Source: Verrucomicrobiia bacterium | GTDB lineage: Bacteria; Verrucomicrobiota; Verrucomicrobiia; JABWAM01 | NCBI GenBank assembly: GCA_028687435.1 | Contig: JAQUAF010000004.1 | Location: 66,344-130,343, forward strand | Direction of reading: 5' to 3' | DNA length: 64,000 nt | Shown: positions 1 to 64,000 of the stretch, one piece after another | Numbering within the stretch: the first letter of the stretch is position 1 | Layout: every line of letters begins with the position of its first letter | Program-made: the position numbers and the translations under genes | The notes under the pieces: generated by a model | Seen by the model: only the letters and a program-made list of their open reading frames with translations | Told to the model about the DNA's origin: nothing | Database searches by the model: none

Positions 1-556
1 GCGCCCCGTAAAGCCGCACGATCCGCTTTTTCCCCTTCGGCAGATGATCCGCCAGATATTTCGCCTGCAACTCGCCCACTTTGATGTTGTCAAAACTCAG
101 ATAGAGATCCAGATCGCAATTCAGGATCAACCGGTCATAAGCAATGACGGGAATGCCCGCTTCCACCGCAAGACGAACCCCCTCGGCCATGGCGGTGCCA
201 TCGTGCGGAACGATCACCAGCACATCCACCTTGTTCGCAAGCAACGACTTCACATCCTGAATCTGGCGGGTGTCGTCGCTGTTGGCCGATTGCACCAGCA
301 CCTTGGCGCCCAATGCCTCCGCACGCGCCACAAACAAATCGCGATCGCTCTGCCATCGGGCCTCCTTGAGGGTGTCCATCGACAACCCCACCACCACCTT
401 GTCGACGGTTCCAAACGCCCTGCCGCCTCCATCCCCATGCCGTCCGCTGACCGCCAGCCCGATGACCACGCTCAGAACAAGGGAAACCGTCACCAAAAAA
501 AACTGGGGGTTCTTCCAGAAAGACCTGGACCTCTCAGAATCAATGTTCTGTGACAT
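1..556 (-). CDS. Sugar ABC transporter periplasmic substrate-binding protein (XylF/RbsB-like). N-terminus and signal peptide are present; the C-terminus runs off the window.
   Basis: Own translation of the reverse strand from the ATG at 554-556 gives MSQNIDSERSRSFWKNPQFFLVTVSLVLSVVIGLAVSGRHGDGGGRAFGTVDKVVVGLSMDTLKEARWQSDRDLFVARAEALGAKVLVQSANSDDTRQIQDVKSLLANKVDVLVIVPHDGTAMAEGVRLAVEAGIPVIAYDRLI. This matches the periplasmic-binding-protein type I sugar-binding fold. It is absent from the ORF track because it is truncated by the window edge. Confidence 0.7.
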   Translation of the reverse strand, partial: MSQNIDSERSRSFWKNPQFFLVTVSLVLSVVIGLAVSGRHGDGGGRAFGTVDKVVVGLSMDTLKEARWQSDRDLFVARAEALGAKVLVQSANSDDTRQIQDVKSLLANKVDVLVIVPHDGTAMAEGVRLAVEAGIPVIAYDRLILNCDLDLYLSFDNIKVGELQAKYLADHLPKGKKRIVRLYGA

Positions 557-623
557 GTCCGGATGCTGCCCAAAATCGCGGCAAACAACAACGACAAATT
601 AAGCCGCGCCATGGAGGGAAAAC

Positions 624-790
624 TGCTCGATCCGCCTTCGCCCAAGCGCTTCGGCGAGACAAGCGCTCGACGCAGAAAACCGGAAAGGCGGTGCAGGAGC
701 CCCGCCTGCGTGGCCAAAGCCACTACGGCGCGGCGACGGCCCGCCCTCCATTCATTTTGCGACAAAAGGAGGGCGGGGCTCCTGCACCGC
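624..790. repeat. Family-B module (624-676) followed by a family-A hairpin repeat whose left arm carries a 35-bp insertion (682-790)
   Basis: CTGCTCGATCCGCCTTCGCCCAAGCGCTTCGGCGAGACAAGCGCTCGACGCAG; then GGCGGTGCAGGAGCCCCGCC[TGCGTGGCCAAAGCCACTACGGCGCGGCGACGGCC]CGCCCTCC..GGAGGGCGGGGCTCCTGCACCGC. Confidence 0.8.
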
Positions 791-839
791 TTATCTTCAG
801 ATGAAAAGTTAACGGCATTGGGCGGACGCCGATTCCGCT

Positions 840-1943
840 CTATTTCGCCTTGGAGGCGGCTTGGGCGGCCTCGGCTTCGGGCTGCGCCTCGCGTTTGGCC
901 TTGATTGCGGCCACGATCTTGTTCGCCACAGCCGGGTTTTCCTTGAGAAACACCCGTGCGGCTTCGCGGCCCTGGCCAATCATGTCGCTGCCAAAGGCCA
1001 GCCATGCGCCTTTTTTGGACACCACTTCAAGCTCGGTTGCGACGTCAAGGATGGATCCTTCCGCGGAAATTCCCTCGTTGTAAAGAATGTCAAATTCCGC
1101 CTCGGTAAAAGGAGGCGCCACCTTGTTTTTGACCACTTTCACCTTCACATGATTGCCAATAACGGTCCCCATGGCATCCTTGATCTGATCCTTGCGGCGG
1201 ATATCCAATCTCACGGAAGCATAAAATTTAAGGGCCCGTCCGCCCGGCTGGGTTTCGGGACTGCCAAACATGACGCCGATTTTTTCACGAATCTGGTTGG
1301 TGAAAAGCAGACAGGTCTTGGCCTTGTGCAACGCGCCGGTCAGCTTGCGCATGGCTTGGGACATCAACCGGGCCTGGGCGCCCACCGTGGCATCGCCCAT
1401 CTGTCCCTCAAGCTCCGCACGCGGAGTCAATGCGGCCACCGAATCCACCACAATGACATCAAGCGCATTGGAACGAATCAGCGTCTCGGCAATGGTCAGC
1501 GCCTCTTCCCCGGATCCAGGCTGGGAAAAGAGCAGATCCTTCATGTTCACCCCGATCCGGCGGGCATAAGCCACGTCAAGGGCATGCTCGGCATCAATAA
1601 AAGCGGCCAGACCGCCGCCCAACTGGGCATTCTTGATAATGTGCAGCATCAGCGTGGTTTTACCGGAGGATTCCGGCCCGAAAATCTCGACGATCCGGCC
1701 CCGCGGCACGCCGTTGACGCCAAGAGCCGTGTCCAGAGCCAGCGACCCGGTGGAAATCACCTGGATGGGCACCTTGGAATGTTCGTCGCCAAGACGCATG
1801 ATGGCGCCGTCTCCAAATTGTTTGGTGATGGATTGCAACGCCTGATCAAGCTCGCGCTGGCGGGCTGTCTGGGCCTTGCTGTTCTCGTCGGTTGTTTTTT
1901 CGGCAGTGGCTTTGGCCATGGTCTTCTCCTGGTTGCGCCGCAT
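840..1943 (-). CDS. recA: Recombinase RecA
   Basis: 367 aa. Contains [30 protein letters not shown] (Walker A) and a RecA-wide match. The start could alternatively be the internal ATG at 1919 (MAKATAEK). Confidence 0.95.
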
Positions 1944-2182
1944 TTTTCACCAGTGAAATATGCGGCAAAATTATAGTGGCTCAGGTCAGGCTGTTTGCCC
2001 GGCAAACTTCGCTGCCGCGCAGCCGCACCAACAGAAAGCTGAAAGTTTCCCTTCAGCCTTCAGTCTTCCCGCCTTCGTCCCGACACAGCGGGACCGCAGC
2101 GGGGCAGGCATCTTAAACAACTTTTCCTTAAGTCTCCTATGGGATGTTTGCATTGCCCGTCCAGTGTTTGGGCAAAAAAACA

Positions 2183-2794
2183 TCAAAAATACTTGAGAAC
2201 GTCCTTCAACACCTGAATGGGAGTGGTGGTGCCGTCAATGTCAACCCGGACTTTTTGATAAAAGTCGAGCATGGGTCTGGTTTCCTTCTCGTAAACCTCC
2301 AAACGGCGGCGGATGGTATCCTCATTGGCGTCATCCTTGCGTCCCTCGATCAACGCGCGCCTCTTGAGGCGTTGGATCAGGAGTTGGGGATCGGGAGTGA
2401 CCAGGTTGAAAAGCTGCACAGGTTCAATCTTGTCCTCCATCATTTTTGCCTGGGCCACGTTGCGAGGAATGCCGTCGAGAATCAAACGGCCGGCTTGGGG
2501 ATCGAATTTTTTGGCTTGTACCAGCCGTTCCATGTGATCCTGCCACAGGCGCACCGTGAAATCGTCGGGCACCAACAGTCCCTTGGAGGAATACTCGGCA
2601 AAAACCTTTCCCAGTTCGCTCTGTTTGTCGAGCCCCCGGAAAAGATCGCCGGATGAACAATGCAGAAAATTGGGAAGTTGTCCAAGCACTTTGCCTTGAG
2701 TCCCCTTCCCGCAACCGGGAGGGCCGAAAAGAAGAATGGTTTTGTATTTGGTAGCCACGGCGTGAGAGATTACGTCGGGCAGGGTGTAAAGCAA
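2183..2794 (-). CDS. Adenylate kinase family protein (short type, no LID insertion)
   Basis: 203 aa. P-loop LLFGPPGCGKGTQ and overall similarity to Adk/NMP kinases. Lies directly downstream of the cNMP-binding protein on the same strand. Confidence 0.75.
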   Translation of the reverse strand: MLYTLPDVISHAVATKYKTILLFGPPGCGKGTQGKVLGQLPNFLHCSSGDLFRGLDKQSELGKVFAEYSSKGLLVPDDFTVRLWQDHMERLVQAKKFDPQAGRLILDGIPRNVAQAKMMEDKIEPVQLFNLVTPDPQLLIQRLKRRALIEGRKDDANEDTIRRRLEVYEKETRPMLDFYQKVRVDIDGTTTPIQVLKDVLKYF

Positions 2795-2844
2795 GGTGAA
2801 AATCGCGGGAAGGCTTCCATCCAGCAGCGCCTTCCCGCGGTTCC

Positions 2845-4209
2845 TTATCGTCTGGTCGTCACCGTCAAAACCGCCTGGGATTGGACGCCGGCCGGAACCT
2901 CGTCGCAGATGAGTTCAAAGGTGTAGGAGCCTTTGCCCAGCCGGGTTGAACAAAGCTCGATCAAATCCATGTCCGGCGTGACATCCACCTTCCATGGAGC
3001 GATATCGGGATGCCCCACCACATTGACCGTCATCCGCATGGATGAACCAGCCTTCTTTGGAAAGTCCAGACGGCTGATCAAACGCACCGCCTTGGGAACA
3101 TGAATGCGCAGGGAATACACGGCGCCGCGCTTGATCATGACCTTTTCGGTCTGGGCGCTGTTGCTGAAAACAAACCAGTCGCACAACCCTTGGAAGGGCA
3201 ATGACCGGTAGCCGGGCGAGGAAGCGATCGATTCGCGCGTGTCCAGCGACAGGCAGTAAAACAGGGCCAGAATCGTCAACACAGGAAGCGTCAAAAACAC
3301 GGCCACAGGCAGCAGTTTGCTCATCAGGCTCGGGGGACGCATCGCATAGGCGATCGCGGGCGAGATGCGGGCGCGAACCTGGGGCACTCGAACCACCCTG
3401 GGCGCCGCCACAACCGCCTTTGCCGCGGCAGCCGCCGCAACCGCCATCGGCGCGGCCTGCTCATCCACAAATTTCAACCTTACCTTCAACCGCCGCCCGC
3501 TCCCTCCCTGCTCCAGCCATGGAACAATATCCACCTGGTTGGACTCGATCTTTGCGCGGATCAACTCGCGATGTTCCTCGGTAAGCGTGGCGTCAGGCCC
3601 CAATCCAAGGGCTTCGCGCACAAAACGGTCAAAAACCTCGTCCGGTATTTCCATCTCGGCGTGGTCGGCGGACTGCGGAGACTCCATGGCTTTGGCATCC
3701 GATTCGCGCGCCTTGGCGCCGAAATAAGCGCTGAGGGTGGAACTCATTCCCATGAGCCGCGTATTGCCCTCCTGAATGCGCCTGGCCAGCAAAGTGGCCA
3801 CATTCAGGCCGAGACGCACCCCGCCCGGACGGGTTTCCATGAACCGCCGCAACGAATCATGCGGAATGGCCCACGCCACAACTTCGTCGTTGGCCATCAC
3901 GTTCGCCGAGGCCATGGCGGCGGTGAGAAAACTCATCTCCCCAAAACACTGCCCCTCCCCAATGGTCGCCAGCACGCATTTCTTTTTCGTCTCGGGATTG
4001 ACTTTCGACACCTCGAAATTGCCTTTGATGATGTAGAAGAAATAATCGATCGCGCCCGCGTCGGCCACCACCAGTTCGCGGTGGTACTCCATGTAAATCC
4101 CCATGGATTCCAGGTCGGCGATCTGGCCGGAATCCAGTCCGTCCAGCACTCCGCTGGGGGTAAGATGACATTGTTTTGAGGACGCTTGTTCATGAGTAAG
4201 GCTGTTCAT
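2845..4209 (-). CDS. Cyclic-nucleotide-binding domain membrane protein, hypothetical
   Basis: 454 aa. N-terminal cNMP-binding motif (IGEGQCFGEMSFL), an Ala-rich linker, a hydrophobic TM segment (LLPVAVFLTLPVLTILALFY) and a C-terminal beta-rich domain of unknown function. Confidence 0.6.
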   Translation of the reverse strand: MNSLTHEQASSKQCHLTPSGVLDGLDSGQIADLESMGIYMEYHRELVVADAGAIDYFFYIIKGNFEVSKVNPETKKKCVLATIGEGQCFGEMSFLTAAMASANVMANDEVVAWAIPHDSLRRFMETRPGGVRLGLNVATLLARRIQEGNTRLMGMSSTLSAYFGAKARESDAKAMESPQSADHAEMEIPDEVFDRFVREALGLGPDATLTEEHRELIRAKIESNQVDIVPWLEQGGSGRRLKVRLKFVDEQAAPMAVAAAAAAKAVVAAPRVVRVPQVRARISPAIAYAMRPPSLMSKLLPVAVFLTLPVLTILALFYCLSLDTRESIASSPGYRSLPFQGLCDWFVFSNSAQTEKVMIKRGAVYSLRIHVPKAVRLISRLDFPKKAGSSMRMTVNVVGHPDIAPWKVDVTPDMDLIELCSTRLGKGSYTFELICDEVPAGVQSQAVLTVTTRR

Positions 4210-4376
4210 GGGGAATTTTCCGGTTGAATGGTTTTATGACAATACCGGAATACCCTAGGGGTATTCCAAAATCAGGACAATTTTTTTATTCAAGCCCTGG
4301 AACCGCATCCAACCAGCAGATTCATTTTCGCCCAACGCTGCCAACATTTGCCCAATTCGAACCATTCCGTTCTGAT

Positions 4377-4447
4377 GGAAGCGGTGCGGGAGCCCCGCCC
4401 TCCATTGTCGATATGATGGAAAAAGGAGGGCGGGGCTCCCGCACCGC
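4377..4447. repeat. Family-A hairpin repeat (REP/MITE-like), complete copy
   Basis: GCGGTGCGGGAGCCCCGCCCTCC ... GGAGGGCGGGGCTCCCGCACCGC: a perfect 23-bp inverted repeat around a 20-nt loop. It sits in the divergent intergenic region between the cNMP-protein gene and the GntR gene. Confidence 0.85.
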
Positions 4448-4540
4448 TTGTTGTGCAGCCTTCGGAATCCAACTGATTCAATTTGACAATTCACTTGGAC
4501 TAGTCTAATATGTGAATGTTTTGTCAATTGGACTATACCA

Positions 4541-5560
4541 ATGAAACCGCTTTTTCCTTTGGATATCAACATCGACAGAAAGGCACTTTCACCGGCCTGG
4601 GAACAAATTGCGGGACGGATCCGGACCATGATTCGCGAGGGTGACCTTCGGCCCGGAGACCGGTTGCCGACGGACCGGGAGTTGGCCGGAAAACTGGACA
4701 TGGCGCGCGGCACCATCCGGCGCGCTTACGAACAATTGCAACGGGAACAGTTGATTGAGATGACCCAGGGACGGGGAAGTTTTGTCCGGCACCCTGTGTC
4801 GTCACGGCATCCGGGCAAGGACGAACAGGCGGATGTTCTGGTGGAAGACATGATATCCAAACTCGAAATGCTGCGGTTTTCACACGAGGAAATCCGTCAA
4901 CTGCTGGAATCAAAGCTCCATGAACGCGAACAAGTGATGAAACGGCTGGAAATCGCGGTGGTGGATTGCAATCCGGAATCCCTGGCGGCATATGGACGGC
5001 AGTTGAATCTTCCCTCCTGCATCCGGCTCAAACATCACCTGCTGGAAGACCTGAAAGGCGCGTCAAAACCTTGCGCGGCGCTGGGGGACGTTGATTTGGT
5101 GATCACGACCGCCACCCACCATCATGATTTGCAACGAATCATCCCGGAATTGGCCGACCGATTATGCCAGGTGGCACTGGCCCCGACGCCCCGGACGATT
5201 GTGGAACTGGCCTCGCTTTCGGCCGGACAGAACGCGGGCGTTTTCTGCCAAAGCCGGAGATTTCAGGAAATCGTCTGCCGCGCCCTGGCCGAACTGCAGG
5301 TGGCCGGCGCCCCCCACCCCGCCTTGCTGTTCGCGGAAGAAAAAAATCTGGCGGATTTTCTGAGGAACAGGAAGTCATTGATTGTTCCACCAGGATTTGA
5401 CCCGGACTTCTCCCCCAAACGCGCCGGCATCATCCGTGATTTCACCGAAAAAGGGGGGCGTTTGATCTGCTTTGATTATCAGGTCGAAAAAGGATCGCTG
5501 CTTCACATCCAGGAACGCATCAACTCGCTTCTCAACGCCAAGATCTCAAATGAAAACTGA
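4541..5560 (+). CDS. GntR family transcriptional regulator with C-terminal effector domain
   Basis: 339 aa. N-terminal winged HTH ([43 protein letters not shown]). Sits directly upstream of the glutamate mutase operon and overlaps the glmS start. Confidence 0.75.
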
Positions 5561-6014
5561 GACTCCAAACGATTCATCAACGCCCCCGCCAACCATTGTC
5601 CTGGGAGTCATTGGAGCGGACTGTCATGCGGTGGGCAATCGCATCCTGGAACGCCTGTTCAAAGACGGCGGATTCAAGGTGGTCAATCTGGGCGTGATGG
5701 TTTCACAGGAGGAATTCATTTCGGCCGCCATTGAAACCGGCGCCCGGGCCATCTTGGTTTCGTCGCTTTACGGTCATGGCGAAATGGATTGCCAGGGGTT
5801 TCGAGAAAAATGCTCCGAAGCGGGTTTGGACGAAATTTTGCTTTATATTGGCGGCAACCTGGTGGTGGGAAAGACGGATTTTTCACTGGTGCGGGAAAAA
5901 TTCCTGAAAATGGGTTTTGACCAGGTTTTCCCTCCAGGCGCCGCGCCCGAGGAGGGAATCGCAGCTTTGAAAGAGGATTTGGCGCGGCGCATCGTCGCAA
6001 AGGCCGGCAACTGA
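5550..6014 (+). CDS. glmS: Glutamate mutase sigma (S) subunit, the B12-binding methylaspartate mutase small subunit
   Basis: MKTETP... [67 protein letters not shown] closely matches Clostridium GlmS/MutS, with the DxHxxG B12 motif. The track ORF 5472.. is an N-terminal over-extension; the ATG at 5550 overlaps the GntR stop (5558-5560). Confidence 0.9.
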
Positions 6015-6024
6015 CATCCCGATC

Positions 6025-7398
6025 ATGAAATATCTCCTGGCAGACATCGGCAGCACTTTTACCAAGCTATGCCTGGCGGATGTCGAACAGCGAACCGTGC
6101 TGGGGACAACCATCGCGCCAACAACCGTGAAAACGGATGTCAACCAAGGGGTGGAAGCAGCCAGGCAAAAGCTCGGGAAAAAAGCGGAGGATGTCGAAGC
6201 GACCCTGGCTTGCAGCAGCGCCGCCGGAGGATTGCGGATGGTGGCTGTGGGATTGATCCCCAATCTCACCGCCGAGGCGGCCAGACTGGCGGCGCTCGGC
6301 GCTGGAGGAAAGGTGGTGGAAACCTTTTCCTTTTTGCTGACAGAGGCGGATTTGGGAAGGATACGGGCCTTGCGACCGGACATCCTTTTGCTTTCCGGCG
6401 GAACGGACGGCGGAGACGTCAAACACATCCTTCACAATGCCCGGCAAATCCAAAACCATCTGCCCGATGTGCCGCTGATTGTGGCAGGCAACCGTTCCGC
6501 CCATGATGAAATACGCCGAATCCTGGACGGACGGCGGGAAGTCTGGTTTGTCGAAAATGTCATGCCGGATTTCAAGCAACTCCGGCTGGAACCGGCCCGG
6601 GAAGCCATCCGCCGGGTTTTTCTGGAACGGATCGTCGAGGCCAAGGGATTGACGCGATTGTGCGACCGGGCCAGGATTCTGATGCCGACTCCGGAAGCGG
6701 TTTTCAAAGCGGCGGTGTTGTTGTCCAAGGGGATTCCAAACTCGGAAAAAGGGATGGGGGAATTATTGATCGTGGATATTGGCGGGGCGACAACCGATGT
6801 TTATTCCTGCGCCGAGGGTGCCCCCGCCCTGGCCACGGTCCGCCAGCGGGGATTGAGGGAACCTTGCGAAAAAAGAACAGTGGAAGCGGACATCGGCATG
6901 CGTCACACCGCGTCTCATCTTCTGGAAGAACCGGCTCTCAAGGAAATCATCCGGGAAAACGGCGCGGAATGGGAGGAGATGCAAACCTGGACGCAAACGC
7001 TGACCGGCAATCCCGGGCGCCTGCCGCAGAGCGAAAAAGAACAAGCCATGGACACCGCTTTGGCAAGTGCTGCCTGCGAGGTTGCGGTTGGCCGTCATTG
7101 CGGACGATGGGAAGAGGCGTTCTGTCCCGACGGCCGTTTTTATTTTCAGGATGGGAAGGATCTTTCCAATGTCCGCCGGGTGATCGGGAGCGGAGGTCCG
7201 ATTGTCAACAGCAAGACACCCCGGGCGATCCTGGCAGGAGCGAAAAAGAAAGACGGGGAACCGGCGTTGAAACCCCGGGATCCCAACTATTATCTCGACA
7301 CTCAATATCTTCTTTGGGCCATGGGATTGCTGGCGGAAGTGGATCGCGCGGCAGCCTTGGAAATCATGAAAAAAAACATTTTGCCATTGACGAAATAA
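6025..7398 (+). CDS. glmL: Glutamate mutase-associated protein GlmL (MutL-type accessory/reactivase-like, ASKHA fold)
   Basis: 457 aa. MKYLLADIGSTFTKL..TVLGTTIAPTTV parallels Clostridium cochlearium GlmL (MKNALLIDFGSTYTKV..). Position between glmS and glmE is as in the clostridial operon. Confidence 0.8.
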   Translation: MKYLLADIGSTFTKLCLADVEQRTVLGTTIAPTTVKTDVNQGVEAARQKLGKKAEDVEATLACSSAAGGLRMVAVGLIPNLTAEAARLAALGAGGKVVETFSFLLTEADLGRIRALRPDILLLSGGTDGGDVKHILHNARQIQNHLPDVPLIVAGNRSAHDEIRRILDGRREVWFVENVMPDFKQLRLEPAREAIRRVFLERIVEAKGLTRLCDRARILMPTPEAVFKAAVLLSKGIPNSEKGMGELLIVDIGGATTDVYSCAEGAPALATVRQRGLREPCEKRTVEADIGMRHTASHLLEEPALKEIIRENGAEWEEMQTWTQTLTGNPGRLPQSEKEQAMDTALASAACEVAVGRHCGRWEEAFCPDGRFYFQDGKDLSNVRRVIGSGGPIVNSKTPRAILAGAKKKDGEPALKPRDPNYYLDTQYLLWAMGLLAEVDRAAALEIMKKNILPLTK

Positions 7399-7430
7399 AC
7401 CGAACCGCGCGCAGCAATTTGCTTTGGCCA

Positions 7431-7490
7431 CGCAAGCGGGGCTCATGCACCGCTTTGCCCGGCAAACATTGAAATTCCTGAACATTTGAA
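7431..7490. repeat. Family-A repeat, right-half partial copy plus tail
   Basis: AAGCGGGGCTCATGCACCGC followed by the TTTGCCCGGCAAACATTGAAATTCCTGAACAT tail motif. Located inside the operon between glmL and glmE. Confidence 0.7.
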
Positions 7491-7523
7491 CTGGATTCCC
7501 GCAGTTTCGTATTTTTCGAGAGC

Positions 7524-9020
7524 GTGAAAGGCAACAAAACCCCATCCCAAAACAGCAAGGCAACCGTGGAACTTCAAAATAAAAAAATCCCGCTGAATGA
7601 TTTCCTGACCATGCGTCCGGCGGTTCTGGACGTCTGGCCGGCAGGCAGGGAGGCATCGCGTCTGGAAGAGGCCTTTGCCTATCATCAGAACATTCCCGAA
7701 CGCAAGCGGTTCCACCTGTCCCTGCAAAAAGCGGAAAAAACGCAAACCACCCTGGCCCAACCCCGGGCCGGCGTTTGCCTGGTGGATGAACACATCCGGT
7801 TGCTGAATTATTTGCAAAACGAAGGAGAGGCCGATCTTCTGCCCACCACGATCGACAGTTACACGCGGCAGAACCGTTACGACGAAGCCCAGAAAGGAAT
7901 CGAGGAAAGCCGCAAAAACGGACGGTCGTTGTTGAATGGATTCCCGGCAGTCAATCACGGGGTAAAAGCCTGCCGGGCCATCATCGAAGCCTTGGAAAAA
8001 CCCGTGGAAGTGCGCCACGGAACACCGGACGCCCGCTTGCTCAGCGAAATCACGCTGGCGGGCGGTTTCACCTCGCTGGAGGGAGGCGGAATTTCCTACA
8101 ACATCCCCTACTCCAAAAATGTGCCGCTGGAAAAAAGCATTGCGGATTGGCAATACGTGGATCGTCTCGTCGGATTTTATGCCGAAAACGGGGTGATCAT
8201 CAACCGGGAGCCCTTTGGCCCGTTGACCGGCACCCTGGTGCCTCCCTGCATCTCCAATGCGGTGGCAATCATCGAGGGATTGCTGGCGGCGGAACAGGGA
8301 GTGCGGGATATCACGGTGGGTTATGGCCAATGCGGAAACATCTACCAGGATGCCGCGGCCATTGTCTCGCTGCGGCAGTTGTGCCGGCAGTATCTGGAGC
8401 GTTTTGGATATGGGGACGTCTGCCTTTCAACCGTCTTCCACCAGTGGATGGGCGGGTTTCCCATCGAGGAAGCCAAGGCATTCGCGGTGATCGCCTGGGG
8501 AACCACGGCGGCGGCTTTTTCCCGCTCAACCAAGGTGATCACCAAATCGCCCCACGAAGCAATGGGAATTCCAACCGCGGAAGCCAATGTCAACGGCTTG
8601 CGGGCCACCCGTCAAATCCTGAACATGCTTAAATCGCAACAATCCCTGGATTCGGCGCTCATTGAACGGGAGGCTGGGCTGATCACCCGTGAAACAACGG
8701 CTTTGCTGGAAGGAACTCTTCGTCTTGGGGATGGCGATCTGGCGCAGGGAACGGTGAGAGCCTTCCAAGCCGGAGTGCTGGACATCCCTTTTGCCCCCAG
8801 CCGGGCCGCTCATGGATCGGTGGTGCCGGTGCGCGATCTGCACGGGGCGGTTCGTTTTCTGGATTTTGGCGCACTTCCTTTCGATGAGGAAATCAAGACG
8901 TTTCACCGGGAAGTGATCGCCGAACGGGCCAAAACCGAACGGCGGGCCGTGTCCTTCCAAATGGTGACGGACGATATCTATGCCGTCAGCAAAGGCCGGC
9001 TGGTGGGGGCGCCCAAGTGA
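7524..9020 (+). CDS. glmE: Glutamate mutase epsilon (E) subunit, the methylaspartate mutase large subunit
   Basis: 498 aa, GTG start. N-terminal region ([26 protein letters not shown]) and length match GlmE/MutE. Confidence 0.9.
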
Positions 9021-9044
9021 TACACAATGCACGACGCCAAACTT

Positions 9045-9138
9045 GGCAAGGCGGTGCGGGAGCCCCGCCCTCCGTCATTTTCCAATAAATGGAGGGCGGG
9101 GCTCCCGCACCGCTTTTTCCGACAACCTTCAATTTTTC
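9045..9138. repeat. Family-A hairpin repeat, complete copy plus tail
   Basis: GGCAAGGCGGTGCGGGAGCCCCGCCCTCC..GGAGGGCGGGGCTCCCGCACCGCTTTTTCCGACAACCTTCAATTTTTCC, between glmE and mal. ORF 9027.. falsely starts in it. Confidence 0.85.
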
Positions 9139-9164
9139 CAACCACTCAAACGGAGCCACCAACC

Positions 9165-10466
9165 ATGTTGCACATAACAGACATCATTTGTTCGGCCGGC
9201 AAAACCGGGTTTTATTTCGACGATCAAAAGGCCATCAAAACCGGCGTCCCCCACGACGGTTTCTTTTGTGGAGGCAAACCGCTCACGTCCGGTTTTCATT
9301 CCGTCCGGCAGGCGGGAGAAAGCATTTCAGTGATGCTTTTGCTGGAAGACGGGCAGGTGGCTTATGGCGATTGCGCGGCAGTCCAGTATTCCGGCGCCGG
9401 CGGACGCGATCCGGTCTTCCTGGCCAATGAATTCATCCCCTTGATCCTGAAAAAAGCGGCGCCTTTGCTGAAAAACCGGCCATTGAAGGAATTCCGTCCC
9501 CTGGCGGCGGAAGCGGACTCCTTGGAAAACAAAGGGCGGCAAATTCACACGGCCATCCGCTATGGTCTCACACAGGCCATTCTCGACGCTGTTGCCAAAG
9601 CCACCCGCCGGCTACCTTGCGAGGTGATCGCCGATGAATATGGCACGTCTTTGGCCAATAAACCGATCCGGATTTTTACCCAGTCGGGAGATGACCGGTA
9701 TGTCAATGCGGACAAGATGATCATCAAGCAGGCCGATGTCCTGCCGCATGGCCTGATCAACCATGTTCCTGACAAACTCGGCCGCAAAGGGGAAAAACTG
9801 CCGGCCTATGTGAAATGGCTCCGAAAACGCATCCTGGCCAAACGGGCGGACGCGCGATATCAACCCGATTTACATTTGGATGTTTACGGAACCATCGGCC
9901 AGCTTTGCGGAAACGACACGGAGAAAATGGGCCGTTATCTGGCCCGCCTGGGAAAAGCCGCGTTTCCTCTAAAACTTCGGATCGAGGGGCCCATGGACAT
10001 GGGGGAACAAATCGCCCAGTGCGAAGCGCTGGCCGCCCTGCGAAAATTTTTGCGCCAGAACAAAATCCACGTGGGAATTGTGGCCGACGAATGGTGCAAC
10101 ACGCTCGAAGACACACGCCTGTTTGCCGATCGAAAAGCGGGGGACATGATCCAGATCAAAACTCCGGACCTTGGAGGGATTCAGAACAGCATCGAGGCGG
10201 TTCTCTACTGCAAACAAAAGGGTGTGGGGGCTTATCTGGGAGGAACATGCAACGAAACCGACCGCTCCGCGCAAATGTGCGTTCACATTGCGCTGGCCAC
10301 CCAGCCGGACCAGATGTTGTCCAAACCCGGCATGGGGGTGGATGAAGGTTACATGATTGTTTACAATGAAATGCGCCGGACCCTGGCCCTGCTGGCCGCA
10401 AAAAAACGCAAATTTAAGTCCCGGCTGAACCGGGCCTGTCCGACGCTGGAAAAAAAACCTGTCTGA
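9165..10466 (+). CDS. mal: 3-Methylaspartate ammonia-lyase (beta-methylaspartase)
   Basis: MLHITDIICSAGKTGFYFDDQKAIK...ESISVMLLLEDGQVAYGDCAAVQYSGAGGRDP...KTPDLGG...GGTCNETDRSA is near-collinear with C. tetanomorphum MAL. The in-frame ATG at 9165 is the true start; 9027-9164 is repeat sequence. Confidence 0.9.
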   Translation: MLHITDIICSAGKTGFYFDDQKAIKTGVPHDGFFCGGKPLTSGFHSVRQAGESISVMLLLEDGQVAYGDCAAVQYSGAGGRDPVFLANEFIPLILKKAAPLLKNRPLKEFRPLAAEADSLENKGRQIHTAIRYGLTQAILDAVAKATRRLPCEVIADEYGTSLANKPIRIFTQSGDDRYVNADKMIIKQADVLPHGLINHVPDKLGRKGEKLPAYVKWLRKRILAKRADARYQPDLHLDVYGTIGQLCGNDTEKMGRYLARLGKAAFPLKLRIEGPMDMGEQIAQCEALAALRKFLRQNKIHVGIVADEWCNTLEDTRLFADRKAGDMIQIKTPDLGGIQNSIEAVLYCKQKGVGAYLGGTCNETDRSAQMCVHIALATQPDQMLSKPGMGVDEGYMIVYNEMRRTLALLAAKKRKFKSRLNRACPTLEKKPV

Positions 10467-10488
10467 AAACCATCCACATCTCATTTTC

Positions 10489-11865
10489 ATGAAAACATCG
10501 AACTCCCCAAAAATGGATGAAATCCGGATTCTCTCTCCCACAGCCATTCTTGGCTACGGTTTCCCCAGGGAATCTTTTCTGCGGGGCATGAAGGCATCGC
10601 CCCACGTGATCGCCGTGGACGCCGGCAGTTCCGACCCGGGACCGTTCTACCTTGGACATGGCAAATCATTCGTGGACCGGAATGCCGTCAAACGGGACTT
10701 GGAAATCATGATCACCCAGGGGAAAAAACACGGCATCCCCGTGATCATCGGCACGGCGGGGGGAAGCGGCGCCAAAGTCCATGTGGACTGGTGCATGGAA
10801 ATCATCCGGGAGATTGTCCGCGCCCACCGGCTGCGGCTGCGAACAGCCCTGGTTTATTCCGATGTCGAAAAGAAAACAGTCATCCAAAACCTGCAAAAGA
10901 AAAAAATCCGCCCCCTTCCCTTTGCGCCATCCCTGACGCCCAAGATCGTCCGAAACACCACTCGCGTGGTGGCCCAAATCGGAGTCGATCCCTTGATCAA
11001 GGCGCTGTCCAAACCGGTCGATCTGGTGGTGGCGGGCCGCTGCTACGATCCGGCGGTCTTTGCGGCCTTGCCGGTGAAGGAAGGATTCGATCTGGGACTG
11101 GCGCTGCATTTGGGAAAAATCCTCGAGTGCGCCGCCATCGCCGCCTCCCCAGGAAGCGGACGGGATTGCGTGCTGGGCATCCTGAAAAAAAATTCGTTCA
11201 TCCTGCAAACCCTCAGCCCCAACCGCCGTTTCACGGTGAATTCAGTGGCGGCGCATACCCTGTACGAAAAATCCCACCCCTTTATTTTGCCGGGACCTGG
11301 CGGACATCTGGATCTTTCCCAATGCCGTTTCCGGCAAAAAACTCCGAACTCCGTGGAGGTTTCCGGAAGCCAATTCGTGCCGGACACCCCTTGCACCGTC
11401 AAGATCGAGGGCGCGGTTTGCGTGGGATACCGGACGATATCCATCTGTGGCATTCGCGACCGCATCATGATCCGGCAGTTGGACGACATTTTTGCGGCGG
11501 TGCGGGAGGCGGTGAAAAACAATTTCGGCGTCCGGGACTACCGGTTGAATTTCCGGGTTTACGGACGGGACGGAGTCATGGGGCCGCTGGAACCGGCGCC
11601 TCAAGAAATCGGGCATGAAGCGGGAGTGATCATCGATGTGGTGGCGGCCACGCAGGAGGAAGCCAACACCATTTGCGGTTTCACCCGCAGCACGGCCCTC
11701 CACTATGGCTATCCGGGCCGGATTGCCACGGCAGGCAACCTGGCCTTTCCATTCAGCCCCTCCGACACCCCCATGGGCGCCGTGTATGAATTCAGCATCT
11801 ACCATTTGATGGACATTGCCGGCCCCTCAAACCTGTTTCCGGTAAAATCAATGATTTTGAATTAA
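10489..11865 (+). CDS. AtuA-like (DUF1446) family protein, function unknown
   Basis: 458 aa. Architecture and motifs (IPVIIGTAGGSG; VVAGRCYDPAVFAALP; ILECAAIAASPGSG) resemble the acyclic-terpene-utilisation AtuA family. Followed by a DUF4387 gene, as is typical for AtuA-like genes. Confidence 0.5.
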   Translation: MKTSNSPKMDEIRILSPTAILGYGFPRESFLRGMKASPHVIAVDAGSSDPGPFYLGHGKSFVDRNAVKRDLEIMITQGKKHGIPVIIGTAGGSGAKVHVDWCMEIIREIVRAHRLRLRTALVYSDVEKKTVIQNLQKKKIRPLPFAPSLTPKIVRNTTRVVAQIGVDPLIKALSKPVDLVVAGRCYDPAVFAALPVKEGFDLGLALHLGKILECAAIAASPGSGRDCVLGILKKNSFILQTLSPNRRFTVNSVAAHTLYEKSHPFILPGPGGHLDLSQCRFRQKTPNSVEVSGSQFVPDTPCTVKIEGAVCVGYRTISICGIRDRIMIRQLDDIFAAVREAVKNNFGVRDYRLNFRVYGRDGVMGPLEPAPQEIGHEAGVIIDVVAATQEEANTICGFTRSTALHYGYPGRIATAGNLAFPFSPSDTPMGAVYEFSIYHLMDIAGPSNLFPVKSMILN

Positions 11866-12020
11866 GCCGGGCCGGAGCGCGGCAGCTTGACACCCGATGC
11901 TCGATGCTCGACGCAGAAACGATCACTCAAAGGCGGGATACGACCGCCCGGAGCCGTTCCGCCTTCGTCTCTCATCGGACTACGGCGGGACAGGCCGGGA
12001 GGTTCACCACGTTTCACGTG
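11866..12020. repeat. Long composite repeat module (shared with 62077..62240)
   Basis: AATTAAGCCGGGCC..; ACGATCACTCAAAGGCGGGATACGACCGCCCGGAGCCGTTCCGCCTTCGTCTCTCATCGGACTACGGCGGGACAGGCCGGGAGG recurs at about 95% identity at 62160-62240. Confidence 0.75.
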
Positions 12021-12104
12021 GCCGGCCCTCCATCTTTTTACGCCAAATGGAGGGCGGGGCTCCCGCACCGCCTTTTTCGCCAAACTTTGAAATTCCTTAA
12101 CATT
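12021..12104. repeat. Family-A repeat (left arm partial) plus tail
   Basis: GGCCGGCCCTCC..AAATGGAGGGCGGGGCTCCCGCACCGCCTTTTTCGCCAAACTTTGAAATTCCTTAACAT. Confidence 0.8.
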
Positions 12105-12127
12105 AAATTAACCCCTGATAAAAAAAC

Positions 12128-12448
12128 ATGAAAAAAACCCGATTGATGGATCTGGCCCATATCATCCGGAGCAAAAATTCCGGCCCTTACGAACTGACCC
12201 TGGATGTCTTTTTCAAAACGGAGAAGATTTACCAAACAGTCAAAAAAAGGAACCTGATCAACAAGACGCTGATCAAGCGGCTTTACCGGGTGGAGGAAAA
12301 TCGCATCCTAGACATCATCTATTTCGATCCCGTGAGGGCGGTCAAGGCCACCATCGCCCGCCCCATCCCCTCGGGAGCGGTGGAGGACACGGATGTTTAC
12401 GGGGCGCAACAACACATGCCGCTGGTGGACGCCATCATCAATTTTTGA
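12128..12448 (+). CDS. DUF4387-like small protein
   Basis: 106 aa. IRSKNSGPYELTLDVFF...VYGAQQHMPLVD matches the DUF4387 pattern that normally accompanies AtuA-like genes. Confidence 0.55.
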   Translation: MKKTRLMDLAHIIRSKNSGPYELTLDVFFKTEKIYQTVKKRNLINKTLIKRLYRVEENRILDIIYFDPVRAVKATIARPIPSGAVEDTDVYGAQQHMPLVDAIINF

Positions 12449-12564
12449 AGCAGGTTTTCAGGCATTTAGACTGTCAGGCCCGGACAATTTGTTGTCGTGA
12501 AATTTTGAATTAGCGCCTGACAACCTGATAGTCTAACAGCCTAACAGTCTAAACACCTAATTTT

Positions 12565-13533
12565 ATGACAAAAGATGTCAGACATGACAATTTGCGATTT
12601 GCCGCCTACTACGCGCCCAGGGGACGCGACCGTCTGCAATGGCTGGGCGAAAGCATCGCCCAACGCTATCTCTCGGCCCGCGACCAGTTGATCGGGATCA
12701 TGGGCGAAAGCGGCACAGGCAAATCCTCCATCATTCGCGGCATGTTTCCGGGACTTGAGTTGACCAATGACGACGAGGGGGTGAATGTCCGCCCCCTTCC
12801 CCTGATCCGCATGCACCGGGAGGAACATTTCACGGCGCATACCCTGCATATTGATATTCGGTTTGAGATGGCGTTTACACAGCCGGGTGAAATGGCCGAA
12901 GCCATCCGCGCGGCGCTCAAGCAGGGCAAACGGGTGGTGGTGGAACATTTCGAGGAAATCCATCCCCTGTTGAAAATCAACGCCCAGTTTCTCATGGGAG
13001 CCGGGGAGGATATCCTTGTTGTGCGCCCCAATCTTTTCGGCCCCTTTCCGGAAGACATCGGCAAAGTGATCAACCACACGGCCATTTTCCGCAAAATGGC
13101 CCATTCGGCGGAAGACATCGTCACCATGATTTTGGAAAAGGAATACGGCATTTCAAAACCCGAAAGACATGGCGATGTGCCGCGGGGATTTGTCCTGCAG
13201 TTCGCCAAGAAACCCTCATGCCTGGACCTTGGCCGCCTTGAGGAACGGGTCAAAGCCATCATTCAACAAGGGGTGGACATCAGTTATCTGGATGAGGGAC
13301 ACATCATGATCGGCAAGGAAGCCTACGCCTGCACCGGTCCCCGGATCCATGTCCGCAATTCCTCGGAAATCCGCAATTTCCGTCTGATGAAGGAACTGGC
13401 CTACGATGAAATGACCGACAGCCATTGCCTGGTTGGGCTGGTGGCCGAACCCCGCGCCCTCCACTTCATCGACCGCCACCCCGACATCGTGCCGGCCAGC
13501 GTGAAAGACCTCGTGGCCAACAGCACGTATTGA
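12565..13533 (+). CDS. P-loop protein, HPr-kinase C-terminal-domain-like (hypothetical kinase)
   Basis: 322 aa. Walker A GESGTGKSS followed by a TNDDEG segment, analogous to HprK GxSGxGKSE...ADD. Confidence 0.45.
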   Translation: MTKDVRHDNLRFAAYYAPRGRDRLQWLGESIAQRYLSARDQLIGIMGESGTGKSSIIRGMFPGLELTNDDEGVNVRPLPLIRMHREEHFTAHTLHIDIRFEMAFTQPGEMAEAIRAALKQGKRVVVEHFEEIHPLLKINAQFLMGAGEDILVVRPNLFGPFPEDIGKVINHTAIFRKMAHSAEDIVTMILEKEYGISKPERHGDVPRGFVLQFAKKPSCLDLGRLEERVKAIIQQGVDISYLDEGHIMIGKEAYACTGPRIHVRNSSEIRNFRLMKELAYDEMTDSHCLVGLVAEPRALHFIDRHPDIVPASVKDLVANSTY

Positions 13534-13544
13534 TCCGCAAAAAA

Positions 13545-13823
13545 TCACGGCATCCCATCATTTTCAGAGATCATTCCCGCGACCGTAACATCGGATTTTA
13601 AAATTTCCCCCTCCGGCGCATGCTTCCACGTCGTCAAGCCCATGCAAAGTTTCATGGCATCCGCGCGGGAATAAATGATTTCCGCTGCGGTCTGGCCGGT
13701 AATGGCCCAGTGCAATTTGTTTTGCGCCGTGGCAAAAAACTCCTTTGTCAAAGGCGCGTTGGGATCATAATCCACCGCCAGCGCATAAAGGTCCGTGATC
13801 TTTTGGTGGAACCGGCGCAACAA
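13545..13823 (-). pseudogene. RhuM-family (virulence/Fic-associated) protein, internal fragment
   Basis: 92 aa. LYALAVDYDPNAPLTKEFFATAQNKLHWAITGQTAAEIIYSRADAMKLCMGLTTWKHAPEGEILKSDVTVA matches only the central part of about 330-aa RhuM proteins. Both the N and C portions are missing. Confidence 0.5.
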
Positions 13824-13912
13824 ACATCGTATCCCCCGCCATATTTTTTTTCGCCTTATTCCCTCGAAATAAGAAGCTTTTCTTTTGGCGGTTTTGTCTG
13901 CAAGTTTCCGCC

Positions 13913-15769
13913 GTGAACCGGATCCGCATTCTGCCTGACACTGTGGCCAACCAAATCGCCGCCGGCGAGGTGGTGGAACGTCCCGCCTCAGCAGTGAAGG
14001 AACTCGTGGAGAATTCCGTCGACGGGCAGGCCTCCCAGATCCGCGTGGAAATCAAGGGCGGAGGCAAAAGCCTGATCCGTGTGACGGACAACGGCCACGG
14101 CATGAGCCGCGACGACGCCCTTCTCTGCATCGAGCGCCATGCCACCAGCAAAATCCACGATTCCGCCGACATCACGTCCATCTCCACGCTCGGCTTCCGG
14201 GGCGAAGCCATTCCCAGCATCGCTTCTGTCTCGCGTTTTCGTCTGCTCTCCCGCGAATCAAACGCCCCCGTGGGAGTGGAACTCGACATCCACGGCGGCA
14301 AATTGATCTCCGTCAAGGAAGCCGGCTGCGCCGCCGGCACGCAGGTGGAAATCCGAAACCTCTTCTACAATCTTCCCGCCCGGCGGAAATTCCTCCGCTC
14401 CGACGCCACGGAACTGGGACACGTTCATCATGTCTTCCTCCTCCACACCCTGGCCCGTCCGGCCATCGGCTGGACCCTGATCCAAGAGGAACGGGTCATC
14501 CACGACCTGCCGGCCATGCCGGAGGCCTCCGCTCCCGAAAAACATCCCGACGCCCTCCGCCGCCGGATCCGTTCGCTTTACGGAAATCAACTCGTCGAAC
14601 AACTCGTGCCCGTGGATTTCCAGCGCGATGGCGTCCGTCTGCATGGACTGATCGGCAAGGCCGGCCTGAGCCGTTCCAATCGCAGCGAGATGTACAGCTT
14701 CGTCAACGGGCGTCCCGTGGACAGCCGGGCCATTTACTATGGTCTCATCGAGGGATATCACACCGCCCTCATGCGCGGGCGTTATCCGGTCTGCTTTCTC
14801 TTTCTGGAAATCGACGCCGCCCGGGTGGACGTGAACATTCATCCGGCCAAGCGCGAGGTGCGTTTCCGGGAGGATGCGCTGGTGCAGGGGGTGGTCATCG
14901 AAGCCGCCCGCCAGGCGCTGGCAACCAAATCCTCCGACCGGCTGGTGGAACTCCCATCCGCATCCCCTCTCCCAACGCCGGATGCCTCATCCTCGCGCAA
15001 ACCCGCGGCGGCATCCCCTTCTCCAGCTTATTCCCAACCCTTTCTCGCTCCGGGAAATCAACCTTCCCCTGCCGCCGCCACCCCATCCTCCCCCGCGCCA
15101 TTCTCCCATCCGGACTCCGCCAGGCCAAGTCCCCCGGCGGCGCCAGTCTCCCAACCCTTGGGATCTGAAAAACCCGCCGGCATCCAGGTCTTGGGCGTGC
15201 TCGACAATCTTTACATCATCGCCATCGACACGGAGGGTCTCGTCATCGTGGACCAGCATGCCGCGCACGAACGGGTGCTTTTCGAACAGGTCATGAAACG
15301 CATGTCCCAAGGCGCCCCCCTGTCCCAACGGCTGCTGCTTCCCCAGACCGTGGAGCTTTCGCCGCGGGACGCCTCGGCCATCCGGCAGCAACTGGCCGTG
15401 CTGGAAAAGATCGGCATTGGCATCGCGGATTTTGGCGACCGAAGCTTCATCATCGACGCCCTCCCCCCATGGATGACCTCCCGCAACATCCAGGAACTCA
15501 TCCGCGACGTGATCGACGAAGTGGAGCGGGCCGGACACGGCATCAGCCGTGAACGGTTTGCCGAAGAGCTGATTGCCCGCACCGTCTGCCGCCACGCCGT
15601 CAAAGCCAGCGACACGCTCAAGACGGACGAACTCCAGCATATCCTGGACGAGCTTCAAACCTGCGAAAATCCGCACACCTGCCCCCACGGACGCCCCACC
15701 CTGTTGCGCTTCACTCCCGCCGAACTCGAAAAACGCTTCGGCCGCCGTGAGATGGGGAAAGAACTGTAG
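13913..15769 (+). CDS. mutL: DNA mismatch repair protein MutL
   Basis: 618 aa, GTG start. ANQIAAGEVVERPASAVKELVENSVDGQASQIRVEIKGGG (GHKL ATPase), a Pro-rich linker and a C-terminal dimerisation/endonuclease region. Confidence 0.9.
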   Translation: MNRIRILPDTVANQIAAGEVVERPASAVKELVENSVDGQASQIRVEIKGGGKSLIRVTDNGHGMSRDDALLCIERHATSKIHDSADITSISTLGFRGEAIPSIASVSRFRLLSRESNAPVGVELDIHGGKLISVKEAGCAAGTQVEIRNLFYNLPARRKFLRSDATELGHVHHVFLLHTLARPAIGWTLIQEERVIHDLPAMPEASAPEKHPDALRRRIRSLYGNQLVEQLVPVDFQRDGVRLHGLIGKAGLSRSNRSEMYSFVNGRPVDSRAIYYGLIEGYHTALMRGRYPVCFLFLEIDAARVDVNIHPAKREVRFREDALVQGVVIEAARQALATKSSDRLVELPSASPLPTPDASSSRKPAAASPSPAYSQPFLAPGNQPSPAAATPSSPAPFSHPDSARPSPPAAPVSQPLGSEKPAGIQVLGVLDNLYIIAIDTEGLVIVDQHAAHERVLFEQVMKRMSQGAPLSQRLLLPQTVELSPRDASAIRQQLAVLEKIGIGIADFGDRSFIIDALPPWMTSRNIQELIRDVIDEVERAGHGISRERFAEELIARTVCRHAVKASDTLKTDELQHILDELQTCENPHTCPHGRPTLLRFTPAELEKRFGRREMGKEL

Positions 15770-15855
15770 GGCAAGGGGTTCACGGTTTATTGGTTCAGCG
15801 GTTCAACGGTTCGGAGCGCCTCTGCCCAGTCCTACCCCCCTGGCAAACATGCGGA

Positions 15856-16413
15856 TTATTTTTTCACAATTACTTTGCCGGACATGACCGGTTCGCGTCC
15901 TGCAAGAAGGATATTTTCCCGCATCAGCGCCGCCGAGGCATGTTTGCTGTTGGGAAACCGCCGTTGGATTTCCTTCAGACATTCCATGGCGGCCGGCTGG
16001 TCATCCAGGGCATTCCAGAAAATATCCGCCATGCGCTGATAAAGAAGCGACACCGCATCTTCCCCCGTTGTTTTGCCCAAGGCGCTTTTCAATTCCGCCA
16101 CAGCCCCCAAGGGATCCTTAAGTTGCGTCAACTTGATATCCGCAATGCGAAGATAAGGGGCGGTTTCCCTTGGAAATTGTTCCGCATAAGAACGATAAAC
16201 CTCGATGGCCTTGGGATAATCCCCCCGCTTGACCTGGGCTTCGGCCAGACTATAGTCCGGCTGATAAATAAAGCTGCTGTCCGAGGGAAACCAGAAGAAA
16301 TTTCCAATGTGTTCCCCAAACCAAGTCCCAAACTTGATGGAAATATAAATGGCCAGGGGAAGTGAAAAAATCAAAGCCGCAAAAAGGAAGGTCTTGTCAA
16401 TATCCATATACAA
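15856..16413 (-). CDS. TPR-repeat membrane protein
   Basis: 185 aa. N-terminal TM helix, then TPR-like helical repeats. Last gene of the ECF sigma operon. Confidence 0.5.
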   Translation of the reverse strand: MYMDIDKTFLFAALIFSLPLAIYISIKFGTWFGEHIGNFFWFPSDSSFIYQPDYSLAEAQVKRGDYPKAIEVYRSYAEQFPRETAPYLRIADIKLTQLKDPLGAVAELKSALGKTTGEDAVSLLYQRMADIFWNALDDQPAAMECLKEIQRRFPNSKHASAALMRENILLAGREPVMSGKVIVKK

Positions 16414-16464
16414 TTGGACAAAGCCCCATCCAAAACCTCACGTTTTCGATTCGAAAAATTTTCA

Positions 16465-16692
16465 CTAAAACAACCTCCTCCACCACGGACGTTTTTTAGC
16501 CGGTTCCCGGGCCAGGCTTTCCTTGAGGCGCGACTGGATGGCGGGAGGGAGGGGCGCTTGCGAGGCATCGTATCTCAACAATTCCTCGGGCGTCTCAAAT
16601 TCCCTCACTCCCTCCTCGATTTTGTGGCGGGTTTCCCCGGTTTGCTCCTGCTGCTGATGACGTTGAAAATGCGGTTTCATGGTTTTCCTCAA
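16465..16692 (-). CDS. Small hypothetical protein co-transcribed with ECF sigma (possible anti-sigma-like partner)
   Basis: 75 aa. Its start overlaps the sigma-factor stop (ATGA). No recognisable motif. Confidence 0.3.
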   Translation of the reverse strand: MRKTMKPHFQRHQQQEQTGETRHKIEEGVREFETPEELLRYDASQAPLPPAIQSRLKESLAREPAKKRPWWRRLF

Positions 16693-17249
16693 GCGGTTTG
16701 GTTGAAAGCGGCCGCAAAAGCCTTGCGCGCGCGATACAATTTGCCTCTCACTGAATCGGCGGACTGCCCGGTGAGGGAGGCCGCTTCATCGTAACTCAAA
16801 TCCTTGTCGGCGATCAACAGAAGCAGCAGACGATAATCTTCCGGCAATGCGTCCAGCGTCCTTTGGATCCGTTCGCCCAATTCCTCGTTTTCCAATGCGC
16901 GCAAGGGATGATCGGCGCCGTCAGGAGTCTGCTCGTACAGATGTTCATTGCCGCAGGCAAAGATTTTGCGGTGATGCCAGCTTTGCAGCAGGTTTTGACA
17001 ATGGTTGACGGCAATCCGGTAAAGCCAGGTGCGGACGCCGGATTGGCCCCTGAATGAATCCAGCTTCCGAAACGCCTTCAGGAAAACATCGTGGGTGGCA
17101 TCCTCCGCCCGGGCCTGATTTCCCAGCATGCGCAGGGCCAGATAATAAATGGGGTGCGCGTGCTCCGCGTAAATCGTCTCAAAACGGGAGGCTTCAGCAG
17201 CCGCAGTCTTCTCCATCTTCGCAAACCCAAGGGTCATAGAGGATTCCAC
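16689..17249 (-). CDS. ECF (sigma-70 family, group 4) RNA polymerase sigma factor
   Basis: 186 aa. Region 2 (DATHDVFLKAFRKLDSFRGQSGVRTWLYRIAVNHC) and region 4 (LPEDYRLLLLLIADKDLSYDEAASLTGQSADSVRGKLYRARKAF). Confidence 0.85.
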   Translation of the reverse strand: MESSMTLGFAKMEKTAAAEASRFETIYAEHAHPIYYLALRMLGNQARAEDATHDVFLKAFRKLDSFRGQSGVRTWLYRIAVNHCQNLLQSWHHRKIFACGNEHLYEQTPDGADHPLRALENEELGERIQRTLDALPEDYRLLLLLIADKDLSYDEAASLTGQSADSVRGKLYRARKAFAAAFNQTA

Positions 17250-17336
17250 ATCCGTTTAGACAGGACTGACAGCCGATTGTCACGTGTGGAAAAAGGAAAG
17301 AAATTCAAATTTAACACTGAAAACAAGAATAAAAAC

Positions 17337-17372
17337 TTGACAAAAAATTCATTCCTCTGTTTTAATATCAAA
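17337..17372 (+). promoter_or_regulatory. Putative sigma-70 promoter in the AT-rich divergent region upstream of nrdR
   Basis: TTGACA -35 element, then about 17-18 nt, then TTTAAT/TAATAT -10-like elements. Located about 70 nt upstream of the nrdR ATG. Confidence 0.3.
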
Positions 17373-17436
17373 AAAACACTATTAGATGTGGTCTTGCTAT
17401 TGACCAAACACCATAAGTTGATCTATTAGTCTTTCG

Positions 17437-17895
17437 ATGGTTTGTCCCAAGTGCCAATCCCTGCGCGACCAAGTCATTGATTCCCGCCTCATCGAGGAAG
17501 GAAAAGTCATCCGTCGCCGCCGGGAATGCCTTGGCTGCCATCACCGGTTTACAACCTACGAAGAACTCCATCCTCAAAAACTGCGGGTTAGCAAAAAGGA
17601 TGGCCGCGTTGAGGACTTTGATCCTTCCCTCATCCACGCCGCCCTTGAGAAGGCATGCGAAAAGCGTCCGGTAAGCCATGAACAACTTGACCGGCTGGTC
17701 AAGGAAATCTCCCGAAGTCTCCACGAACTCGACGAACGCGAGGTGACATCCAGGCAAATCGGGGAAACCATCATGAACAAACTGCGGGAAGAGGATGAAG
17801 TGGCCTACGTGCGCTACGCTTCGGTGTACCGGCAGTTCAATGTCGCAACGGATTTTGTGCGCGAAGTGCAAAACCTCCACCCCGTCGCATCATGA
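17437..17895 (+). CDS. nrdR: Transcriptional repressor NrdR
   Basis: MVCPKCQSLRDQVIDSRLIEEGKVIRRRRECLGCHHRFTTYE zinc ribbon plus ATP-cone. Confidence 0.9.
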   Translation: MVCPKCQSLRDQVIDSRLIEEGKVIRRRRECLGCHHRFTTYEELHPQKLRVSKKDGRVEDFDPSLIHAALEKACEKRPVSHEQLDRLVKEISRSLHELDEREVTSRQIGETIMNKLREEDEVAYVRYASVYRQFNVATDFVREVQNLHPVAS

Positions 17896-18449
17896 CGCCT
17901 CTTTACCATCCCACCTTCGTCATCTATTTCGAGGACGGCCACACCGAATCCCACGATGTCCGGGAACTGGTCGTGCGCCTGACCAAGGATCCCGAGTTGG
18001 AGGGTCTGACCGGCGATCCCCGGCTGGTTGAAATGGTGGTTGACTGCCTGGTCAGTTTTTATCGTCAAACCCCCGAAACCGAGCCGGTCACCCTTGCGAA
18101 TTTCATCGAAAAGGCCCGCGAATTGCTGGTTGGTTTTGCCGAGGAAAAAGGCTTTGCCCCGCAACTCCGTTCCCTGCAATTGGATCTGCTCGAAACCGCC
18201 CGCCGTCCGGGATGCGGATTCGAACTCGAATTCTTCACCGAGCTTCGCGGTTTTCTGCAACAGCATCTGCGCTCCCGAACCTCGCCCCCCCACATGCGCA
18301 TCACCGGTCTGCGTCATTGCGTCAAATATCTGTTGGGCAGACGCCACTGGAGCCGGCGTTGCGGCTCTCTTCAGGACGAAATCGTGTCCGTCATCCGCAC
18401 CGAGGTGGCTCGAAGCGGACTGGCGGATTGCCGCCTCGCCATTTTTTGA
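17892..18449 (+). CDS. Hypothetical protein (start overlaps the nrdR stop)
   Basis: 185 aa. ATGA overlap with nrdR. No recognised domain. Confidence 0.45.
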   Translation: MTPLYHPTFVIYFEDGHTESHDVRELVVRLTKDPELEGLTGDPRLVEMVVDCLVSFYRQTPETEPVTLANFIEKARELLVGFAEEKGFAPQLRSLQLDLLETARRPGCGFELEFFTELRGFLQQHLRSRTSPPHMRITGLRHCVKYLLGRRHWSRRCGSLQDEIVSVIRTEVARSGLADCRLAIF

Positions 18450-18492
18450 TGGCATTTTTCCCGTACTCACAGGAATGATGAGAGGATCGGAA

Positions 18493-19296
18493 TCAGCCCG
18501 ATGGACGGAAGCGGGAAGGGGGGAGTCCGTAACGCTTGCGGAAAGCGCGGCTGAAATGGAAGGGGCTGGAATAATGAAGGCTTTCCGCGATCTCGGAAAG
18601 TTTCCGGTCGGAATCCCGCAGCCAGGCCGCCGCGCGGGCCAGACGCAGTTCCTCATACCACGCCTTGGGCGGCAGGCCGGTCTGCCTGGCAAACACCTTG
18701 CGAAAACGTCCCTCGCAAAGATGCGCCCGCGCCGCCAGTTCCGCGATGGAAAGCGGCTTTTCGCAAGTGGCCTGCATGAGGGTTAAAACATCGCGCATCC
18801 GCCGCCGGCCCGGTGTCTCAACCGTCCGTCGTCCAACCCATGCATCCTGCCAGCGATAAAGCAGATGCAAAAACGATGCAGCCGCCAGTTGGGCGCCGCT
18901 CCCATCCCGCTCCAGCAACCGCATGATTTCAACCAGCGTTTCCGCCTCGCGCGGCATCCGGCGGATGGAAAACAGGGTGTTGCAAGCCAGGCCGGGCGGA
19001 AAATGACCGCTGCATTCCAACCACCAGAAACTCCACAGCGGCGCCACACACCCGTATCCCATCACCGCCGAGGGATCGATCAGCGCCAGGGTTTCCGCAG
19101 CGCAAGACAACTCGCGCGTCTTCAATCTCAGCCGCCCCTCCCCCCCAAGAGTCCGCACCACAATCAACCCCTTGTGGGGATAACCGGGTTTCCACCGGAC
19201 CTGATAACTGGAATCGGCGCGGACTTCCCATGCGCGATGAATGCGAAGGCTGCCCGCCGCCGCCCTGCCGCTCGGGGAATAAAGCTGATCATGCAT
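18493..19296 (-). CDS. AraC family transcriptional regulator
   Basis: C-terminal HTH pair (LSIAELAARAHLCEGRFRKVFARQTGLPPKAWYEELRLARAAAWL...FHFSRAFRKRYGLPPSRFR). Confidence 0.8.
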   Translation of the reverse strand: MHDQLYSPSGRAAAGSLRIHRAWEVRADSSYQVRWKPGYPHKGLIVVRTLGGEGRLRLKTRELSCAAETLALIDPSAVMGYGCVAPLWSFWWLECSGHFPPGLACNTLFSIRRMPREAETLVEIMRLLERDGSGAQLAAASFLHLLYRWQDAWVGRRTVETPGRRRMRDVLTLMQATCEKPLSIAELAARAHLCEGRFRKVFARQTGLPPKAWYEELRLARAAAWLRDSDRKLSEIAESLHYSSPFHFSRAFRKRYGLPPSRFRPSG

Positions 19297-19390
19297 GGTT
19301 TGAAAAGTGTATGATTATGTCCGATTCTTCCATGGAATGTCGAGATTTTGATGATATTTTTAGTATATCAATCAAAACCACCCTTCCCCC

Positions 19391-20467
19391 ATGAAACTTT
19401 CCCCCCGCGAAAATCTTCTGAGAACCCTGCGCCGTCAGGGATTCGAGCAAGTCCCGGTCGATCCGGGATGTTTTTGCCCCTCCCAAACCGAGGCGTTTAA
19501 AAAACGCTTCGGCCACGAGGATCACTACGCCTTTTTTCAAGCGCCCATGCGCCACGCGGGAATCCCCACCGTCCAATCCTTCAATGGATGGAAAGAAAAA
19601 TACTACCGCCACGAGGAACTTCCGGCGGACACGGAATTTGACGCCTTCGGGGTGGGGCATTCGCATCGACCGGGCTGTTTTCACATGACCCGGATGCATC
19701 ACCCGTTGAAAGGGGAAGGGTTGACCGCGGACGACGTGCTCCGCTATCCCCTGCCCAAGCTGGCCGAAAACGCCCGTTCCCATTTGCGTGAAAAATGCGA
19801 CCAGTTGCATCAGGATGGCTTGGCGGTCATGGGCTGCCTGGGCTGCACGGTTTGGGAATGTTCCTGGTACATTCGCTCGATGGAAGACCTGATGGCCGAC
19901 ATGCTGACCGGGGAGGAAACCGCCGCATTGTTGCTGGATCGCGTGAGCGATCTTGCCTGCGAACGGGCGCGGTGCGCGGTGGAGGCGGGCGCGGACTTGC
20001 TTCAACTCGGAGACGACATCGGCATGCAATCATCCCCCATGATGAGCCTGGACCTGTGGCGTCAATGGCTGCAACCCCGGCTCAAAAAAGTGATCGATGC
20101 GGCGCGGTCCGTCCGGCCGGACATCCTGATTTTTTATCATTCCTGCGGTTATGTCCTGCCGTTTTTGGACGGTTTGATTGAGGCGGGGGTGGATATCCTG
20201 AATCCCGTCCAACCCGAATGCATGCAATTCGAGGAAGTCCATGCCAGGGTCGGAACACGGCTGTCGTTCTGGAGCACCATCGGGACGCAAACAACCCTGC
20301 CTTTTGGAAAACCCGATGAGGTGCGCGAGACGGTATGGCGGAATCTGCGCATCTGCGGCAATCAAGGCGGAATCGTGATCGGCCCCACCCACATGGTGGA
20401 ACCGGAAGTGCCGTGGGAAAACCTGATGGCCATGAAAGAGGCCTGCGAAAATTTCAGATTAAATTAA
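19391..20467 (+). CDS. Uroporphyrinogen decarboxylase (URO-D) / MtaA-like family protein
   Basis: 358 aa with a URO-D-fold signature (ERARCAVEAGADLLQLGDDIGMQSSPMMS...ILIFYHSCGYVLPFLDGLIEAGVDILNPVQPE). Confidence 0.7.
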   Translation: MKLSPRENLLRTLRRQGFEQVPVDPGCFCPSQTEAFKKRFGHEDHYAFFQAPMRHAGIPTVQSFNGWKEKYYRHEELPADTEFDAFGVGHSHRPGCFHMTRMHHPLKGEGLTADDVLRYPLPKLAENARSHLREKCDQLHQDGLAVMGCLGCTVWECSWYIRSMEDLMADMLTGEETAALLLDRVSDLACERARCAVEAGADLLQLGDDIGMQSSPMMSLDLWRQWLQPRLKKVIDAARSVRPDILIFYHSCGYVLPFLDGLIEAGVDILNPVQPECMQFEEVHARVGTRLSFWSTIGTQTTLPFGKPDEVRETVWRNLRICGNQGGIVIGPTHMVEPEVPWENLMAMKEACENFRLN

Positions 20468-20494
20468 GCCGCGCCAGGCGCGGCAACTTGAATA

Positions 20495-20636
20495 GCCACA
20501 AAAGGCACAAGCATCGTCAACAGGACAACGTTGACGATGTCACAAAATATGTTTTATCAAATGTCAACCATCCATTCTGAAATTAAATCTTGTGAAAGCG
20601 GCAATCGCGATTGCCGCTGCTTGTGCCTTTTGTGGC
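20495..20636. repeat. 142-bp highly structured element: 18-bp perfect outer stem enclosing two internal hairpins
   Basis: GCCACAAAAGGCACAAGC (20495-20512) pairs perfectly with GCTTGTGCCTTTTGTGGC (20619-20636). Inner hairpins: ATCGTCAAC-AGGACAAC-GTTGACGAT and GCGGCAATCG/CGATTGCCGC. Lies between the convergent URO-D and tsaB genes. Confidence 0.7.
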
Positions 20637-20681
20637 CATTCAATCGTGCCGATGATACTGAAACTTTGAATTTCCCAAACA

Positions 20682-21344
20682 TCAAGCTGAACTTCGCCCG
20701 GGCACGGCCACGCGGACATAATGGGGACCGAGACTGGAAAGCGCGGGCGCGCGGGAAAAATCCTGACGGCAGGCCAGCGCGCCGGTGGCTGATGCTGTGG
20801 GGAAAAGGCACAACCAAGGCGTCCCGGCCAAAAACGGAAAATCTTCAACCTTCAGTTCGTAACTGATCACCGCCGCAAAAGACCGTCCGAAAATTTGTTC
20901 CAATCCGGAGGGAGGCGCAACACGGGTTTCCGCCTGCCTCAGCGCACCTCCCCGCAATTCGACCTTGGCGCCAAAGATTTCCTCCCGCCGGGCATCGTTG
21001 AGCGCCAGAAAATCACCATCGGAAAGCTTGAGTTGACTGGCGGCCTGCGCGGCAAGGGCAAGCGGCGTCGGAATCTCGCACACCGGCATCTCATCCGCGC
21101 AAAGCAACCCCTTCAAGAATGCATAGCCAACCCGGAGGCCATTGTACGATCCGGGACCCTGGCCGATGACACAAAAATCGACGTCCTCCAACCGGACGCC
21201 AAGCCGCCGGTAAAGCGGCTCGATCAGGCGGGAAGCGTTGCCGCTTTCGGACACTTCGCGCAAGACAGTCTCCCCCTCGCCCAAGGCGAGACTCAATTGG
21301 GACGAAGAACTTTCAATGGCAAACCAACGGCGGGAGGTTTTCAT
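20682..21344 (-). CDS. tsaB: tRNA threonylcarbamoyladenosine biosynthesis protein TsaB
   Basis: 220 aa, YeaZ-like (LSLALGEGETVL...CVIGQGPGSYNGLRVGYAFLKGL). Confidence 0.85.
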   Translation of the reverse strand: MKTSRRWFAIESSSSQLSLALGEGETVLREVSESGNASRLIEPLYRRLGVRLEDVDFCVIGQGPGSYNGLRVGYAFLKGLLCADEMPVCEIPTPLALAAQAASQLKLSDGDFLALNDARREEIFGAKVELRGGALRQAETRVAPPSGLEQIFGRSFAAVISYELKVEDFPFLAGTPWLCLFPTASATGALACRQDFSRAPALSSLGPHYVRVAVPGRSSA

Positions 21345-21769
21345 CAGGGATTCGTCATGGATACCCGCCAGGCACCATCTTGCGTTTCGGCAAACACCAC
21401 CCGATAGGTGCGGGAATCGGGCAGAAGGGGTTCAACCAATTTCGGCCATTCAATGGCCAGCACATTTTCCTGACTCAACTCCTGTTCCAAATCCAGGGCC
21501 TCAACCTCCTCCAAACGCTTCAGTCGATACAAGTCGTAATGAACCAGATCCAACCGTCCGCCACGATAGTAATGGACGAGGTTGAATGTGGGGCTGGTGA
21601 CAGGCTGCTGAAAGCCAAGCCCGGCTGCAAGCCCCTTGACAAAGGTGGTTTTGCCGGCGCCCAGTTCGCCATAAAGGGCAAACACCTCGCCGCCCTGCGC
21701 CAGATGCGCGGCGTCAGCCGCCAAATTCATGGTCTCCTGGGCCGAACGGCAAAGATGATGGCTGGTCAT
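21344..21769 (-). CDS. tsaE: tRNA threonylcarbamoyladenosine biosynthesis ATPase TsaE
   Basis: 141 aa with YjeE P-loop (FALYGELGAGKTTFVKGLA..SPTFNLVHYY). Confidence 0.85.
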   Translation of the reverse strand: MTSHHLCRSAQETMNLAADAAHLAQGGEVFALYGELGAGKTTFVKGLAAGLGFQQPVTSPTFNLVHYYRGGRLDLVHYDLYRLKRLEEVEALDLEQELSQENVLAIEWPKLVEPLLPDSRTYRVVFAETQDGAWRVSMTNP

Positions 21770-21801
21770 GACCGCAAGAAAACCGGCGTGGCCGCGTCCC
21801 G

Positions 21802-22188
21802 TCAGGGAACAATGAATATCTTGCCGGTATGCGGACAGCGGACTGGCGTTCCCGAAGCCATGGCGCCCACATCCACAAGGGTTTTATCCTGGGCATAGGG
21901 GCTTTTCACCAAGCCGGGCCATTTGGTCTTGATGCCGAATGGATATCCGCTCTTCTTGGGCAGCTTGTCCAGAGGAATGATCTGATTGGAATCCGCTGCG
22001 GTGGGAGGAGGGGGAGGAGGTTGGGAAGGCTGGGATGGCGCCGGTTCAGAAGGGGGATCAGCCGGCACTTCGCTCCCCGGCGTGGGTTGCTGGGGTTCCG
22101 TCTTCTTGGCGGACTGCGTTGTGGCGCACCCGGAAAATACAAGGGCAGCCGCCAAAGCGAAAATACTGGTCAAGCGGATCGATTTCAT
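21802..22188 (-). CDS. Lipoprotein, Pro-rich, hypothetical
   Basis: Signal peptide with lipobox (LVFSGC), then a PQQPTPGSEVPADPPSEPAPSQPSQPPPPPP linker. Confidence 0.5.
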   Translation of the reverse strand: MKSIRLTSIFALAAALVFSGCATTQSAKKTEPQQPTPGSEVPADPPSEPAPSQPSQPPPPPPTAADSNQIIPLDKLPKKSGYPFGIKTKWPGLVKSPYAQDKTLVDVGAMASGTPVRCPHTGKIFIVP

Positions 22189-22248
22189 AACAAAACAGAC
22201 TAAAGCATAAACCGGCGGTCATTCAACTCAAAACAAACACCCAAAAAC

Positions 22249-23382
22249 TCAAACCATCCGGACAGCGCTATCGTCGTCAAACTTGCATCGCAACATCTCG
22301 GCGGTGGAGGGGGAAATCAGGCTGCCCTCCAAAAGCTGTCCCAGGCGCTTTTGCCAGGAAACCGACCGGCTGCCCGCCAGACATTCCGCATCCAGCCGCG
22401 CCCACGATCCATTGACAATCGCGGACCGGATCGCCTGCTGGTCGTTGACCAGCGCCTCGTACATCAATTCCGGCAGCACATACTCCCCATCCTGCGCCTC
22501 CCGCCTGACCAACATCTGGCAGATCACCCCCCTCACCAACCCGCCCAGTTTATGACGCAATACGCGGCACCCCTCGGAATTCTGAAAGGAATGGGCATCC
22601 ATCACGGCATCGAAAACACGCGACACCCGGTCGGCAAAGGTGGTGGTGATGACCAGATGCCCGCTGCCCGCGGCTTCCACCGCCAGCCGGATGGTTTCGG
22701 GTGTGCGCATCTCACCAATCACAATCAAATCGGGTTTTTCCCTTTTGGCCCGGAAAATTCCCTCCTCCCATGTCTGGACATGGGTCCCCACATGTTTCTG
22801 CGAGAACATGCAGTCCCTGAAACGAAAAACGTACTCCACGGGATCCTCCAGGCTGACCACATGCGATCCCGGATAAATCTGGCAGAACTCCCTCACCAGC
22901 GACGCCATGGTGGTGGATTTGCCGCTTCCCGTGGGACCTCCAACCACGATGATTCCCTCGCGTTTTTCAAGCAGCGCGGCGGCAAGCCCCTTCGGAAAAC
23001 CCAACCCGTCCAACGGATCGATCTGCGCCCGCAAAACCCGCACATCCACGGCAAACCCCATGTAATTCTCGCTCTCATGCCCGCGAAACCGGTACAGTTG
23101 CTCCCCCACCGTGGCGTCAAAGGAAAAATCAAGGCTGTCCGGACGGGCCTTGCGCAAGTCGCCCTCGGAATCCACCTGCATGGCCTCCGCCAAAAAACGG
23201 GACATCTCCGCCTCGGTCAAGGAATCGCGCAAGGAAGGATGCGGCATCCACTGGCGGTTCATGTTCACAAAAGGCGGGCTGCCGTTCTGCAGGCGCAAGT
23301 CGCTGATGAAAGGGGTGAGGCTCCGGTCATTGAGGTAACGTCTCAACATCACCGGATTGATTGGAGAAGCGGGAGAAGACAT
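22249..23382 (-). CDS. PilT/PilU-family type IV pilus retraction ATPase
   Basis: 377 aa. Walker A GIIVVGGPTGSGKSTT, plus Asp-box and His-box regions typical of PilT. Confidence 0.8.
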   Translation of the reverse strand: MSSPASPINPVMLRRYLNDRSLTPFISDLRLQNGSPPFVNMNRQWMPHPSLRDSLTEAEMSRFLAEAMQVDSEGDLRKARPDSLDFSFDATVGEQLYRFRGHESENYMGFAVDVRVLRAQIDPLDGLGFPKGLAAALLEKREGIIVVGGPTGSGKSTTMASLVREFCQIYPGSHVVSLEDPVEYVFRFRDCMFSQKHVGTHVQTWEEGIFRAKREKPDLIVIGEMRTPETIRLAVEAAGSGHLVITTTFADRVSRVFDAVMDAHSFQNSEGCRVLRHKLGGLVRGVICQMLVRREAQDGEYVLPELMYEALVNDQQAIRSAIVNGSWARLDAECLAGSRSVSWQKRLGQLLEGSLISPSTAEMLRCKFDDDSAVRMV

Positions 23383-23422
23383 GATGATTCAAAATTTAAG
23401 ATTCAAGATTGACCTTCCCTTT

Positions 23423-24241
23423 TCATGGAAGGGGTTTTGAGTCGAATATCGAACGGGTTTCGCCGGGCCTTCTGCCCGCCGCGTTTTTTTCCAGCATCAA
23501 AATCTGTTCCAGCAACATCCGCCGCCGGCGTTCGAGCCTTTGGACTTCGTCGCCCAATTCACCGGCGGAAAGATTCGTCCGCAAACTCTCGACCCGCACC
23601 GCGCCATCGGGCTGGGCGCTCAACCGGAAACACCCCATCCTCAGCAGGGGCGCCAGCAAATCCTCGGTGACTATGCCCTCGGGCTTGATGCTGACCGATA
23701 AATCCCCGCCTGCCTGCCGGGCCGCCTTTCGCAAAAGCTGCAATTCGCGCAAAACCATCTCCACCCGCCGCCCCGCAACCGCCGGCAGGGCGGCGCTTTG
23801 CATCTCCCCCCCATTGAGCGAGGGTTTCCATCTGGAAGCGCCCGGTTCCCTGGACATCACATCCACCCTTGGAGATGGCGCATAGCCATCCGCCTCTTCA
23901 TTCCGATTCTGCCGGGAACTTCTGGTTGTGGATTGAAGGGGGGATTTTCCGGAAAAATCCTCCGCCTCAATCTCGAGCGAACCGCCCCCCTCGCGGGCCG
24001 GCATTGCCGGCTCATTGCGGGAAACCACCCGGATGCCCAGTTCCGGCTCCGCGTCCACATCCGCCGGGCGCGCTGCATTCTGGCGCGATACTTCAACCAA
24101 ATCCCTTCCCACCCGTTTGACGCGGATTTGTTCCTCTTCCGCGCGCAGATGCCCCACCCCAAGACAAACCACCCATCCCGCAATCGCCAGCTTCCATATC
24201 CGCGGAAAGCGGTTGAGAAAGGAGAAAAATGGCCATCTCAT
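23423..24241 (-). CDS. Hypothetical secreted protein upstream of PilT-like gene
   Basis: 272 aa. N-terminal hydrophobic signal/anchor. Low-complexity, charged. Confidence 0.4.
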   Translation of the reverse strand: MRWPFFSFLNRFPRIWKLAIAGWVVCLGVGHLRAEEEQIRVKRVGRDLVEVSRQNAARPADVDAEPELGIRVVSRNEPAMPAREGGGSLEIEAEDFSGKSPLQSTTRSSRQNRNEEADGYAPSPRVDVMSREPGASRWKPSLNGGEMQSAALPAVAGRRVEMVLRELQLLRKAARQAGGDLSVSIKPEGIVTEDLLAPLLRMGCFRLSAQPDGAVRVESLRTNLSAGELGDEVQRLERRRRMLLEQILMLEKNAAGRRPGETRSIFDSKPLP

Positions 24242-24298
24242 ACCCTCCTATGGGTTGTCAGGCATCCATCGACAAGCGATTTTAAAAAAAATCCGCAA

Positions 24299-25279
24299 TT
24301 ATTCCGAAACCCGGCTTGCAAACCACTCGTAAGTCCGGCGCAAGCCGGCGGCAAGACCGGTGCGGGGATTCCATCCCATTTGCCGGAGCGGCGTCCAGTC
24401 GAGCGTCTTCGCCGCCGCGCCATCCGGCTTGGAGGTATCCCACGCAATCCGCCCCTTGAAACCTGTCACTTCAACCAGGCAAGCCGCCAACTCGGCAATG
24501 GAACAAACCTGTCCCGACCCCGCATTGACCGGCGCCTCCCCATCGTAACGCTCCAGCAAAAGCAAAACCGCCTCCGCCAGATCGTCCACATAAAGCAACT
24601 CTCTCTGAGGCCGTCCACTACCCCACAAGACCACCTCCGAAGCCCCGGTCTGTTTCGCCTCATGAAACCGGCGCATCAAGGCGGTCACCACATGGGCGCG
24701 CTCCGGGTCCAGGCAATCCCCGGGGCCATAGACCCCGGCGGGAATGACATTGATATAGGCAACCCCGTGCTGCCGCCGGTAGGCGTCGCACATGATCATC
24801 CCGGCCAGTTTGGCCGTTGAATAGGGTTCGCTGGTCGGTTCCATGGGCCCGGTCCCGATCTGCTCCGGCCGCATCGGCTGCGAACATTCGCGAGGATAAA
24901 CACATCCCGATCCAAAGTTAACCAGACGCCGCACCCCCGCCTTCCACGCGGCATGGATGACATTGGCCTCAATCATGAGATTGTCATAAATAAAATCCGC
25001 CGGCTGCTTCCGGTTCGCGCCAATCCCCCCAACCCGGCCGGCCGCCACAATCACCGCATCGGGACGTTCCTTTTCCAAAAACGTCGTCACCGCCGGACCA
25101 TTGCGCAAATCCAATTCCCCCCGGGAAACCGTCAAAATCTTTGCCCCGTTTTCGTCCGACAACCGCCTTGTCAAGGCGGAACCCACAAGCCCCGAATGAC
25201 CGGCCACAAAAACGCGCCTGCCCGAAAGGGGAAAACACCGGTTGGATTGACGTTCGACGCCCATAAGCGCGCAAATCAT
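24299..25279 (-). CDS. fcl: GDP-L-fucose synthase
   Basis: RVFVAGHSGLVGSALTRRL NAD(P) motif; YSTAK catalytic Y-x3-K. The track ORF extends to 25462 into a repeat; start chosen at the ATG at 25279 (alternative 25264). Confidence 0.85.
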   Translation of the reverse strand: MICALMGVERQSNRCFPLSGRRVFVAGHSGLVGSALTRRLSDENGAKILTVSRGELDLRNGPAVTTFLEKERPDAVIVAAGRVGGIGANRKQPADFIYDNLMIEANVIHAAWKAGVRRLVNFGSGCVYPRECSQPMRPEQIGTGPMEPTSEPYSTAKLAGMIMCDAYRRQHGVAYINVIPAGVYGPGDCLDPERAHVVTALMRRFHEAKQTGASEVVLWGSGRPQRELLYVDDLAEAVLLLLERYDGEAPVNAGSGQVCSIAELAACLVEVTGFKGRIAWDTSKPDGAAAKTLDWTPLRQMGWNPRTGLAAGLRRTYEWFASRVSE

Positions 25280-25334
25280 GCCCACGCCCCCGGCCATGAA
25301 CAAGAAAAAAGCCGCGCCGGAGCGCGACGGCTCG

Positions 25335-25440
25335 ACGCCCAATGCTCGATCCGCCTTCGCTCTGCGAACTTGCGCCTTCGCCAAAGCTTCGGCGTCACAA
25401 GCTGGCGAGACAAGCGCCGAAGCAAAAAACCGGCAAGGCG
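25335..25440. repeat. Family-B module (variant)
   Basis: CTCGATCCGCCTTCGC..CTTCGGCG..GAGACAAGCGCC, related to 624-676, 40262-40320 and 62102-62160. Confidence 0.6.
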
Positions 25441-25451
25441 GTGCGGGAGCC

Positions 25452-25553
25452 CCGCCCTCCATTCATTTCGCGACAAATGGAGGGCGGGGCTCCCGCACCG
25501 CCTTTTTCGCCAAATATTGAAATTTCTGAACATGAACCAAGACAATTTTCTCA
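25452..25553. repeat. Family-A hairpin repeat, complete copy plus tail
   Basis: CAAGGCGGTGCGGGAGCCCCGCCCTCC..GGAGGGCGGGGCTCCCGCACCGCCTTTTTCGCCAAATATTGAAATTTCTGAACAT. Confidence 0.85.
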
Positions 25554-25641
25554 AAAAATTTGCAAAAATTCGTTTATCCCCTATATTATGGCAAACGTTT
25601 GCCGCCCACAACCACACTTCTTCAATCATAAAAAAGGCCTC

Positions 25642-27306
25642 ATGAAAAATCCTTTTGCCAGGTCACGCTGCCAAAATTTCATGCATCCGAAGAAAAACGG
25701 CTTTTTCATCCTTTTCCTCATCGGCTGGCTCTCTCTCTTTCTCGGGGTTTTTACAATCTTGAGCCCTGCCGCACCGTCCAAAAATCAACCGGCCAACCCC
25801 GGCTCTGAAAAGGTGAAGGTTGCCCAGTTGGAGGGATGGAAATCTCCACCCTACTGGTCATCCATTCTGCGCCCCGTCAACGAAAAAGGCGACACCCGCA
25901 GCGACTTGTTCCACGCCAGACTGACCTCGTCACTTCCCTCTCAAAAAGAGGGCATATGGCGGGGTGTCGTGTGTCCGGCCATCAGTCCCAAGGACTTTTT
26001 AGGCCATCGTTTCCGCTTTACGGTCCAAGCCAAAGGCAAAGGCGAATTATCCCTGGGATGCGCCGAACATGTGACCAAAGACAAATCCGGCACACCCGAC
26101 ATTCGTCTGAACTGGCAAAAGAATCCCATTGCGCTGACAGAGGACTGGCAGGAGGTTGCATTTGAATTCCAAGTCATGGATCCACAACTCACAAAGCTCC
26201 ATGTCATGTCCGAGGTGCGTGGCAACAATGCCGAAGCCTGCTTCGACAAGGCTTCCCTCGCAACGGTGAGCCCGACGGAAGTCAGCATGACGGCCACGCC
26301 CGCGCATACCATGACAACACCGGATGAAAAAGTCGCCATCCGTGTTGCCGTGTCCAAGGGAGGCCAACCCGCGGCGGGCGTGAACATCAGGACTCTCATC
26401 CATTTGGAAGCTGGAACCTCAAGCAGGACGGAACCGGAAGGTTGGACAAACATCCAAACCAATCCTTCAGGCATCGCGGAAATTGTCTGCGATTGGCCGG
26501 CTCAAACAACATCTGCGGTTTACCGCATCGTGATCGCCCAACCGGATTCGGGCCTGGCTTGCACGACATATGTCGAACTTGCCGACAAGGCAACCTGTGA
26601 AACGTTTGCGGCAGCGGCCCAAAAGGCCAAGCTCTTGCCTCAACCAGCCCATCTGCTGTTCATTGGAGACAGCCTGACCGATTTTCAACGCGGATACAAT
26701 TACGTGGATGAACTGCAAACATGGTTGAGAACATCAGGCAAAAAGGTTTCGACTCACAACGCGGGTGTTGGCGGCGATTTCACCTCCCGCGTCTGGCAAA
26801 GAATGAACAAGGATCCCAAGTCATACCGGCCTGAGATGTATGACCATCTGTTCGATCCCAAACCCAGCCATGTCTTTTTCTGCCTTGGCCACAACGACAG
26901 CAAAGTCAGCAGCGCTTCGAACTATGCGCAGCCTCTTGTGCCTCTTGGAACCTTCGGAAACATCTACCGCCAAGCCATCCGGAAGATTCAACAGGAAACC
27001 GGAGCCAGGGTGACGGTGATTTCGACCACTTCGTCCCTGTTCGAGACATGCAAGGCCAACGCCGACAAAGCCCGGGCGGCAGGCAGGGAACACATGCTCT
27101 TCGGAAAACCGGACATGCTGGAAAAGTTCAACGCCATCGCCCAAAAAGCGGCGAAAGAAACGGGGGCGGACTATGTGAACATCTACGAGCCTTTCCGCGC
27201 TTATCCCGGCAAGCCAAGCCTCTTCAATCCGAATGACGGCGTGCACCTGTCCAACGCGGGAAATCGTCTTATCGCCCTGGAGTTGCTCAAATATTTGGGA
27301 CGGTAA
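25642..27306 (+). CDS. Secreted SGNH/GDSL-type hydrolase with N-terminal carbohydrate-binding-like domain
   Basis: Signal/TM segment (FFILFLIGWLSLFLGVFTIL). C-terminal SGNH motifs (LLFIGDSLTD; GVGGD; DGVHLS). True start at ATG 25642; the track start 25342 lies in a repeat. Confidence 0.65.
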   Translation: MKNPFARSRCQNFMHPKKNGFFILFLIGWLSLFLGVFTILSPAAPSKNQPANPGSEKVKVAQLEGWKSPPYWSSILRPVNEKGDTRSDLFHARLTSSLPSQKEGIWRGVVCPAISPKDFLGHRFRFTVQAKGKGELSLGCAEHVTKDKSGTPDIRLNWQKNPIALTEDWQEVAFEFQVMDPQLTKLHVMSEVRGNNAEACFDKASLATVSPTEVSMTATPAHTMTTPDEKVAIRVAVSKGGQPAAGVNIRTLIHLEAGTSSRTEPEGWTNIQTNPSGIAEIVCDWPAQTTSAVYRIVIAQPDSGLACTTYVELADKATCETFAAAAQKAKLLPQPAHLLFIGDSLTDFQRGYNYVDELQTWLRTSGKKVSTHNAGVGGDFTSRVWQRMNKDPKSYRPEMYDHLFDPKPSHVFFCLGHNDSKVSSASNYAQPLVPLGTFGNIYRQAIRKIQQETGARVTVISTTSSLFETCKANADKARAAGREHMLFGKPDMLEKFNAIAQKAAKETGADYVNIYEPFRAYPGKPSLFNPNDGVHLSNAGNRLIALELLKYLGR

Positions 27307-27322
27307 ATCAACCTGCCTCGCC

Positions 27323-28345
27323 ATGAATGATTTTTCGCCATCCGAAACCAATGCGGCGCTTCATCTCAAGGAGATCGCGCGCAAAACCGGTTTTTCCATT
27401 TCGTCCGTCTCCCGCGCCCTCAATTCATATCCCGACAAGAACTCGCACATCTCGGAAAAAACCCGCCAAAAAATCGTCGAGTCGGCGCGCAAAACCGGTT
27501 TCCGGCGCAACCGCGCGGCGGAATTCATGCGGCGCGGCAGCCAGCCCACCATCGGAGTGTTCGTCCCCACCGTCTCCTCCAGCCTCACCGCCGACCTGAT
27601 TCTGGGCATCTCCGAAGTCCTGACCGAGGAGGATTTCCCCGTCCAGATCGGATCTTTTCAATCCAAGGACGATTTTCATCATTTCATCAGCCGCAACACC
27701 GCCCTTTCCCACGCCGGAATCATCACCTACCCGCTGCTGATCTCCAACGACCAGGTGAGGGAAGAAATGAAAGCCTACCGGCATGGCGGCGGCAAGGTGG
27801 TCCTTCTAAACTCCACGCTGCACATGGAAGGGGTGCCTGTCGTGTCCATGGATGAAAGCCTCGGCGGACGCCTGGCAGCCGAACGGTTGTTGGAACGATC
27901 CTGCGAACGGTTTGCCGTCCTGGGTGAATACGAAACCCGCAATACCAGTTTTTTGGAAACCCTGGAGGCCCGGGGCAAAACGGCAAAAGCCATTCCCAAA
28001 GATCCCTTCGAGGAAGGTCCCGAAGGTCTGGCCGAGGTGGTGGAATTTTGCCGGGGCGCCACGGAATCCCAACCGGCGGGCGTCTTCGCCGTCACCGACG
28101 ACCTTGCCCTGCGGGTGATCCGGGAATTTGCCGCCACCCCCCTGAGGATCGGACGCGAAATTCTTCTCATCGGATACGATGACCTGGAACTGACCTCCCT
28201 CATGACGCCCGCCCTCACCACCCTTCACCAACCCATGAGGGAAAAAGGCCGTCTTGCCGCCCGCAAACTCATCAACATCCTTTACAACCGCCCTGAAACC
28301 TCCACAATCCTGCAGCCGCGTCTGGTCATCAGGGATACCGCATGA
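27323..28345 (+). CDS. LacI family transcriptional regulator
   Basis: [23 protein letters not shown] plus a periplasmic-binding-fold sugar sensor domain. The start at 27323 (MNDF) is preferred over the track start 27233. Confidence 0.8.
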
Positions 28346-28983
28346 AATTCAAAATGCAAAAACATTCCGCCTTCACGCTGACCGAATTATTGGTCGTCAT
28401 AACGATTTTGTCCATGTTGTGCGCCCTGCTGGCGCCCGCCTTGGCGCAAGCCCGGGAAAAGGCAAGGCAGATCGTCTGCATAAACAATCTGAAACAATGC
28501 GGTCTGGGCTTGATGCTCTACACCAAGGACAATGAAGGCTGGATCCCCAGCGCCAAGGACGCCACCGCCGCCTATCCCTATTGGCACCAGTTTTTGGTGA
28601 TGAAAGGCTATCTCAACGACTACGAAGCCACCAAATGCCCCTCGTCAAAATTGCCAAAAGGATACTCTTATAACAGCTACGGGCTTCTCAGCGGCGCCTA
28701 CGACAGTTACCAATACAATTTATGGAACCTGCAGGATCCCGCCGCCAGGATTTTACTGGGCGACAGCGGGGAAACCACCCAGTTTCTCGGCTGTCCCAGC
28801 CTGGCAACCTCATATCCCTCAGCCCGGTTTGCCAACCTGAGGCATTCGGGAACCATGTCCGGCTGTTTTGCCGACGGAAGCGTGCGCGTTCTCGGCGTGG
28901 CCGACCTGTCGTCCGCCGGCCTGACCAACAAGACAAAATACATCCTCAACGGCATCGGCTATGTCGATGGAGTCCCCCAATGA
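28342..28983 (+). CDS. Prepilin-type N-terminal cleavage/methylation domain protein with H-X9-DG (DUF1559) motif
   Basis: [16 protein letters not shown] pilin-like N-terminus; C-terminal [12 protein letters not shown] matches H-X9-DG. This family is typical of the PVC superphylum. Confidence 0.8.
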
Positions 28984-31900
28984 TCCATCCTGTGAAACAC
29001 CATTGTTTAGTCTTGTTACTGGCGCTGGTTTGGATTCTTTCCATTCCGCCGCTGTTCGCGGAAAAGTGGAGTTTTGGAGTGATCGCCGACACCCAGCAAA
29101 GCCCTTTCAACAACCGCAATGGCTCGGTCGCGGTTGACATCATTGACGCCATCAACCGGCAATTCATCGAGGCAAAAGTGGACCTGGTCATTCAAGTTGG
29201 CGATCTGGCGGATTACGGCACAACAGCGGCCCTGGATGTCCGCGCCGCCCATCAGGCCGCGCTAAAAGCCGCCTCCATCCCGTTTTACCCTGTCCGCGGC
29301 AATCATGACGGCCGGTTGATTTCAGCCAGACATTTCCTCCAAGCCTTCCCTGGCCTGCCCGGAACACCCGGCAATGGCGGGTCAAGCCCTCAACTGTCCG
29401 GGGCAAGCGGACACACCTATTCCTTTGTCCACAAAGCAACAAAGTTCATTCTATTGGACCAGTTTGAATTGGACGACGGCAAAGGCGGCTCCGTCACCCA
29501 TACCATGGCCGGCTACCAGCCGTGGATCGACGCCGAACTTTCGGCAAACGATCATCTCCACGCCTTTGTTCTTTCCCACAAGCCGCTCTTGGGACAGGCG
29601 CACAAGGACAATCTCTTCGGCAACCCCGCCAATCCCAATGACGCCGGCGATATCCACCCGGAAATGCAAAACGCATTCTTTGCCAGTCTGGCAAACCACA
29701 AAGTCCGTTATTATCTCTGCGGCCACGACCACAAGCACCATCATGCCATGGTTTCAAGTCCCGACGGCAAAAGCCGGGTTCAACAAATCATTGGCGCCTC
29801 GGCCAGTCTGTTCGGCTCTTACTGCTCCTACGGCTCCAAGCCTCCATTCTCACCCCGTGAGATTCCCCTTTCCCAGGAAGGCGGACAATGTCTCGGTTAT
29901 TATATTTACACCGTGGACGGCCCCCGGGTTTCAGGCCGCTTATACACCGTCCCCCTGGCTCAATTCAACGCGGCATGCCGTGGCGCGGAAGCGTCATCGG
30001 CCGTCATCCCCTGGAAATCGGCAAAAACTTTCGGTTACAGCCTGAACGGCGGGGATTGGCTTGTGTCGCCCGGACAAAGTTTGCAAGGCCTGGCTCATGC
30101 CATCCCTCCCGGTGAAGGTTTTGCGGGAACCCAATGCCGGTTTCTGGGTGGCGTTGCCCCTGATAGCGCACGCACTTCGGACAAACGTCCCTGTTCCACT
30201 TTGGTCAGTGTGGGATGGGCGCAAAAAAAATCCGATGAAAATTTTCTATGCAGCGACGTGTTGACCGTCTGGAACACCTCCAGTCAATCGACCCCCTGTG
30301 TCCTGTCCATGAACTTCCCTCCCCTCTCCCCCAGCCAGCCCCGTCAGGATGGAGATCCGGTTTTGCTTGCCCGAAATGAAAATGGCCAATGGATCAATGC
30401 CGCCGCATGGAATGACGGAATCCCCCTCCGTCAGGCGCAGGGGGAATACGAATCCAAATCCGGCTGCGCATTGGGAACTTACGGGATCGACAAAGCGCAT
30501 CACTCCGTCTGGGCGGTCATCAACCGCGGCGGCGAATTCGCGGTGGGATGGCCAATGCAATCCGCCGAAAAAAAATCCCCTCAAAAAACAATGGAAACCA
30601 ACGCAAATCCGGCCGGCTGCTGGCCTCTCAACGAGGGAAACGGAAAAAACATCGAGGACCTCTCCCCAAACAGGAGAAATGGCGCCATCCAGGGAAACAA
30701 CTTTTTCTGGTTTAAAAACGGGGGGCAATCGGCTCTGGAAATCATGGAAGGAAGCCGCATCGACATCCCCGCTTCAACAAACCTCAATTTCACCTCCGAA
30801 TTCACCCTCATGGCCTGGATCAACCCGGCCGGGGAAAGCCCGGATTTCATGTCCATCATGGCCAAGGGCGGCTATGCGCGCAACGCAGGCTATCATCTTG
30901 TTTGCTGCAAAAACCGGCTCGGCATCTATCTTTCCACCGCGAACACCCGGGCAACCGGCGGACATGGATTGAAAATCCTGACGGACGAACCGGTTTTGAA
31001 ACCGCGCGAATGGTCGCATGCGGCCTGCACTTACAGCCTGTCGGAAAAAAAACTGCGCCTTTATTGCAACGGAAAAATCGTCCATGAATCACCCGCCACC
31101 CAGCCGGTCGCCTATCGTCATGAAGATATCGCTTCGATGCCATTGAGACTGGGCTGCATGGGCTGGCTCCCAGGCTGGTGGCAATTCAAGGGATTCATCA
31201 GGGAAGTGAAAATCTTCCAAACCGCCCTCTCTCCCCGTCAAGTCGAAGAGGAATGCCTGGGATCCCAGGCTCAATTCAACGCGCTGCAGGTCAAACATTA
31301 CGCCCAAAGGCTGGCGGAAGTTTCCACCTGCAAAATCCAGGCGAAAATCATCGACGCAAAAACCAAACAACCAATCGAAGCCATGGTCTCCGTCATGGGA
31401 AGCGACGGCAAATCGCGCCACCCCGAAAACAGCTTCGGCGAAGCGATTTTCTGCGCCTTTGGCGGATTTGACCTGATGACCGCCCCCGGCGAGACGCTCA
31501 TCACTGTTTCGCGGGGGGTTGACTATGAGGTTAAAAAAATCAACCTTGCGACCAGGGACGGGGAAACGCAAAACCTCGCCATTGAACTGGCGCCTCTTGT
31601 CGACATGGCGGCGCTGGGCTGGTACTCGGGGATGCATCATCTTCACTACTCCCAGCATGGGGGAAAATACATCGATCGCATGGGCCCCTCCAACGCCTGC
31701 CTCGTTGCCCGCGCCGATGGATTGAATTATGTGAACTGGATGGACTCCTTTGGCGCGCAGGCGGCATTGGATTCCATGTCCACCGGCCGATTTATCGCCC
31801 ACCAGGGAATCGAAGGCGGCGATCATTCCCTTCATGGCTCGCTGGTCAACCTGTATGTGAACTCGCTGCAAGGCGACTATTGGGAACAAATGGAAGACGC

Positions 31901-32753
31901 CAAACGGCAGGGCGGCATCTCCATTCCCACCCACCCCTACCGCACCAAAATGCTTGAAGCCGTCCGTGATCCCGCCCAATCAACCTACTCCCGCGCCCTG
32001 CCCATCGGCATCGCCCTGAACATGACCCCGGTCTATGACTTGTATTGCGGCGATGGCGACATGAAAGAACGTATCCGCGACTGGTATCGCTTTCTGAATC
32101 TGGGATTCAAGGTTGGCGCAACCGGAAGTCCCGACTGGGACGTGGCCTGCTCGGGAAAACTGGCGGGCGGCGCAAGAACCTATGTCAAACTCCCCCAACT
32201 GTCCTTCCCGGAAATCATCAACGCCTTGAGGGCGGGAAAAACCTTCTTCACCAACGGGCCTCTCATCCTTTTCACCGTCAACGGAAAGGACGCCGGCGAC
32301 ACGCTGGCCTTTTCCGGAACAAAACCCGAACGGCTTTCCTGCTCCGTCAAGGCATGGTTGGCCCGCGGAGGGCTAAAAAAAGTCGATGTCATCTGGAACG
32401 GCGCGGTTGCCAAAACCCTTCATTCAAGCGGCGGCAAAATGGATGAATCCCTTGATCTGGAAATCAAGGAGTCCGGATGGCTGGCGGCATCGGCCAGCGG
32501 CGGCGGTTTCGCCCACACCAGTCCGATCTATGTCCAGTTCGGCAATGAAAAAATAAAACCGAAAAAAGAGGATGCCGAATATTTCATCACCTGGCTGGAC
32601 AACTTCGAAAAGGTTTTGCCGGAATGGGAAAAATTGCAGAAAAAAATGGGCAACCCGGCAAAAATCCCCCAACGCACCCCGGAACTGATTGCCCAAGCCC
32701 GGGAAATATTCAAATCGCTTCTCGCCGCCGCTGAAAAACAAGGAACACCATGA
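28980..32753 (+). CDS. Large secreted multidomain protein: calcineurin-like metallophosphoesterase, LamG/concanavalin-like lectin domain, and a C-terminal metal-dependent hydrolase-like (PHP/CehA-like) domain
   Basis: Signal peptide after [17 protein letters not shown] / [11 protein letters not shown] / VRGNHD phosphoesterase motifs. LamG-like block ([11 protein letters not shown]...LRLYCNGK). His-rich [12 protein letters not shown] region. Start ATG at 28980 overlaps the upstream stop (ATGA); the track start 28722 is an over-extension. Confidence 0.6.
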
Positions 32754-34567
32754 AAAAAACCAATCCCATCGTCCTCAAAATCGTTTGTTTCCTTTTCGCC
32801 CTTTTGCTCCTGCCTCGCCCCTTCACGGGAATGGCGCAGCAAACGACCCCGGACAGGGATATCTTTGACCTGGCAACCGTCAAAAGCGATTACCGGGACA
32901 ACCTGTGCGTTTATCTTCACAACTCCACTTCCAATCCCATCCAAATCAAGGAAGTGTTCATCAACGGCAACAATGTCGCGCTTTTAAACAAGGCGGGATG
33001 CAAGGTTCCCATCAAAAAGGAAAAAAGCGGAGTGGTGATCTGGCACGATGTCTGTCCCAATCCCCTGCCGCCCGGAGACTCGGGCGTTGTGAAAGTGCGC
33101 ATTGGAGACAAGGGCGGGATCAAGGACAAGGTCTGCGTCAAGTTGATCGCGGAAAACGGCGGGACTTATGAAAAGGAACTCCCGGTCATCACCGATGTCC
33201 CCATGCAGTTTGACTCTTACTGCTTTAATCCGGAATTAAACCGGCTTTTCATCCAAATGAAGGGATGCAACGAACCGGGCCCTGAAAAAATTTTCATCAA
33301 CAACCAGGATCACACCGCCAAAACCCTGGTGACAAGAACCCAGGCAAAGGACGGAGAACATTTCTCCATGGAAATCCGGCTTTCCTCCGCGGTGGAGGAA
33401 GGCAAATACCTGGTGGTGAAGATCGAGGGCAAAAACGGCCCGCGCGCCTGCCTGATCAAAACCATGAAGCCCTTCTTCCCCATCTCCATGTACGCGCTTG
33501 AAAATCACTGGCCCAAGATTTCCGGACAGGAACCCATCCTCGTCCCCGACTGGTTCAAGGATTGCGCCGAACATTCCATCAACAGTTTTCACCTGGATTT
33601 CATATGGGTCCAGAATGGCGCGAAAAACGCGGAACTTTTCACCCAACAATATAAAATGAAACCCATCTTCGATCCCGGATGGGGAAAGGAACTGCGGCCT
33701 GCCATCGAAAAATTCAGGGATCAACTGCCCCTCCTGGCCTGGATGGTCGCCGATGAGCCGGAAATGTATTGGGAAAAAGGACTGAATCCCATGAGCACCC
33801 TGAAAAGGACCCAGGAATTCCGCAAGTTCGGCCCCCGGTTCCCCACCTGCCTGGTCCATTGCCCGTGGCCCGGGTCGCCCTCGGAATACAACCTCACGGA
33901 TGTCATCATGCTGGATGACTATCCGATCGCTGACGCGCCCTTGCTCTCCCGCATCAAGCGGAGTTTTCAGGAAGCGCGGCAGGCCAGCCTCCCCAAACCC
34001 ATCTGGTTCGCTGTCCAGGCCTTCCGCCAGTTGCCGTCGTACCATCGTTTTCCCACGGATGAGGAGGAGCGCCTCATGATCTATCAAGCCATCGCGGAAG
34101 GCGCCAAGGGCGTCCTGTATTTCTGCTATTCCGCCGACACCGCCGACAAATGCAACGGACTGCGGCACCCGGATTCCGGAAACCTGTGGAATGAAATCCG
34201 GAACATCAACCGCGAACTCACCGAACTTGCCCCCTATCTTCTGAACGGCGCCGTGGTCCCGCTCGCGGAAACCAAAACTCCAAAACTCGAAGTGTCCTCC
34301 CTGTTGTGCGGCAGGGAAGCCATTGTCCTGGTCCTTCTGAACAATGACTTCGCTTACGATAAAAAGAGCTTCCAATCCCACGCCCTGAAAGATGTTCAGA
34401 TTGACCTCAGTGTTCCCAACTGGTTTGATCCCCGGGAACTTCGCGAGATCAGTTCTGATCATCCTCAAAAAATCGCCTTCAAGATGGAAAATCAAAAGAT
34501 CCATTTGAATCTCGACACCGTCAAAAACGCCAGGGTGTTCCTCCTCAGCGGAAAACCGTCGGATTGA
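32750..34567 (+). CDS. Secreted protein with TIM-barrel glycoside-hydrolase-like C-terminal domain
   Basis: 605 aa, signal peptide. WMVADEPE / LYFCYS style GH-like blocks. ATGA overlap with the upstream gene. Confidence 0.45.
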   Translation: MKKTNPIVLKIVCFLFALLLLPRPFTGMAQQTTPDRDIFDLATVKSDYRDNLCVYLHNSTSNPIQIKEVFINGNNVALLNKAGCKVPIKKEKSGVVIWHDVCPNPLPPGDSGVVKVRIGDKGGIKDKVCVKLIAENGGTYEKELPVITDVPMQFDSYCFNPELNRLFIQMKGCNEPGPEKIFINNQDHTAKTLVTRTQAKDGEHFSMEIRLSSAVEEGKYLVVKIEGKNGPRACLIKTMKPFFPISMYALENHWPKISGQEPILVPDWFKDCAEHSINSFHLDFIWVQNGAKNAELFTQQYKMKPIFDPGWGKELRPAIEKFRDQLPLLAWMVADEPEMYWEKGLNPMSTLKRTQEFRKFGPRFPTCLVHCPWPGSPSEYNLTDVIMLDDYPIADAPLLSRIKRSFQEARQASLPKPIWFAVQAFRQLPSYHRFPTDEEERLMIYQAIAEGAKGVLYFCYSADTADKCNGLRHPDSGNLWNEIRNINRELTELAPYLLNGAVVPLAETKTPKLEVSSLLCGREAIVLVLLNNDFAYDKKSFQSHALKDVQIDLSVPNWFDPRELREISSDHPQKIAFKMENQKIHLNLDTVKNARVFLLSGKPSD

Positions 34568-34596
34568 TCAACCGCCAGGAAACATAGAAAACCCGC

Positions 34597-35265
34597 ATGA
34601 AATTCCGACATCCAAAACATTCCGCCTTCACGCTGACCGAATTATTGGTCGTCATAACGATTTTATCCATCATGTCCGCCCTGCTGATGCCCGCCCTGTC
34701 GCAAGCCCGGGAAAAGGCAAGGCAGATCACCTGCATGAACAACCTGCGGCAACTGGGCGCATCCATCGCGGCGTACGCCACGGAATACGATGACTGGCTG
34801 CCTCTGGTGGACAATGGCGGGAGCAGTCCGCTGCCTGACGCCGCCAGTTCCAGTTGGATCTACTGCATCCCCCTGATGCGCAACATCGGCGTCAACGATA
34901 TTGCAAAAAACAAGACCGCCCTGCGTTGTCCCTCGGACAAGACCCCTCAATCCTATTACAGCGGCGCAGTTCTGGTCAGTTATTGCGCCAATTACAACGC
35001 CGGATCGTCCTGGGTCGGGCGTTATAAAAAACTCTCGGAATTTTCAAATCCATCGGCCACGGCATGGGCGGTTGAATCCAATTACACCAGAAGAGGCAGC
35101 TATGGCGATTTCGCCTACTGGGACTATTTTCACACCGGCGGCATGAACGTCCTCTTTCTGGATGGCCATGTTTGCTGGATGGCCAAAGACATCCCTTATT
35201 ATAAATCCGGAGAAACATGGTTTCCGTCCGAGGCGGAGGGAAAGGCGTTCTGGCTGGGAGAATGA
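34597..35265 (+). CDS. Prepilin-type N-terminal cleavage/methylation domain protein with H-X9-DG motif (second copy)
   Basis: [16 protein letters not shown]; [12 protein letters not shown] matches H-X9-DG. Confidence 0.8.
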
Positions 35266-35480
35266 AAATGCATCCCCATCCTCTTTCGCCGCCATTCCCG
35301 CGAATGCGCATGCGCGGCAAGCGAAGGCGCCCGGTCAAACCCATTGAACATTGATGAACAGGATGAATGGGATGTTTTAATTCTGAAGGGACGATTTGAA
35401 TTTTATCCTTTCCATCCTGCCTATCGATGTGAATTTCACCCGCACAAAAAATTTATTCAACCCGCCAACCGGAGCAAACC

Positions 35481-37751
35481 ATGAAATATCGATTCGTCAT
35501 TCTTCACATCCTTCTTTTGACATCCCTCATCGCCAGCCCCGCCCTGTGCGACATTGACAATCCCGGCTTCGAGGACGGCTTTCGCGGATGGAGCGGGGTG
35601 AAAAAGGACGACATCGCCGGACCGGGTGACTCCAAAAGCCAGAACTTCAAGGTGGAGGTGGACGAATCCATCCGCCACTCCGGAGGAAAATCGGTTTCCA
35701 TTGAGTACCTTTCCGGCCCGGATGACTCTTATTGCTGGTTTCAACAAACCGTCAAAGTCAAAAAAGGCAAATGTTACAAGTTGTCGCTCCATGTCAAAAT
35801 GGAAAACGTCCAAAAGACGCAGCAGGTTCACATCCGCTGGCCCAAACACGGAACCCACGCTCCTTATGAATTGTCTTCCGGCACTTTTGACTGGAAACCC
35901 TTCACCCATTATTTCGTCGCGCAGGCGGACGTCTTCAACCTGTCGCTGGTGTTCGTCGGCAGGGGAAAAATATGGTTCGACGACCTGCAATTGACCGGGA
36001 TTTCCGATCCCGCCGCCCAATCAAACCTCATCCTGACCAACGGCACGCTCTTCACCTGCAAACCGCGCCAGGAAAAAGACGACGTCCCTCTCGGCGACAT
36101 CACCCCGGCGGAAACCTCCCGCGGCTGGATAACCTATGTGCGCGGCGATCCCCGCGATGTCTATCCTCAAAGCATCCCCAAACGCGAGGAAATCACCTCG
36201 GAGCTGAAGATCACCGTCACGCCGGGCGAATATGGAACAGCTTGGTTTTCATTGTACGCCCTGCAGCCGGTGGAACAGGCAAAAATCCAAATCGCCGGCG
36301 ATTTGCAATCCGCAGCCGAAACCATTCCCGCCAAAAACATCGAATTGCGGACGGTCAGATGCTGGTCCCAGAGAACAGGCTATGCGGCCACAACTTATTA
36401 TATTATTCCGGAGCTTCTGGAAAAAAAGGACACCGCAAAAGTCCCCAAGGGATCATCCCAAACCTTCTGGATCGCCGTCAAAACATCCGGGGAAACAAAA
36501 CCAGGGGAATATGAAACCAAAATCGCCCTGGAATTGGACGGTCAAAAGAAAGGCGAACTGAACCTGAAACTGCGGGTTCTGCCGTTCAAACTAAAAAATC
36601 CCAAGGACAGACATTGGGTCATGTGGACCTCTGGCAAGGGGTACGACAAAATGGGCAAAGATGAAATCCGACGGGAACTGGCCGACATGAAGGAACACGG
36701 CATCAACAGCATCCTCGTCTCCCCCATGGGATTCAAGGATTGCAAACTGCAAAAGAACGATCAGGGAAATCTCACTTTCACCTCGCCAAAACTCGGCGAA
36801 TTTCAGGAGCTTCGCAAGGAACTGGGGCTAAACAGCCCGCTGCTGCTTTACTGGGGCGCTGAACTCGAACGGATGGCCGGGAATCTCATCGGCGTAAAGG
36901 ACGTCTCCGACAACCGGGTTCCCGCGGCGGCAAAAACTCCCGCCTATCAAAAAACGGTCAAGGACGCCTTCCAAGCCCTCGACCGTTTCATCAGGGAAAC
37001 CGGCGGCGCTGAATATGGAGATTGGTATTATCTGGGCATGGATGAGCCCGGCTGTCATCCGCAGCGTCAAGCCCGGTCGTTCCTGGAACATCAACTGGCT
37101 CACGACGCAAACATCAAGACCCTCATCACCATCAGCCCCAGCGAGTTTGTTCAAAAAGTCGCTCCCCATGTCGCCGGCATGTGCTGGTCGTCAGGCGCCG
37201 CTTCGCGGGAAAAAAATGAGGGCAGGCAAATTCCGGACAAGGAATATTGGTGGTATGGCAGCGGCGTTTACACCGGCCAGGAAGGCGGTCTCATGCCCAA
37301 CCGTTACCTGTGCGGCGTTGAATTTTACAAAACCGGCGCCAGGGGACAGGTCAGCTTCATTTACAGCCGCCCCGGAGAAACCGGCGATCCCTACGACGAT
37401 TTCGACGGCGCCAGCCATTCGGAACCCAAGGATCTCTTCATCGCCTATCCCTCAGCCGACGGACCCGTTTCCACGCTCCAATGGGAAGGCATCCACGAGG
37501 GCATTGTGGATTACAAGTATCTTTCCACACTGGAGGATTTGATCGCCGCGGCAAAGCGCTCCGGCAAAAAGGAGCTGGTTGAAATGGGAATCGCCACGGA
37601 AAAAAAACTCAAAACGCTCATCGAAGAATTGCCATGGGAATCCATCCGCATGCCCAAGGACGTTGACAACGCCAGGGTGAGCGCGTTCCGGGAAACCGTC
37701 ATTTCCCTTATCCTGGAGCTGAGGAACCTTTCGACGGTCAACGCTCGATGA
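35481..37751 (+). CDS. Secreted protein with N-terminal CBM-like beta-sandwich and glycoside-hydrolase-like core
   Basis: 756 aa. GGAG RBS 7 nt upstream, signal peptide, NPGFEDGF..GWSG CBM4/9-like start. Confidence 0.45.
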   Translation: MKYRFVILHILLLTSLIASPALCDIDNPGFEDGFRGWSGVKKDDIAGPGDSKSQNFKVEVDESIRHSGGKSVSIEYLSGPDDSYCWFQQTVKVKKGKCYKLSLHVKMENVQKTQQVHIRWPKHGTHAPYELSSGTFDWKPFTHYFVAQADVFNLSLVFVGRGKIWFDDLQLTGISDPAAQSNLILTNGTLFTCKPRQEKDDVPLGDITPAETSRGWITYVRGDPRDVYPQSIPKREEITSELKITVTPGEYGTAWFSLYALQPVEQAKIQIAGDLQSAAETIPAKNIELRTVRCWSQRTGYAATTYYIIPELLEKKDTAKVPKGSSQTFWIAVKTSGETKPGEYETKIALELDGQKKGELNLKLRVLPFKLKNPKDRHWVMWTSGKGYDKMGKDEIRRELADMKEHGINSILVSPMGFKDCKLQKNDQGNLTFTSPKLGEFQELRKELGLNSPLLLYWGAELERMAGNLIGVKDVSDNRVPAAAKTPAYQKTVKDAFQALDRFIRETGGAEYGDWYYLGMDEPGCHPQRQARSFLEHQLAHDANIKTLITISPSEFVQKVAPHVAGMCWSSGAASREKNEGRQIPDKEYWWYGSGVYTGQEGGLMPNRYLCGVEFYKTGARGQVSFIYSRPGETGDPYDDFDGASHSEPKDLFIAYPSADGPVSTLQWEGIHEGIVDYKYLSTLEDLIAAAKRSGKKELVEMGIATEKKLKTLIEELPWESIRMPKDVDNARVSAFRETVISLILELRNLSTVNAR

Positions 37752-37777
37752 GCGATGCACGACGCCCGCAAACCCCT

Positions 37778-37880
37778 GGCAAGGCGGTGCGGGAGCCCCG
37801 CCCTCCACTTGTCGGAAAATGATGGAGGGCGGGGCTCCCGCACCGCTTTCCCACAAATATTGAAGTTCCTTAACACTGAA
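37778..37880. repeat. Family-A hairpin repeat, complete copy plus tail
   Basis: GGCAAGGCGGTGCGGGAGCCCCGCCCTCC..GGAGGGCGGGGCTCCCGCACCGCTTTCCCACAAATATTGAAGTTCCTTAACACTGAA. Confidence 0.85.
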
Positions 37881-37911
37881 TTATTACACCCATCAAATAA
37901 ACGACATCCCC

Positions 37912-40236
37912 ATGAAAATCACAAAACAACACCTCCTCCCTCATCTTGTTGCGGGAATCATCCTGTTATTCAGCTTCGCCGCGCATGGACAGGACGGGCT
38001 TTCATGGAGTCATACCACTTATAAAGGCAAACCGGCTTTTTCAAAGGATGGCGAAACCCTGCAAATCACAGGAATGGCAAACGGGGACAGCGGTTCATGG
38101 TATGTCCGCCTTCCGGCAAAGGAAGGCGCCGGCTATTGCTTCTCAACCACGGTAAAACTGAAAAACATCCAGGGGAAAGGCGTCCGCTGGTATGTTTCCT
38201 TCCGGAGCGAAAAGGAAAACATCAAGGAAGTCTTCGGCCCTTTCATTGCTTCGGCGGAAGATGAAAAAACCATGGCCTTCCAGACCCTCGCGCCGGCCGG
38301 AACCGTCTCCATGATCGTCCGGCTGAACCTCAGCGAATCCTCCGGCGAGGCTGTCTTCAAAAAAATCGGGGTGCGCGAAATCGACGCAAACGCCCTGGCC
38401 AAACCGGAGGTTTCGGGCATTGTTTTTGAGGATTCCAACCACAATGGAATTCCCGACCCCGATGAAAAAGGCATCGCCAATGTCCAGGTGTCCGACGGTC
38501 TGGCCATCGCGGTCACGGATTCATCCGGAAAATTTCGGATCGCCCGGCCAGCGGAGGATATGGCCGCCTTTCATGTCTTTGCCTCCATTCCCTCCGGATA
38601 TGCGCCGGTCGCTTACACCTCATGGTTCAAGGAAATCAACCCTGCCGAGACTGAAAAAAAGCCCGTTTCCTTCGCCTTTGTCAAAAGCGCCGAAAATCAA
38701 GATTCCTTTTCCTTCATCCATTTCAGCGACACCCACATGCAAGCCTCCAATCCAGGCGCCACCGACAAATTCCATGCCATTTATAAATACTGCCAGGGCA
38801 GCAGGACTTGGGATGTGTTCTTTGGCAAATATTTGTCCAAAATGGCTTCTCAAAAACCCGAGCCAGCCTTCATGATGGACACCGGCGATATTGGGCTTGC
38901 GGAAATATCCCGCGAACCGGAAAAAGAGGCTGTCCTCTACCGGCAAAAGCTCGATGCGGCGTCCAAGCTGGTGTTTTTTGTCCCCGGAAACCACGATAAA
39001 AGGGAAACTGAAAAAATCATGCCCCCCTATTATGCGTTCAATTGGGGAAAATTTCACTTTGTCTGCCTCAAATACACCTACCCGGGTTTGAATGAAACTC
39101 ATCTAAAAAAACAATTTTCGTGGTTGAAAAACGATCTCGCTCTCCAACCCCGGGACATCTCCATCATTGTTTTTGTCCATTATCCCTTTTGGGACGCAAA
39201 ACCCGCGGAACAGGAGGAGTTTTATTCCATTCTTTCCGGACATCAGGTCAAGGCGGTCTTCTTCGGACATCAACACGCGATCATTCAACGCCAAAGCCAC
39301 GGCATCCCGCATATCCTGTCATCCGCCGTTTATCTGGGCAGCCGCTGCAACCGGGTGGGATACCCATCGGGTTATCGCCAGGTGTTTATCGAAGGCGGGG
39401 AAATCGCCCGCACGGTTTACAAATCGCTTGAAAGCGACAACCCCATCGCCTTCCTCTGCCCCAAGGACGGCATGGTCACGGAAGGGCTGAAATATCCCTA
39501 TTTCTCCGGCAATGACGGCAAGGAATGGGATGGAAAAATCAGGACCGCATTCCTGGACATGGATCATGAAAATGTGACTGCGATGGAATACCGTCTCGAC
39601 GGAAAGGAATGGCAAAAAATGCAGCACGAAGACGCCGAATTCTATCAACGCTGGGCCGGCGCCCAGAATTGCGCCGCAAATCTTTCCCCGGGAAAACACA
39701 CACTGGAGGCCCGGGCTTCAACCAGGACAGGCAAAACCTTCTCCAACTCCATCCAGTTTTACACGCGCCGGGAATTCCTCCCAGGCAAAAACATGTTCCC
39801 CAACCCGTCATTCGAAATTTCCGGCGCCGGCAGCCGGATGCCCGAAGGCTGGACGCGGGAAAATTACACGGACTCCATCCTTTGGGACGACCGGACAGCC
39901 AAGACCGGAACCCATTCCATGAAATTCGTAAATTTTCCACACGGAAAAATTGTCGAAATGCTTTCAAACCCCATGGAGGTGGACTCCTCAAAACTCTACA
40001 ACCTGTCCATGTGGGTCAAAGCCGAAAAGGTCACCGGCGGCTACCTGCTGTTCACCGGATTCGGCGACTCAACTTTTCTCTCATTTCCAACCGGCACCTA
40101 CGATTGGAAGGAAATCAACGCCCAGGTCCTGATCAAGCCGGGTGTCACCCATGTCGGATTCCTCTTTTCCAACTGGGGCGAGGCCGGCACAGGAACCCTG
40201 TGGATCGACGACGTGGAACTCAAACCGTGCCAATGA
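37912..40236 (+). CDS. Secreted calcineurin-like metallophosphoesterase with N-terminal beta-sandwich, SdrD-B/CarboxypepD_reg-like and C-terminal CBM-like domains
   Basis: 774 aa, signal peptide. GIVFEDSNHNGIPDPDEKGIANVQVSDG; FIHFSDTHMQ / GNHD phosphoesterase motifs. Confidence 0.55.
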   Translation: MKITKQHLLPHLVAGIILLFSFAAHGQDGLSWSHTTYKGKPAFSKDGETLQITGMANGDSGSWYVRLPAKEGAGYCFSTTVKLKNIQGKGVRWYVSFRSEKENIKEVFGPFIASAEDEKTMAFQTLAPAGTVSMIVRLNLSESSGEAVFKKIGVREIDANALAKPEVSGIVFEDSNHNGIPDPDEKGIANVQVSDGLAIAVTDSSGKFRIARPAEDMAAFHVFASIPSGYAPVAYTSWFKEINPAETEKKPVSFAFVKSAENQDSFSFIHFSDTHMQASNPGATDKFHAIYKYCQGSRTWDVFFGKYLSKMASQKPEPAFMMDTGDIGLAEISREPEKEAVLYRQKLDAASKLVFFVPGNHDKRETEKIMPPYYAFNWGKFHFVCLKYTYPGLNETHLKKQFSWLKNDLALQPRDISIIVFVHYPFWDAKPAEQEEFYSILSGHQVKAVFFGHQHAIIQRQSHGIPHILSSAVYLGSRCNRVGYPSGYRQVFIEGGEIARTVYKSLESDNPIAFLCPKDGMVTEGLKYPYFSGNDGKEWDGKIRTAFLDMDHENVTAMEYRLDGKEWQKMQHEDAEFYQRWAGAQNCAANLSPGKHTLEARASTRTGKTFSNSIQFYTRREFLPGKNMFPNPSFEISGAGSRMPEGWTRENYTDSILWDDRTAKTGTHSMKFVNFPHGKIVEMLSNPMEVDSSKLYNLSMWVKAEKVTGGYLLFTGFGDSTFLSFPTGTYDWKEINAQVLIKPGVTHVGFLFSNWGEAGTGTLWIDDVELKPCQ

Positions 40237-40244
40237 ATTAAATT

Positions 40245-40320
40245 AGGCCGGGCCCAAGGCCCGGCAACTGCTCGATCCGCCTTCGCCCAAGCGCTTCGGC
40301 GAGACAAGCGCTCGACGCAC
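40245..40320. repeat. Stop-codon-proximal GC hairpin (GGCCGGGCC-CAA-GGCCCGGC) plus family-B module
   Basis: AATTAGGCCGGGCCCAAGGCCCGGCAACTGCTCGATCCGCCTTCGCCCAAGCGCTTCGGCGAGACAAGCGCTCGACGCA, nearly identical to 62085-62160 and 624-676. Confidence 0.8.
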
Positions 40321-40331
40321 CCCACCTTAAT

Positions 40332-40385
40332 CCTCCCCTTGTCAAGGGGAGGTGTTGAAATGGCTCCCCCTTGTTCAAGGGGGAG
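40332..40385 (+). promoter_or_regulatory. Two tandem, near-identical small hairpins upstream of the NRPS operon
   Basis: CCTCCCCTT-GTCA-AAGGGGAGG and CTCCCCCTT-GTTC-AAGGGGGAG, 11 nt apart, about 180 nt upstream of the NRPS1 start. Confidence 0.4.
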
Positions 40386-40564
40386 TTAGAGTCGTCGGGA
40401 CGGGACCCCTTTTCCCAACCTGTCACGCCAAAGCCTCGGCGGCGGCGGATTGACAGTTGTCCGTCCCTTGCAAACGTCAATGTCATTTTTAACTCGATCT
40501 GAAACATTTTTCGGGAAATCCTCTCCCAAAACAGGGAGAAATGCCGGATAAGCTCTAAACCGTT

Positions 40565-43500
40565 ATGAAAAACGATACCCCTTTCAAGGCAAGCCGTTAT
40601 GCGCGGCTCTTGTGGAACGAATGGATGATGCAGCCGGACGATGACTGCTACAATATCGGCTTTGTCTATGAAATCACAGGGAAACTGGATGTGGAGCGTC
40701 TGAAAACCGCCCTGCAATGCTATATCAACCGGAACCCGCAGATCCGTTCCTCTTTCAGTGAAAAACAGGAAACCCTGTATCAAACCTTCCAAAGCCAAAT
40801 CAAGGATCCCATCGTTTGCCAGGATTGCTCGGGCCAAGGACAAGAGGAACTCGACGGTCTGATCCAAAAGCTCTGCGGGCAAAGCTTTGATCTCTCCCAT
40901 GCGCCGCTGTTTAAGTTTTCCATCCTTAAAGCCGATGACCACCGGCACTACTTGGCGTTGCGTTTTCACCACATCATCGTTGACGGGACCTCACTCGAAA
41001 AAATCCCCCTGTCGATTGCCGCATTGTATAACGCCACCGATCCATTGCTCCCCGGAGAAGTCGTCGGCGAACCGCCCCAACTGGGCGCTTATTTGGAATA
41101 TGAAGAGGCGCTTTTTAAGAAGTCATCCCTGCCGGAAGCTCTGGATTATTGGGAACAATTGCTTGGCGGCCGGAGCTTGTATGTCAATTTGTCGAAAAAA
41201 GAAAGCGCCCCCAAGAATCCTGATTTTTCAGTCAAAATCTTCAATTTCGATTTGGACCAGAAACTGACGAATCTGATTTCCAATTTGGCCCGGGAAAATT
41301 CCGCCACGGTTTTCCATGTCATGGCGGCGCTCTGGAGCGTTTTCCTGAAAAAATATTCCGGCCAGGAAAGCATTGCCTTTGTTTATCCTGTCGGAATGCG
41401 CCCCGGAAACATGATGGACATGGACGGTTATGCCGTGAACTCGCTGCCGATGGTCACGGATTATCGCGAAAATACGACATTCGTTTCTTTGGTCGGCCAA
41501 ATCAAGGAACAGCGGAAACTCGCCAAACGCCATCAATTCGCCCCTTTTGACGAGATCGTCAACCGATATAATAAAACGGCGCCTTCCAAATACGGCCAAC
41601 AATACAATAACTATCTGAACGCGGTCATCAGCCAATCCAACGAGTTGCTGGACTCGCCGATGGACTTGAAAGGGGTGCAGGTCAAAGCCATCCCCTCCTC
41701 AACCCTGTTCCATGCGGAAATGGGATTGATCTATCGCAAAGAACCTCAGACCCTTCATTGCCAGATCTGTTACAACCAGGCTTTGTTTGAAGATTTTGTT
41801 TACGCGTCGGCAGAAAAGGATTTTACGCGTTTGGCGGAAAGGTTGCTGGCCGATCCCCATCAAGAGGTTGACGCGGTGTCCCTTCTTGCCGAGGGCGACC
41901 GGCAACAAATCCTTTGCGACTGGAACAAAACAGACGTTCCCTTTTCCAAGGAAAAAACCATTTCCGCGCTTTTTGAAGAGCAGGTGGAACAAACACCGGA
42001 CAACCTTGCCGTGGTCTATGAAGGAAAAAGCCTGAGCTACCGGGCTCTCAATCAACAGGCCAATCAACTGGCCCATGCCATTCGGGGGAAATACCGGGAA
42101 TTCCATGGGAAAGAGATCCAAGGCGATACGCTGATCGGGTTTTATATGGAACGCGGCATGGAAATGATTGCCGGCATCCTGGCGATCCTGAAGGCCGGGG
42201 GCGCCTACGTGCCATTTGATCTCGCCGATCCTGAAGAAAGGTTGAAATTCAAGCTTGACGACAGCAATTGCAAAATGATCGTTGCCAGCGCGGAAACCCT
42301 TGAAAAATTGCAGCCGCTGACCGGCGCAAAAATTCCAACGATCAGCATCGACGCCGAGGCGCGCGAAATAGAAAAAAGACCGGCCTCCAACCCGGCGCCG
42401 GTGAATCATTCCAGAAACCTGGCCTGCCTGATCTATACGTCGGGATCGACCGGCCGCCCCAAAGGCGTGATGACCGAGCACTGCGGCGTGGTGAACTTCA
42501 TCGACTATCACCGGAAGAACTTCGTCCCCCTCAAAAAGCATCATCATGTCCTGCAAAGCATTTCCCTGAGTTTCGACGCCTCATGGACCGAATTGGCCCT
42601 CGGGCTTTTTACCGGCTCAACTCTGCATATCGTCAAGTCGATGGCGGAAATGACCGAAAAGCGGATGCTCCAATTTCTCAAGGACCATGAAATCAATGTT
42701 TTCATCTCGACTCCCGCGATGGTGGAAAACCTGTCCAAAAAAGACAGCGCCAGCCTGGAGATCATCATTTGCGGGGGCGAGGTCTGCGAGAAATCAATCA
42801 TGGATGACTGGAGCGACCGGGTCAAATTTTACAACGCCTACGGCCCGACGGAAGCAACGATCTGCGCCACCTATTCCGCGCATCGCCGGAGCAAATCCAA
42901 CCGGAATATCGGAAAGCCGTTGCAGAACAAAAAAGCTTATATCCTTGATGCCAGGCTTAACCCGGTTCCCAAGGGGCTGTGGGGTGAGTTGTATATCGGG
43001 GGAGAAGGCCTGGCCAGGGGCTATTGGAATCGGCCGGAATTGACCCGGGAACGGTTCATGGATGATCCCTTCGCCCCTGCCGCGGGATCGAAAATGTATA
43101 AAACGGGTGACATGGTCCGCTGGCTGGAAGATGGCAGCATCGAGTTTCAGGAAAGAAACGACGACCAGATCAAGATCAACGGCTTCCGGGTGGAACTGGG
43201 TGAAATTGAAAACAAGCTTGCGCAATGCCCCGCCCTCTCCCGCAATGTCGTGGTCTGCAGGGAACGGGCGGGAAGAAAATATCTGGCCGCCTATTATACA
43301 ACCCGCGACAAAATTGAACCCGACGCCTTGAAAAAGCACCTTGCCGGTTTGCTGCCGAATTACATGGTGCCGGGTTGTTTCCTCGAACTGCCCAGGCTTC
43401 CCCTGACTCCCAACGGCAAAATCGACAAAAAAGCGCTTCCCGATCCCCATTTCGAACCAGCCAAGGAAACCTATGCGCCGCCGGAAAACGCAATCCAACG

Positions 43501-46500
43501 GCAATTGTGTCAAACCATGAAGGAGGTGCTGGGATTGGATAAAATCGGAATAAGGGACGACTTCTTCGCCAACGGCGGGGATTCGATTGCCTGCCTGCGG
43601 CTGAGCGCGAAGTGCCGCGACAAGGGGCACGCCCTGAGCCCCAGGGATATCTTCGAAAAACGCACGGCGGAAAATCTTTCCCGCTTGATCCAGGAGAACA
43701 AGGGAAAAGGGGCGGCTCCGGATGATCAGGAGGACTTTTCGCAAACATGCCGGGATTTTCTTCCCGCCGGGCTTTTGGCGGAAATCCATCGCCGTTATGC
43801 CGTTGAGGAAATCCTTCCCGCAAACAGCCTGCAGCAGGGGTTTTTGTATCACCTATTGAGCCATCCGGGTGACGACGCCTATCACATCCAAATGCTGGCG
43901 GACTATCGGCAAGGGATTGACGTCACGAAATACGAACAGGCCTGGAAATACGCCGTAAAAAAATATCCCCCCATGCGGACTTGCTTCAATTGGAAGGAAG
44001 AAATCGTCCAAATCATCTGCCGGGATATCGATTTCAAGCTCAACTTTTCCGATGTTTCCAACCACGAAAATAAAGAGGCGGCCATTGATGAAATCCGCCA
44101 TGCCGATCGGAAAAAGGGTTTCGATCTCGCCCAACCGGGGCTTTTTAGGATTTATCTTGTCAAACAGGGCGAGAGCCATTACACGCTGTTAAAAAGCGAA
44201 CATCACAGCATCACCGACGGCTGGAGCAATTCCCTGCAGTTGAATTATGTCCATGCGGTTTACAAGCAACTCCTGAAAAATCAGTCTCCCCCAAACGAAC
44301 CCGACGAAGCCTACTGCGCCGCGCAAAAACACCTCTTTGTCAACCAGGATAAAGCGCAGGCTTATTGGAACGACCGGATCAAAAAAGCCGCTCCGGCCCA
44401 TGATATCCGCCCGCTCTTTTCGGCAAACCAAAATCCCGATGCCATGAAGAAAATCAGGGAACCCCGGGAATATTCCCTGCGGATAGACGGCGCCCCCTAT
44501 GATCTCATTAAAAAAGCGGGACTCAAGGCCGGGGCAACCCTGAATGTCCTCATTCAGTTCGCCTGGCACAAACTTCTCTCCCTCTATGGCGGCAACAGCC
44601 CGACCGTGGCGGGAACGGTTGTATCGGGAAGAGCCCTTCCCATCAAAGGCATCGAAAACAGCGTGGGTCTTTATGTCAATACGCTGCCGCTGATCGTTGA
44701 CTGGCGGGAAAAAACCGTGCAGGAGCAATTGAATCAAATTCATTCCGCCATGATGGAGATGGACGAACATAGTTCCATGAACATCGGCCAACTCCATCGG
44801 GGGGGGCATCGGCTTTTTCACAGCCTCTTCGTATTTGAAAACTACCCCCTGCCCGAGGAAGAAACCCCGGGGCCGGAAGCCCTTGAATTTACGCTGAGAA
44901 AAGCAGCCGGCAAACTCGATTTCCCCCTTTGTTTGGCGGTCTTTGAAAAGGATCATTCGCTTCTTCTCCAACTGAACTACGATGGCGCTTGTTTATTCCC
45001 GGAAGATGCCAGAAAGCTGATGTCCCAAATGGAGCTGATCATCAACGAAATCCCGGACAAACTCGGGGTTTCCCACCACGCAATCTCCGCTCTTTCCCCC
45101 CTGGATTACGAAAAAACGATTCATCTCTGGAACAAGACCGCCTTGGACTATGGGAGGGATCAAACGATTGCCGAAGCCTTCGAAGCCCAGGCGATGAAAA
45201 CCCCCGGGCAGACCGCCCTGGTCTTTGGCGGGGAAAAATTGACCTATCGGCAACTCAACCAACAGGCCAACCAAATCGCGGCCGCGCTCAAAAAAGATTA
45301 TCTCCAGAACTTCGGGGAAGCCATCAAACCCGGCGCCCTTGTCGGGCTTTACCTGGATCGCTCCGTCCAGATGATCGCCGCCATTCTCGGCATTCTCAAA
45401 GCCGGCGCCGCCTACGTTCCTTTTGACCGCGCCGATCCCGCCGGGCGGCTGCAATACAAAATCGAGGATTGCGCCTGCAAGATGATGCTGACCTCCTCGG
45501 CATGCGCGGCGGATCTGGCCTTTTTGCCGCCCGGACGTCCGGCACGCTGGGAGATCGACCGGCATACGACGGAAATCGCCGCCCAGCCGGATTCCAATCC
45601 GAACCGCATCAATCGCGCCACGGATCTGGCCTATGTCATCTATACCTCGGGTTCGACCGGCCAACCCAAAGGGGTGATGCTGGAGCACTACGGAGTGATC
45701 AACCTGGCGGCGTCCCACCGCCAAAGTTTCAACATCGGGGAACAATCGACGATTTTGCAATTTGCGCCGGTGAGTTTCGACGCCTCGGTCTCGACGCTGT
45801 TCACCACGCTGCTCAACGGCGGCACGCTTTGCCTTTGCCCGGAAGAGACGAGGAAAGACACGCAAAAATTGGGTGAACTGATCGTCCAGAACCGGGTGAC
45901 CCTGATCGATATTCCAGCCAGGTTGCTGGAGGTTTTCCCCCGGGATCTCGACCTGTCGCATTTGCGTTGCATCATCACGGCCGGGGAGGTCTGCGACCAA
46001 AAGACCATGGACTACTGGAGCGGCAAAGTGAGGTTGATCAACGCCTACGGGCCAACGGAAGGCGCCGTCTGCGCGACCTTTTCGATCCATGCGAAAGGGA
46101 AAAGCAACAAGAACATCGGCAAACCGATTGGAAACAAGAAAGTTTATGTTTTGAACAGCGACCTCACCCCCCTGCCGGTGGGGGCGCCCGGGGAGTTGTA
46201 CCTTGGCGGGGACGGACTGGCGCGGGGTTATCTGAACCGGCCGGAGATCACGCGGGAGCGTTTTATGGCAAATCCCTTTCTAAAGGAAGGCGGACCCACG
46301 CTGCGTGAGGCGAGGATTTACAAGACCGGGGATCTGGTGCGCTGGCTGGACAACGGCGAGCTGGAATTCTTGGGACGAAACGACGACCAGGTGAAAATTC
46401 ACGGCTACCGGATTGAACTCGGGGAAATCGAACAACGGCTGCTGTCGTATCCCGGGATCTCGGGCGGCGCGGCAAAAATTCAGGACTGGAAAGGCGCCCC

Positions 46501-46960
46501 CTGTCTCTGCGCCTACTATTCAGTGTCTAAAAAAGTTTTGCCGGAAGAACTGAAAAAACATCTTTCCGCTGCGTTGCCGGATTACATGATCCCTTCGCAT
46601 TGGATGGAGTTGCCAAGCCTCCCGTTGACCGTTTCGGGAAAAATCGACCGGCACGCACTGCCGGTCCCCGAGTTAAAAACGGTTGATGCCCCATGCATCC
46701 CACCCCGCAACGAACTGGAAGCGCGGCTCTGCGAATTGTGGCGGCAGATTCTGGGGCTGGAACGCCTCGGCATTCACGATGACTTTTTCAATTTGGGCGG
46801 CAATTCGATTGCCGCCATCAAACTGGTCAACAAGATGACCGGCCTTTTGGGCGCGGAGATCTCCATCGCCGAGCTCTACCAAAAACGAACCATCGCAAAT
46901 TTTAATTTTGCCGAACAACCGGCCCAAAATAAAATCGAAGGCGAAGAAATCGAACTATGA
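40565..46960 (+). CDS. Non-ribosomal peptide synthetase, two modules (C(starter)-A-T-C-A-T)
   Basis: 2131 aa. C motifs HHIIVDGTS and HHSITDGWS. A-domain cores LIYTSGSTGRPKGV and VIYTSGSTGQPKGV, plus NGK and YKTGD motifs. T domains FFANGGDSIA and FFNLGGNSIA. The stop overlaps the next NRPS start (ATGA). Confidence 0.92.
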   Translation: MKNDTPFKASRYARLLWNEWMMQPDDDCYNIGFVYEITGKLDVERLKTALQCYINRNPQIRSSFSEKQETLYQTFQSQIKDPIVCQDCSGQGQEELDGLIQKLCGQSFDLSHAPLFKFSILKADDHRHYLALRFHHIIVDGTSLEKIPLSIAALYNATDPLLPGEVVGEPPQLGAYLEYEEALFKKSSLPEALDYWEQLLGGRSLYVNLSKKESAPKNPDFSVKIFNFDLDQKLTNLISNLARENSATVFHVMAALWSVFLKKYSGQESIAFVYPVGMRPGNMMDMDGYAVNSLPMVTDYRENTTFVSLVGQIKEQRKLAKRHQFAPFDEIVNRYNKTAPSKYGQQYNNYLNAVISQSNELLDSPMDLKGVQVKAIPSSTLFHAEMGLIYRKEPQTLHCQICYNQALFEDFVYASAEKDFTRLAERLLADPHQEVDAVSLLAEGDRQQILCDWNKTDVPFSKEKTISALFEEQVEQTPDNLAVVYEGKSLSYRALNQQANQLAHAIRGKYREFHGKEIQGDTLIGFYMERGMEMIAGILAILKAGGAYVPFDLADPEERLKFKLDDSNCKMIVASAETLEKLQPLTGAKIPTISIDAEAREIEKRPASNPAPVNHSRNLACLIYTSGSTGRPKGVMTEHCGVVNFIDYHRKNFVPLKKHHHVLQSISLSFDASWTELALGLFTGSTLHIVKSMAEMTEKRMLQFLKDHEINVFISTPAMVENLSKKDSASLEIIICGGEVCEKSIMDDWSDRVKFYNAYGPTEATICATYSAHRRSKSNRNIGKPLQNKKAYILDARLNPVPKGLWGELYIGGEGLARGYWNRPELTRERFMDDPFAPAAGSKMYKTGDMVRWLEDGSIEFQERNDDQIKINGFRVELGEIENKLAQCPALSRNVVVCRERAGRKYLAAYYTTRDKIEPDALKKHLAGLLPNYMVPGCFLELPRLPLTPNGKIDKKALPDPHFEPAKETYAPPENAIQRQLCQTMKEVLGLDKIGIRDDFFANGGDSIACLRLSAKCRDKGHALSPRDIFEKRTAENLSRLIQENKGKGAAPDDQEDFSQTCRDFLPAGLLAEIHRRYAVEEILPANSLQQGFLYHLLSHPGDDAYHIQMLADYRQGIDVTKYEQAWKYAVKKYPPMRTCFNWKEEIVQIICRDIDFKLNFSDVSNHENKEAAIDEIRHADRKKGFDLAQPGLFRIYLVKQGESHYTLLKSEHHSITDGWSNSLQLNYVHAVYKQLLKNQSPPNEPDEAYCAAQKHLFVNQDKAQAYWNDRIKKAAPAHDIRPLFSANQNPDAMKKIREPREYSLRIDGAPYDLIKKAGLKAGATLNVLIQFAWHKLLSLYGGNSPTVAGTVVSGRALPIKGIENSVGLYVNTLPLIVDWREKTVQEQLNQIHSAMMEMDEHSSMNIGQLHRGGHRLFHSLFVFENYPLPEEETPGPEALEFTLRKAAGKLDFPLCLAVFEKDHSLLLQLNYDGACLFPEDARKLMSQMELIINEIPDKLGVSHHAISALSPLDYEKTIHLWNKTALDYGRDQTIAEAFEAQAMKTPGQTALVFGGEKLTYRQLNQQANQIAAALKKDYLQNFGEAIKPGALVGLYLDRSVQMIAAILGILKAGAAYVPFDRADPAGRLQYKIEDCACKMMLTSSACAADLAFLPPGRPARWEIDRHTTEIAAQPDSNPNRINRATDLAYVIYTSGSTGQPKGVMLEHYGVINLAASHRQSFNIGEQSTILQFAPVSFDASVSTLFTTLLNGGTLCLCPEETRKDTQKLGELIVQNRVTLIDIPARLLEVFPRDLDLSHLRCIITAGEVCDQKTMDYWSGKVRLINAYGPTEGAVCATFSIHAKGKSNKNIGKPIGNKKVYVLNSDLTPLPVGAPGELYLGGDGLARGYLNRPEITRERFMANPFLKEGGPTLREARIYKTGDLVRWLDNGELEFLGRNDDQVKIHGYRIELGEIEQRLLSYPGISGGAAKIQDWKGAPCLCAYYSVSKKVLPEELKKHLSAALPDYMIPSHWMELPSLPLTVSGKIDRHALPVPELKTVDAPCIPPRNELEARLCELWRQILGLERLGIHDDFFNLGGNSIAAIKLVNKMTGLLGAEISIAELYQKRTIANFNFAEQPAQNKIEGEEIEL
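45128..46440. repeat. 1313-bp near-identical direct repeat (copy 1) covering the adenylation domain of NRPS1 module 2
   Basis: Identical to 51646..52958 at a constant offset of 6518 nt with 2 mismatches. The antisense ORF translations in the track are identical between the copies. Confidence 0.9.
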
Positions 46961-49900
46961 ATATCCTTGGACTTTTTCGGGACCTGAAAAAGCGGAACAT
47001 CTCCCTGTGGTGCGAGGCTGGCAAGCTGAAGGCTTTTCTCCCCAAAGGCGGATCCCTTGCCGCCGGGGAAAAGGGTTTTATCGATGAGAACAAACCGGAA
47101 ATTCTCCGGATCTTGCAGGAGAACGGAATCCAGGCAAAGGAGGATTTTCCCGGCCGCGAGATTTACCGGAATGTCCTTGCCAAGGGCAACTGGGGGCTGT
47201 CCTATGCCCAGGAACGGTTATGGTTTCTGGAGCAGTATGAAGGAGGAAGCTCGGCCTACAACGTCCCGCTCCTGCTCGATCTTGGCGCCGGCGTTGATCT
47301 TCCGGCTTTTAAGCAGAGCGTTGAGCGTGTGGCTGCACGTCACGAAGTCCTGCGGACGGTTTTCAGGAAAGACAGCGCCGGCAACGACTATCAATGCATC
47401 CTTCCCGGGACGCCGGCGATCCATGAAGAACGTCTTTTGGAAAAAGATCTCCCCGCCCGGTTGAAACAAAACATCAACTCCGTTTTTGATCTGGTCCATG
47501 AAGGCCCCTTGAAAGTCTGGCTCTTGCGCACCGAGCGCACGGTGTATGCCTTGATCAATCTGCATCATCTCGCCGTTGACGGTTGGTCCATGGGGATCCT
47601 GACCGCCGAACTGGAAAATTTTTACCAGGCCGGCATGGAAAACAGGGAGCCGAAACTGGCGGGACTCGACATTCAATACAAGGATTTTTCCTTGTGGCAA
47701 AAGGATTGTCTCTCGGGCGAAGAACTCGCCCGCAACCTTGCGTTCTGGAAAAAGCGTCTGGAGGGATATGAACCGTTGGATTTTCCGACGGATTTTCCAC
47801 GCCCCTCCCGTGTGGATTACGCCGGTGAATACGTTCCCTTTGAACTCGACGAGAAACTTTCCGTGTCGCTGAAGAAGCTGGCCGCCCAAAAAGGAACGAC
47901 TCTTTACGTCGTTTTGTTGTCCGCTTTTTACCTGCTGCTGCATAAATACACCGCTCAGAGTTCCCTGGTCGTGGGAACGGTGGCCGCGAACCGAAACCAT
48001 AAACAACTCGAAAATCTGATCGGTTTTTTTGTCAACAGCCTTGTCCTGAACATACAGATCGATCGGGAATCAACCTTTGACCGCCTGATCGACCAGGTCA
48101 AAAGCCTCCTGGTGGATGGGCAAACGTTTCAAGAGCTTCCTTTTGAGAAACTCGTTGAGCTTCTGAAATTGGAACACGACCCATCCCGTCACCCGATTTT
48201 CCAGATTATGTTTGGCGGAATGGGTTTTGGTGAAAACAAGCAAAGATTGTTCAGGGAAGTCCCGCTGGACAGCCATTATAAGCCCGCCAAATTCGATTTG
48301 AGCCTCTTTATCGATGAGCGCGATTCTGCGCTAAAGGGAACCTTCAATTATCGGGTGGCGCTTTTTAAGGAGGAAACCATCCGCCGGTTGAAGGATCATT
48401 TTGTCAACATCCTTGGCCAGATCGCCAAAAACAGCGCCGTCCCGATCAAGGAGATCAGCTTTCTTTCCAACCGTGAATACGAAACGCTGATTTACGAGTG
48501 GAACAAAACCGACGCAGCTTATCCGCAGAGCAGGACCATCATCGAACTTTTTGAGGAGCAAGCAAAAGAAAACCCCGATCAGCCAGCCATTCTTTGCCAG
48601 GGGGAATGCTTAACCTATCGGGAACTGAATGAAAAGACGAACCAACTGGCCCATACCATCCGCAAAGTCTTTCATGAATTTAACGGGACGCCCATTGCCG
48701 GCGATACGCTCATTGGAATCTATATCGACCGTTCGGTTGAAATGGCGCTGGCCATTCTCGGCATCTTAAAGGCCGGGGCCGCCTATGTCCCATTTGATTC
48801 GGCGGACCCGCAGGACCGGCTTAAATTCAAAGTCAATGACTGCGGTTGCAAAATGGTGCTGACCACCGCGAACAACCTGGAAGACCTGGTGTTTCTTGCC
48901 GAAACGGACACCATCCCCTTCTCGGTCGACGGGTACATGGATGAAATCCGGAAAGCGCCAACCAGCAACCCGGGCCGGGTCAATGGCCCGGAAAATCTGG
49001 CCTACATCATCTATACCTCGGGTTCCACGGGAAGGCCAAAGGGGGTCATGCTCGAACATCGCAGCGTCATCAATTACATTGAAAATTTCAAAAATGCCAC
49101 CGCCCCCGGAAAAAAAATCGTCGATCTGTCGAGCAGTCTCAGCTTTGACCTTACGGTGACAACCACGCTTGTCCCGCTGGCAACCGGAAGCACGATCGCC
49201 ATCTACCCGGGAAACTTGCAGGACATCGACGGCTACATGAAGCACCTGGCAGCCTGCGGCGTGACCTTTGTCAAAACCGTTCCCAGCCTGTTGTACCTGC
49301 TGCTGCAACGCGAAAAACCGGCCTCCCTTGCCGAAATATTCGTTGGTGGAGAAAAGCTCAAAAGGGAGTTGTTGGCCCATCGCGAAGGACTCACGATTTA
49401 TGACGAGTATGGCCCCACCGAAGCCACCGTGGGGACGACTCTCGCCAATGTTTTTCCGCTCAATCAAAACGGCATTGGCAAACCTTACCATCATTACAAG
49501 GTCTATATTCTGGACGCCGGCTTGAAACCGGTTCCCATCGGCGTCAAAGGCGAGCTTTTCATCGGCGGCGCCTGTCTGGCCAGGGGCTATTTTAACCGGC
49601 CGGAACTCACTCAAGAACGCTTTATTGCCAATCCGTTTGCCACGGCCGGGGAAAAACAAAAGGGATTAAACGCGAGGATCTATAAAACCGGCGATATCGT
49701 TCGCTGGCTGCCGGATGGCAACATCGAGTATCTCGGACGCAATGACGACCAGGTGAAAATCCGCGGTTTCCGGATCGAACTGGGGGAAATTGAGCAAAGG
49801 TTGTCCGAACATCCATCGATCGAACATTGCGCGGTCGTATGCAAAGAAGTGAACGCCAACAAGTATCTGATCGCCTATTATGTCGCTTCCCGGGAGTTGA

Positions 49901-52900
49901 CCTCCGACACTCTGCAAGATGACCTCAGCCGGATCCTTCCGGAGCATATGATCCCGTCCTGTTTTATCGCCCTGCCGGAAATGCCGCTGACCGTGAACGG
50001 GAAAGTCAACCATAAGGCCCTCCCCTCGCCTGATTTCAGGGGCGACGCCAACGACTTCCAACCTCCGCGCAATGATGCCGAGGCCCTCCTGTGCCGGCTG
50101 TGGAAAGAAATTTTGGGAATCGACAAAGTCGGCATCAACGACGATTTTTTCAAACTAGGCGGTCATTCCATCCTGGCCATCAAACTCTGCCATAGGATGA
50201 CCAAGGAACTGCAGCGGGAAATTCCAATTGCCGCGCTGTTTGAGAAAAAAACCATCAAGGGAATCTCCTCCGCCCTCCCGCTGTTCAAGCGTCTGGTTGC
50301 GATCAAGCATTATGCCGAAACCGAAGCCATCCTCTCCTTTGCCCAGGAACGCCTTTACTTTATCGAGGAGTATGAACGGGGCAGCAAGGCTTACAATATT
50401 CCGATCCTGCTGGAGCTCGACCCAAGCGTCGATCTGCGCGCATTGAGGGAATCGCTGCGGAGCATCGTCGATCGGCATGAAGTTTTGAGAACCGTTTTTG
50501 CGAAAAACGAGCAGGGAATCGTTTATCAGAAAGTCAAAACCGGCCCGCTGGAAATAGCGGAGATCAACGTGGCGGAGGCGGATTTCCCTCGGCAGGCAAG
50601 CGAACGCATCAATATCGCCTTTGACCTGCACCTCGAGTATCCAATACGGGCAACGCTGCTTTCCACCGATCGGCGAAGGTGTTTGCTGGTCAATATCCAT
50701 CACATCGCGTTTGACGGTTGGTCGGCGGATATTTTCTTGCGGGAACTGAACGCCTTTTACCGGCATCATCGCGAGGGCGTTCCCCACGGGCTTCCCCCCC
50801 TGGAAATCCAATACAAGGATTTTGCCCTCTGGCAACGGGATTGTCTTTCCGGGGAAAATCTGGAGCGGGAACTGGCTTACTGGAAAAACAATCTGCAAGA
50901 TTGCGAAACGCTGGAGCTTCCCGTTGACAAACCACGCCCCCCCGAAGTCGATTACCACGGCGATTATTTCGCATTCAATCTCGATGAGGATATTTCCCGT
51001 CAAGCGCGGCAATGCGCAAAAAAATATGGGACAACCCCTTACACAGTTTTTTTAAGCGCTTTTTACATCCTGCTTCACAAATACAGCGGCCAGAGCGATA
51101 TCGTCGTCGGCGCCCCCACAGCCAACCGGCATTATGCCCAACTGGAAAACCTCATCGGCTTTTTCGTGAATTCCACGCCCATGCGGTTCCGGCTGGCTCA
51201 GACGCCGGACATTAAAAGCCTGATGGAGAACACCGCGGCATCCCTGGCCGACATGCAGTCCCACCAGGATTTGCCATTCGAAAAACTGGTTGACCTCCTG
51301 GGCGTGCCCAAAGACCCGTCGCGACACCCGTTGATCCAGGTGATGTTCAGCGTGCAGAGCTTTGGATCCCTCGATCAAAAAAATGGGCCGGGCCTTTTCA
51401 AGAATATCGACACCACGGAGTCGTATAAAATCGCCAAATACGATTTAAGCCTCTTCATCGACGATTCCCAGGAAAGGTTTTCCTGCGGCTTTAACTACGC
51501 CACCAGCTTGTTCACGCGGGCCGCCATTGAAAGGATGGCCAGCCATTACAATGCCGTTTTGCGGGCCTTTTTATCGGGAGAAAATCGGCGGATCAAAGAC
51601 ATCAATCTCTTAACCGGTGACGAATTCGAGACGATCATCCGGAATTGGAACAAGACCGCCTTGGACTATGGGAGGGATCAAACGATTGCCGAAGCCTTCG
51701 AAGCCCAGGCGATGAAAACCCCCGGGCAGACCGCCCTGGTCTTTGGCGGGGAAAAATTGACCTATCGGCAACTCAACCAACAGGCCAACCAAATCGCGGC
51801 CGCGCTCAAAAAAGATTATCTCCAGAACTTCGGGGAAGCCATCAAACCCGGCGCCCTTGTCGGGCTTTACCTGGATCGCTCCGTCCAGATGATCGCCGCC
51901 ATTCTCGGCATTCTCAAAGCCGGCGCCGCCTACGTTCCTTTTGACCGCGCCGATCCCGCCGGGCGGCTGCAATACAAAATCGAGGATTGCGCCTGCAAGA
52001 TGATGCTGACCTCCTCGGCATGCGCGGCGGATCTGGCCTTTTTGCCGCCCGGACGTCCGGCACGCTGGGAGATCGACCGGCATACGACGGAAATCGCCGC
52101 CCAGCCGGATTCCAATCCGAACCGCATCAATCGCGCCACGGATCTGGCCTATGTCATCTATACCTCGGGTTCGACCGGCCAACCCAAAGGGGTGATGCTG
52201 GAGCACTACGGAGTGATCAACCTGGCGGCGTCCCACCGCCAAAGTTTCAACATCGGGGAACAATCGACGATTTTGCAATTTGCGCCGGTGAGTTTCGACG
52301 CCTCGGTCTCGACGCTGTTCACCACGCTGCTCAACGGCGGCACGCTTTGCCTTTGCCCGGAAGAGACGAGGAAAGACACGCAAAAATTGGGTGAACTGAT
52401 CGTCCAGAACCGGGTGACCCTGATCGATATTCCAGCCAGGTTGCTGGAGGTTTTCCCCCGGGATCTCGACCTGTCGCATTTGCGTTGCATCATCACGGCC
52501 GGGGAGGTCTGCGACCAAAAGACCATGGACTACTGGAGCGGCAAAGTGAGGTTGATCAACGCCTACGGGCCAACGGAAGGCGCCGTCTGCGCGACCTTTT
52601 CGATCCATGCGAAAGGGAAAAGCAACAAGAACATCGGCAAACCGATTGGAAACAAGAAAGTTTATGTTTTGAACAGCGACCTCACCCCCCTGCCGGTGGG
52701 GGCGCCCGGGGAGTTGTACCTTGGCGGGGACGGACTGGCGCGGGGTTATCTGAACCGGCCGGAGATCACGCGGGAGCGTTTTATGGCAAATCCCTTTCTA
52801 AAGGAAGGCGGACCCACGCCGCGTGAGGCGAGGATTTACAAGACCGGGGATCTGGTGCGCTGGCTGGACAACGGCGAGCTGGAATTCTTGGGACGAAACG

Positions 52901-55900
52901 ACGACCAGGTGAAAATTCACGGCTACCGGATCGAACTCGGGGAAATCGAACAACGGCTCTCGGCCATCGAGGGAATCTCCCTCTGCGCGGTAAAAGTGTT
53001 TGAAAGGGAAAACTCCAAGTGCCTATGCGCCTATTATTCGCGAATCTCAAAAATATCGGAAAACCAAATCAGGAATCAGCTGGCCGCCGTATTGCCCGAT
53101 TACATGACGCCGGCCTATTATGTCGAGCTCGAGTCGTTTCCCCTGAACACTTCCGGCAAGATTGACCGGAAAGCCTTGCCGTCCCCGGATCTCAGCCTCG
53201 AAAGGGCCGCTTATACCGCCCCTGGCGCCCCTCTGGAAAAAACGCTTTGTGAGACTTTCCAGAAGTTGCTTCACGTGGATAAAATCGGGGTGAATGATGA
53301 TTTCTTCAAAAATGGCGGCGATTCGATTTTGAGCATTCAGCTTTGTTCAGCCCTGAAAAAGGCGGGGATTTCCTGCGCCGTCAAGGATCTCTTCAAAAAT
53401 CCAACGGTCAAAAAGCTCGCCAATCATCTTTCCTCCCCCCAAGGGCCGGCTATTCCGATCATCCGCGAAACCGGCGTGTTGGAAGGGGAATTTGAACTGC
53501 TGCCCATCCAAAAATGGTTTTTTGACAAAGTGGAAAGCGGAAGCTTCGGACGCCCCAACCACTGGAACCAAAGCTTTATGTTGAAGGTTCCGCCGCTTGA
53601 TCCGGAGGCGATAAAAAGGGCCATCAGCGCTCTGACCGGCCATCACGATATGCTCCGGGCCACTTTTAAAGGGAGGACCCAGAAATACAACCCGGCGATT
53701 GCCGTTCCTAAATTAAAGCTTCTCGATCGAAGCGGATTGGCGGACGAAAAACTTTTTGCCATCCTCACCGAATGGCAGAGCGGTTTTGACATTGAGAATG
53801 GGCCTCTTTGGCAGATCGGCTACATCACCGGCTATCCCGACGGCGGCGCCAGGTTGTTTTTCGCTTTTCATCATCTGATCATCGATGCGGTCAGTTGGAG
53901 AATCATCAGCGATGATTTCAGAAGAGTTTATGACGGCGAGCCTTTGAATGAAAAGGGAAGCAGTTACCGGCAATGGGTCCATGAAATGGGGCATTACCGG
54001 CAAACACACAGGGAAGAAGCCGCCTATTGGGAAAATGTCCTGGGCTCGCTTCCCGCCCACCCCATCGCCAATGACCAACACAAAAGCATTCAGCGCACAC
54101 CGTCATTTCGGGAAGTCCGCTTTGAAAAGGAATTCACCGCCCAACTGCTTAAAGAAGCCCATGCCGCTTATGCCACCTCCATCAATGACCTGCTGCTGAC
54201 TGCCGCGGCCTATATGCTTAAAGACTGGCTGGGCGGCGGCCTTCAGGGGATCACCTTGGAAGGACACGGACGGGAAAATATCAATCCTGCCATCGACCAC
54301 AGCCATACCGTGGGCTGGTTCACGAATACTTATCCCGTAAAACTGGAGGTCGGCCGGGATATGTCTGCAACGATCATGGGGATAAAAGAAAACCTGACCC
54401 GCATTCCGAACAAGGGAATCGGTTTCGGGGCCTGCTTGTCCGGCAACAAAAAGCAAAGGCTGCCGCCGATAACCTTTAATTATCTCGGTCAACTCGACGG
54501 CGCCGACGACGTCAATACCTGGCCCTTTGCGGCCGAACCAGCGGGACAAAGCACCGCGGCGGAAAATAGCGACACCAGCCTGATTGCCATGAATGGGTTT
54601 GTCGCGGAGGGAGAACTCCGTTTCCAGTTCATGACCAACCTGGGAGAACAGGCAACCGCCCAATGCGCCCAAAACTTTGAGCGGACGCTCAAAACGGTGG
54701 TTGAGCATTGTCTTGCCGCGCGGCGAACCGGCGCCCCGGCCGTCCAACAAACGGCGGAATTCGAGTATGTGCCCTGCCTTTTATTGAACCAGGAAGCCCG
54801 CTCGAATAAATTGATGATCATGGTTCATCCGGATTCCGGTTATGAGGCCTATATGGCTTCGCTGTATCCTGCGCTCTCCAGTGACATCAAGGTCATTCTT
54901 ATCGATAACTACTACAAAAAAGTTTATCTGCAAAACGGCGTCACGTTGGCCAAAAGCGATCTCAACGGCTTCAAGGATTTGGCGGATTATTACATCAAAC
55001 TCCTGTTTGCCAAAGAAAGGGAGCTGTTGGAACAATCCGCCTGTTCACTGCTGGGTTACAGCTTTGGCTGTCCGATCGCATGGGAAATGCACCGCATCCT
55101 CAAGGGCCATGCCATCGCCGTTAACGACCTCTACATGGTCGACCCCCTGCTGCCGTCCTTGCTGAAAACCAAACGACGGCTGAATTGCTTCTCATGGTAC
55201 GAGGAATATCTTCCGGCGCCGACGGAAACGCCCGTGATCCATTTCCATTGCACGGTTCCCGATCCGTCCATTCCGGGTTATGCCGAGCATTTCACGGACA
55301 AAGAAAATTATTCCCTGCGATCCATCGCCCAAAACCTGCGGGAATATGAAATAAAGTGCCACCATACCGGCATCCTCAACAATCCCGACTTTATAAAAAC
55401 TTTCCAAACGACGGCGAACAGCGGTTGGGTCATTAAGGATGAAAGCGCAAGACAGACCACAGGCAGAGGCGGCGACATCCAACGGATTGAACTCGCGGTA
55501 AGGGAAATCCTGTCAAAGATTATGAGGCCGGAAAAAGAATTGGCCGGCGCAGAAAACCTTTTCCACCAGGGGTGCGCTTCCATCCAGACGTTGTCGATCC
55601 TGGCCATGGTCAATGATCGATTCCGGCTGTCCATGTCTCTGCCTGACATCATCCGAAACTTTACCATCGACGGCCTGGCCGCCTTGATCGCCAAGAACGA
55701 GGTTGTCCGAAAAAGCGATCCCGTCTGGGAACCTGTGGTGTTCAAAAGCCGGAATCCGGATGCCGCCAATCTGTATTTCCTCCCCGGTTTTATCGGATCG
55801 GTGGGTTCCTACAGTCGAATCTGCTCCGGCTTGTCCAGGCTTTTCAATGTCATCTTCATGGAACCCAAGGGAATGTATGGCGATATGACGCCTTTTGCCT

Positions 55901-56550
55901 CCCCGGCCGAAGCGCTCGCCGTTTATGCAAGCGAGATCACCCAAAGAAATAAGATCGATTCTCCCGTTTTCCTGGCCGGCCACTCGGTGGGTTCGGTTCA
56001 TTCATTGGATCTGGCGATCAAACTGGAGGAAATGGGATACCGGAAGGTGGGCCTGATCAATATCGACGGTTACTTGCACAAGATGGAAAGTCTCATGCAA
56101 TCGTTCAGAACCCTCAATTTGGATGCGGCCCTGGTGGCGGCGATAAAAAGATTCTTCAAGGAAAACCCGGCAAAGGAATCCGCCCTGGCGCCGCAGGATC
56201 CGGTGCGGGAAATCGCCTCGATTTTGTTCCCATCGCCGGAGGTGAGCCGGGATTACGCCTTAAGGGTTGCCCTGGGATACCGCAATATCTGGCATCAGCA
56301 AATTGACGACATCATCAAATACAACGAGCCCTCCCGGAAATTCGCCGGCAAGCCCCTGGCGTTCATCACTCTGGATTCGGATAAAAAAATCCAGGAGATG
56401 ATCCTGCGCTCATGCCATGAGCGCTACGCCGGCAAGTTTCAACTCCATTATATTGAGGGAGACCACTTGAGTTGCATTATCAAGCAGGAACTCATCGAGA
56501 AAGTTGTCAATCTTGTCTCCCAATGGAAAGAGTCCTCAAGCGTTTTTTAG
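46957..56550 (+). CDS. Non-ribosomal peptide synthetase, two modules plus termination region (dock-C-A-T-C-A-T-E-TE-T-TE)
   Basis: 3197 aa. N-terminal TubC-like docking domain (LGLFRDLKKRNISLWCEAGKLKAFLPKGG). C motifs HHLAVDGWS and HHIAFDGWS. A cores IIYTSGSTGRPKGV and VIYTSGSTGQPKGV. T domains FFKLGGHSIL and FFKNGGDSIL. Epimerisation domain motifs E1-E7 (PIQKWFF; HHLIIDAVSWRI; EGHGRE; HTVGWFTNTYP; FNYLGQ). Thioesterase GYSFG, a degenerate carrier-like segment (LFHQGCASIQ) and a second alpha/beta-hydrolase TE (GHSVG). Confidence 0.92.
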   Translation: MNILGLFRDLKKRNISLWCEAGKLKAFLPKGGSLAAGEKGFIDENKPEILRILQENGIQAKEDFPGREIYRNVLAKGNWGLSYAQERLWFLEQYEGGSSAYNVPLLLDLGAGVDLPAFKQSVERVAARHEVLRTVFRKDSAGNDYQCILPGTPAIHEERLLEKDLPARLKQNINSVFDLVHEGPLKVWLLRTERTVYALINLHHLAVDGWSMGILTAELENFYQAGMENREPKLAGLDIQYKDFSLWQKDCLSGEELARNLAFWKKRLEGYEPLDFPTDFPRPSRVDYAGEYVPFELDEKLSVSLKKLAAQKGTTLYVVLLSAFYLLLHKYTAQSSLVVGTVAANRNHKQLENLIGFFVNSLVLNIQIDRESTFDRLIDQVKSLLVDGQTFQELPFEKLVELLKLEHDPSRHPIFQIMFGGMGFGENKQRLFREVPLDSHYKPAKFDLSLFIDERDSALKGTFNYRVALFKEETIRRLKDHFVNILGQIAKNSAVPIKEISFLSNREYETLIYEWNKTDAAYPQSRTIIELFEEQAKENPDQPAILCQGECLTYRELNEKTNQLAHTIRKVFHEFNGTPIAGDTLIGIYIDRSVEMALAILGILKAGAAYVPFDSADPQDRLKFKVNDCGCKMVLTTANNLEDLVFLAETDTIPFSVDGYMDEIRKAPTSNPGRVNGPENLAYIIYTSGSTGRPKGVMLEHRSVINYIENFKNATAPGKKIVDLSSSLSFDLTVTTTLVPLATGSTIAIYPGNLQDIDGYMKHLAACGVTFVKTVPSLLYLLLQREKPASLAEIFVGGEKLKRELLAHREGLTIYDEYGPTEATVGTTLANVFPLNQNGIGKPYHHYKVYILDAGLKPVPIGVKGELFIGGACLARGYFNRPELTQERFIANPFATAGEKQKGLNARIYKTGDIVRWLPDGNIEYLGRNDDQVKIRGFRIELGEIEQRLSEHPSIEHCAVVCKEVNANKYLIAYYVASRELTSDTLQDDLSRILPEHMIPSCFIALPEMPLTVNGKVNHKALPSPDFRGDANDFQPPRNDAEALLCRLWKEILGIDKVGINDDFFKLGGHSILAIKLCHRMTKELQREIPIAALFEKKTIKGISSALPLFKRLVAIKHYAETEAILSFAQERLYFIEEYERGSKAYNIPILLELDPSVDLRALRESLRSIVDRHEVLRTVFAKNEQGIVYQKVKTGPLEIAEINVAEADFPRQASERINIAFDLHLEYPIRATLLSTDRRRCLLVNIHHIAFDGWSADIFLRELNAFYRHHREGVPHGLPPLEIQYKDFALWQRDCLSGENLERELAYWKNNLQDCETLELPVDKPRPPEVDYHGDYFAFNLDEDISRQARQCAKKYGTTPYTVFLSAFYILLHKYSGQSDIVVGAPTANRHYAQLENLIGFFVNSTPMRFRLAQTPDIKSLMENTAASLADMQSHQDLPFEKLVDLLGVPKDPSRHPLIQVMFSVQSFGSLDQKNGPGLFKNIDTTESYKIAKYDLSLFIDDSQERFSCGFNYATSLFTRAAIERMASHYNAVLRAFLSGENRRIKDINLLTGDEFETIIRNWNKTALDYGRDQTIAEAFEAQAMKTPGQTALVFGGEKLTYRQLNQQANQIAAALKKDYLQNFGEAIKPGALVGLYLDRSVQMIAAILGILKAGAAYVPFDRADPAGRLQYKIEDCACKMMLTSSACAADLAFLPPGRPARWEIDRHTTEIAAQPDSNPNRINRATDLAYVIYTSGSTGQPKGVMLEHYGVINLAASHRQSFNIGEQSTILQFAPVSFDASVSTLFTTLLNGGTLCLCPEETRKDTQKLGELIVQNRVTLIDIPARLLEVFPRDLDLSHLRCIITAGEVCDQKTMDYWSGKVRLINAYGPTEGAVCATFSIHAKGKSNKNIGKPIGNKKVYVLNSDLTPLPVGAPGELYLGGDGLARGYLNRPEITRERFMANPFLKEGGPTPREARIYKTGDLVRWLDNGELEFLGRNDDQVKIHGYRIELGEIEQRLSAIEGISLCAVKVFERENSKCLCAYYSRISKISENQIRNQLAAVLPDYMTPAYYVELESFPLNTSGKIDRKALPSPDLSLERAAYTAPGAPLEKTLCETFQKLLHVDKIGVNDDFFKNGGDSILSIQLCSALKKAGISCAVKDLFKNPTVKKLANHLSSPQGPAIPIIRETGVLEGEFELLPIQKWFFDKVESGSFGRPNHWNQSFMLKVPPLDPEAIKRAISALTGHHDMLRATFKGRTQKYNPAIAVPKLKLLDRSGLADEKLFAILTEWQSGFDIENGPLWQIGYITGYPDGGARLFFAFHHLIIDAVSWRIISDDFRRVYDGEPLNEKGSSYRQWVHEMGHYRQTHREEAAYWENVLGSLPAHPIANDQHKSIQRTPSFREVRFEKEFTAQLLKEAHAAYATSINDLLLTAAAYMLKDWLGGGLQGITLEGHGRENINPAIDHSHTVGWFTNTYPVKLEVGRDMSATIMGIKENLTRIPNKGIGFGACLSGNKKQRLPPITFNYLGQLDGADDVNTWPFAAEPAGQSTAAENSDTSLIAMNGFVAEGELRFQFMTNLGEQATAQCAQNFERTLKTVVEHCLAARRTGAPAVQQTAEFEYVPCLLLNQEARSNKLMIMVHPDSGYEAYMASLYPALSSDIKVILIDNYYKKVYLQNGVTLAKSDLNGFKDLADYYIKLLFAKERELLEQSACSLLGYSFGCPIAWEMHRILKGHAIAVNDLYMVDPLLPSLLKTKRRLNCFSWYEEYLPAPTETPVIHFHCTVPDPSIPGYAEHFTDKENYSLRSIAQNLREYEIKCHHTGILNNPDFIKTFQTTANSGWVIKDESARQTTGRGGDIQRIELAVREILSKIMRPEKELAGAENLFHQGCASIQTLSILAMVNDRFRLSMSLPDIIRNFTIDGLAALIAKNEVVRKSDPVWEPVVFKSRNPDAANLYFLPGFIGSVGSYSRICSGLSRLFNVIFMEPKGMYGDMTPFASPAEALAVYASEITQRNKIDSPVFLAGHSVGSVHSLDLAIKLEEMGYRKVGLINIDGYLHKMESLMQSFRTLNLDAALVAAIKRFFKENPAKESALAPQDPVREIASILFPSPEVSRDYALRVALGYRNIWHQQIDDIIKYNEPSRKFAGKPLAFITLDSDKKIQEMILRSCHERYAGKFQLHYIEGDHLSCIIKQELIEKVVNLVSQWKESSSVF
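51646..52958. repeat. 1313-bp near-identical direct repeat (copy 2) covering the adenylation domain of NRPS2 module 2
   Basis: See copy 1 (45128..46440). Protein-level difference is a single residue (GGPTLREA vs GGPTPREA). Confidence 0.9.
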
Positions 56551-56714
56551 AAGATGCGCGAAAAGGATCGCGCCATTCGCAATGCTGATTTTCCCAACAG
56601 TCTTTTTCTCACCGCACAGTCTTCAAAAAAATCCAAACTTTAATCTTGAACTTGGCGCATTGCCCCTTGACCCTTGAATCTTAAACCGCGAGGCCGCATT
56701 GCCTTGCCAGAACC

Positions 56715-57023
56715 ATGTTTAACTATCATTTTCAAGAAGGCCCGGAAAAAACGCTTGTCATTGTCATGGCAGGCGAACTGGATACCCTTGCGGCACAACC
56801 GATCCAAAAAGAGATTGAGCTTTATAAGGGAAAAAACTACGAGAAAGTCTTGTTCGAAATGTCCAATCTGACCTACATGGCCAGTTCCGGGCTGCGGGTT
56901 ATTTTTTATGCCCAAAAGAATTTGGGTGAAAATGTAAAAATTGAAATCAAAGGGGCCAAGGAACTGGTGGCTAAAATACTGCAAATCAGCGGCATGTCGA
57001 AATATGTGACGACCGTTCCGTAG
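56715..57023 (+). CDS. STAS-domain protein (anti-sigma-factor antagonist, SpoIIAA-like)
   Basis: 102 aa. VIVMAGELDTLAAQPIQKEI...LTYMASSGLRVI is a typical STAS fold sequence with a phosphorylatable Ser region. Confidence 0.65.
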   Translation: MFNYHFQEGPEKTLVIVMAGELDTLAAQPIQKEIELYKGKNYEKVLFEMSNLTYMASSGLRVIFYAQKNLGENVKIEIKGAKELVAKILQISGMSKYVTTVP

Positions 57024-57105
57024 CGCGGGAACAAGTCGTCCAGAGGCCGACCCTCCATTGATTTCCAATTGGAGGAGAATGGAGAGCGGGACTCCTGCAC
57101 GGTTT

Positions 57106-57131
57106 GGCTTCAGGTAGTCTGAAGCCTGATT
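57106..57131 (+). terminator. Putative intrinsic terminator between convergent STAS and MFS genes
   Basis: GGCTTCAG-GTAGT-CTGAAGCC hairpin followed by TGATTTTATGG. A degenerate family-A repeat lies just upstream (57048-57104). Confidence 0.4.
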
Positions 57132-58601
57132 TTATGGTTCCGGCTTGTCCGGGTTGGGGATAGACGCCAAATTTTTCATCGCCGATCGGATCACGGCATA
57201 GCCGGATAAAATGGTTAACCCGGCAACCAGAAAGATCAAACCCCGGCTGGCGGCCATCAGTTGGCCGAGAATCAATGCGCTCGCAAACCACATGAGGGAG
57301 TAGATCTGTCCCAACCCGCCCATCACAACCCCCTGTTCGCCCGGTTTGGCAATATTGGAGTAAAGCGTGGTAAGTCCCAATTGGACAAACGGCAGGGCGA
57401 GAAAAAACAACAGAGCCACAGTCCAGAGTTCAAAGGGCAGAAGCGAGCCTCTTCTTAAATCGGAGACAAACAGGAAGAGGAACAGCAGGCCTTGGGCCAG
57501 AAGGCTGAACAAAATCAACTTGCGGTAATCGAAGTGTTTCAGGGCGCCGGGCTGAAGAAAAAAAACGCTTACCCCCAGGGACAGGGCCACAAAAATAAAA
57601 AACACCCCGATGTCAGACGGGGAATATCCGAAGACATGGGCCAGATAAAGGGAAATGGATTGGAGAAAAAGCCCGAAGCCGAAATAAAAAAAAGAATAGC
57701 CCAGGTTCAACTTTTTCAGCGCGGTTGACCGCAGCAAATAGGTGATGGACGCAAAAATGTTCCGCCATGGCGAAGCCGTTTGATCATTCAAGACACAGGG
57801 CGCAGTCTCGGCAAAAACAAAAAACAGCATGACCCCATTCACCAGCGACAAAAACGCGGCCAGAAAAAAGGGAAGAGCCAGGGGAAAAGGAAACGGTATC
57901 AAATGAATCCCGGAGGAAATGGCCGGCCCCAGGATAAACCCGGCAATATTGGCGATCACGGGCCATTTGAAATTGCTGAGCTTGCTCCGCGTGTCCGCGC
58001 TGATATCGGAAATAACCGCATTGGCAATGACCAGGGTGCCGCAACAAAAACCGCTGACAGCCCGGGCCGACAAAAAAAGCAAATAACTGCCGATGACGAT
58101 GCTCCATGCTCCCAGGAAATAGCCGGCGACAATGCCGGCCAAACCGGCCAAAATCAATTTTCGCCGTCCGTAAAAGTCCGACAGCCCGCCAAGAATCGGC
58201 ATGCCGAAAAAACTCAAAAGAGGGAAGGCTGCAAAGGCCATCCCGTAAAGAATATCCCGGGACAAGAAAATCTCATCGGCTTGGATAAGCCCTTGGACGG
58301 GGTCAAGAAACAGCTTGGGCATGAGGGGATAAATGATAGCCACCCCCAGCGCATCGATAAAAATCAGCGAATAAAGCGCAAACAGCCTTTTGTTCAAAAT
58401 GCCCCTAGCCTTCGCAGAGATAAAAGTGTTTTTCCCACTGTTTAAAATGTTTCTTTTGAAACAGGCTTCCAGACACAAACCAGCGCCTCCAGCAAACCAA
58501 CGACAAGCAACACCAGGAATGTTTTTTTCATGGAAGGGACGCCCATCAGAGTTTTTCGCCGCTTTGTTTCCCTTCATAGCGCCATCCAGGGCGGAATTCA
58601 A
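57132..58601 (-). CDS. MFS transporter (DHA/TetA-like drug:H+ antiporter family), probable exporter for the NRPS product
   Basis: 12-14 predicted TM helices. Motif-A-like GGLSDFYGRRKLILAG. The start is uncertain: the ORF maximum is 58601, and internal ATGs are possible. Confidence 0.75.
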   Translation of the reverse strand: MNSALDGAMKGNKAAKNSDGRPFHEKNIPGVACRWFAGGAGLCLEACFKRNILNSGKNTFISAKARGILNKRLFALYSLIFIDALGVAIIYPLMPKLFLDPVQGLIQADEIFLSRDILYGMAFAAFPLLSFFGMPILGGLSDFYGRRKLILAGLAGIVAGYFLGAWSIVIGSYLLFLSARAVSGFCCGTLVIANAVISDISADTRSKLSNFKWPVIANIAGFILGPAISSGIHLIPFPFPLALPFFLAAFLSLVNGVMLFFVFAETAPCVLNDQTASPWRNIFASITYLLRSTALKKLNLGYSFFYFGFGLFLQSISLYLAHVFGYSPSDIGVFFIFVALSLGVSVFFLQPGALKHFDYRKLILFSLLAQGLLFLFLFVSDLRRGSLLPFELWTVALLFFLALPFVQLGLTTLYSNIAKPGEQGVVMGGLGQIYSLMWFASALILGQLMAASRGLIFLVAGLTILSGYAVIRSAMKNLASIPNPDKPEP

Positions 58602-58635
58602 TCATGAACCGCCGGCAGCGCATTCCCAGGTACCT

Positions 58636-58989
58636 TCAATTCGCGACGCAACGAAATTTTTTTCGATTTTTTTGAAAATCCTTGATCAAAAATCGGATGT
58701 GATCCATGAGCTCCTTTTGGCGCTTTGTCAGACACTCAACATCGACCCGGTAACGTTCGACAGACAACAGACGTGGTTCCGCAAGCCGTTCGGCATCCGC
58801 ATCCAGCTTGGCATGAATGGTTTCAACGGCAAGTTTGGGAATGGCATTCTCGAAAAAATATTCGCGCCGGATGAATTGCCTGCTGGTCTCAATCGACCAA
58901 TCGAGATGACAAATCCGATCGCCGTCCAGATAAACCCCCAATCCCGTGCCTCCGCAGGATTCCTCCGATGTCGGCCCCTCAAGATGCAA
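58636..58989 (-). CDS. Hypothetical small protein upstream of the MFS transporter (weak call)
   Basis: 117-aa ORF on the same strand, ending 35 nt before the MFS ORF. Protein-like composition, no recognised domain. Competes with a low-complexity plus-strand frame. Confidence 0.25.
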   Translation of the reverse strand: MHLEGPTSEESCGGTGLGVYLDGDRICHLDWSIETSRQFIRREYFFENAIPKLAVETIHAKLDADAERLAEPRLLSVERYRVDVECLTKRQKELMDHIRFLIKDFQKNRKKFRCVAN

Positions 58990-59141
58990 AAGCGACGATT
59001 TATCGGACTCAAAACGCGATTGCAGACAAGCTCAATTTGCCCCCCCCTGCGCCCGCTCATTGCCCGGCTTGCGCGGAATTGTATTGGCCTCCCATATCAG
59101 TTATATTTTCCTGATGTTCAGAAAACTCAAATCCGCGGCAT

Positions 59142-59796
59142 GTCTCCCCCCATCGTTCATGACGCCGCCAAAAAATCCTGTCAAAAAATTCAATCGCAAC
59201 TTTTCTTTCACCCAAAAACTTTGAATTCCCCAGACATTCAATCAAAAAAACCGACATCACGCCGCATTGCATGGTTCTTTGTGATCCTTGGATTGTCGTG
59301 GTCTGTTTGGGTCAGTCCAAAAACCCCGGTTGAATTCTTTGATGCCGCTGTCCGGGACGCAAACATCCTCACCAAGCGCGACATGGAATTGTTCAATAAA
59401 ATTGACCCGGCAAAGGCGGCTGACGTCCGGAAAATTGAAGAGATGAATTCCCTCCGCGCCCGCATGGAACGGATTTCGCTCGTCCACGATTGGTTGAACC
59501 ATCCGAAATACGTCCGCGAACAACGATCCGACATCGTCTGGGGATTCTATACGGCCCATTCAGGCACGGAAACTGTCCTTTTGGCAAAAAACCCGGAATA
59601 TCTCTCTTTATCGGAGAAATTTGAGACGCTCAAAACGGAGGTCAAGTCCAGGAAACTTTTAAAGGCAGCCAGCAGCCTCAGTCATGAACTGGAAAAAGAC
59701 CCTCGTCGCAAAACGGATGACTTCCGCATACAAATGCAACGGTTCCTATTGAGAGAATTTCAGGCCCGCATTTTCTGGTGGGGGAACAACCCATGA
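59142..59796 (+). CDS. Hypothetical membrane-anchored protein (weak call)
   Basis: C-terminal part of track ORF 58390..59796, taken from the in-frame ATG at 59142. A TM helix (IAWFFVILGLSWSVWV) is followed by a charged helical domain. Its stop overlaps the next gene (ATGA). Confidence 0.3.
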
Positions 59797-60242
59797 CTCC
59801 CTTTCTTGCCGATGTCGTGTGGCCGGCCCTCATTCTTTCCGTCCGCCTCCTGGCATGGTGGTGCATCGCCGCGAGTCTCGTTCTTGAAGCGATGGCGCTC
59901 TGGCATTTCATGGGAATCCGTCCCGTCAAGGCATTCGCGGCATCCGTCGCAATGAACACCGTTTCCGCATTTTTCGGCGCCCTGCTTCTGCCCATGGCCG
60001 GAATCTGGTGGGAAACGCTCGCAAGCTTTCCCTGTCTTGCGTGGCTGGGACACGGAACATTCCATCCCATTTCCTGGATTGCCACCTGCTTGATTGCCAT
60101 CGCAATAAGCACCCTCATCGAAACATTCGTCCTCTGGCTCGTTTTTCTCATGCCATGGACACGCCGTCTTGCGGCGGTGATTCTGCTCGCCAACGGGGCC
60201 ACGGTCATCCCCGCCGTTTTGGCCATCTTCTTCTTGAAATGA
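59793..60242 (+). CDS. Hypothetical integral membrane protein (4 TM)
   Basis: MTPFLADVVWPALILSVRLLAWWCIAASLVLEAMALWHFMGI... is strongly hydrophobic. Translationally coupled to the upstream ORF. Confidence 0.4.
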   Translation: MTPFLADVVWPALILSVRLLAWWCIAASLVLEAMALWHFMGIRPVKAFAASVAMNTVSAFFGALLLPMAGIWWETLASFPCLAWLGHGTFHPISWIATCLIAIAISTLIETFVLWLVFLMPWTRRLAAVILLANGATVIPAVLAIFFLK

Positions 60243-60390
60243 AAAATTGAGACCGTGGCAATGACCGCTTTCGCGGGAATGACGAAGAAGAAAGAATGAC
60301 GAAGAAAGAAAAGAAATGATGAATTCGGGTAAAATCAGATGGAACCCTGCCAAAGACATTTTCCCCCGTCGGGGATAGAGTCGGAGAAAG

Positions 60391-60774
60391 CCAAAGTCCA
60401 AAGAGGCTCTTGCAAAACTACGATACTTGGCGTTGCAGCGGATTTTTTTCGCTGGGAAGGCGTGGAGCTTGGGCAATCCCTGCAACGGTGCCGCTTGTGC
60501 GGCACAAGCGATCCCGCCACAGCGGGACCGCCAGCGAAAACAAAGACGCGCAACCCTCTGGGCGACAACCGCTTTGGCCAACTCCGGCGTTGACCTCCTC
60601 GACTTCGCTCGGAACAAGTCGGCAGCTTGTCTCGCCGAAGCGCTCGGGCGAAGGCGGACCTGTCTCGCCGTAGCTTCTGAGCGAAGGCGGATCAAAGCCC
60701 ACTTTGGGGATTTTCCCGCCTCATCGCCTTGGATTTGGCCATAGCGGTTCATCGCGCCAAGCATCGTAGTTTTG
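60391..60774. repeat. 384-bp element bounded by 30-bp terminal inverted repeats (MITE-like); interior built from family-B repeat modules
   Basis: Left end GAGGCTCTTGCAAAACTACGATACTTGGCG (60391-60420). Right end (60745-60774) has the reverse complement GAGGCTCTTGCAAAACTACGATGCTTGGCG, a 29/30 match. The interior contains ..CTGTCTCGCCGAAGCGCTCGGGCGAAGGCGGA.. in inverted orientation. Confidence 0.65.
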
Positions 60775-60851
60775 CAAGAGCCTCCAAAGGCTGAAATTTG
60801 GGGAGGGCCCTTCGGCTTGATCTCCGCATTTTTGAATTTTTAATTGTGAAG

Positions 60852-62018
60852 ATGATGAATAAAAAAACGCATCGGGTGGCGGTGGTTGGCTGCGGCGCCC
60901 TGGCGCAGGGGGCGCATCTGCCCCACTGCCAGAGAAATCCGCGCGTGGAACTGGTGGCAACCTGCGACATCGACGCCGTCAACGCCGAGGCATGCCGGAA
61001 GAAATTCGGCGCCCAACGCGCTGAAAGCGATTGGCGGCGCGTGGTGGAAGCCCGGGACATCGATCTTTGCATCCTCTGCACCCACACCAATTTGCGCGGC
61101 GAATTCATCATCCCCGCCTTGGAATCCGGCAAGGCGGTTTACACCGAAAAACCACTGGCGCCCAATTTCCGCGAAATGACCGATATTGTCAAAGCCACCC
61201 GCCGCACCGGCCGCCCGGTCTGCGTCGGACACAACCGCCGGTCCAGTCCGGCCGTGCTGGAATTCAAACGATTGGCGGACAAAGCGCTCCACGGCGCCTC
61301 CTCCCGGCCCCCCACCGTAAATCGCATGGAACAGCGAAAGCTTTTGCCGGAGGAAAAACAGTTGCAAATCCTGATGCGGATCAACGATGACAGCCGCAGT
61401 TGGAAACCGTGGATTTTTTGGGATGCGGAAGGCATTCTCTTCGCTGAAATGGTTCACTTCATTGATCTGGCTCTCTGGCTCAACCCGGGACATCCTGTCC
61501 GCGCTTTTGCCGAAGGATCCCCCCGCGGCAATTTCAGCCTATTGCTCCGGTTCAACGATGGTTCCATCACCACCATCCAGCATACCATGGTGGGACACTT
61601 CGATTATCCCAAGGAACTGTTTGAAGCCACCGCCGGCTTCATCACCGTGGGCATGGATCAGCATCTGGAAGTCCGTCAATGGGGAATGAAAGACGAACCC
61701 GCGCAAAAATTTTTCCCCTACGCCCATGGTTGTGATTGGGCCGTCAAACAAGGCATGGCCGGTTATCTCCAGGAACTGGAAGCCGAAGTCCGGCAATCTG
61801 AGAAAACAGGAAAACAAGCCCGCTGGCTCAATGTGAACAAGGGCCACTACGAACAATTGGACCGCTTCCTCACCCATCTGGAAGGCGGGGGAGAAAACCC
61901 CTGTCCGGTGGATGGCGCGGTGGCGGTTAACCGGGTGGCCATGAAATTGCTGGAATCTGTCCGGCTCGGTCTGCCAGTAGCCATCACCCCGGAAGACTGG
62001 CATATTCCTGAACTCTGA
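60852..62018 (+). CDS. Gfo/Idh/MocA family NAD(P)-dependent oxidoreductase
   Basis: HRVAVVGCGALAQGAHLPH Rossmann start; EKPLA motif. The track start 60798 is an over-extension. Confidence 0.8.
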   Translation: MMNKKTHRVAVVGCGALAQGAHLPHCQRNPRVELVATCDIDAVNAEACRKKFGAQRAESDWRRVVEARDIDLCILCTHTNLRGEFIIPALESGKAVYTEKPLAPNFREMTDIVKATRRTGRPVCVGHNRRSSPAVLEFKRLADKALHGASSRPPTVNRMEQRKLLPEEKQLQILMRINDDSRSWKPWIFWDAEGILFAEMVHFIDLALWLNPGHPVRAFAEGSPRGNFSLLLRFNDGSITTIQHTMVGHFDYPKELFEATAGFITVGMDQHLEVRQWGMKDEPAQKFFPYAHGCDWAVKQGMAGYLQELEAEVRQSEKTGKQARWLNVNKGHYEQLDRFLTHLEGGGENPCPVDGAVAVNRVAMKLLESVRLGLPVAITPEDWHIPEL

Positions 62019-62076
62019 CGAGAATCAGCCTCAACCCAACTGAAGCGAAACCTCGCAATTCAAAAGAAAAAATTTA

Positions 62077-62240
62077 AATTAGGCCGGGCCCAAGGCCCGG
62101 CAACTGCTCGATCCGCCTTCGCCCAAGCGCTTCGGCGAGACAAGCGCACGACGCAAAAACGATCACTCAAAGGCGGGATACAACCGCCCAGAGCCGTTCC
62201 GCCTTCGTCTCTCATCGGACTACGGCGAGACAGGCCGGGA
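62077..62240. repeat. Long composite repeat (stop-proximal hairpin, family-B module and shared 80-bp module), paralog of 11866..12020 and 40245..40320
   Basis: AAATTAGGCCGGGCCCAAGGCCCGGCAACTGCTCGATCCGCCTTCGCCCAAGCGCTTCGGCGAGACAAGCGC..ACGATCACTCAAAGGCGGGATACAACCGCCCAGAGCCGTTCCGCCTTCGTCTCTCATCGGACTACGGCGAGACAGGCCGGGAGG. Confidence 0.8.
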
Positions 62241-62322
62241 GGCCGGCCCTCCATCATTTCGCAGCAAATGGAGGGCGGGGCTCCTGCACCGCTTTTTCCA
62301 ACAAACATTGAAATTCCTGACC
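62241..62322. repeat. Family-A repeat (left arm partial) plus tail
   Basis: GGCCGGCCCTCC..AAATGGAGGGCGGGGCTCCTGCACCGCTTTTTCCAACAAACATTGAAATTCCTGACC. Confidence 0.8.
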
Positions 62323-62384
62323 GACCCTCGCCTAAAGGCGAGGGGTTTACCCATCCCAAACAAGAGACTCTAAAATCCCGAATC

Positions 62385-63773
62385 ATGTCCAAACCAACCG
62401 ATATTCGTCCCATAGGCGCGGAATTGTATTTCCTGCCCGTTCACATGCGCGTGCCGCTCAAGTTTGGCGCGGAAACCATTCAGAAATGCCATTGCGGACG
62501 GGTCCGCATCCGGGTTCGCGACGCCAAAGGCAGGGAGGCGGACGGCTGGGGGGAAACCCCTCTGAGCGCGGCATGGGTGTGGCCAAGCAAACTCAGTTAC
62601 GACGAGCGGGAAAAAGCCATGATGGATTTCTGCCGGCAACTGGCCAAGGCATGGAGCGCTTTCGATTCCAGCGGACACCCCATGGAAGTCGGCCACGATT
62701 TCATGGAAAAACAACTGCCGCGGCTGCATCAGGAATTCAACCGTCAACGCGCCGCCGAACCCATGCCATGGCTTGGCGCCCTGGTCTGTTGCTCCCTCTT
62801 TGACCTGGCGTTGCACGACGCCTATGGAGCGCTTCATCAAACACTGGTTTACGACACTTATCACGCCGGTTTCATGAACCGGGATCTGGCTTCCTATCTT
62901 GAACCCGCGTCCGATACCCGGGTGTCTTTTGCCAGAAAATATCCGCGGGATTTTTTCCAGCTTCCCGCTCCCCAAAAGCTCACGGTCTGGCATCTGGTCG
63001 GCGGCAAGGATCCCCTTGATCCGTCCGAACTGGACGGTTCGGAGCCAAAGGACGGCTATCCCTCCCATCTGGTGGAATGGATTCAGCGCGACGGGTTGAA
63101 GTGTCTCAAGATCAAATTGCGGGGCAACGACGAGGCTTGGGATTACGACCGCTTGGCCAAAGTGGGCCGGATCGGCATTGAACAAGGCGTTCATTGGCTG
63201 AGCACGGATTTCAACTGCATGGTCACCGACCCCGCCTATGTCAACCGCATCCTGGACCGGCTCCTGCTGGAACATCCGCGGATTTACGGAATGATTCTCT
63301 ATGTCGAGCAACCCTTTCCCTACGAGTTGGAGGAACATCAAATTGACGTACACAGCGTTTCCGCGCGCAAACCCCTTTTCATGGATGAGAGCGCCCACGA
63401 CTGGCGGTTGATCAAACTTGGACGACAACTGGGCTGGACCGGCGTGGCGCTCAAGACCTGCAAAACCCAGACGGGCGCCCTTCTCAGCCTTTGCTGGGCC
63501 AAAGCCCATGGCATGACGCTCATGGTGCAGGATCTGACCAATCCCATGCTGGCCCAGATTCCGCACGTTCTTCTCGCCGCCCATGTCGGCACCATCATGG
63601 GGGTTGAATCCAACGCCATGCAATTCTGGCCCGACGAATCGAAACCCGAGGCGGCGGTTCATCCCGGCCTCTACCAGCGCCGCAACGGCATCCTTGATCT
63701 CGCCACGATTCGCGGCCCAGGCTTCGGATATCGCATGAACGAAATTCGCCGCCAACTCCCCGCTTCAACTTGA
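62385..63773 (+). CDS. Enolase-superfamily enzyme (mandelate racemase / muconate lactonizing enzyme-like)
   Basis: VHMRVPLKFGAETIQ..VRIRVRDAKGREADGWGE capping/N-terminal domain pattern. 463 aa from the ATG at 62385. The track start 62268 lies in a repeat. Confidence 0.65.
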   Translation: MSKPTDIRPIGAELYFLPVHMRVPLKFGAETIQKCHCGRVRIRVRDAKGREADGWGETPLSAAWVWPSKLSYDEREKAMMDFCRQLAKAWSAFDSSGHPMEVGHDFMEKQLPRLHQEFNRQRAAEPMPWLGALVCCSLFDLALHDAYGALHQTLVYDTYHAGFMNRDLASYLEPASDTRVSFARKYPRDFFQLPAPQKLTVWHLVGGKDPLDPSELDGSEPKDGYPSHLVEWIQRDGLKCLKIKLRGNDEAWDYDRLAKVGRIGIEQGVHWLSTDFNCMVTDPAYVNRILDRLLLEHPRIYGMILYVEQPFPYELEEHQIDVHSVSARKPLFMDESAHDWRLIKLGRQLGWTGVALKTCKTQTGALLSLCWAKAHGMTLMVQDLTNPMLAQIPHVLLAAHVGTIMGVESNAMQFWPDESKPEAAVHPGLYQRRNGILDLATIRGPGFGYRMNEIRRQLPAST

Positions 63774-63799
63774 TCCTCGCAACAACAGGCGGCGCGGAA

Positions 63800-63870
63800 T
63801 CCCCTCCCTCCATTTTCTTCCAGTTGGAAGTAGATGGAGGGCTGGCCTCCTGACCTGTCTCGCCGAAGTC
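63800..63870. repeat. Degenerate family-A-like repeat
   Basis: CCCTCCCTCCATTTTCTTCCAGTTGGAAGTAGATGGAGGGCTGGCCTCCTGACCTGTCTCGCCGAAG. Confidence 0.5.
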
Positions 63871-64000
63871 CATGGGACAAAGGAACACCCAGGGGTAAAA
63901 AGGTACACCTTCGCAAAAGTGCATTTTATGACCGCAACGGGTATATGTGTACAGGAGGCTACCGTTATTTTTCGTACCATTGTGAATGTACCATGCCAAA

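Follow-up and report, generated by a model that had tools for sequence, protein, structure and literature searches.

Hairpin repeats between the genes of an uncultured Verrucomicrobiae genome are probably of an already known kind, the REP/BIME repeats

What are the hairpin repeats that lie between the genes of this Verrucomicrobiae DNA, and how did they come to be there? An earlier note had described a dense family of such repeats, and the family is real. In the window, that is the whole 64-kb stretch analysed here, the 24-nt arm GGCGGTGCGGGAGCCCCGCCCTCC was matched 11 times at up to three mismatches, against zero matches in 100 shuffles. The repeats are of an ordinary kind, known as REP/BIME from E. 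coli and Pseudomonas. Measured against the features of REP, BIME, REPIN and RAYT (PMC3333891, PMC3337134 and PMC3733652), they are best read as a lineage-specific family of the REP/BIME type, made up of extragenic palindromic repeats that are interspersed in the genome of an uncultured member of the Verrucomicrobiae, a reading to which we give a probability of roughly 0.6.

The basic unit is a REP-like stem-loop of about 25 nt with a GGAG head at its 5' end, (AT)GGAG-G-GCGGG-GCT-CCCGC-ACCGC. There are two types, A1 (GCGGG-GCT-CCCGC, with a perfect 5-bp stem) and A2 (GGCCGG-CCTC-CCGGCC). The looser unit pattern ATGGAGGGCNGNNCTCCNG finds 20 matches in the window, where 3.1 are expected, and 18 of them pair up into nine inverted doublets; besides these there is one half copy (Table 1, E3). 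In the doublets the unit heads face the loop, giving REPIN-like hairpins. Pairing is perfect over 25-29 bp around loops of 12-21 nt, and these values replace the 23-bp inverted repeat and the 20-30 nt loop given earlier. Five of the nine doublets are A1/A1, the other four A2/A1 hybrids or degenerate. As single-stranded DNA, the uninterrupted homodimers E2, E4, E7 and E8 fold with a dG of -38 to -45 kcal/mol (z -9 to -11; E2, -40 kcal/mol, z -11.3; the perfect 29-bp doublet of E7, -45.2, z -10.8), and the heterodimers E5 and E12 with -15.5 and -19 kcal/mol (z -2 to -3). Base changes within the stem keep the pairing, as in the series G:C (E7), G.T (E4, E8) and A:T (E2), and in E1 a paired change from G:C to A:T leaves the hairpin intact.

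The units are built into BIME-like composites of up to about 250 nt, and in every one of them the modules follow the order S<B<C<A<T. The hairpin S adjoins or covers the stop codon upstream, the palindromes B and C are imperfect, and the tail T is poor in G. The stop-proximal hairpin ATTARGCCGSGCC was matched five times (0.48 expected), and the conserved tail motif T six times (0 expected, all six on the + strand); the B module is likewise real, lying in E1, E9 and E12, and again as a variant at 25336-25417 and as two inverted copies in E11. Module C (97 nt), absent from the earlier note, is 95% identical between E5 and E12. E6 has the S...T frame of the other composites around a different core. 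The nested insertion described earlier is present in the first copy, where it splits the left unit of E1 between CCCGCC direct repeats. Its length is not 35 bp but 39 nt when the second CCCGCC is counted in, or 33 nt with the 6-nt repeat taken separately. The copy at 12021-12104 holds a further insertion, of 19 nt, which had not been described. In E8 the loop runs opposite to that of the other copies, and E2 probably stands inverted with respect to the remaining doublets. All nine composites with S or T lie on the + strand, whatever the direction of their neighbours, even where these are -/- (E1) or -/+ (E7).

Table 1. Repeat elements of the window, with their modules and their position among the genes
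Element	Span	Strand	Doublet unit positions	Modules	Position
E1	593..791	+	733/766	S-like hairpin (593-625), B (624-674), A1t/A1t doublet (682-791)	Between recA stop (840, - strand) and start (about 556) of - strand periplasmic-binding-protein gene
E2	4379..4449	.	4387/4423	Lone A1/A1 doublet, 25 paired bp, 17-21 nt loop	Divergent spacer, cNMP-binding gene (-) / gntR (+)
E3	7404..7488	+		Half copy: insert module reverse complement GCTTTGGCCACGCA, A1 unit (7435-7459), T (7456-7485)	Between glmL and glmE
E4	9030..9148	+	9057/9089	3' end of B GCACGACGCC, A1/A1 doublet (9048-9116), diverged tail	Starts 9 nt past glmE stop, ends 17 nt ahead of MAAL start (9165)
E5	11858..12104	+	12015/12047	Full composite: S, partial B, C (11906-12002), A2 with 19-nt insertion, A1, T	S holds final codons and stop of AtuA-like gene (TTG AAT TAA); ends 23 nt ahead of DUF4387 start
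E6	20460..20682	+		S (20460-20490), long hairpin X (arms 20488-20520, 20611-20643), T-like tail (20661-20682)	S holds UROD stop; fills convergent spacer UROD / tsaB
E7	25305..25533	+	25444/25477	Full composite: S-like, B, B' (10-bp stem hairpin), A1/A1 doublet (25435-25504), T	Divergent spacer, epimerase (-) / GDSL (+); last bases of T (ACATG) supply first in-frame ATG of GDSL gene
E8	37752..37876	+	37790/37822	3' end of B, A1/A1 doublet (37781-37849), T	Begins immediately past GH123 stop, ends 35 nt ahead of next start
E9	40238..40319	+		S + B (40268-40319) only; 99% identical to 62074-62155 (S-B of E12)	Begins 1 nt past metallophosphatase stop
E10	57036..57104	+	57040/57079	Degenerate A2/A1 doublet	Between ends of NRPS2 (+) and MFS gene (-)
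E11	60618..60693	-		Two B-type units, inverted orientation	Inside 382-nt segment bordered by 30-nt inverted repeats (60403-60432, 60755-60784)
E12	62074..62324	+	62236/62268	Most complete composite: S, B (62104-62155), C (62146-62242), A2/A1t doublet (62236-62294), T	Between GFO/IDH/MocA gene and enolase-like gene
E13	63795..63871	-	63795/63834	Degenerate A1/A2 doublet + 3' end of C, opposite orientation	Begins 21 nt past enolase-like stop

Each of the ten copies that the earlier note had named exists, although the one placed at 25452-25553 truly spans 25435-25533. All ten loci are intergenic, and intergenic DNA makes up 11% of the window. That the repeats occupy most intergenic spaces holds for the larger gaps, with an element in 13 of the 21 spacers of at least 60 nt; by length they cover about 1.4 kb out of about 7.4 kb of intergenic DNA.

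The glmS-glmL-glmE-MAAL-AtuA-DUF4387 operon is syntenic in three relatives (L085, L086 and L087), where its spacers measure -8 to 57 nt and where such repeats are absent. In the window, the three element-bearing spacers of this operon measure 125-262 nt, and therefore the elements are insertions and not ancestral sequence. The AtuA C-terminus in the window is 3 aa shorter, its final codons and stop lying within S.

The unit also occurs elsewhere. The half copy E3 is contained in an independent Logan contig (L001), and an identical 24-mer is present in metagenome contigs of an organism of 61% GC. In one of these cases (L002) the 24-mer forms a zero-spacer doublet with a second unit type, and in another (L003) the heads point outside with a 30-nt spacer. 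Since it occurs in a different organism in a different arrangement, the unit appears to be portable. A related MAG (L005, MutL 64% identical) carries canonical GTAG REPs, GTGGTAGGGCGTGCTCGCCGAGCGCGCC, as a dimer between convergent genes, and a G-x-AGGGC head is common to all aligned units, these GTAG REPs included. The family itself was absent from about 1.3 Mb of loci from relatives. The recurrence of the unit in other arrangements and the shared head in the related MAG, together with unit anatomy, inverted doublets of two unit types, accessory motifs in fixed order and a strictly extragenic position, support reading the repeats as REPs, that is as palindromic units in mosaic. The REP-like, mosaic character proposed earlier is thereby borne out, and the units are probably non-autonomous.

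Once inserted, the elements would be transcribed together with their neighbours. The hairpin is very stable and in many copies has a T-run behind it (5 T in E4, E5, E7 and E12; 3 T in E3 and E8). It would serve as an attenuator, a terminator or a barrier at the 3' end, and would fix how strongly neighbouring cistrons are expressed relative to each other, as intercistronic REPs do in E. coli operons. Three strong terminators within a single operon would, however, be awkward unless read-through were substantial. A different role, in which the GGAGGG arms sequester ribosome-binding sites, found no backing: an SD-like motif precedes only 6 of the 39 gene starts, and 52-116 nt separate GGAGGG from the start codon that follows. 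Could the repeats then simply be regulatory hairpins of the host (terminators, attenuators or mRNA 3' stabilisers), spread and homogenised by recombination or gene conversion with no transposase involved? The T-run behind a very stable stem in four to six copies would fit, as would the upstream A-run in E7 and E1, which gives them a bidirectional look, and the position of elements directly after stop codons. The stem changes between G:C, G.T and A:T are those expected for pairing in + strand RNA, and arms identical over 24-29 nt in four copies are what homogenisation would give. Even so, we consider this origin unlikely. E2 and E7 are placed in divergent promoter regions, with no gene upstream for a terminator to serve, and three copies sit inside the operon whose counterparts in relatives are compact and free of such repeats. 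Moreover, gene conversion does not create new insertion sites, and the recurrence of the unit in another organism, differently arranged, speaks for a portable entity.

On the REP/BIME reading, an HUH/Y1 tyrosine transposase of the RAYT or IS200-IS605 kind, encoded elsewhere in the genome, would copy the units, or would have done so formerly, in the form of single-stranded hairpin DNA. By cutting the DNA at unit and linker sites and joining it anew, the enzyme would produce mosaics, loop inversions and nested insertions. The 64-kb window encodes no Y1/RAYT or any other transposase, and none was found adjoining the copies in L002 or L005. The composites have no TIRs, as their S and T ends are not inverted repeats, and no consistent target-site duplication was seen. 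The absence of a transposase from the window, the GGAG head, the perfect A1 stem, the hybrid doublets and the lack of the family in the loci from relatives speak against the REP/BIME reading.

Alternatively, the mobile unit could be the whole S...T composite, a non-autonomous, palindrome-associated (PATE-like) element derived from IS200/IS605. S would be the left-end hairpin and A or X the right-end hairpin, insertion would be strand-specific beside an AT-rich target at gene boundaries, and the A doublets would not themselves be what replicates but its cargo or the structure of its right end. The four two-ended composites have similar lengths around different cores (E5, 247 nt; E6, 223 nt, with X for A; E7, 229 nt; E12, 251 nt), and the shared strand of the nine S- or T-bearing elements, the dissimilar ends and the lack of target-site duplication all agree with it. 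On its left side ATTARGCC is preceded by TTAA in three cases and by TTGA in one, and the right flanks of E5 and E8 open with TAAATTA and TGAATTA, resembling the left end; because there are only five to six ends of each kind, no target motif can be established for such composites. This origin, too, seems unlikely. Most elements miss one end (E1 and E9 are without T; E3, E4 and E8 without S), and E2 consists of nothing but a doublet. In L002 and L003 the A unit stands alone in other arrangements, and there is no tnpA or tnpB in the window.

The MITE interpretation offered by the earlier note fares much worse. Deletion derivatives of a DDE-transposase IS would carry terminal inverted repeats and target-site duplications, and the perfect inverted arms are indeed long, while the insertion inside E1 is bordered by a 6-nt direct repeat. 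Yet the arms are separated by only 12-21 nt, direct repeats outside them are absent in E2, E4, E7 and E8, the ends S and T of the composites bear no sequence relation to each other, the arms of L003 are heads-out, and the A2/A1 hybrids pair poorly. With neither TIRs nor a consistent TSD in the window, a classical MITE family is very improbable. An array of integron-type attC or other site-specific recombination sites separating gene cassettes can practically be dismissed, given the genes and the boundaries. Palindromes that are imperfect and vary at their centres do lie between co-oriented genes, but core genes and a conserved operon flank them (recA, mutL, tsaBE, glm-mal), elements also occupy divergent and convergent spacers, RYYYAAC or GTTRRRY core sites are absent at the boundaries, and the window holds no integrase.

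How does the family compare with known repeats? Sinorhizobium RIME, pneumococcal BOX, Neisseria Correia and enterobacterial ERIC elements are also modular, intergenic, hairpin-forming and co-transcribed with their neighbours, and can supply stop codons or change expression. We know of no sequence relation between them and the window family; Correia elements and ERIC have TIRs, the former with a TA duplication, and BOX modules are iterated. PATEs derived from IS200/IS605 share with the family subterminal hairpins, the lack of TIR and TSD, and a one-strand orientation bias compatible with insertion into the lagging-strand template. They differ in that here no conserved target tetranucleotide is established, many copies are without one end, and no parent IS is known.

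The GTAG-tagged REP superfamily reaches into the Verrucomicrobia with GTAG-17, -19 and -20 of Opitutus terrae (PMC3733652). In this superfamily, as in our family, a tag goes with a stem and a loop of 2-4 nt, dimers have their tags either inside or outside, and unidirectional or convergent spacers are preferred, with some copies at the extreme ends of coding regions. GGAG is not among the variants published there (GYAG, GYRG, GTRG, GTMG, GTGG); the O. terrae families were compared by tag alone. The REPIN-RAYT system of P. fluorescens SBW25 likewise has two inverted REPs forming a near-perfect hairpin (PMC3116915, PMC3337134), spacers that differ from copy to copy both in length and in sequence, loops in either orientation, and singlets and degenerate copies beside well-conserved doublets. 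Its commonest spacings are 71 and 110 nt, in contrast to the 12-21 nt here, where no RAYT lies in the window and the doublets are embedded in larger composites of fixed order. Hybrid doublets (4/9 here) do not occur in SBW25 and are normal in E. coli BIMEs.

It is the E. coli system, with its palindromic units y, z1 and z2, linkers L and S, flanking motifs s, l and r, and TnpA_REP/RAYT (PMC3333891), that completes the comparison. Its head is GTAG and not GGAG, its stem is about 12 bp with a required mismatch, as opposed to 5-6 bp and perfect here, and its enzyme requires both the GTAG and the mismatch (PMC3333891). Furthermore, the pairs in the window are not iterated in tandem, and the composites add the stop-codon hairpin S and the 30-nt G-poor tail T. 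Both have short, GC-rich units that form stem-loops and keep a conserved head at the 5' end. Both arrange two unit types as inverted pairs with variable linkers, add conserved motifs in a fixed order, have an extragenic and intercistronic location, and show mosaic variability of the kind that the cleaving and rejoining of iREP and linker sites yields in vitro.

Hairpin units have been copied to many extragenic sites of the window, where they stand as inverted doublets in a mosaic of fixed order. With up to 3 mismatches allowed, the 24-nt arm GGCGGTGCGGGAGCCCCGCCCTCC matches the window at 11 places, and 100 shuffled sequences gave no match. The more permissive unit pattern ATGGAGGGCNGNNCTCCNG was found 20 times in the window against 3.1 expected, and 18 of the 20 matches pair up as nine inverted doublets. 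With one single unit, a half copy, this makes 18 + 1 units of the A type. Also the tail motif (6 matches, all on the + strand, 0 expected) and the stop-proximal hairpin (5 matches, 0.48 expected) proved to be repeated. The B module proposed in the earlier note was recovered by the repeat analysis of the window, together with a module C, unnamed until now, whose copies in E5 and E12 are 95% identical.

The A loci are all intergenic (10/10) and occur about once per 6.4 kb across 64 kb. As to the suggestion that the family occupies most intergenic spaces, 13 of the 21 spacers of at least 60 nt are occupied; by length, of the roughly 7.4 kb between genes the repeats fill about 1.4 kb. Several first descriptions needed correction. 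The arms do form an inverted repeat, with perfect pairing over 25-29 bp and loops of 12-21 nt, not 23 bp and 20-30 nt as proposed. A copy placed at 25452-25553 is real and actually spans 25435-25533, and the copy at 12021-12104 (E5) holds a 19-nt insertion that had gone unmentioned.

The elements are no artefact of a single assembly, because across 4380-9113 and 12082-20491 the window agrees at 100% identity with a second, independent assembly, built from the short reads of run SRR22315507. The two matching Logan contigs (L001 and L084) are identical in sequence to the window. Their ends at or near elements (4380, 9113, 12082 and 20491) were considered as an independent sign of many copies. 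This argument was rejected, because a k-mer assembly could be interrupted by the copies inside the window or by the hairpins as such.

Each arm is better treated as a unit in its own right. Going outwards from the loop, all arms begin with (AT)GGAG-G and continue into a short, GC-rich stem-loop. Two types can be told apart: (i) A1, GCGGG-GCT-CCCGC-ACCGC, with a stem of 5 bp and a loop of 3 nt, of which A1t (CCTGC) is a subtype, and (ii) A2, GGCCGG-CCTC-CCGGCC-TGTCTCGCC, with a stem of 6 bp and a loop of 4 nt. Five doublets are A1/A1 and four are A2/A1 hybrids or degenerate. Folded as single-stranded DNA, the uninterrupted A1/A1 doublets (E2, E4, E7 and E8) reach -38 to -45 kcal/mol (z -9 to -11), and E5 and E12 reach -15.5 and -19 kcal/mol. 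All nine doublets carry their tags inside, with spacers of 12-21 nt, and no two loops are identical. In E8 the loop is reverse-complemented relative to the consensus, its flanks being unchanged in orientation, and the same is probably true for E2. The base pair at the foot of the stem runs through a series of G:C, G.T and A:T, and in E1 both arms have changed so that G:C became A:T; these changes fit selection or homogenisation for pairing.

The order of the modules around the doublets, S, B, C, A, T, never changes. The S module is a stop-proximal hairpin of 8-9 bp, B and C are imperfect palindromes based on CCGCCTTCG...GGCGAGACA, and T is a G-poor tail of 30 nt. Full composites are 229-251 nt long. 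The S-B parts of E9 and E12 are 99% identical. Two units hold nested insertions, the 19 nt of E5, located in the A2 loop, and an insert in E1, which confirms the insertion noticed earlier with a different size, 33 nt plus a duplicated CCCGCC instead of 35 bp. The start of the E1 insert, TGCGTGGCCAAAGC, was found again in E3, at the symmetrical junction and in inverted form, and also beside a unit on a metagenome contig of another organism (L002). The nine elements bearing S or T all lie on the + strand, including E1, amid two - strand genes, and E7, amid divergent genes.

Repeat elements, other sequence features and genes of the window
Feature	Position	Description	T-run after stem (nt)
E1	593..791	partial; A1/A1	2
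E2	4379..4449	partial; A1/A1	2
E3	7404..7488	partial; single A unit at 7435-7459	3
E4	9030..9148	partial; A1/A1	5
E5	11858..12104	full composite; A2/A1 hybrid or degenerate; C at 11906-12002	5
E6	20460..20682	S and T flank X in place of A	
E7	25305..25533	full composite; A1/A1	5
E8	37752..37876	partial; A1/A1	3
E9	40238..40319	partial; includes S-B	
E10	57036..57104	partial; A2/A1 hybrid or degenerate	
E11	60618..60693	partial	
E12	62074..62324	full composite; A2/A1 hybrid or degenerate; C at 62146-62242	5
E13	63795..63871	partial; A2/A1 hybrid or degenerate	
X	20488-20643	long hairpin; inverted repeat, 33-nt arms, 90-nt centre, between S module and T-like tail	
Long inverted repeat	60403-60784	30 nt, 97%, around 322 nt; once in window	
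Low-GC region	58602-60797	about 2.2 kb; no ORF with Pfam match	
Solo T-like motif	59216-59237	within the low-GC region	
Small perfect hairpins	40327-40380, 62326-62346	directly after E9 and E12	
Glutamate mutase / methylaspartate ammonia-lyase block	4541-13533	with AtuA-like and DUF4387 genes	
DUF1559 / prepilin-type genes	28338-28491, 34593-34746	N-termini	
NRPS genes	40565-56550	2131 and 3197 aa	
Periplasmic binding protein gene		- strand; truncated at left window edge	
recA, adk, cNMP-binding protein			
gntR-glmS-glmL-glmE-MAAL-AtuA-DUF4387		gene block	
mutL, ECF sigma factor, nrdR			
URO-D-like gene, tsaB/tsaE, T2SSE ATPase			
Epimerase, GDSL lipase			
DUF1559 pilin-like proteins, GH123, metallophosphatases			
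Two NRPS, MFS transporter, GFO/IDH/MocA oxidoreductase, enolase-like protein			

Some further features were observed among the elements. The arm of X, GCTGCTTGTGCCTTTTGTGGCCATTC, has about 23/26 identity to a hairpin arm at L005:21140-21270, in a related MAG of another genus (MutL 64% identical), in which the arms are reversed in arrangement. A hairpin arm apparently kept across genera would be unusual for a selfish repeat. The long inverted repeat GAGGCTCTTGCAAAACTACGATACTTGGCG encloses both inverted B units, and could be either a bigger composite or, lying upstream of the GFO/IDH/MocA gene, a regulatory palindrome. The low-GC region reaches 0.50 in the 56-60 kb bin. The small hairpins after E9 and E12, CCTCCCCTTGTCAAGGGGAGG, CTCCCCCTTGTTCAAGGGGGAG and CCCTCGCCTAAAGGCGAGGG, may be other repeat families, single-copy in the window.

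Evidence that the elements are newcomers comes from the operon glmS-glmL-glmE-MAAL-AtuA-DUF4387-(318-322 aa protein), which is syntenic with three loci from relatives, L085 and L086 (GlmE 73% identical in both) and L087 (69%). Its spacers are -8, 14, 2, -4, -4 and 1 nt in both L085 and L086 and at most 57 nt in L087. In the window, the spacers with elements measure 125-212 nt (E3), 144 nt (E4) and 262 nt (E5), and the element-free spacer MAAL-AtuA measures 22 nt. The repeat family is absent from 80 loci around mutL homologues and from the three syntenic glm loci; these copy-free loci serve as useful, if distant, evidence of empty sites. Furthermore, the AtuA-like protein ends in ...KSMILN*, as opposed to ...LTIGGGR* and ...LTVGAKA* in relatives, and its last codons and stop (TTG AAT TAA) fall within the S module of E5. 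The URO-D-like gene has the same type of end (TTA AAT TAA), inside the S module of E6. Judged against these distant relatives, the elements are insertions and not ancestral sequence.

The glutamate mutase block shares its gene order, at about 70% identity, with Planctomycetota and other MAGs. By contrast, the housekeeping protein MutL has matches only in Verrucomicrobiota, its nearest relatives being MAGs at 61-72% identity; two further window proteins are identical to the NCBI entries MDD2706953.1 and MDD2706950.1 of a Verrucomicrobiae MAG. The glutamate-mutase operon may have been acquired by horizontal transfer.

Window GC is 50-58%, and GC skew is negative throughout. Five of the A loci lie between co-oriented genes (counted by composite, E1, E3, E4, E5, E8 and E12), two (E2 and E7) between divergent genes, and two or three between convergent ones. 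No transposase of any kind was detected among the window genes, and no window ORF matched Y1_Tnp. The long direct repeats D1-D7, D12 and D15 reflect module paralogy of the NRPS genes and are not connected with the repeat family, and the N-termini of the DUF1559 / prepilin-type genes (88% DNA identity) belong to paralogues 6 kb apart.

The idea that the GGAGGG arms sequester ribosome-binding sites is not supported. Motifs resembling Shine-Dalgarno sequences (GGAG, GAGG or AGGA at -20 to -4) precede only 6/39 predicted starts, and the distance from GGAGGG to the start that follows it is 52-116 nt. Since such motifs are scarce and the upstream regions are A/C-rich and G-poor, the genome seems to depend little on Shine-Dalgarno pairing. 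For annotation, the repeats are a hazard: the longest-ORF calls that begin at 9027 (MAAL), 25342 (GDSL) and 62268 (enolase-like) run across elements. These are false starts, the real ones being placed by homology at 9165, about 25531 and 62386. In 2/5 cases the ATG in ATGGAGGG shares the frame of the downstream gene, a trap for gene callers. Short-read assemblies also break at the elements.

A small ORF starting from this ATG was dismissed, its frame and stops differing between copies, as was a - strand ORF across T and A (MFRNFNIW...), whose frame is not kept between copies. The elements are non-coding, because reading frames across them are not conserved. A protein database search with the six-frame translated composites, meant to reveal spurious ORFs over other copies, returned nothing at E≤1. 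A promoter role for T was rejected, with no sigma-70-like match by scan or by eye and a leaderless design that suits only E7. No match to the repeats was found in viral contigs and plasmids. Rfam gave 0 matches at the gathering threshold, which rules out a described RNA family; at E≤1 there were only generic hairpins of miRNA precursors, far below threshold.

Outside the window, two contigs of metagenome Ga0247843, from another organism (GC 61%), contain the 23-mer in exact form. On L002, it forms a doublet with a second unit type, with zero spacer and tags inside, and on L003 two units stand with their heads outside, 30 nt apart. Because these layouts differ, the unit can take several arrangements, as REPs do. 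The head is GGAG in both contigs and in every unit of the window. The closest large relative, L005 (MutL 64% identical), has GTAG in that place, and the aligned units all share a G-x-AGGGC head. The GTAG REPs of L005, GTGGTAGGGCGTGCTCGCCGAGCGCGCC, are canonical, with a stem of 9 bp with one mismatch and a loop of GCC. They occur at L005:7410-7516 and 770-797, as a tags-outside dimer between converging epimerase and carotenoid-synthesis genes and as one single unit. No RAYT was found beside the REPs in L002 and L005.

The copying probably proceeded through hairpins of single-stranded DNA, with a Y1/HUH transposase, its gene lying elsewhere, as the enzyme. The established biochemistry of TnpA_REP and IS200/IS605 enzymes serves as model here (PMC3333891, PMC3337134). 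Cleavage and rejoining at unit and linker sites would account for hybrid doublets, flipped loops and nested pieces alike. That the nine S- or T-bearing elements share one strand is compatible with strand-specific insertion, in a window of one replichore in which other causes are not separable from it.

Two other explanations are unlikely, to a similar degree. In one, the mobile entity is defined by its ends, S...T, and derives from the IS200/IS605 kind. The left end is preceded by TTAA in three cases and by TTGA, ACAA and AAAA in one case each, and six ends are too few for a target motif. In the other, the hairpins belong to the host and spread via recombination. A further reading is somewhat more doubtful, namely that the S...T composite is a distinct, end-defined, strand-specific non-autonomous element aimed at gene boundaries, a portable intercistronic cassette. 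Its S end would overwrite the final codons and the stop of the gene before it (L-N-stop, as in two genes), a strong hairpin would be delivered, and T would be a G-poor, unstructured leader before the next start codon, with E7 supplying the ATG itself. Such a cassette could uncouple and re-tune neighbouring cistrons in a genome poor in Shine-Dalgarno motifs, and one type of hairpin core could be swapped for another (A1/A1, A2/A1 or X), the X core being conserved across genera.

A classical, DDE-type MITE is very improbable. The start of S, TTAAATTAGGCCGGG, and the end of T, GAAATTCCTGAACAT, are unrelated, so that terminal inverted repeats are lacking. As for target-site duplications, neither four doublets (E2, E4, E7 and E8) nor two composites (E7 and E12) are bordered by direct repeats. 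Partial signs are limited to similar AT-rich flanks at E5 and the CCCGCC repeat at the internal E1 insert. The chance that the hairpins are attC sites is close to nil, as RYYYAAC/GTTRRRY core sites are absent at the boundaries and the neighbouring genes are either core genes or part of an operon that relatives share; attC/integron, CRISPR and tRNA-derived readings were ruled out by anatomy.

Under the transposase-driven copying of hairpin units, a later role can also be envisaged. In E. coli operons, intercistronic REPs block 3' exonucleases or attenuate transcription. By analogy, once inserted, the A hairpin, often followed by 3-5 T, should stop 3' exonucleases or attenuate transcription; its stem is far longer than usual for intrinsic (Rho-independent) terminators.

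The repeat family opens no new kind of biology. It does offer before-and-after evidence of three invasions of a tightly packed, translationally coupled operon, with the C-terminus and stop codon of one gene rewritten. The GGAG-head family and the GTAG units of the related genome make a natural pair for studying RAYT-REP co-evolution of tag specificity. By its density and modularity, the family is usable as a marker for strain typing and assembly quality in this lineage.

REP/BIME/REPIN elements are well studied in Gammaproteobacteria and, to our knowledge, barely described in the PVC group. In the survey that defined the GTAG and CGTC superfamilies (Di Nocera 2013; PMC3733652), tagged REPs are reported from more than 80 species, among them dimers of both layouts and copies located at the ends of genes; Opitutus terrae, a verrucomicrobium, and Rhodopirellula baltica are the only PVC members there. 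The window family resembles these superfamilies in having a short (20-40 nt) GC-rich stem-loop unit in many copies, mostly as inverted dimers, which in that text have tags inside or outside, 1-100 bp apart, and in its extragenic location, described there as chiefly unidirectional or convergent spacers. It differs in its head. The families are set apart by an unpaired tag at one stem end, GTAG (or GYAG, GYRG, GTRG, GTMG, GTGG) or CGTC, and GGAG lies outside the published variants. As in REP/REPIN-RAYT systems, whose other defining traits are a Y1/HUH tyrosine transposase gene (RAYT) with the same REPs on its flanks and tens to hundreds of copies per genome, a doublet of inverted units forms a hairpin with a spacer that varies among copies, inverted in E8; unlike the doublets of one REP type in SBW25, those of E5, E10, E12 and E13 are A2/A1 hybrids. 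The E. coli BIMEs, a class with binding of IHF, gyrase or Pol I, likewise combine at least two unit types in inverted pairs with conserved extra motifs (here S, B, C and T) in fixed order, whereas the tandem pair iteration of BIME-2 has no counterpart among the A doublets of the window. On its sequence features, we would file the family as a REP-type layout with a GGAG head and BIME-like hybrids and accessory modules, a kind of repeat that is already known.

Follow-up and report, generated by a model that had tools for sequence, protein, structure and literature searches.

A verrucomicrobial glutamate mutase-methylaspartase operon with a predicted CmlAB-type citramalate lyase

In the classical clostridial methylaspartate operon, a GntR-glmS-glmL-glmE-mal core is accompanied by genes for a two-subunit mesaconase, MesAB, and for an ACP-dependent CitDEF(C) lyase. 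The glutamate-fermentation cluster of E. coli O157:H7, found in its E. coli version in 1123 of 5426 complete genomes of the species, has the order glmS-glmL-glmE-mal-DUF1446-DUF4387 and carries, in addition, gltP, fumD (encoding a mesaconase), cobO and a gene for a LysR regulator (PMC4682846). The position of DUF1446 downstream of mal was already known to Kronen and Berg (2015, PMC4682846), who did not find the citramalate-cleaving enzyme of E. coli O157:H7. Exactly this gap in the pathway fits CmlAB of Raoultella planticola, an enzyme of the Berg laboratory that was deposited (PDB 9ERQ and 9EVF) under the names "Citramalate lyase subunit A (cmlA)" and "B (cmlB)". Chains A and B are 91% and 85% identical to E. 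coli proteins whose genes come straight after mal, and so belong to the same type of operon. According to a 2026 preprint (bioRxiv 10.64898/2026.01.16.699985), this enzyme splits citramalate directly into pyruvate and acetate; in the same study an E. coli acetyl-CoA auxotroph grew on mesaconate via Cml together with the endogenous FumA, a route backed by isotope labelling. The literature that we searched contained no primary peer-reviewed paper on CmlAB, and its function is given by the depositors' names and by this one preprint, in which the enzyme was used.

The locus described here lies in a 64-kb window, the whole stretch of DNA that was analysed. Eight genes follow one another on its plus strand, in the order GntR, glmS, glmL, glmE, mal, an AtuA-like gene, a DUF4387 gene and a P-loop protein gene, with REP-like palindromes around and between them:

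4381-4447, perfect REP-like palindrome ahead of the GntR gene, each of its two arms 23 nt long (hairpin -66.5 kcal/mol, z = -9.5)
4541-5560, plus strand, GntR-family regulator with an N-terminal HTH (PF00392, 66.7 bits)
5550-6014, plus strand, glmS, B12-binding small subunit of glutamate (methylaspartate) mutase (NF002612, 221.6 bits; cut-off 110 bits)
6025-7398, plus strand, glmL (mutL), accessory/reactivating protein of glutamate mutase (NF040745, 545.8 bits, cut-off 475 bits; PF13941)
7566-9020 (ORF 7524-9020), plus strand, glmE, catalytic subunit of glutamate mutase (TIGR01503, 738.5 bits; cut-off 390 bits)
9051-9113, REP-like element between glmE and mal, a perfect 23-bp hairpin with a T-run after it (-66.8 kcal/mol, z = -10.8)
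9165-10466 (ORF 9027-10466), plus strand, mal, 3-methylaspartate ammonia-lyase with MAAL_N and MAAL_C domains (TIGR01502, 546 bits; cut-off 286 bits)
10489-11865, plus strand, cmlA, AtuA/DUF1446 family, predicted large subunit of citramalate lyase (PF07287, 81.5 bits; match to 9ERQ_A)
12049-12071, REP-like half-copy within the 262-nt cmlA-cmlB gap
12128-12448, plus strand, cmlB, DUF4387, predicted small subunit of citramalate lyase (PF14330, 135.6 bits; match to 9ERQ_B)
12565-13533, plus strand, P-loop protein with a Walker A motif (322 aa)

The genes named in the preliminary description are all present on the plus strand where it had placed them, and GlmS, GlmL, GlmE and Mal exceed the cut-offs of their curated, equivalog-level NCBIfam models. 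GlmS carries the B12 motif DxHxxG as GADCHAVG. The start of glmE is likely the GTG at 7566, where homology begins, the ORF itself opening at GTG 7524; for mal, homology backs the ATG at 9165 within an ORF that opens at 9027. The close contacts reported earlier also hold, namely the glmS ATG at 5550 overlapping the GntR stop (5558-5560), a gap of 10 nt between glmS and glmL and one of 22 nt between mal and the AtuA-like gene. The spacing is not uniformly tight, however, as had been claimed: four junctions are wider, with 125-167 nt between glmL and glmE, 144 nt between glmE and mal, 262 nt between the AtuA-like and DUF4387 genes and 116 nt between the latter and the P-loop gene.

Two of these gaps hold REP-like arms (at 9051/9091 and at 12049). 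They belong to a dispersed element that occurs about seven times in the window as a copy or half-copy; 11 of its arms were found there, and none would be expected by chance. The hairpin at 9051-9113, which matched no Rfam family at gathering score, could serve to attenuate transcription within the operon or to stabilise the mRNA. The cmlA-cmlB gap, in which no convincing ORF was seen, exceeds that of all 77 related loci (13-132 nt between tblastn alignment ends), and in E. coli (L004) and on a Klebsiella plasmid (L002) the two genes even overlap. Together with the strong REP hairpins, this gap could disturb co-expression of the operon.

On sequence grounds, the AtuA-like/DUF4387 pair is an orthologue of the two-subunit citramalate lyase CmlAB. 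Both proteins resemble chains A and B of 9ERQ and 9EVF over their full length: CmlA matches 9ERQ_A with E = 2e-157 and 56% identity across residues 12-444 of 458, and CmlB matches 9ERQ_B with E = 1.6e-27 and 54% identity. The families and sizes agree as well (AtuA/DUF1446 of ~456 aa, DUF4387 of ~105 aa), cmlB adjoins cmlA on the same strand, and in both organisms the genes lie directly 3' of mal. What differs from the Raoultella system is the verrucomicrobial host, the predicted status of the activity and a cluster without fumD, gltP and cobO. Pseudomonas AtuA, the type member of PF07287 from acyclic terpene utilisation, shares the Pfam family with CmlA but acts in a different pathway; CmlA matches the model weakly and partially (81.5 bits, best stretch residues 68-217). 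None of the atu-type neighbours (geranyl-CoA carboxylase, acyl-CoA dehydrogenase, hydratase) occurs in the window, where the neighbours are glm/mal and housekeeping genes.

The operon thus very probably serves glutamate breakdown by the methylaspartate pathway with CmlAB as citramalate lyase, the activities of these particular proteins being predicted from their relatives. GlmS and GlmE would form an adenosylcobalamin-dependent mutase, assisted or reactivated by GlmL, that converts L-glutamate to (2S,3S)-3-methylaspartate; from this, Mal would remove ammonia to give mesaconate. A class I (Fe-S) fumarase encoded outside the window would then act as mesaconase and form (S)-citramalate, and CmlAB would cleave this to pyruvate and acetate, needing none of the acyl-carrier and CoA-type prosthetic-group machinery that serves a CitDEF-type lyase. 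Matches to citD, citE, citF, citC, citX and citG in the window were at chance level only (E > 0.5). The absence of a canonical mesaconase, stated in the preliminary description, was borne out for the 64-kb window, in which tblastn with the alpha and beta subunits of the two-subunit Prevotella enzyme and with single-chain E. coli FumD gave no match at E < 1. The mesaconase gene presumably lies in another part of this Verrucomicrobiae genome; promiscuity as mesaconases is known for class I fumarases of the housekeeping type (PMC4682846).

The arrangement was compared with the 80 closest CmlA loci in GTDB species genomes. These contain cmlB in 77 cases, mal in 68, glmE in 59, the P-loop gene in 56 and a class I fumarase in 35-36, so that the linkage of DUF1446 and DUF4387 to mal is conserved, whereas citCDEFXG genes adjoin cmlA in none. 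Enough flanking sequence was available for 44 loci, and 42 of these, our comparable loci, hold glmE, mal and cmlB together; cmlAB follows mal in all 42, across about ten phyla. Conversely, one locus (L087) and five from metagenomes read GntR-glmS-glmL-glmE-mal-Ploop-citD-citE-citF(-citC)-fumAB, with citDEF standing exactly where cmlAB would. At the loci L002, L008, L080 and L083, cmlAB accompanies a fumarate hydratase gene without glm and mal. This type of operon is widespread. The host is PVC-like as first described, the P-loop protein being 100% identical to an NCBI protein of a Verrucomicrobiae MAG, but a PVC host is hardly notable for an operon that also occurs in Planctomycetota.

The AtuA-like/DUF4387 pair had originally been proposed as an undescribed enzyme that replaces the class I fumarase type and hydrates mesaconate or a mesaconyl derivative. 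The pair's place directly 3' of mal and the lack of a class I fumarase gene in the window, shared by the surroundings of 17 of the 42 comparable loci, would suit this proposal. Yet the proteins are orthologous to ones deposited as citramalate lyase, which places them one step after the mesaconase, and use of mesaconate in the preprint took FumA besides Cml. Moreover, cmlAB stands beside class I fumarase genes in the other 25 of the 42 loci, and FumD and cmlAB share a single cluster in E. coli O157. Co-occurrence with class I fumarase and exchange of position with citDEF, never found in the 80 cmlAB operons, indicate that CmlAB replaces the CitDEF-type lyase and not the fumarase-type mesaconase. 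Action on a C5 dicarboxylate of the methylaspartate pathway is therefore upheld; mesaconate as the substrate is not, and with two PDB entries, the preprint and the published gene linkage the function is no longer undescribed. We regard a mesaconase role of the pair as largely refuted and extremely improbable.

Two other accounts question whether the operon is degradative or functional at all. Glutamate mutases are the source of 3-methylaspartate in some lipopeptide pathways, and the window also contains two large NRPS genes (40565-56550), whose products they might supply. However, the degradative mal and cmlAB genes share the operon with the mutase, the NRPS genes lie about 27 kb away, beyond unrelated genes that include mutL, nrdR and those for a sigma factor and for glycosidases, and the gene order is kept in many anaerobes, where comparisons covering the pathway genes brought no link to NRPS genes to notice; a biosynthetic role is scarcely credible. 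That the operon is a decaying, non-functional remnant would agree with the missing mesaconase gene, the REP-like insertions in two internal gaps, the cmlA-cmlB distance beyond that of all relatives and a RhuM gene fragment just downstream (13545-13823). Nevertheless, all eight ORFs are intact and of full length against their family models, the residues invariant in the P-loop family are kept, a neighbouring fumarase is often missing elsewhere, and a housekeeping fumarase could stand in as mesaconase. Decay is hence improbable, and glutamate breakdown through CmlAB remains the preferred reading.

The last gene of the operon encodes a conserved fusion of an ATPase with a tRNA-editing-like domain. 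The label HprK-like given to it earlier found no support, either from HprK/P kinase family models or from the fold, and solved structures gave no sequence-level match beyond Walker A. Its N-terminal domain is a P-loop NTPase of TsaE/ABC-like type (Walker A GESGTGKSS, Walker-B-like VVVE127), and its C-terminal half has a fold that resembles the AlaX/ThrRS-type editing domain (tRNA_SAD-like). The tRNA_SAD match covers the conserved Cys/His segment and is weak (E = 0.006, below the Pfam cut-off). Canonical editing domains bind zinc and catalyse through the motifs HxxxH and CxxxH. The motifs found here are similar to those of AlaX and ThrRS-N2 but depart from them, the first being HTAED and the second Cx5H; the family's invariant residues H180 and D184 (MAHTAED) and C256 and H262 (CTGPRIH) are all retained. 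No earlier description of such a domain fusion is known, and the context of the gene is metabolic.

Over 3600 cluster representatives make up the family. Its gene accompanies glm-mal in loci with CmlAB, with CitDEF or with neither lyase downstream; it follows mal in the CitDEF-type loci L087, L109, L110, L117, L130 and L141, and is absent, like the GntR gene, from the E. coli O157:H7 cluster. Within the preferred reading the protein is a putative accessory factor of the mutase-ammonia-lyase module, our best guess at its role being ATP-dependent upkeep of the mutase or proofreading against the intermediate 3-methylaspartate. We tentatively suggest, as a possibility with the odds against it, that it may be a new kind of factor dedicated to this module. 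If it proofreads, an ATP-dependent trans-editing or deacylating enzyme would guard translation from this non-proteinogenic amino acid, for example by hydrolysing 3-methylaspartyl-tRNA; if it maintains the mutase, the protein would be a new type of B12-enzyme maintenance factor.

Positions 4483-4511, upstream of the operon, carry a promoter-like sequence of the sigma-70 type (TTGACA-17-TAATAT), such sites being no commoner in the region than by chance. The GntR protein is likely the regulator of the operon; a GntR-type protein has been listed as a putative regulator of glutamate degradation (PMC4682846). Homologues of its gene precede glmS in 16 of the 80 related loci and occur also in L086 and L087.

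We identified eight co-directional genes in window 4541-13533 with Pfam and NCBIfam, which confirmed the gene content and order of the preliminary description:

4541-5560, + strand, GntR-family regulator (Pfam/NCBIfam)
start ATG 5550, + strand, glmS (NF002612, 221.6 bits against a cut-off of 110)
between glmS and glmE, + strand, glmL (NF040745, 545.8 bits against 475)
homology-supported start GTG 7566, + strand, glmE (TIGR01503, 738.5 bits against 390)
homology-supported start ATG 9165, + strand, mal, methylaspartate ammonia-lyase (TIGR01502, 546 bits against 286)
10489-11865, + strand, AtuA/DUF1446-family protein (cmlA)
12128-12448, + strand, DUF4387 protein (cmlB)
12565-13533, + strand, Walker-A (P-loop) protein

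The GlmS protein contains the cobalamin-binding DxHxxG motif. The tight spacing described earlier holds where the glmS ATG at 5550 overlaps the GntR stop and for the glmS-glmL (10 nt) and mal-AtuA (22 nt) gaps, but the other junctions are loose, measuring 125-167 nt (glmL-glmE), 144 nt (glmE-mal), 262 nt (cmlA-cmlB) and 116 nt (cmlB-P-loop gene). On either side of the operon are housekeeping genes with no relation to it, among them recA, mutL, nrdR and a sigma factor gene. That no class I fumarase lies nearby is true for the entire 64-kb window, which also contains no citrate-lyase-type genes. The operon type is already known and its host here is verrucomicrobial; the 100% identity of the P-loop protein to a protein of a Verrucomicrobiae MAG bears out the earlier guess of a PVC bacterium. 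Such an operon is not unusual in this group, as had been supposed, the closest CmlA match in a scan of GTDB species genomes being a Planctomycetota MAG.

A search of PDB sequences settles what the AtuA-like/DUF4387 pair is predicted to be, namely the citramalate lyase CmlAB. Residues 12-444 of the AtuA-like protein matched chain A of 9ERQ/9EVF, 'Citramalate lyase, subunit A (cmlA)', with 56% identity (E = 2e-157), and the DUF4387 protein matched chain B, 'subunit B (cmlB)', with 54% identity (E = 1.6e-27). Since these chains share 91% and 85% identity with the E. coli proteins encoded directly after mal, the solved enzyme comes from the same type of operon. Our literature search found no primary paper on CmlAB and no paper on DUF4387, only a preprint that used the enzyme. 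In that work the genes were named cmlAB and cloned 'for each subunit', growth of an E. coli acetyl-CoA auxotroph on mesaconate required both endogenous FumA and Cml, and the route was backed by isotope labelling (bioRxiv 10.64898/2026.01.16.699985). Kronen & Berg 2015 had observed that DUF1446 follows mal in Enterobacteriaceae and Dictyoglomus, and had sought the citramalate-cleaving enzyme of E. coli O157:H7 in vain (PMC4682846); CmlAB closes this gap. The pair would fill a missing C5-dicarboxylate step, as had been proposed, but orthology to CmlAB makes that step a lyase rather than the hydration of mesaconate, and its function is already described in the PDB entries and the preprint. The original interpretation is therefore partly supported: it had the right pathway and the wrong step, and the function is not novel.

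At this locus, glutamate would be converted to (2S,3S)-3-methylaspartate by GlmSE with GlmL, and 3-methylaspartate to mesaconate and ammonia by Mal. A class I fumarase encoded elsewhere would presumably yield (S)-citramalate from mesaconate, E. coli FumA and FumB being promiscuous mesaconases (PMC4682846), and CmlAB would then cleave (S)-citramalate to pyruvate and acetate.

A scan of GTDB species genomes, with four aligned CmlA sequences as the query, returned at least 582 relatives. We counted neighbouring genes by tblastn with reference proteins at the best 80 of these (55-63% identity), which belong to Bacteroidota, Bacillota, Planctomycetota, Acidobacteriota, Spirochaetota, Chloroflexota, Sumerlaeota, Elusimicrobiota, Actinomycetota and other phyla. 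The suggested linkage of DUF1446/DUF4387 to mal was evident, with cmlB at 77 and mal at 68 of the 80 loci, followed by glmE (59), glmL and the P-loop gene (56 each), glmS (52) and a class I fumarase (35-36). None of the 80 had citC/D/E/F/G/X. Forty-four loci had sufficient flanking sequence for their gene sets to be classified: 25 combined glm, mal, cmlAB, the P-loop gene and a fumarase, 13 had all but the fumarase, as in the window, four had glm, mal and cmlAB only, and two had cmlAB and a fumarase without glm or mal. Judged from these classes, cmlAB occurs together with the fumarase-type mesaconase instead of substituting for it.

The enzyme that CmlAB displaces, taken earlier to be the mesaconase, is instead CitDEF. 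The order GntR-glmS-glmL-glmE-mal-Ploop-citD-citE-citF(-citC)-fumAB occurs in a Methylomusa-like locus (L087 10001-15063) and in the metagenome loci L109, L110, L117, L130 and L141, with genes of the ACP-dependent lyase in the exact place of cmlAB. This swap is a non-orthologous displacement of citramalate lyase, and it backs the CmlAB assignment without recourse to the PDB names. Such a clean exchange lends genomic support to an assignment that is thinly published.

A plasmid operon carries the same pair apart from glutamate fermentation. On the conjugative Klebsiella pneumoniae plasmid pHNLC3 (L002 9998-19898), which bears blaCTX-M-24 and fosA3, cmlA (57% identical to that of the window) and cmlB lie in a LysR-controlled operon with genes for two aldehyde dehydrogenases, glucose 1-dehydrogenase, alcohol dehydrogenase, fumarate hydratase and succinate-semialdehyde dehydrogenase; glm and mal are absent. 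The presence of both enzymes without glm and mal suggests that fumarase and CmlAB form a reusable module for mesaconate breakdown.

The CmlAB reading would complete the glutamate pathway in Verrucomicrobia, Planctomycetota, Bacteroidota, Bacillota and other phyla. Databases still name the two proteins 'acyclic terpene utilization AtuA family protein' and 'DUF4387', so genome-scale models overlook the final reaction of glutamate fermentation across hundreds of species. This annotation gap and the P-loop protein are the main reasons why the locus matters.

The P-loop protein, which combines an NTPase domain with an AlaX/ThrRS-editing-like domain, is conserved and represents the remaining unexplained part of the classic pathway. 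It had no above-threshold match in Pfam, NCBIfam or PDB sequences, and a profile of its family retrieved from PDB only Walker-A matches to ABC transporters; we reject the label 'HprK-like'. The family comprises more than 3600 cluster representatives and is labelled 'alanine-tRNA synthetase second additional domain-containing protein' at NCBI. AlphaFold modelling with 48 homologues gave pLDDT 82 and pTM 0.77. Invariant among these homologues are the Walker A residues G47, G50, G52, K53 and S54, and others including E127, H180 and D184 (MAHTAED), and C256 and H262 (CTGPRIH). The latter two motifs are similar but not identical to the canonical HxxxH and CxxxH of editing domains. A 314-aa hypothetical gene upstream of glmS in E. 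coli, considered as a homologue because it equals the Prevotella gene in length, proved unrelated.

The P-loop gene is linked to the mutase/ammonia-lyase module, because it follows glm-mal whatever the lyase and is missing where cmlAB and a fumarase stand without glm-mal (L002, L008, L080 and L083). Most loci with the gene carry cmlAB downstream of glm-mal, L087 and others carry citDEF there, and L089, which has neither cmlAB nor citDEF, carries hgdD-like genes. Its presence in L087, L109, L110, L117, L130 and L141 means that it also belongs to the classical CitDEF-lyase operon type. Genes for proteins similar to 2-hydroxyglutaryl-CoA dehydratase (HGD-D) and its BcrAD-type activator occur within or beside glm-mal clusters (L089 7229-8968, L136 4869-6700, L116 578-2400).

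Two hypotheses for the P-loop protein are ATP-dependent upkeep of the mutase and hydrolytic proofreading against 3-methylaspartate; a literature search on 3-methylaspartate with aspartyl-tRNA synthetase found nothing relevant. At 21 of the 112 P-loop loci, rph (RNase PH) and rdgB (Ham1) directly follow the gene, as at L089 10001-12343 and L138 9980-12307, and many of these loci lack glm/mal within 10 kb. This adjacency may hint at a tRNA-related role, yet it more probably reflects lineage-specific synteny where the glutamate cluster ends.

Terminator and promoter scans gave sites no commoner than chance, the cmlA-cmlB gap held no convincing small ORF, and an Rfam scan of the operon found no cobalamin riboswitch or other family at threshold, only sub-threshold miRNA-like matches to hairpins of a dispersed REP-like element. 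This element, a perfect 23-nt palindromic repeat (GGAGGGCGGGGCTCCCGCACCGC) with 11 arms in the window against 0 expected by chance, occurs in intergenic gaps as four full palindromes and three half-copies (768-790, 4381-4447, 9051-9113, 12049-12071, 25438-25501, 37784-37846 and 62270-62292). Upstream of GntR and in the glmE-mal gap the element forms complete hairpins of about -67 kcal/mol. The cmlA-cmlB gap exceeds that of all 77 relatives in length, and a half-copy inside it is probably responsible for part of the excess. The half-copy at 62270-62292 overlaps the start of a 501-aa enolase-superfamily (MR_MLE_C) ORF (62268-63773, +), so its true start is probably further downstream.

A 92-aa ORF (13545-13823, -) lies between the P-loop gene and mutL; its match to the RhuM virulence-protein family is confined to the middle of the profile (positions 92-168 of 252), and it is probably a gene fragment. 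The uroporphyrinogen decarboxylase (URO-D) family protein at 19391-20467 (+), adjoined on the opposite strand by an AraC-type regulator gene, may resemble corrinoid-dependent methyltransferases rather than the haem-synthesis enzyme. Two large non-ribosomal peptide synthetase (NRPS) genes at 40565-46960 and 46957-56550 (+; 2131 and 3197 aa) encode condensation, adenylation, carrier and thioesterase domains; next to them, on the other strand, comes an MFS transporter gene.

Follow-up and report, generated by a model that had tools for sequence, protein, structure and literature searches.

Copies of a palindromic repeat occupy three junctions of a glutamate mutase operon whose genes, in most of the relatives examined, are closely spaced or translationally coupled. 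We consider it rather probable that these elements belong to a lineage-specific, REPIN/MITE-like mosaic of dispersed repeats and are not an operon-specific control device. Non-coding palindromic repeats of this kind, forming BIME-like mosaics with other modules, would have colonized intergenic spacers across this uncultured Verrucomicrobiae genome. Any effect at the RNA level, which we infer for one full copy, would probably be a by-product of insertion rather than the work of a purpose-built regulator. The analysis covered a stretch of 64 kb, called the window below, and the family was defined by repeat finding, alignment and an nhmmer profile. The repetition is real and far beyond chance. 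The 24-nt arm of the repeat, GGCGGTGCGGGAGCCCCGCCCTCC, had 11 matches in the window (both strands, up to 3 mismatches allowed), whereas 100 shuffles gave 0, and the 22-nt tail, AAACWTTGAAATTCCTKAACAT, had 6 matches, all on the plus strand, against 0 expected from shuffles. These counts bear out the proposal, made in a first-pass annotation of this DNA, that one repeat family fills the spacers on both sides of glmE.

Pfam searches of the ORFs gave the operon order gntR-glmS-glmL-glmE-mal-atuA-DUF4387-X. The gene for a GntR-family regulator (4541-5560, plus strand) is followed by the B12-binding GlmS, inside ORF 5472-6014, and by glmL, for a MutL-type glutamate mutase accessory protein (PF13941; 6025-7398, plus strand). 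Next come glmE, for the methylaspartate mutase E chain (PF06368; 7566-9020, plus strand), and mal, for methylaspartate ammonia-lyase (9165-10466, plus strand; 433 aa from ATG 9165, with a GGAG ribosome-binding site 11 nt upstream). An AtuA-like protein (10489-11865), DUF4387 (12128-12448) and a 322-aa protein, the last operon gene X (12565-13533), complete the series. The domains found (B12-binding, PF13941, PF06368, ammonia-lyase) agree with the names glmS, glmL, glmE and mal given earlier. The order glmS-glmL-glmE-mal-atuA-DUF4387-(about 315 aa) is also found in the closest related contigs, and the operon therefore runs beyond the part considered in the first-pass annotation. The best relatives of GlmE are 68-73% identical and are encoded by Planctomycetota, Kiritimatiellia and Brocadiia MAGs; the only identical proteins came from short contigs that the Logan collection has for sequencing run SRR22315507. 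The window also encodes a DUF1559/N-methyl protein, and such proteins are typical of PVC-group bacteria.

The sizes of the spacers depend on where glmE starts. Its Pfam match lies within 7524-9020; a length of 484 aa prevails among the top GlmE homologues, and four of these align starting at the residue that GTG 7566 specifies, a start that would give the window protein 484 aa as well. GTG 7566 is thus, from these alignments, most likely the start codon, and the glmL-glmE spacer is therefore 7399-7565, or 167 nt, instead of the 125 nt first reported, while the 144 nt given for the glmE-mal spacer (9021-9164) holds. These are not the only two sizeable gaps of the operon, as had been stated: the atuA-DUF4387 spacer (11866-12127) measures 262 nt and houses a third, composite copy, and another 116 nt precede the last gene.

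The canonical unit of the family consists of a left flank (...CGACGC...GGCA), two arms of 25-29 nt separated by a variable loop of 12-21 nt, a short T run and the 22-nt tail. Each arm carries a 13-nt mini-palindrome, GCGGGGCTCCCGC, and it is conceivable from this arrangement that the hairpin arose as a doublet. At least 10 copies, ranging from perfect to decayed, are present in the window, all but one lying wholly in spacers between genes; the exception is a degenerate copy, 57033-57113, which reaches into ORF 56640-57068 at its listed start. The modules combine freely. Flank, hairpin and tail occur together on the plus strand at 9027-9146, 25414-25536 and 37755-37879, each recovered by repeat finding, nhmmer and folding. 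The second of these (29-bp perfect stem, TTTTT run and tail) has on one side a minus-strand gene with its start near 25265 and on the other a GDSL-lipase gene that starts at 25643. The third comes right after the stop of a GH123-like gene (ending at 37751), with another 36 nt to the next gene (37912). The hairpin occurs alone at 4379-4449 (plus strand; 25-bp perfect stem, no T run, no tail), between a divergent gene for a cNMP-binding-domain protein (2845-4209, minus strand) and gntR (4541, plus strand), just upstream of a promoter-like site, TTGACA-17-TAATAT, at 4483-4511. The right arm and tail occur without a left arm at 7421-7488.

In three further plus-strand copies (668-795, 11906-12106 and 62229-62327) the left arm is split by other repeat modules. 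The insert in 668-795 is 37 nt long. The copy at 11906-12106, which is the one in the atuA-DUF4387 spacer and was found by repeat finding, nhmmer and folding, contains a 97-nt module common to 62146-62242, followed by a shortened hairpin (12022-12074) with an intact right arm (12049-12071), a TTTTT run and a tail (12082-12103). The copy at 62229-62327 is of the same composite type and is located between an oxidoreductase gene (ending at 62018) and an enolase-superfamily gene (about 62385). Two degenerate members were recognized by nhmmer, namely the older-looking one on the plus strand at 57033-57113 (E 6e-7) and one on the minus strand at 63784-63869 (E 3e-8), just after the stop of a gene ending at 63773. 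Folded as RNA, each of the four simple copies gives a hairpin of 25-29 perfect pairs, with energies of -64 to -69 kcal/mol and z of -9.6 to -11.3. The folds of the interrupted copies are branched (z -7.1, -4.8 and -2.95): at 668-795 a 21-bp outer stem surrounds a three-way junction (z -7.1), and 11906-12106 has a branched fold too (z -4.8).

No convergent spacer holds a copy (0/6, by our own reading of the ORF map), and two copies, at 4379-4449 and 25414-25536, lie between divergently transcribed genes. The presence of copies in divergent promoter regions means that the family is specific neither to 3' ends nor to this operon. All tailed copies in the window share one orientation, on the plus strand. 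Since GC skew is negative along the entire plus strand of the window, a transcription-linked and a replication-linked orientation bias cannot be told apart here. Taken with this distribution, the decayed copies present, at the level of sequence, the pattern expected of a proliferating dispersed repeat. Target-site duplications were not seen by eye at the flanks of copies 4379, 9048, 25435 and 37777, and the mobility of the elements is therefore deduced from their distribution only. Neither a transposase nor a RAYT nor a parent IS was present among the 39 window ORFs scanned.

Between copies, the right arm shows 98% identity, against 71% for the loops and 63-70% for the 36 nt after the arm. This difference between constant arms and drifting loops and tails suggests recognition by a protein or homogenization between copies. 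The constraint on arm sequence exceeds what an RNA stem would need, and recognition or homogenization fits it better than does a purely neutral element. The element could accordingly be supposed to act as DNA, its arms being recognition sites for a transposase or RAYT-like enzyme, a nucleoid or uptake factor or a topoisomerase, and the RNA hairpin being incidental. Conservation beyond pairing, the uniform orientation on one strand and the copies in divergent regions that do not look transcribed all point this way. Yet no candidate protein is known, decayed copies exist, and the copy at 668-795 carries a compensated G>A / C>T change across its two arms, which fits selection for pairing or repair within the element. 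On balance we find such a role improbable. The loops at 37807-37823 and 4404-4424 seem inverted with respect to the others, the loop of the copy at 37755-37879 resembling the reverse complement of other loops; because loops are themselves partly palindromic (0.78 vs 0.67 identity), a loop "flip-flop" is only suggestive.

No Rfam family corresponds to the repeat at gathering or E-value thresholds, with 0 matches at the gathering score in the whole window; below threshold, miRNA-precursor hairpin models scored best (35-42 bits, thresholds 57-100), and a weak match to Plastid-psbJ-1 (32 bits vs a gathering score of 62) reflects generic long-hairpin similarity and not membership. Plastid 3'-UTR inverted repeats are determinants of 3'-end processing and stability. 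In metagenomes, the arm was found in two contigs only, as isolated motifs in another arrangement, without hairpin or tail. The three-frame peptide query of a copy had a single match in 5.8 billion proteins, from an NCBI Verrucomicrobiae MAG. This protein is the exact plus-strand translation of window 25296-25520 and, by that correspondence, a mis-called ORF over the repeat copy at 25414. Judged from these comparisons, the family is lineage-specific, without an Rfam match, and of the well-known dispersed-palindrome kind.

The best-preserved copy within the operon fills most of the glmE-mal spacer. It was delineated by repeat finding, alignment, folding and nhmmer at 9027-9146 (plus strand), starting 6 nt after the glmE stop codon and ending about 18 nt before the mal ATG. 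It comprises a left flank (ATGCACGACGCC...GGCA, 9027-9047), a stem of 28 perfect pairs (9048-9075/9089-9116) enclosing a 13-nt loop (9076-9088), a T run (9114-9118) and a degenerate tail (about 9124-9146). The hairpin at 9048-9116 folds at -65.6 kcal/mol (z -10.2) and the entire spacer at -71.3 kcal/mol (z -8.9). The first-pass annotation had placed a full copy at 9045-9138, and this was confirmed. The gene order around it is conserved in 6 related contigs; the copy is thus internal to a conserved gene order, not at the end of a transcription unit, and would be co-transcribed with the operon as an RNA hairpin with a perfect, GC-rich stem of 28 bp and UUUUU after it. The GC-rich stem runs into TTTTTCC, 3 of the 5 U pair at the stem base, and stem and loop are both far larger than in usual terminators. 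Inspection by eye found no promoter-like -35/-10 in 9117-9164, before mal, and a promoter scan listed none in the spacer. With no promoter seen ahead of mal, read-through is needed, which rules out a strong terminator.

The full copy is probably a leaky terminator, a barrier to decay at the 3' end or a site for a double-strand-specific RNase such as RNase III, and its most likely effect would be to uncouple mal and the downstream genes from glmE. The idea that a stable hairpin within the operon acts as a 3' exonuclease barrier or partial terminator is physically plausible for 9048-9116; it fails for the other element to which it had been applied, 7431-7490, which has neither a left arm nor significant structure. 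RNase III requires roughly two helical turns, and a perfect duplex of 28 bp, being longer, is also a substrate of the RNase III type. For this reason the sign of any effect on expression cannot be predicted. The duplex might even serve mainly as an RNase III-type cut site between glmE and mal, as Correia elements do in Neisseria. The segments on either side would then change in stability, possibly becoming less stable, and the upstream one would not be shielded. We regard this as a possibility worth keeping, though one with the odds against it: the 28 uninterrupted pairs would suit such a role, but it does not need the U run after the stem. Correia elements bind RNase III, which either cleaves or protects them (PMC2649163).

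The element in the glmL-glmE spacer is of a different nature. It extends over 7421-7488 (plus strand; nhmmer E 1e-14) and matches positions 43-97 of the model only. Its parts are a GCTTTGGCCACGCA module, a right-arm remnant AGCGGGGCTCATGCACCGC at 7436-7453, TTTGCCCGGC and the tail AAACATTGAAATTCCTGAACAT at 7464-7485; the left arm is missing. The earlier description of 7431-7490 as a half copy was correct, in that right arm and tail are both present there, and its description as a stable hairpin was not. No significant fold was found for the spacer 7399-7565 (z +0.78 vs shuffles) or for 7421-7490 (z -0.63 vs shuffles). As a truncated remnant made of the right arm and tail, it cannot form the hairpin. 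We conclude from the predicted folds that it is probably inert, with no hairpin-type effect on the RNA. Lacking left arm and fold, it leaves the proposed scheme, in which hairpins would set the stoichiometry of the S/L, E and MAL segments of the mRNA, without a structural basis at the first junction.

We considered the possibility that the half copy has been kept for its tail rather than for its hairpin. Hairpin, T run and 22-nt tail could form a portable terminator-plus-promoter (insulator) cassette in which the tail, AAACWTTGAAATTCCTKAACAT, drives the downstream gene, with the half copy serving as a promoter for glmE. Conservation of the tail, its constant plus-strand orientation and its location 25-80 nt upstream of the plus-strand starts 7566, 12128 and 37912 speak for this, as does the half copy, which has kept a perfect tail though its hairpin is lost. 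Moreover, Correia elements are known to create promoters (PMC2649163). Several observations weigh against a promoter, however. There is no conserved -10 at 16-18 nt after TTGAAA. The promoter-like sites at other places in the window have canonical form (TTGACA-17-TAATAT and, as judged by eye, TTGCAA-16-TATATT). The latter site belongs to the GDSL-lipase gene at 25643, so that the tail at 25512 precedes a separate canonical promoter. The tail at 9124-9146, ahead of mal, is degenerate. Finally, tail-like motifs without a hairpin occur at 20661 and 59216, neither of them ahead of a plus-strand gene, which makes the tail an unlikely promoter. Such a cassette therefore seems very doubtful to us. 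Inspection of the tail by eye as a sigma-70 promoter, with TTGAAA as -35 or TAACAT as -10, gave no consistent partner hexamer. The motif at 20661 comes after a long inverted repeat of another type and directly adjoins a gene on the minus strand at its stop codon; the one at 59216 has minus-strand genes on both sides.

Comparison with related operons indicated how the junctions had come to be expanded. In relatives with 68-73% GlmE identity, the glmL-glmE gap is about 14-65 nt and the glmE-mal junction ranges from an ATGA overlap to 52 nt, against 167 and 144 nt, respectively, in the window. The two gaps amount to 14 and 2 nt, respectively, in a Planctomycetota MAG (L003/L004), and to 31 nt and a 4-nt ATGA overlap in L005/L006; junction gaps are 13-65 nt in L011-L013. 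The C-terminus of the window GlmE (…GRLVGAPK*) and the N-terminus of the lyase (MLHITDIICSAG…) both match those of the relatives, with 144 extra nt in between. Short or overlapping junctions in most of the relatives examined imply that the elements of the window are derived insertions. Could they be an artefact of assembly? In the Logan assembly of SRR22315507, the half copy is reproduced internally, and contig termini fall within the hairpins at 4379 and 9048; the adjacency of glmE and mal matches the synteny of all relatives. From these contigs, which come from a run possibly not independent of the MAG, and from synteny, we conclude that the elements are real. The candidate that they are integron attC-like sites, that is, co-oriented palindromes after genes, was rejected, because relatives have the conserved gene order and lack the elements, because a GTTRRRY core is missing and because the arms match perfectly.

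One relative departs from the compact arrangement. In a Kiritimatiellia MAG (L007/L008), spacers of about 420 nt are found at exactly the glmL-glmE and glmE-mal junctions, and a structured repeat family that occurs throughout that genome, and has no relation to ours, fills them. This parallel, like the uniform orientation of the tailed copies, runs counter to the view of a neutral dispersed repeat, as either could reflect selection. It would be in line with the initial proposal that both elements have been kept for a regulatory role, their hairpins blocking 3' exonucleases or partly terminating transcription and so setting different mRNA abundances of glmS/L, glmE and mal. The great stability of the 9048-9116 hairpin with its run of five U, the break in the window of an ancestral glmE-mal translational coupling, and the precedent of a REP at the malE-malF junction of E. 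coli agree with that proposal, which we nevertheless hold to be unlikely. The copy at 7421-7488 has no hairpin, the family is genome-wide and also present in divergent promoter regions, and most of the related operons examined work without a spacer. Furthermore, given the number of expanded junctions, we roughly estimate at about 1 in 6 the chance that the same two would coincide in two lineages. A more elaborate version holds that hairpin, U run and 22-nt tail form a sequence-specifically recognized, orientation-fixed cassette, recruited to split an ancestrally translationally coupled operon into separately tuned segments, the Kiritimatiellia parallel then reflecting selection for uncoupling GlmE both from GlmS/GlmL and from the ammonia-lyase. 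We rate its chances as slim. The occurrence of at least 10 copies in 64 kb, including two in divergent regions, and of relatives devoid of spacers supports colonization by a dispersed repeat rather than a dedicated regulatory design.

Several known families resemble the present repeats in part. Work on the E. coli mal operon has reportedly assigned roles to the REP at malE-malF. REPs are palindromes of 20-40 bp tagged by GTAG or CGTC, found mostly downstream of coding regions and often as inverted dimers, for which roles in mRNA stabilization, termination and supercoiling have been proposed (PMC3733652). Like REP/BIME/REPIN elements of Proteobacteria, the present repeats are high-copy extragenic palindromes, often just downstream of genes and inside operons, that form mosaics with other short motifs, and inverted doublets give long hairpins. 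They differ from REPs in that the unit is about 70 nt with perfect arms of 25-29 bp, not an imperfect palindrome of 20-40 nt, and that no GTAG or CGTC tag adjoins the stem, the flanks being GGCAAG and TTTTT or TTTCC. The tetranucleotide GACG is present 20-25 nt upstream of the stem in three copies, not adjacent to it. Unlike REPINs, they are accompanied by no RAYT among the 39 window ORFs and have an extra, oriented 22-nt tail.

Resemblance to MITEs lies in the inverted repeats of 28 nt that serve as arms, in units of 70-200 nt, and in the fact that the only annotated ORF across a copy is a translation of the repeat; the difference is that the four copies inspected by eye (4379, 9048, 25435 and 37777) have no target-site duplications. 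Other dispersed, non-autonomous structured repeats include ERIC/IRU, RUP, BOX, bcr1 and RPE, whose effect on operon mRNA depends on position and orientation. The present elements differ from ERIC/IRU and other MITE-like repeats, having unrelated sequences, a shorter length and arms far more uniform than their other parts. The Correia elements of Neisseria (CREE/NEMIS) are, likewise, small non-coding inverted-repeat elements scattered in intergenic regions. They are co-transcribed with neighbouring genes as hairpins that RNase III can cleave or that protect the transcript, and they can alter the expression of adjacent genes (PMC2649163). With a size of about 100-155 bp, 26-bp inverted repeats, a TA duplication, an IHF site and promoter-forming ends, they differ from our repeats in length, ends and phylum; in the latter, the arms are only 12-21 nt apart, and neither a TA duplication nor an IHF site nor an end-generated promoter was recognized. 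As an analogy, Correia elements would be the closest functional match for a long perfect duplex in mRNA, which implies no membership.

As they stand, these findings extend to a new lineage the known phenomenon of REP- and MITE-type hairpins in operons, and open no new question. They have a practical side, since such repeats break short-read assemblies and yield spurious "hypothetical proteins". Should attenuation or processing of the transcript by the full copy prove true, the PVC bacteria, which have been little studied, would offer a clear natural case in which a dispersed repeat has rewired expression inside a conserved catabolic operon.

A third copy of the hairpin family lies within the conserved operon, in the spacer between atuA and DUF4387 (window 11866-12127). 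In three contigs of relatives that carry this operon (L003, from a Planctomycetota MAG, L005 and L012), atuA and DUF4387 share a 4-nt overlap. This copy is composite, and its 97-nt module was found again at 62146-62242. Structured inserts of about 420 nt were also observed at the two glutamate mutase junctions, glmL-glmE and glmE-mal, of a Kiritimatiellia MAG (L007, 7577-8000 and 9456-9870; also present in L008). They are made of a different genome-wide repeat set, comprising GCCAAGAACGCCAAG and ATCCGTGTTCATCCGTG motifs, and have a 141-nt core in common. In L007/L008, the GAACTTTTGAA motif is located about 20-30 nt upstream of the mal start and also overlaps the called glmS start.

The window contains further repeats. 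A second dispersed family (…GCTCGATCCGCCTTCGCCCAAGCGCTTCGGCGAGACAAGCGC…) occurs at 593-674, 40238-40319 and 62074-62155, and in reverse orientation at 60618-60693. In many cases it is placed directly upstream of the hairpin family, and its repeats are preceded by a small GC hairpin directly 3' of stop codons. A 30-nt inverted repeat (60403-60432 / 60755-60784; 97% complementary, arms 322 nt apart), lying inside or adjoining the minus-strand ORF 59760-60764, may represent a further small inverted-repeat element. Tail-like motifs lacking the family hairpin were found on the plus strand at 20661-20682 (AAACTTTGAATTTCCCAAACAT) and 59216-59237 (AAACTTTGAATTCCCCAGACAT). The former adjoins the stop codon of a tsaB-like gene on the minus strand and has upstream of it a different long inverted repeat with 33-nt arms (20488-20520 / 20611-20643). 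Separately, 40565-56550 holds a pair of large ORFs, of 2131 and 3197 aa, for non-ribosomal peptide synthetases with module repeats of about 3.2 kb; two of the repeated segments, 45128-45427 and 51646-51945, are 100% identical across 300 nt. The Pfam scan of these ORFs covered the first one only.

The repeats also affect gene calling and assembly. PHV34_02975, annotated by NCBI as a hypothetical protein of 74 aa (window 25296-25520), is no more than repeat modules read as codons, and the call is therefore very likely spurious. The long ORFs 9027-10466, 25342-27306 and 563-904 are likewise extended into repeats or composed of them. Two short-read Logan contigs of run SRR22315507 covering the glutamate mutase locus (L001 and L002) end or start exactly within the perfect hairpins 4379-4449 and 9048-9116, which shows that the hairpin family breaks up assemblies.

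The last operon gene (start, 12565) is preceded by a 116-nt spacer (12449-12564), in which we found an inverted repeat, TTTAGACTGTCAGGC / GCCTAACAGTCTAAA, as well as TTGAAT-18-TAGTCT. Across the whole window, the octamer TAGTCTAA has just two occurrences, one in this spacer and one at 4501-4508, where it covers the -10 region of the promoter-like site of gntR (within 4483-4515). Judging from these motifs, the two octamer sites may mark a GntR operator common to both regions, and the spacer may in addition hold an internal promoter.

Follow-up and report, generated by a model that had tools for sequence, protein, structure and literature searches.

In the genome of an uncultured member of the Verrucomicrobiae, the 3' ends of two genes are separated by a nested palindrome, IR142 (142-156 nt), which represents an ordinary type of intergenic element in bacteria and not a new RNA class. 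It belongs with the known palindromic intergenic modules and terminator hairpins, among which it is lineage-specific, and our tentative reading, to which we give a probability of roughly 40%, is that it forms one module of a REP/BIME-like mosaic and may act as a two-way terminator or as a protector of mRNA 3' ends. The window that we analysed is the whole 64-kb stretch of DNA containing this element, and all positions are those of the window. The two flanking genes, a URO-D family gene on the + strand and tsaB on the - strand, are convergent and separated by an intergenic region of 214 nt, which is laid out as follows.

19391-20467, + strand: URO-D family ORF (Pfam), stop codon TAA at 20465-20467
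20461-20491, + strand: M1 module, AAATTAA-GCCGCGCC-AG-GCGCGGC-AACTTGA, which includes the URO-D stop codon
20495-20512: IR142 left arm GCCACAAAAGGCACAAGC, composed of the A-tract GCCACAAAA and the stem half GGCACAAGC
20513-20538: hairpin H1, ATCGTCAAC (20513-20521) paired with GTTGACGAT (20530-20538), 9 bp perfect with an 8-nt loop
20539-20597: AT-rich IR142 centre (GC 0.27), in which all helices are weak (20540-20545/20590-20595 and 20551-20556/20578-20583)
20598-20617: hairpin H3, GCGGCAATCG directly followed by CGATTGCCGC to give GCGGCAATCGCGATTGCCGC, a perfect 20-nt palindrome
20619-20636: IR142 right arm, composed of the stem half GCTTGTGCC and the T-tract TTTTGTGGC, the exact reverse complement of the left arm
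20638-20682, + strand: D10 module, ATTCAATCG ... AAACTTTGAATTTCCCAAACAT, whose final base reaches the tsaB stop codon
20682-21344, - strand: tsaB (Pfam), stop codon at 20682-20684

Both flanks of IR142 are thus members of repeat families, so the unit to be explained is the whole 214-nt intergenic region rather than the 142 nt alone. The genes in its neighborhood code for NrdR, AraC, URO-D, TsaB, TsaE (by Pfam, tsaE lies behind tsaB) and a T2SSE ATPase. When the source genome itself is set aside, the closest homologues of URO-D and TsaB show 70% and 54% identity, respectively, and the two URO-D loci nearest to this one retain the divergent AraC gene, have different downstream genes and carry no comparable element. 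Nothing resembling IR142 is present at the other convergent junctions within the window. We also considered that the element had donated the URO-D stop codon (...FRLN*) and rejected this, as the C termini of many homologues read ...FRL, ...FKL or ...FRKN.

The earlier note on this DNA had described a 142-nt element with an 18-bp perfect closing stem and two inner hairpins, and every one of these features is present where the note had placed it. The two arms are the sole occurrences of the 18-mer GCCACAAAAGGCACAAGC in the 64-kb window, where 0.07 would be expected, and a repeat search shows that the inverted repeat reaches further, to 20488-20512 / 20619-20643 (TTGAAT[A/G]GCCAC...; 25 nt with one mismatch), with outward extensions of TTGAATA to 20488 on the left and CATTCAA to 20643 on the right. 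On both strands the arms have the same layout, which is an A-tract CACAAAA followed by GGCACAAGC at one end and GCTTGTGCC followed by TTTTGTG at the other, and the closing stem proper (GGCACAAGC/GCTTGTGCC) has 9 bp that include six G-C pairs. The interior between the arms is 106 nt long (20513-20618) and branched. Overall, IR142 has a GC content of 0.44 as compared to 0.55 in the window, and a composition scan of the window dips at the IR142 centre. The repeated GTCAAC motifs that the note had also singled out lose their significance upon closer analysis, with two of the three copies being the two arms of H1 and with GTCAAC/GTTGAC occurring at chance level (48 times) in the window. A degenerate 9-nt tandem array within IR142 was likewise considered and is not detected by TRF.

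Folding of the RNA, which the earlier note had proposed as a check, gave structure far beyond chance on both strands. Specifically, a 201-nt RNA folds at -88.5 kcal/mol (z -9.5) from the + strand and at -94.6 kcal/mol (z -9.5) from the - strand, and a DNA fold of 156 nt reaches -47.5 kcal/mol (z -10.4). The minimum-energy structure of IR142 is a three-way junction, and G-U pairs are absent from the three strong helices of 18, 9 and 9/10 bp. A strong, strand-symmetric fold that lacks G-U pairs is what a two-way hairpin requires, and this result therefore supports the bidirectional terminator reading. Perfect stems without G-U pairs, together with the low GC content, also suggest that the element arose as a palindromic repeat at the DNA level rather than as an evolved RNA.

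The earlier note had offered three candidates, namely a cis-regulatory or small RNA, a bidirectional terminator complex, or a further MITE class. The terminator complex is the best supported of these, as its arms, its slot in a mosaic and a terminator-like call on the adjacent M1 module all speak for it, while the short loop expected of a terminator is missing. With arms that are exact reverse complements, either strand reads as a GC-rich stem that runs directly into a U-rich tract, and the element lies between the 3' ends of convergent units (URO-D at 20467 and tsaB at 20682), as a terminator of this kind should. The tail TTTTGTGG contains five T in eight positions, which satisfies the tail rule of the terminator scan. 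On the other side, the loop is branched and far exceeds the roughly 3-8 nt of a canonical terminator, the U-tract is short (four U, then GUGG), and the scan makes no call on IR142 itself. The sole canonical terminator-like call at the URO-D/tsaB junction is M1 read on the - strand, where GCCGCGCCTGGCGCGGC is followed by TTAATTTAAT.

The M1 hairpin consists of 7 bp that are all G-C with a 3-nt loop (20468-20474 / 20478-20484), and it stands immediately 3' of the URO-D TAA. The earlier note had reported a GC hairpin directly after this stop codon at 20468-20488; its position is right, and its end had been set 4 nt too far, the real end being 20484. The M1 pattern AAWTTARGCCGSGCC has six matches in the window where 0.12 would be expected, and alignments place further copies at 596, 11859, 25306, 40240 and 62076. 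Stem pairing is retained in most copies and includes one compensatory C-G/G-C swap. Covariation among these copies is not significant, given a single compensatory pair in five distinct rows and 201 of 500 shuffles that equal it.

A similar picture is seen on the right flank. The D10 22-mer AAACTTTGAATTTCCCAAACAT (20661-20682) has three matches at ≤3 mismatches in the window versus 0 expected, and eight looser copies could be aligned, every one of them on the + strand. The copy nearest in sequence (59188-59237) also carries the upstream ATTCAATCG and does so without any palindrome. Elsewhere in the window these modules occur in a set order that consists of a stop codon, M1, M2, M3, M4, D10 and a start codon, as exemplified by 11859-12103 and 62076-62324, and some modules have almost the same sequence at different loci (99% over 82 nt, 95% over 97 nt). 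In M4, two REP-like arms GGAGGGCGGGGCTCCCGCACCGCC in inverted orientation stand ahead of a T3-T5 run, and together these look like a canonical terminator. On its opposite strand M3 is a GTAG-tagged palindrome that recurs in an Opitutales MAG, which agrees with the abundance of GTAG REPs in Opitutus terrae (PMC3733652). A GC palindrome with a T3-T5 run comes to an end no more than 10 nt before D10 in six of the eight D10 copies, and in the URO-D/tsaB copy it is IR142 that occupies the slot normally held by this REPIN-like palindrome and T-run. M1 and D10 are both flank motifs that recur in further intergenic regions of this genome, as is expected of a BIME-like mosaic. BIME-like intergenic mosaics are present in this genome, and the one between URO-D and tsaB has IR142 as its interior instead of the usual one. 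Note that we also considered D10 as a sigma-70 promoter and rejected this, as it has no -10 element at a fixed distance.

The usual place of M1 is after a + strand stop codon, and that of D10 is 0-40 nt upstream of a + strand start codon. There are two exceptions, which are D10 at 20661 that abuts the tsaB stop codon and M1 at 25311 that adjoins the start of a minus-strand epimerase gene. These two exceptions flank a single minus-strand gene block (20683-25298). Inverting this block would restore the usual M1/D10 arrangement at both of its ends, and we tentatively infer from this that the block was inverted. No inverted repeats were found at the ends of the inferred inversion. If the block was inverted, then IR142 would originally have been located between co-directional units, as the M4 palindromes are, and this possible former layout weakens those arguments that rest on convergence of the genes.

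The anatomy of IR142 and its position suggest how termination or stabilization could proceed. As RNA polymerase passes, H1 and H3 would fold first, and once the distal arm has been transcribed, the 9-bp GC-rich stem GGCACAAGC/GCUUGUGCC would close. Whichever strand is read, the closing stem would directly precede UUUUGUGG, with the U-tract then located in the RNA-DNA hybrid, and polymerases arriving from either gene could be released at this point, or else the 3' end of the transcript could be shielded from exonucleases. Minus-strand read-through from tsaE-tsaB would then meet M1, which presents GCCGCGCCUGGCGCGGC, a 7-bp all-GC hairpin, followed by UUAAUUUAAU. In work attributed to Ju et al. 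2019, terminators that serve convergent genes in both directions are reportedly an established class. Two-way terminators of convergent genes are also discussed in bioRxiv 10.1101/2022.10.23.513370, and REPs are concentrated ≤20 bp from the 3' ends of convergent ORFs (PMC3733652). If the terminator reading is true, then a closing stem with a U-tract could halt RNA polymerase across a pre-folded branched loop of about 100 nt, a case that standard terminator finders overlook, and this region would constitute a PVC-lineage example of REP/BIME-like mosaics that organise transcription-unit boundaries. If IR142 is merely a one-off palindromic insertion, there would be no wider consequence. The mosaics and palindromes also break short-read assemblies of this organism, as seen from the ends of Logan contigs, and they inflate ORF calls over intergenic DNA.

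We searched for known RNAs and for further copies of IR142 in several collections. No Rfam family reaches its gathering threshold anywhere in the window, with the best local match having E = 0.1 and 21 bits versus the 170 required, and the window contains no detectable tRNA or tmRNA genes. BLAST and pattern searches found no second copy of the IR142 arms or interior in the 64-kb window, and plasmids and phages hold no second copy of the element. JGI metagenomes gave no match with GAATRGCCACAAAAGGCACAAGC or with the two-arm pattern, and viral contigs gave three single-arm matches that lack H1. A protein database searched with the open +0 frame of IR142, which would recover spurious ORFs called on copies, returned no shared words, and a literature search for the arm sequence returned unrelated primers only.

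The 18-mer arm by itself is found more widely. A scan of GTDB representative genomes yielded 57 loci where by our own estimate ~17 are expected by chance, and about half of the 57 fall within long open reading frames and seem to match by chance, the others being intergenic. Nine of the intergenic loci are hairpins with an inverted partner arm, and they have spans of 43-116 nt and unrelated interiors. An inverted partner within four mismatches is present in 8 of the 57 loci, for which the calculated chance is ~0.0016 per locus. The hairpins are distributed as follows.

Acidobacteriota (mainly Pyrinomonadaceae): L006, L021, L022, L026, L034, L040 and L052
Opitutaceae: L008 and L024

These foreign hairpins begin 0-3 nt past stop codons, often between convergent ORFs, and those at L026 and L040 are nested, as is IR142. 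The Pyrinomonadaceae hairpin at L022 (GCACAAG...CTTGTGC followed by CTTTTGTGGC) is called terminator-like by the scan, and L034 is left uncalled for the sole reason that its stem gets extended through the A/T tracts. Opitutaceae loci L024 and L025 also carry the preceding GAAT[A/G] that is found at IR142, several foreign arms are built of tandem CACAAAAGG-like units, and in Latescibacterota the 18-mer is a constant component of composite units that are arranged in tandem and include a GTAG REP as well. The foreign loci show no high local density of CACAARAGS motifs. We conclude that hairpin arms located behind genes form a recurrent class, which includes the IR142 arm. The cross-phylum match may reflect common descent or, at least in part, convergence on an A-tract plus stem, with no homology being seen beyond the arm.

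A different possibility, which we regard as doubtful though still worth weighing, is that a non-autonomous mobile element of the MITE or foldback kind gave rise to IR142 by inserting into an existing M1...D10 mosaic and that any effect on transcription is incidental. Such an element would have MITE-like size and terminal inverted repeats, as represented by the 25-nt repeats with their one mismatch, and the GC content of IR142 is indeed depressed relative to the window as described above. There are also two plausible insertion boundaries. Other M1 copies continue with ...GGCARCTTGAC... (11859) or with the close variant GGCTCGAC (25306), and the URO-D/tsaB copy departs right after CTTGA, a point that coincides with the end of the independent Logan contig L001 at exactly 20491, the end of M1. 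On the right, the boundary immediately precedes ATTCAATCG, a sequence that is present without a palindrome in the D10 copy at 59188, and the corresponding empty-site allele would be ...CAACTTGA joined to ATTCAATCG... Logan contig L002 ends at 20611, inside H3. Three of the four Logan contig ends that were examined (12082, 20491 and 25398) coincide with known repeat modules and the remaining one (20611) is inside IR142, which hints that a 30-mer of the element is repeated elsewhere in the sample, although a coverage gap at the hairpin explains this break equally well. Against an inserted element, no target-site duplication is present at any plausible boundary, with the TTGA / TCAA flanks being inverted rather than direct and with TA on the left versus CA on the right constituting the single mismatch of the inverted repeat. 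The element is also single-copy in the window with no second copy in the other collections searched, no transposase with matching ends is seen near it, and the hairpins of other phyla that share its arm have unrelated interiors, so no conserved element family is visible. Note that a mobile origin and the terminator reading are compatible, as an inserted palindrome can also terminate transcription.

A broader proposal is that the GCCACAAAAGGCACAAGC arm, in hairpins of the GCCACAAAAGGCACAAG type, recurs for reasons other than chance and marks an undescribed cross-phylum foldback class of Verrucomicrobiota, Acidobacteriota and Latescibacterota that travels with GTAG-type REP mosaics and is recognised by some conserved factor, for instance a RAYT-like enzyme or a protein that binds RNA, with IR142 as a branched, three-way-junction member that terminates in both directions. 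We consider this proposal to be unlikely.

A role for IR142 as a stand-alone small RNA, or as a cis-regulatory 3'-UTR RNA of tsaB/URO-D whose three-way junction binds a protein or ligand, is quite improbable. The junction is very stable, and tsaB transcripts that end at M1 on the - strand would hold the whole element in their 3' UTR. The small-RNA candidate of the earlier note is nonetheless disfavored by the absence of an Rfam family at threshold, by the lack of a sigma-70-like promoter in or beside IR142 (noting that the sigma-70 consensus may not be that of the host), and by the perfect stems, whose lack of G-U pairs and equal folding from either strand are typical features of DNA palindromes rather than of evolved RNAs. 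There are also no homologues in the collections searched, and the loops and junctions contain no conserved motif.

We think it very improbable that IR142 acts as DNA, with H1 (9-N8-9) and H3 (a 20-bp palindrome) being operators for dimeric regulators, or with the element being a recombination or cruciform site, on a D10-linked unit before the inferred inversion. Both palindromes are free of mismatches and have the size of operators, the DNA fold is strong (z given above), and genes for AraC-family and NrdR regulators are located nearby. The usual location of D10 upstream of start codons would in addition have placed IR142 possibly upstream of a gene at one time. However, neither palindrome recurs in the window, the element is now flanked by the 3' ends of two genes, the neighbors include no recombinase or integrase, and there is neither an attC core-site match nor a dif-like GC-skew turn. 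Four specific candidates were rejected: an integron attC site (CGTCAAC and GTTGACG do not fit R''(RYYYAAC) / R'(GTTRRRY), and no integrase gene is among the neighbors), a retron msr-msd (no RT gene among the neighbors), a dif/Xer site or replication terminus (the GC skew shows no turn, and the sequence does not fit the dif site), and an NrdR box in the IR142 centre (the stretch is not palindromic and no nrd gene is nearby).

When compared with known systems, IR142 resembles bidirectional intrinsic terminators in having a symmetric GC-rich stem with a 5' A-tract and a 3' T-tract between gene 3' ends, and it differs from them in its 106-nt loop with two sub-hairpins, in place of 3-8 nt, and in having only four U. 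Intergenic MITEs include ERIC (~127 bp) and Correia/NEMIS (~100-150 bp, with a 26-bp TIR and a TA duplication) that are present in tens to hundreds of copies, and elements of the ERIC/Correia type can terminate or stabilise mRNA. IR142 shares with these elements a size of 100-160 bp, long TIRs, a long hairpin when transcribed and a transcribed intergenic setting; unlike them it exhibits one copy in the searched data and no duplication.

Regarding the REP/BIME/REPIN systems (PMC3733652; PMC3116915), the surroundings of IR142 are similarly a mosaic of short motifs and REP-like palindromes that has many repeats in one orientation near gene 3' ends, and REP dimers with DNA between the partners have been described (PMC3733652). 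A REP unit is a 20-40-nt imperfect palindrome in which a GTAG or CGTC tag at one end stays unpaired (PMC3733652). IR142 falls outside of this definition, as its arms are not self-complementary and have no unpaired GTAG/CGTC tag, with ATAG / GGCC preceding the arms and the CGTC of H1 being base-paired within the stem. It also differs in being single-copy in the window, where no RAYT gene is seen. Finally, the GCCACAAAAGGCACAAGC hairpins of Acidobacteriota and Opitutaceae differ from IR142 in their unrelated and mostly shorter interiors, but they share with it an identical 18-nt arm, a position just after a stop codon, a frequent location between convergent ORFs and, in some cases, a nested structure.

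Some intergenic regions of the window are occupied by mosaics that resemble BIMEs and that follow the module sequence M1-M2-M3-M4-D10. Here M1 is a family of GC hairpin repeats normally found after stop codons, M4 consists of REP-like inverted arms with a T-run, and D10 is a family of 22-nt motifs. These mosaics are found between genes at the following positions:
593-795, BIME-like mosaic
11859-12103, BIME-like mosaic
25306-25533, BIME-like mosaic
40240-40320, BIME-like mosaic
62076-62324, BIME-like mosaic

Their orientation is + nearly throughout the window, and an M2-like module is present in reverse orientation at ~60620-60690. Pairwise comparison shows that the copies at 40238 and 62074 share 99% identity over 82 nt, and that those at 11906 and 62146 share 95% identity over 97 nt. 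When read on the opposite strand, M3 is a palindrome that carries a GTAG tag.

The 64-kb window also contains at least seven copies of a REPIN-like palindrome family in which a pair of GGAGGGCGGGGCTCCCGCACCGCC arms lies in inverted orientation. The arms are 26-34 nt long with 91-100% complementarity, and a T3-T5 run usually comes after the palindrome:
683-795, REPIN-like palindrome
4379-4449, REPIN-like palindrome
9048-9116, REPIN-like palindrome
12040-12075, REPIN-like palindrome
25435-25504, REPIN-like palindrome
37777-37853, REPIN-like palindrome
62260-62294, REPIN-like palindrome

The D10 motif has the conserved consensus AAAC(T/A)TTGAA(A/T)TTCC..AACAT and is located 0-40 nt 5' of start codons on the + strand:
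7464, 10493, 12082, 20661, 25512, 37855, 46897 and 59216, + strand, D10 copies of 22 nt each

No sigma-70 -10 box occurs at a constant spacing from the D10 copies in the window; the motif might represent some other class of promoter, or else part of a leader.

Both D10 and M1 are oddly placed at the ends of one block of genes:
20683-25298, - strand, gene block coding for TsaB, TsaE, a 128-aa ORF, a T2SSE ATPase, a 272-aa ORF and an epimerase

Specifically, D10 faces a stop codon at one flank of this block and an M1 hairpin lies beside a start codon at the other. Both anomalies would vanish if the block had been inverted in the past; a search for inverted repeats at its ends found none.

A second nested inverted repeat is located upstream of a GFO/IDH/MocA oxidoreductase gene:
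60403-60432 and 60755-60784, 30-nt arms, 97% complementary, with a 322-nt interior

Within its interior are M2-like modules in reverse orientation, together with a GCTTGTGC-G-GCACAAGC hairpin. The 334-aa ORF that overlaps this repeat has no Pfam match and is probably spurious.

Two adjoining giant ORFs contain internal repeats of ~3.2 kb, with 300 nt at 100% identity between stretches at 45128 and 51646:
40565-46960, giant ORF of 2131 aa
46957-56550, giant ORF of 3197 aa

Logan contigs, assembled independently from short reads of the same organism (SRR22315507), end at 12082, 20491, 20611 and 25398. These breaks fall at repeat modules (the M4/D10 junction, M1 and M2) and inside H3, the inner palindrome of the nested element IR142, leaving the middle 119 nt (20492-20610) without confirmation from this assembly. 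A scan of positions 1-64000 found no tRNA, no tmRNA and no Rfam family at the gathering threshold.

Outside the window, M3 is found again at ~2200-2240 of the Opitutales MAG locus L019, where ~900 nt without coding sequence (3000-3960) are dense in simple repeats (ATTAGGA, CACGGAT and CACTCCA-type units across ~270 nt) and also contain a GTAG-REP doublet that forms a long hairpin and two copies of a GCCACAAAAGGCACAA motif. In Latescibacterota MAGs, composite units of ~120 nt are arranged in tandem at L005 (4470-4740), L058 (5700-6100) and L049 (6100-6200), the last of which additionally has (GGCACAAAA)x5. Each such unit combines a simple repeat rich in purines with TAGCCACAAAAGGCACAAGC, a hairpin and the GTAG REP GTAGGGACAGGCCCCCGTGCCTGTCC.
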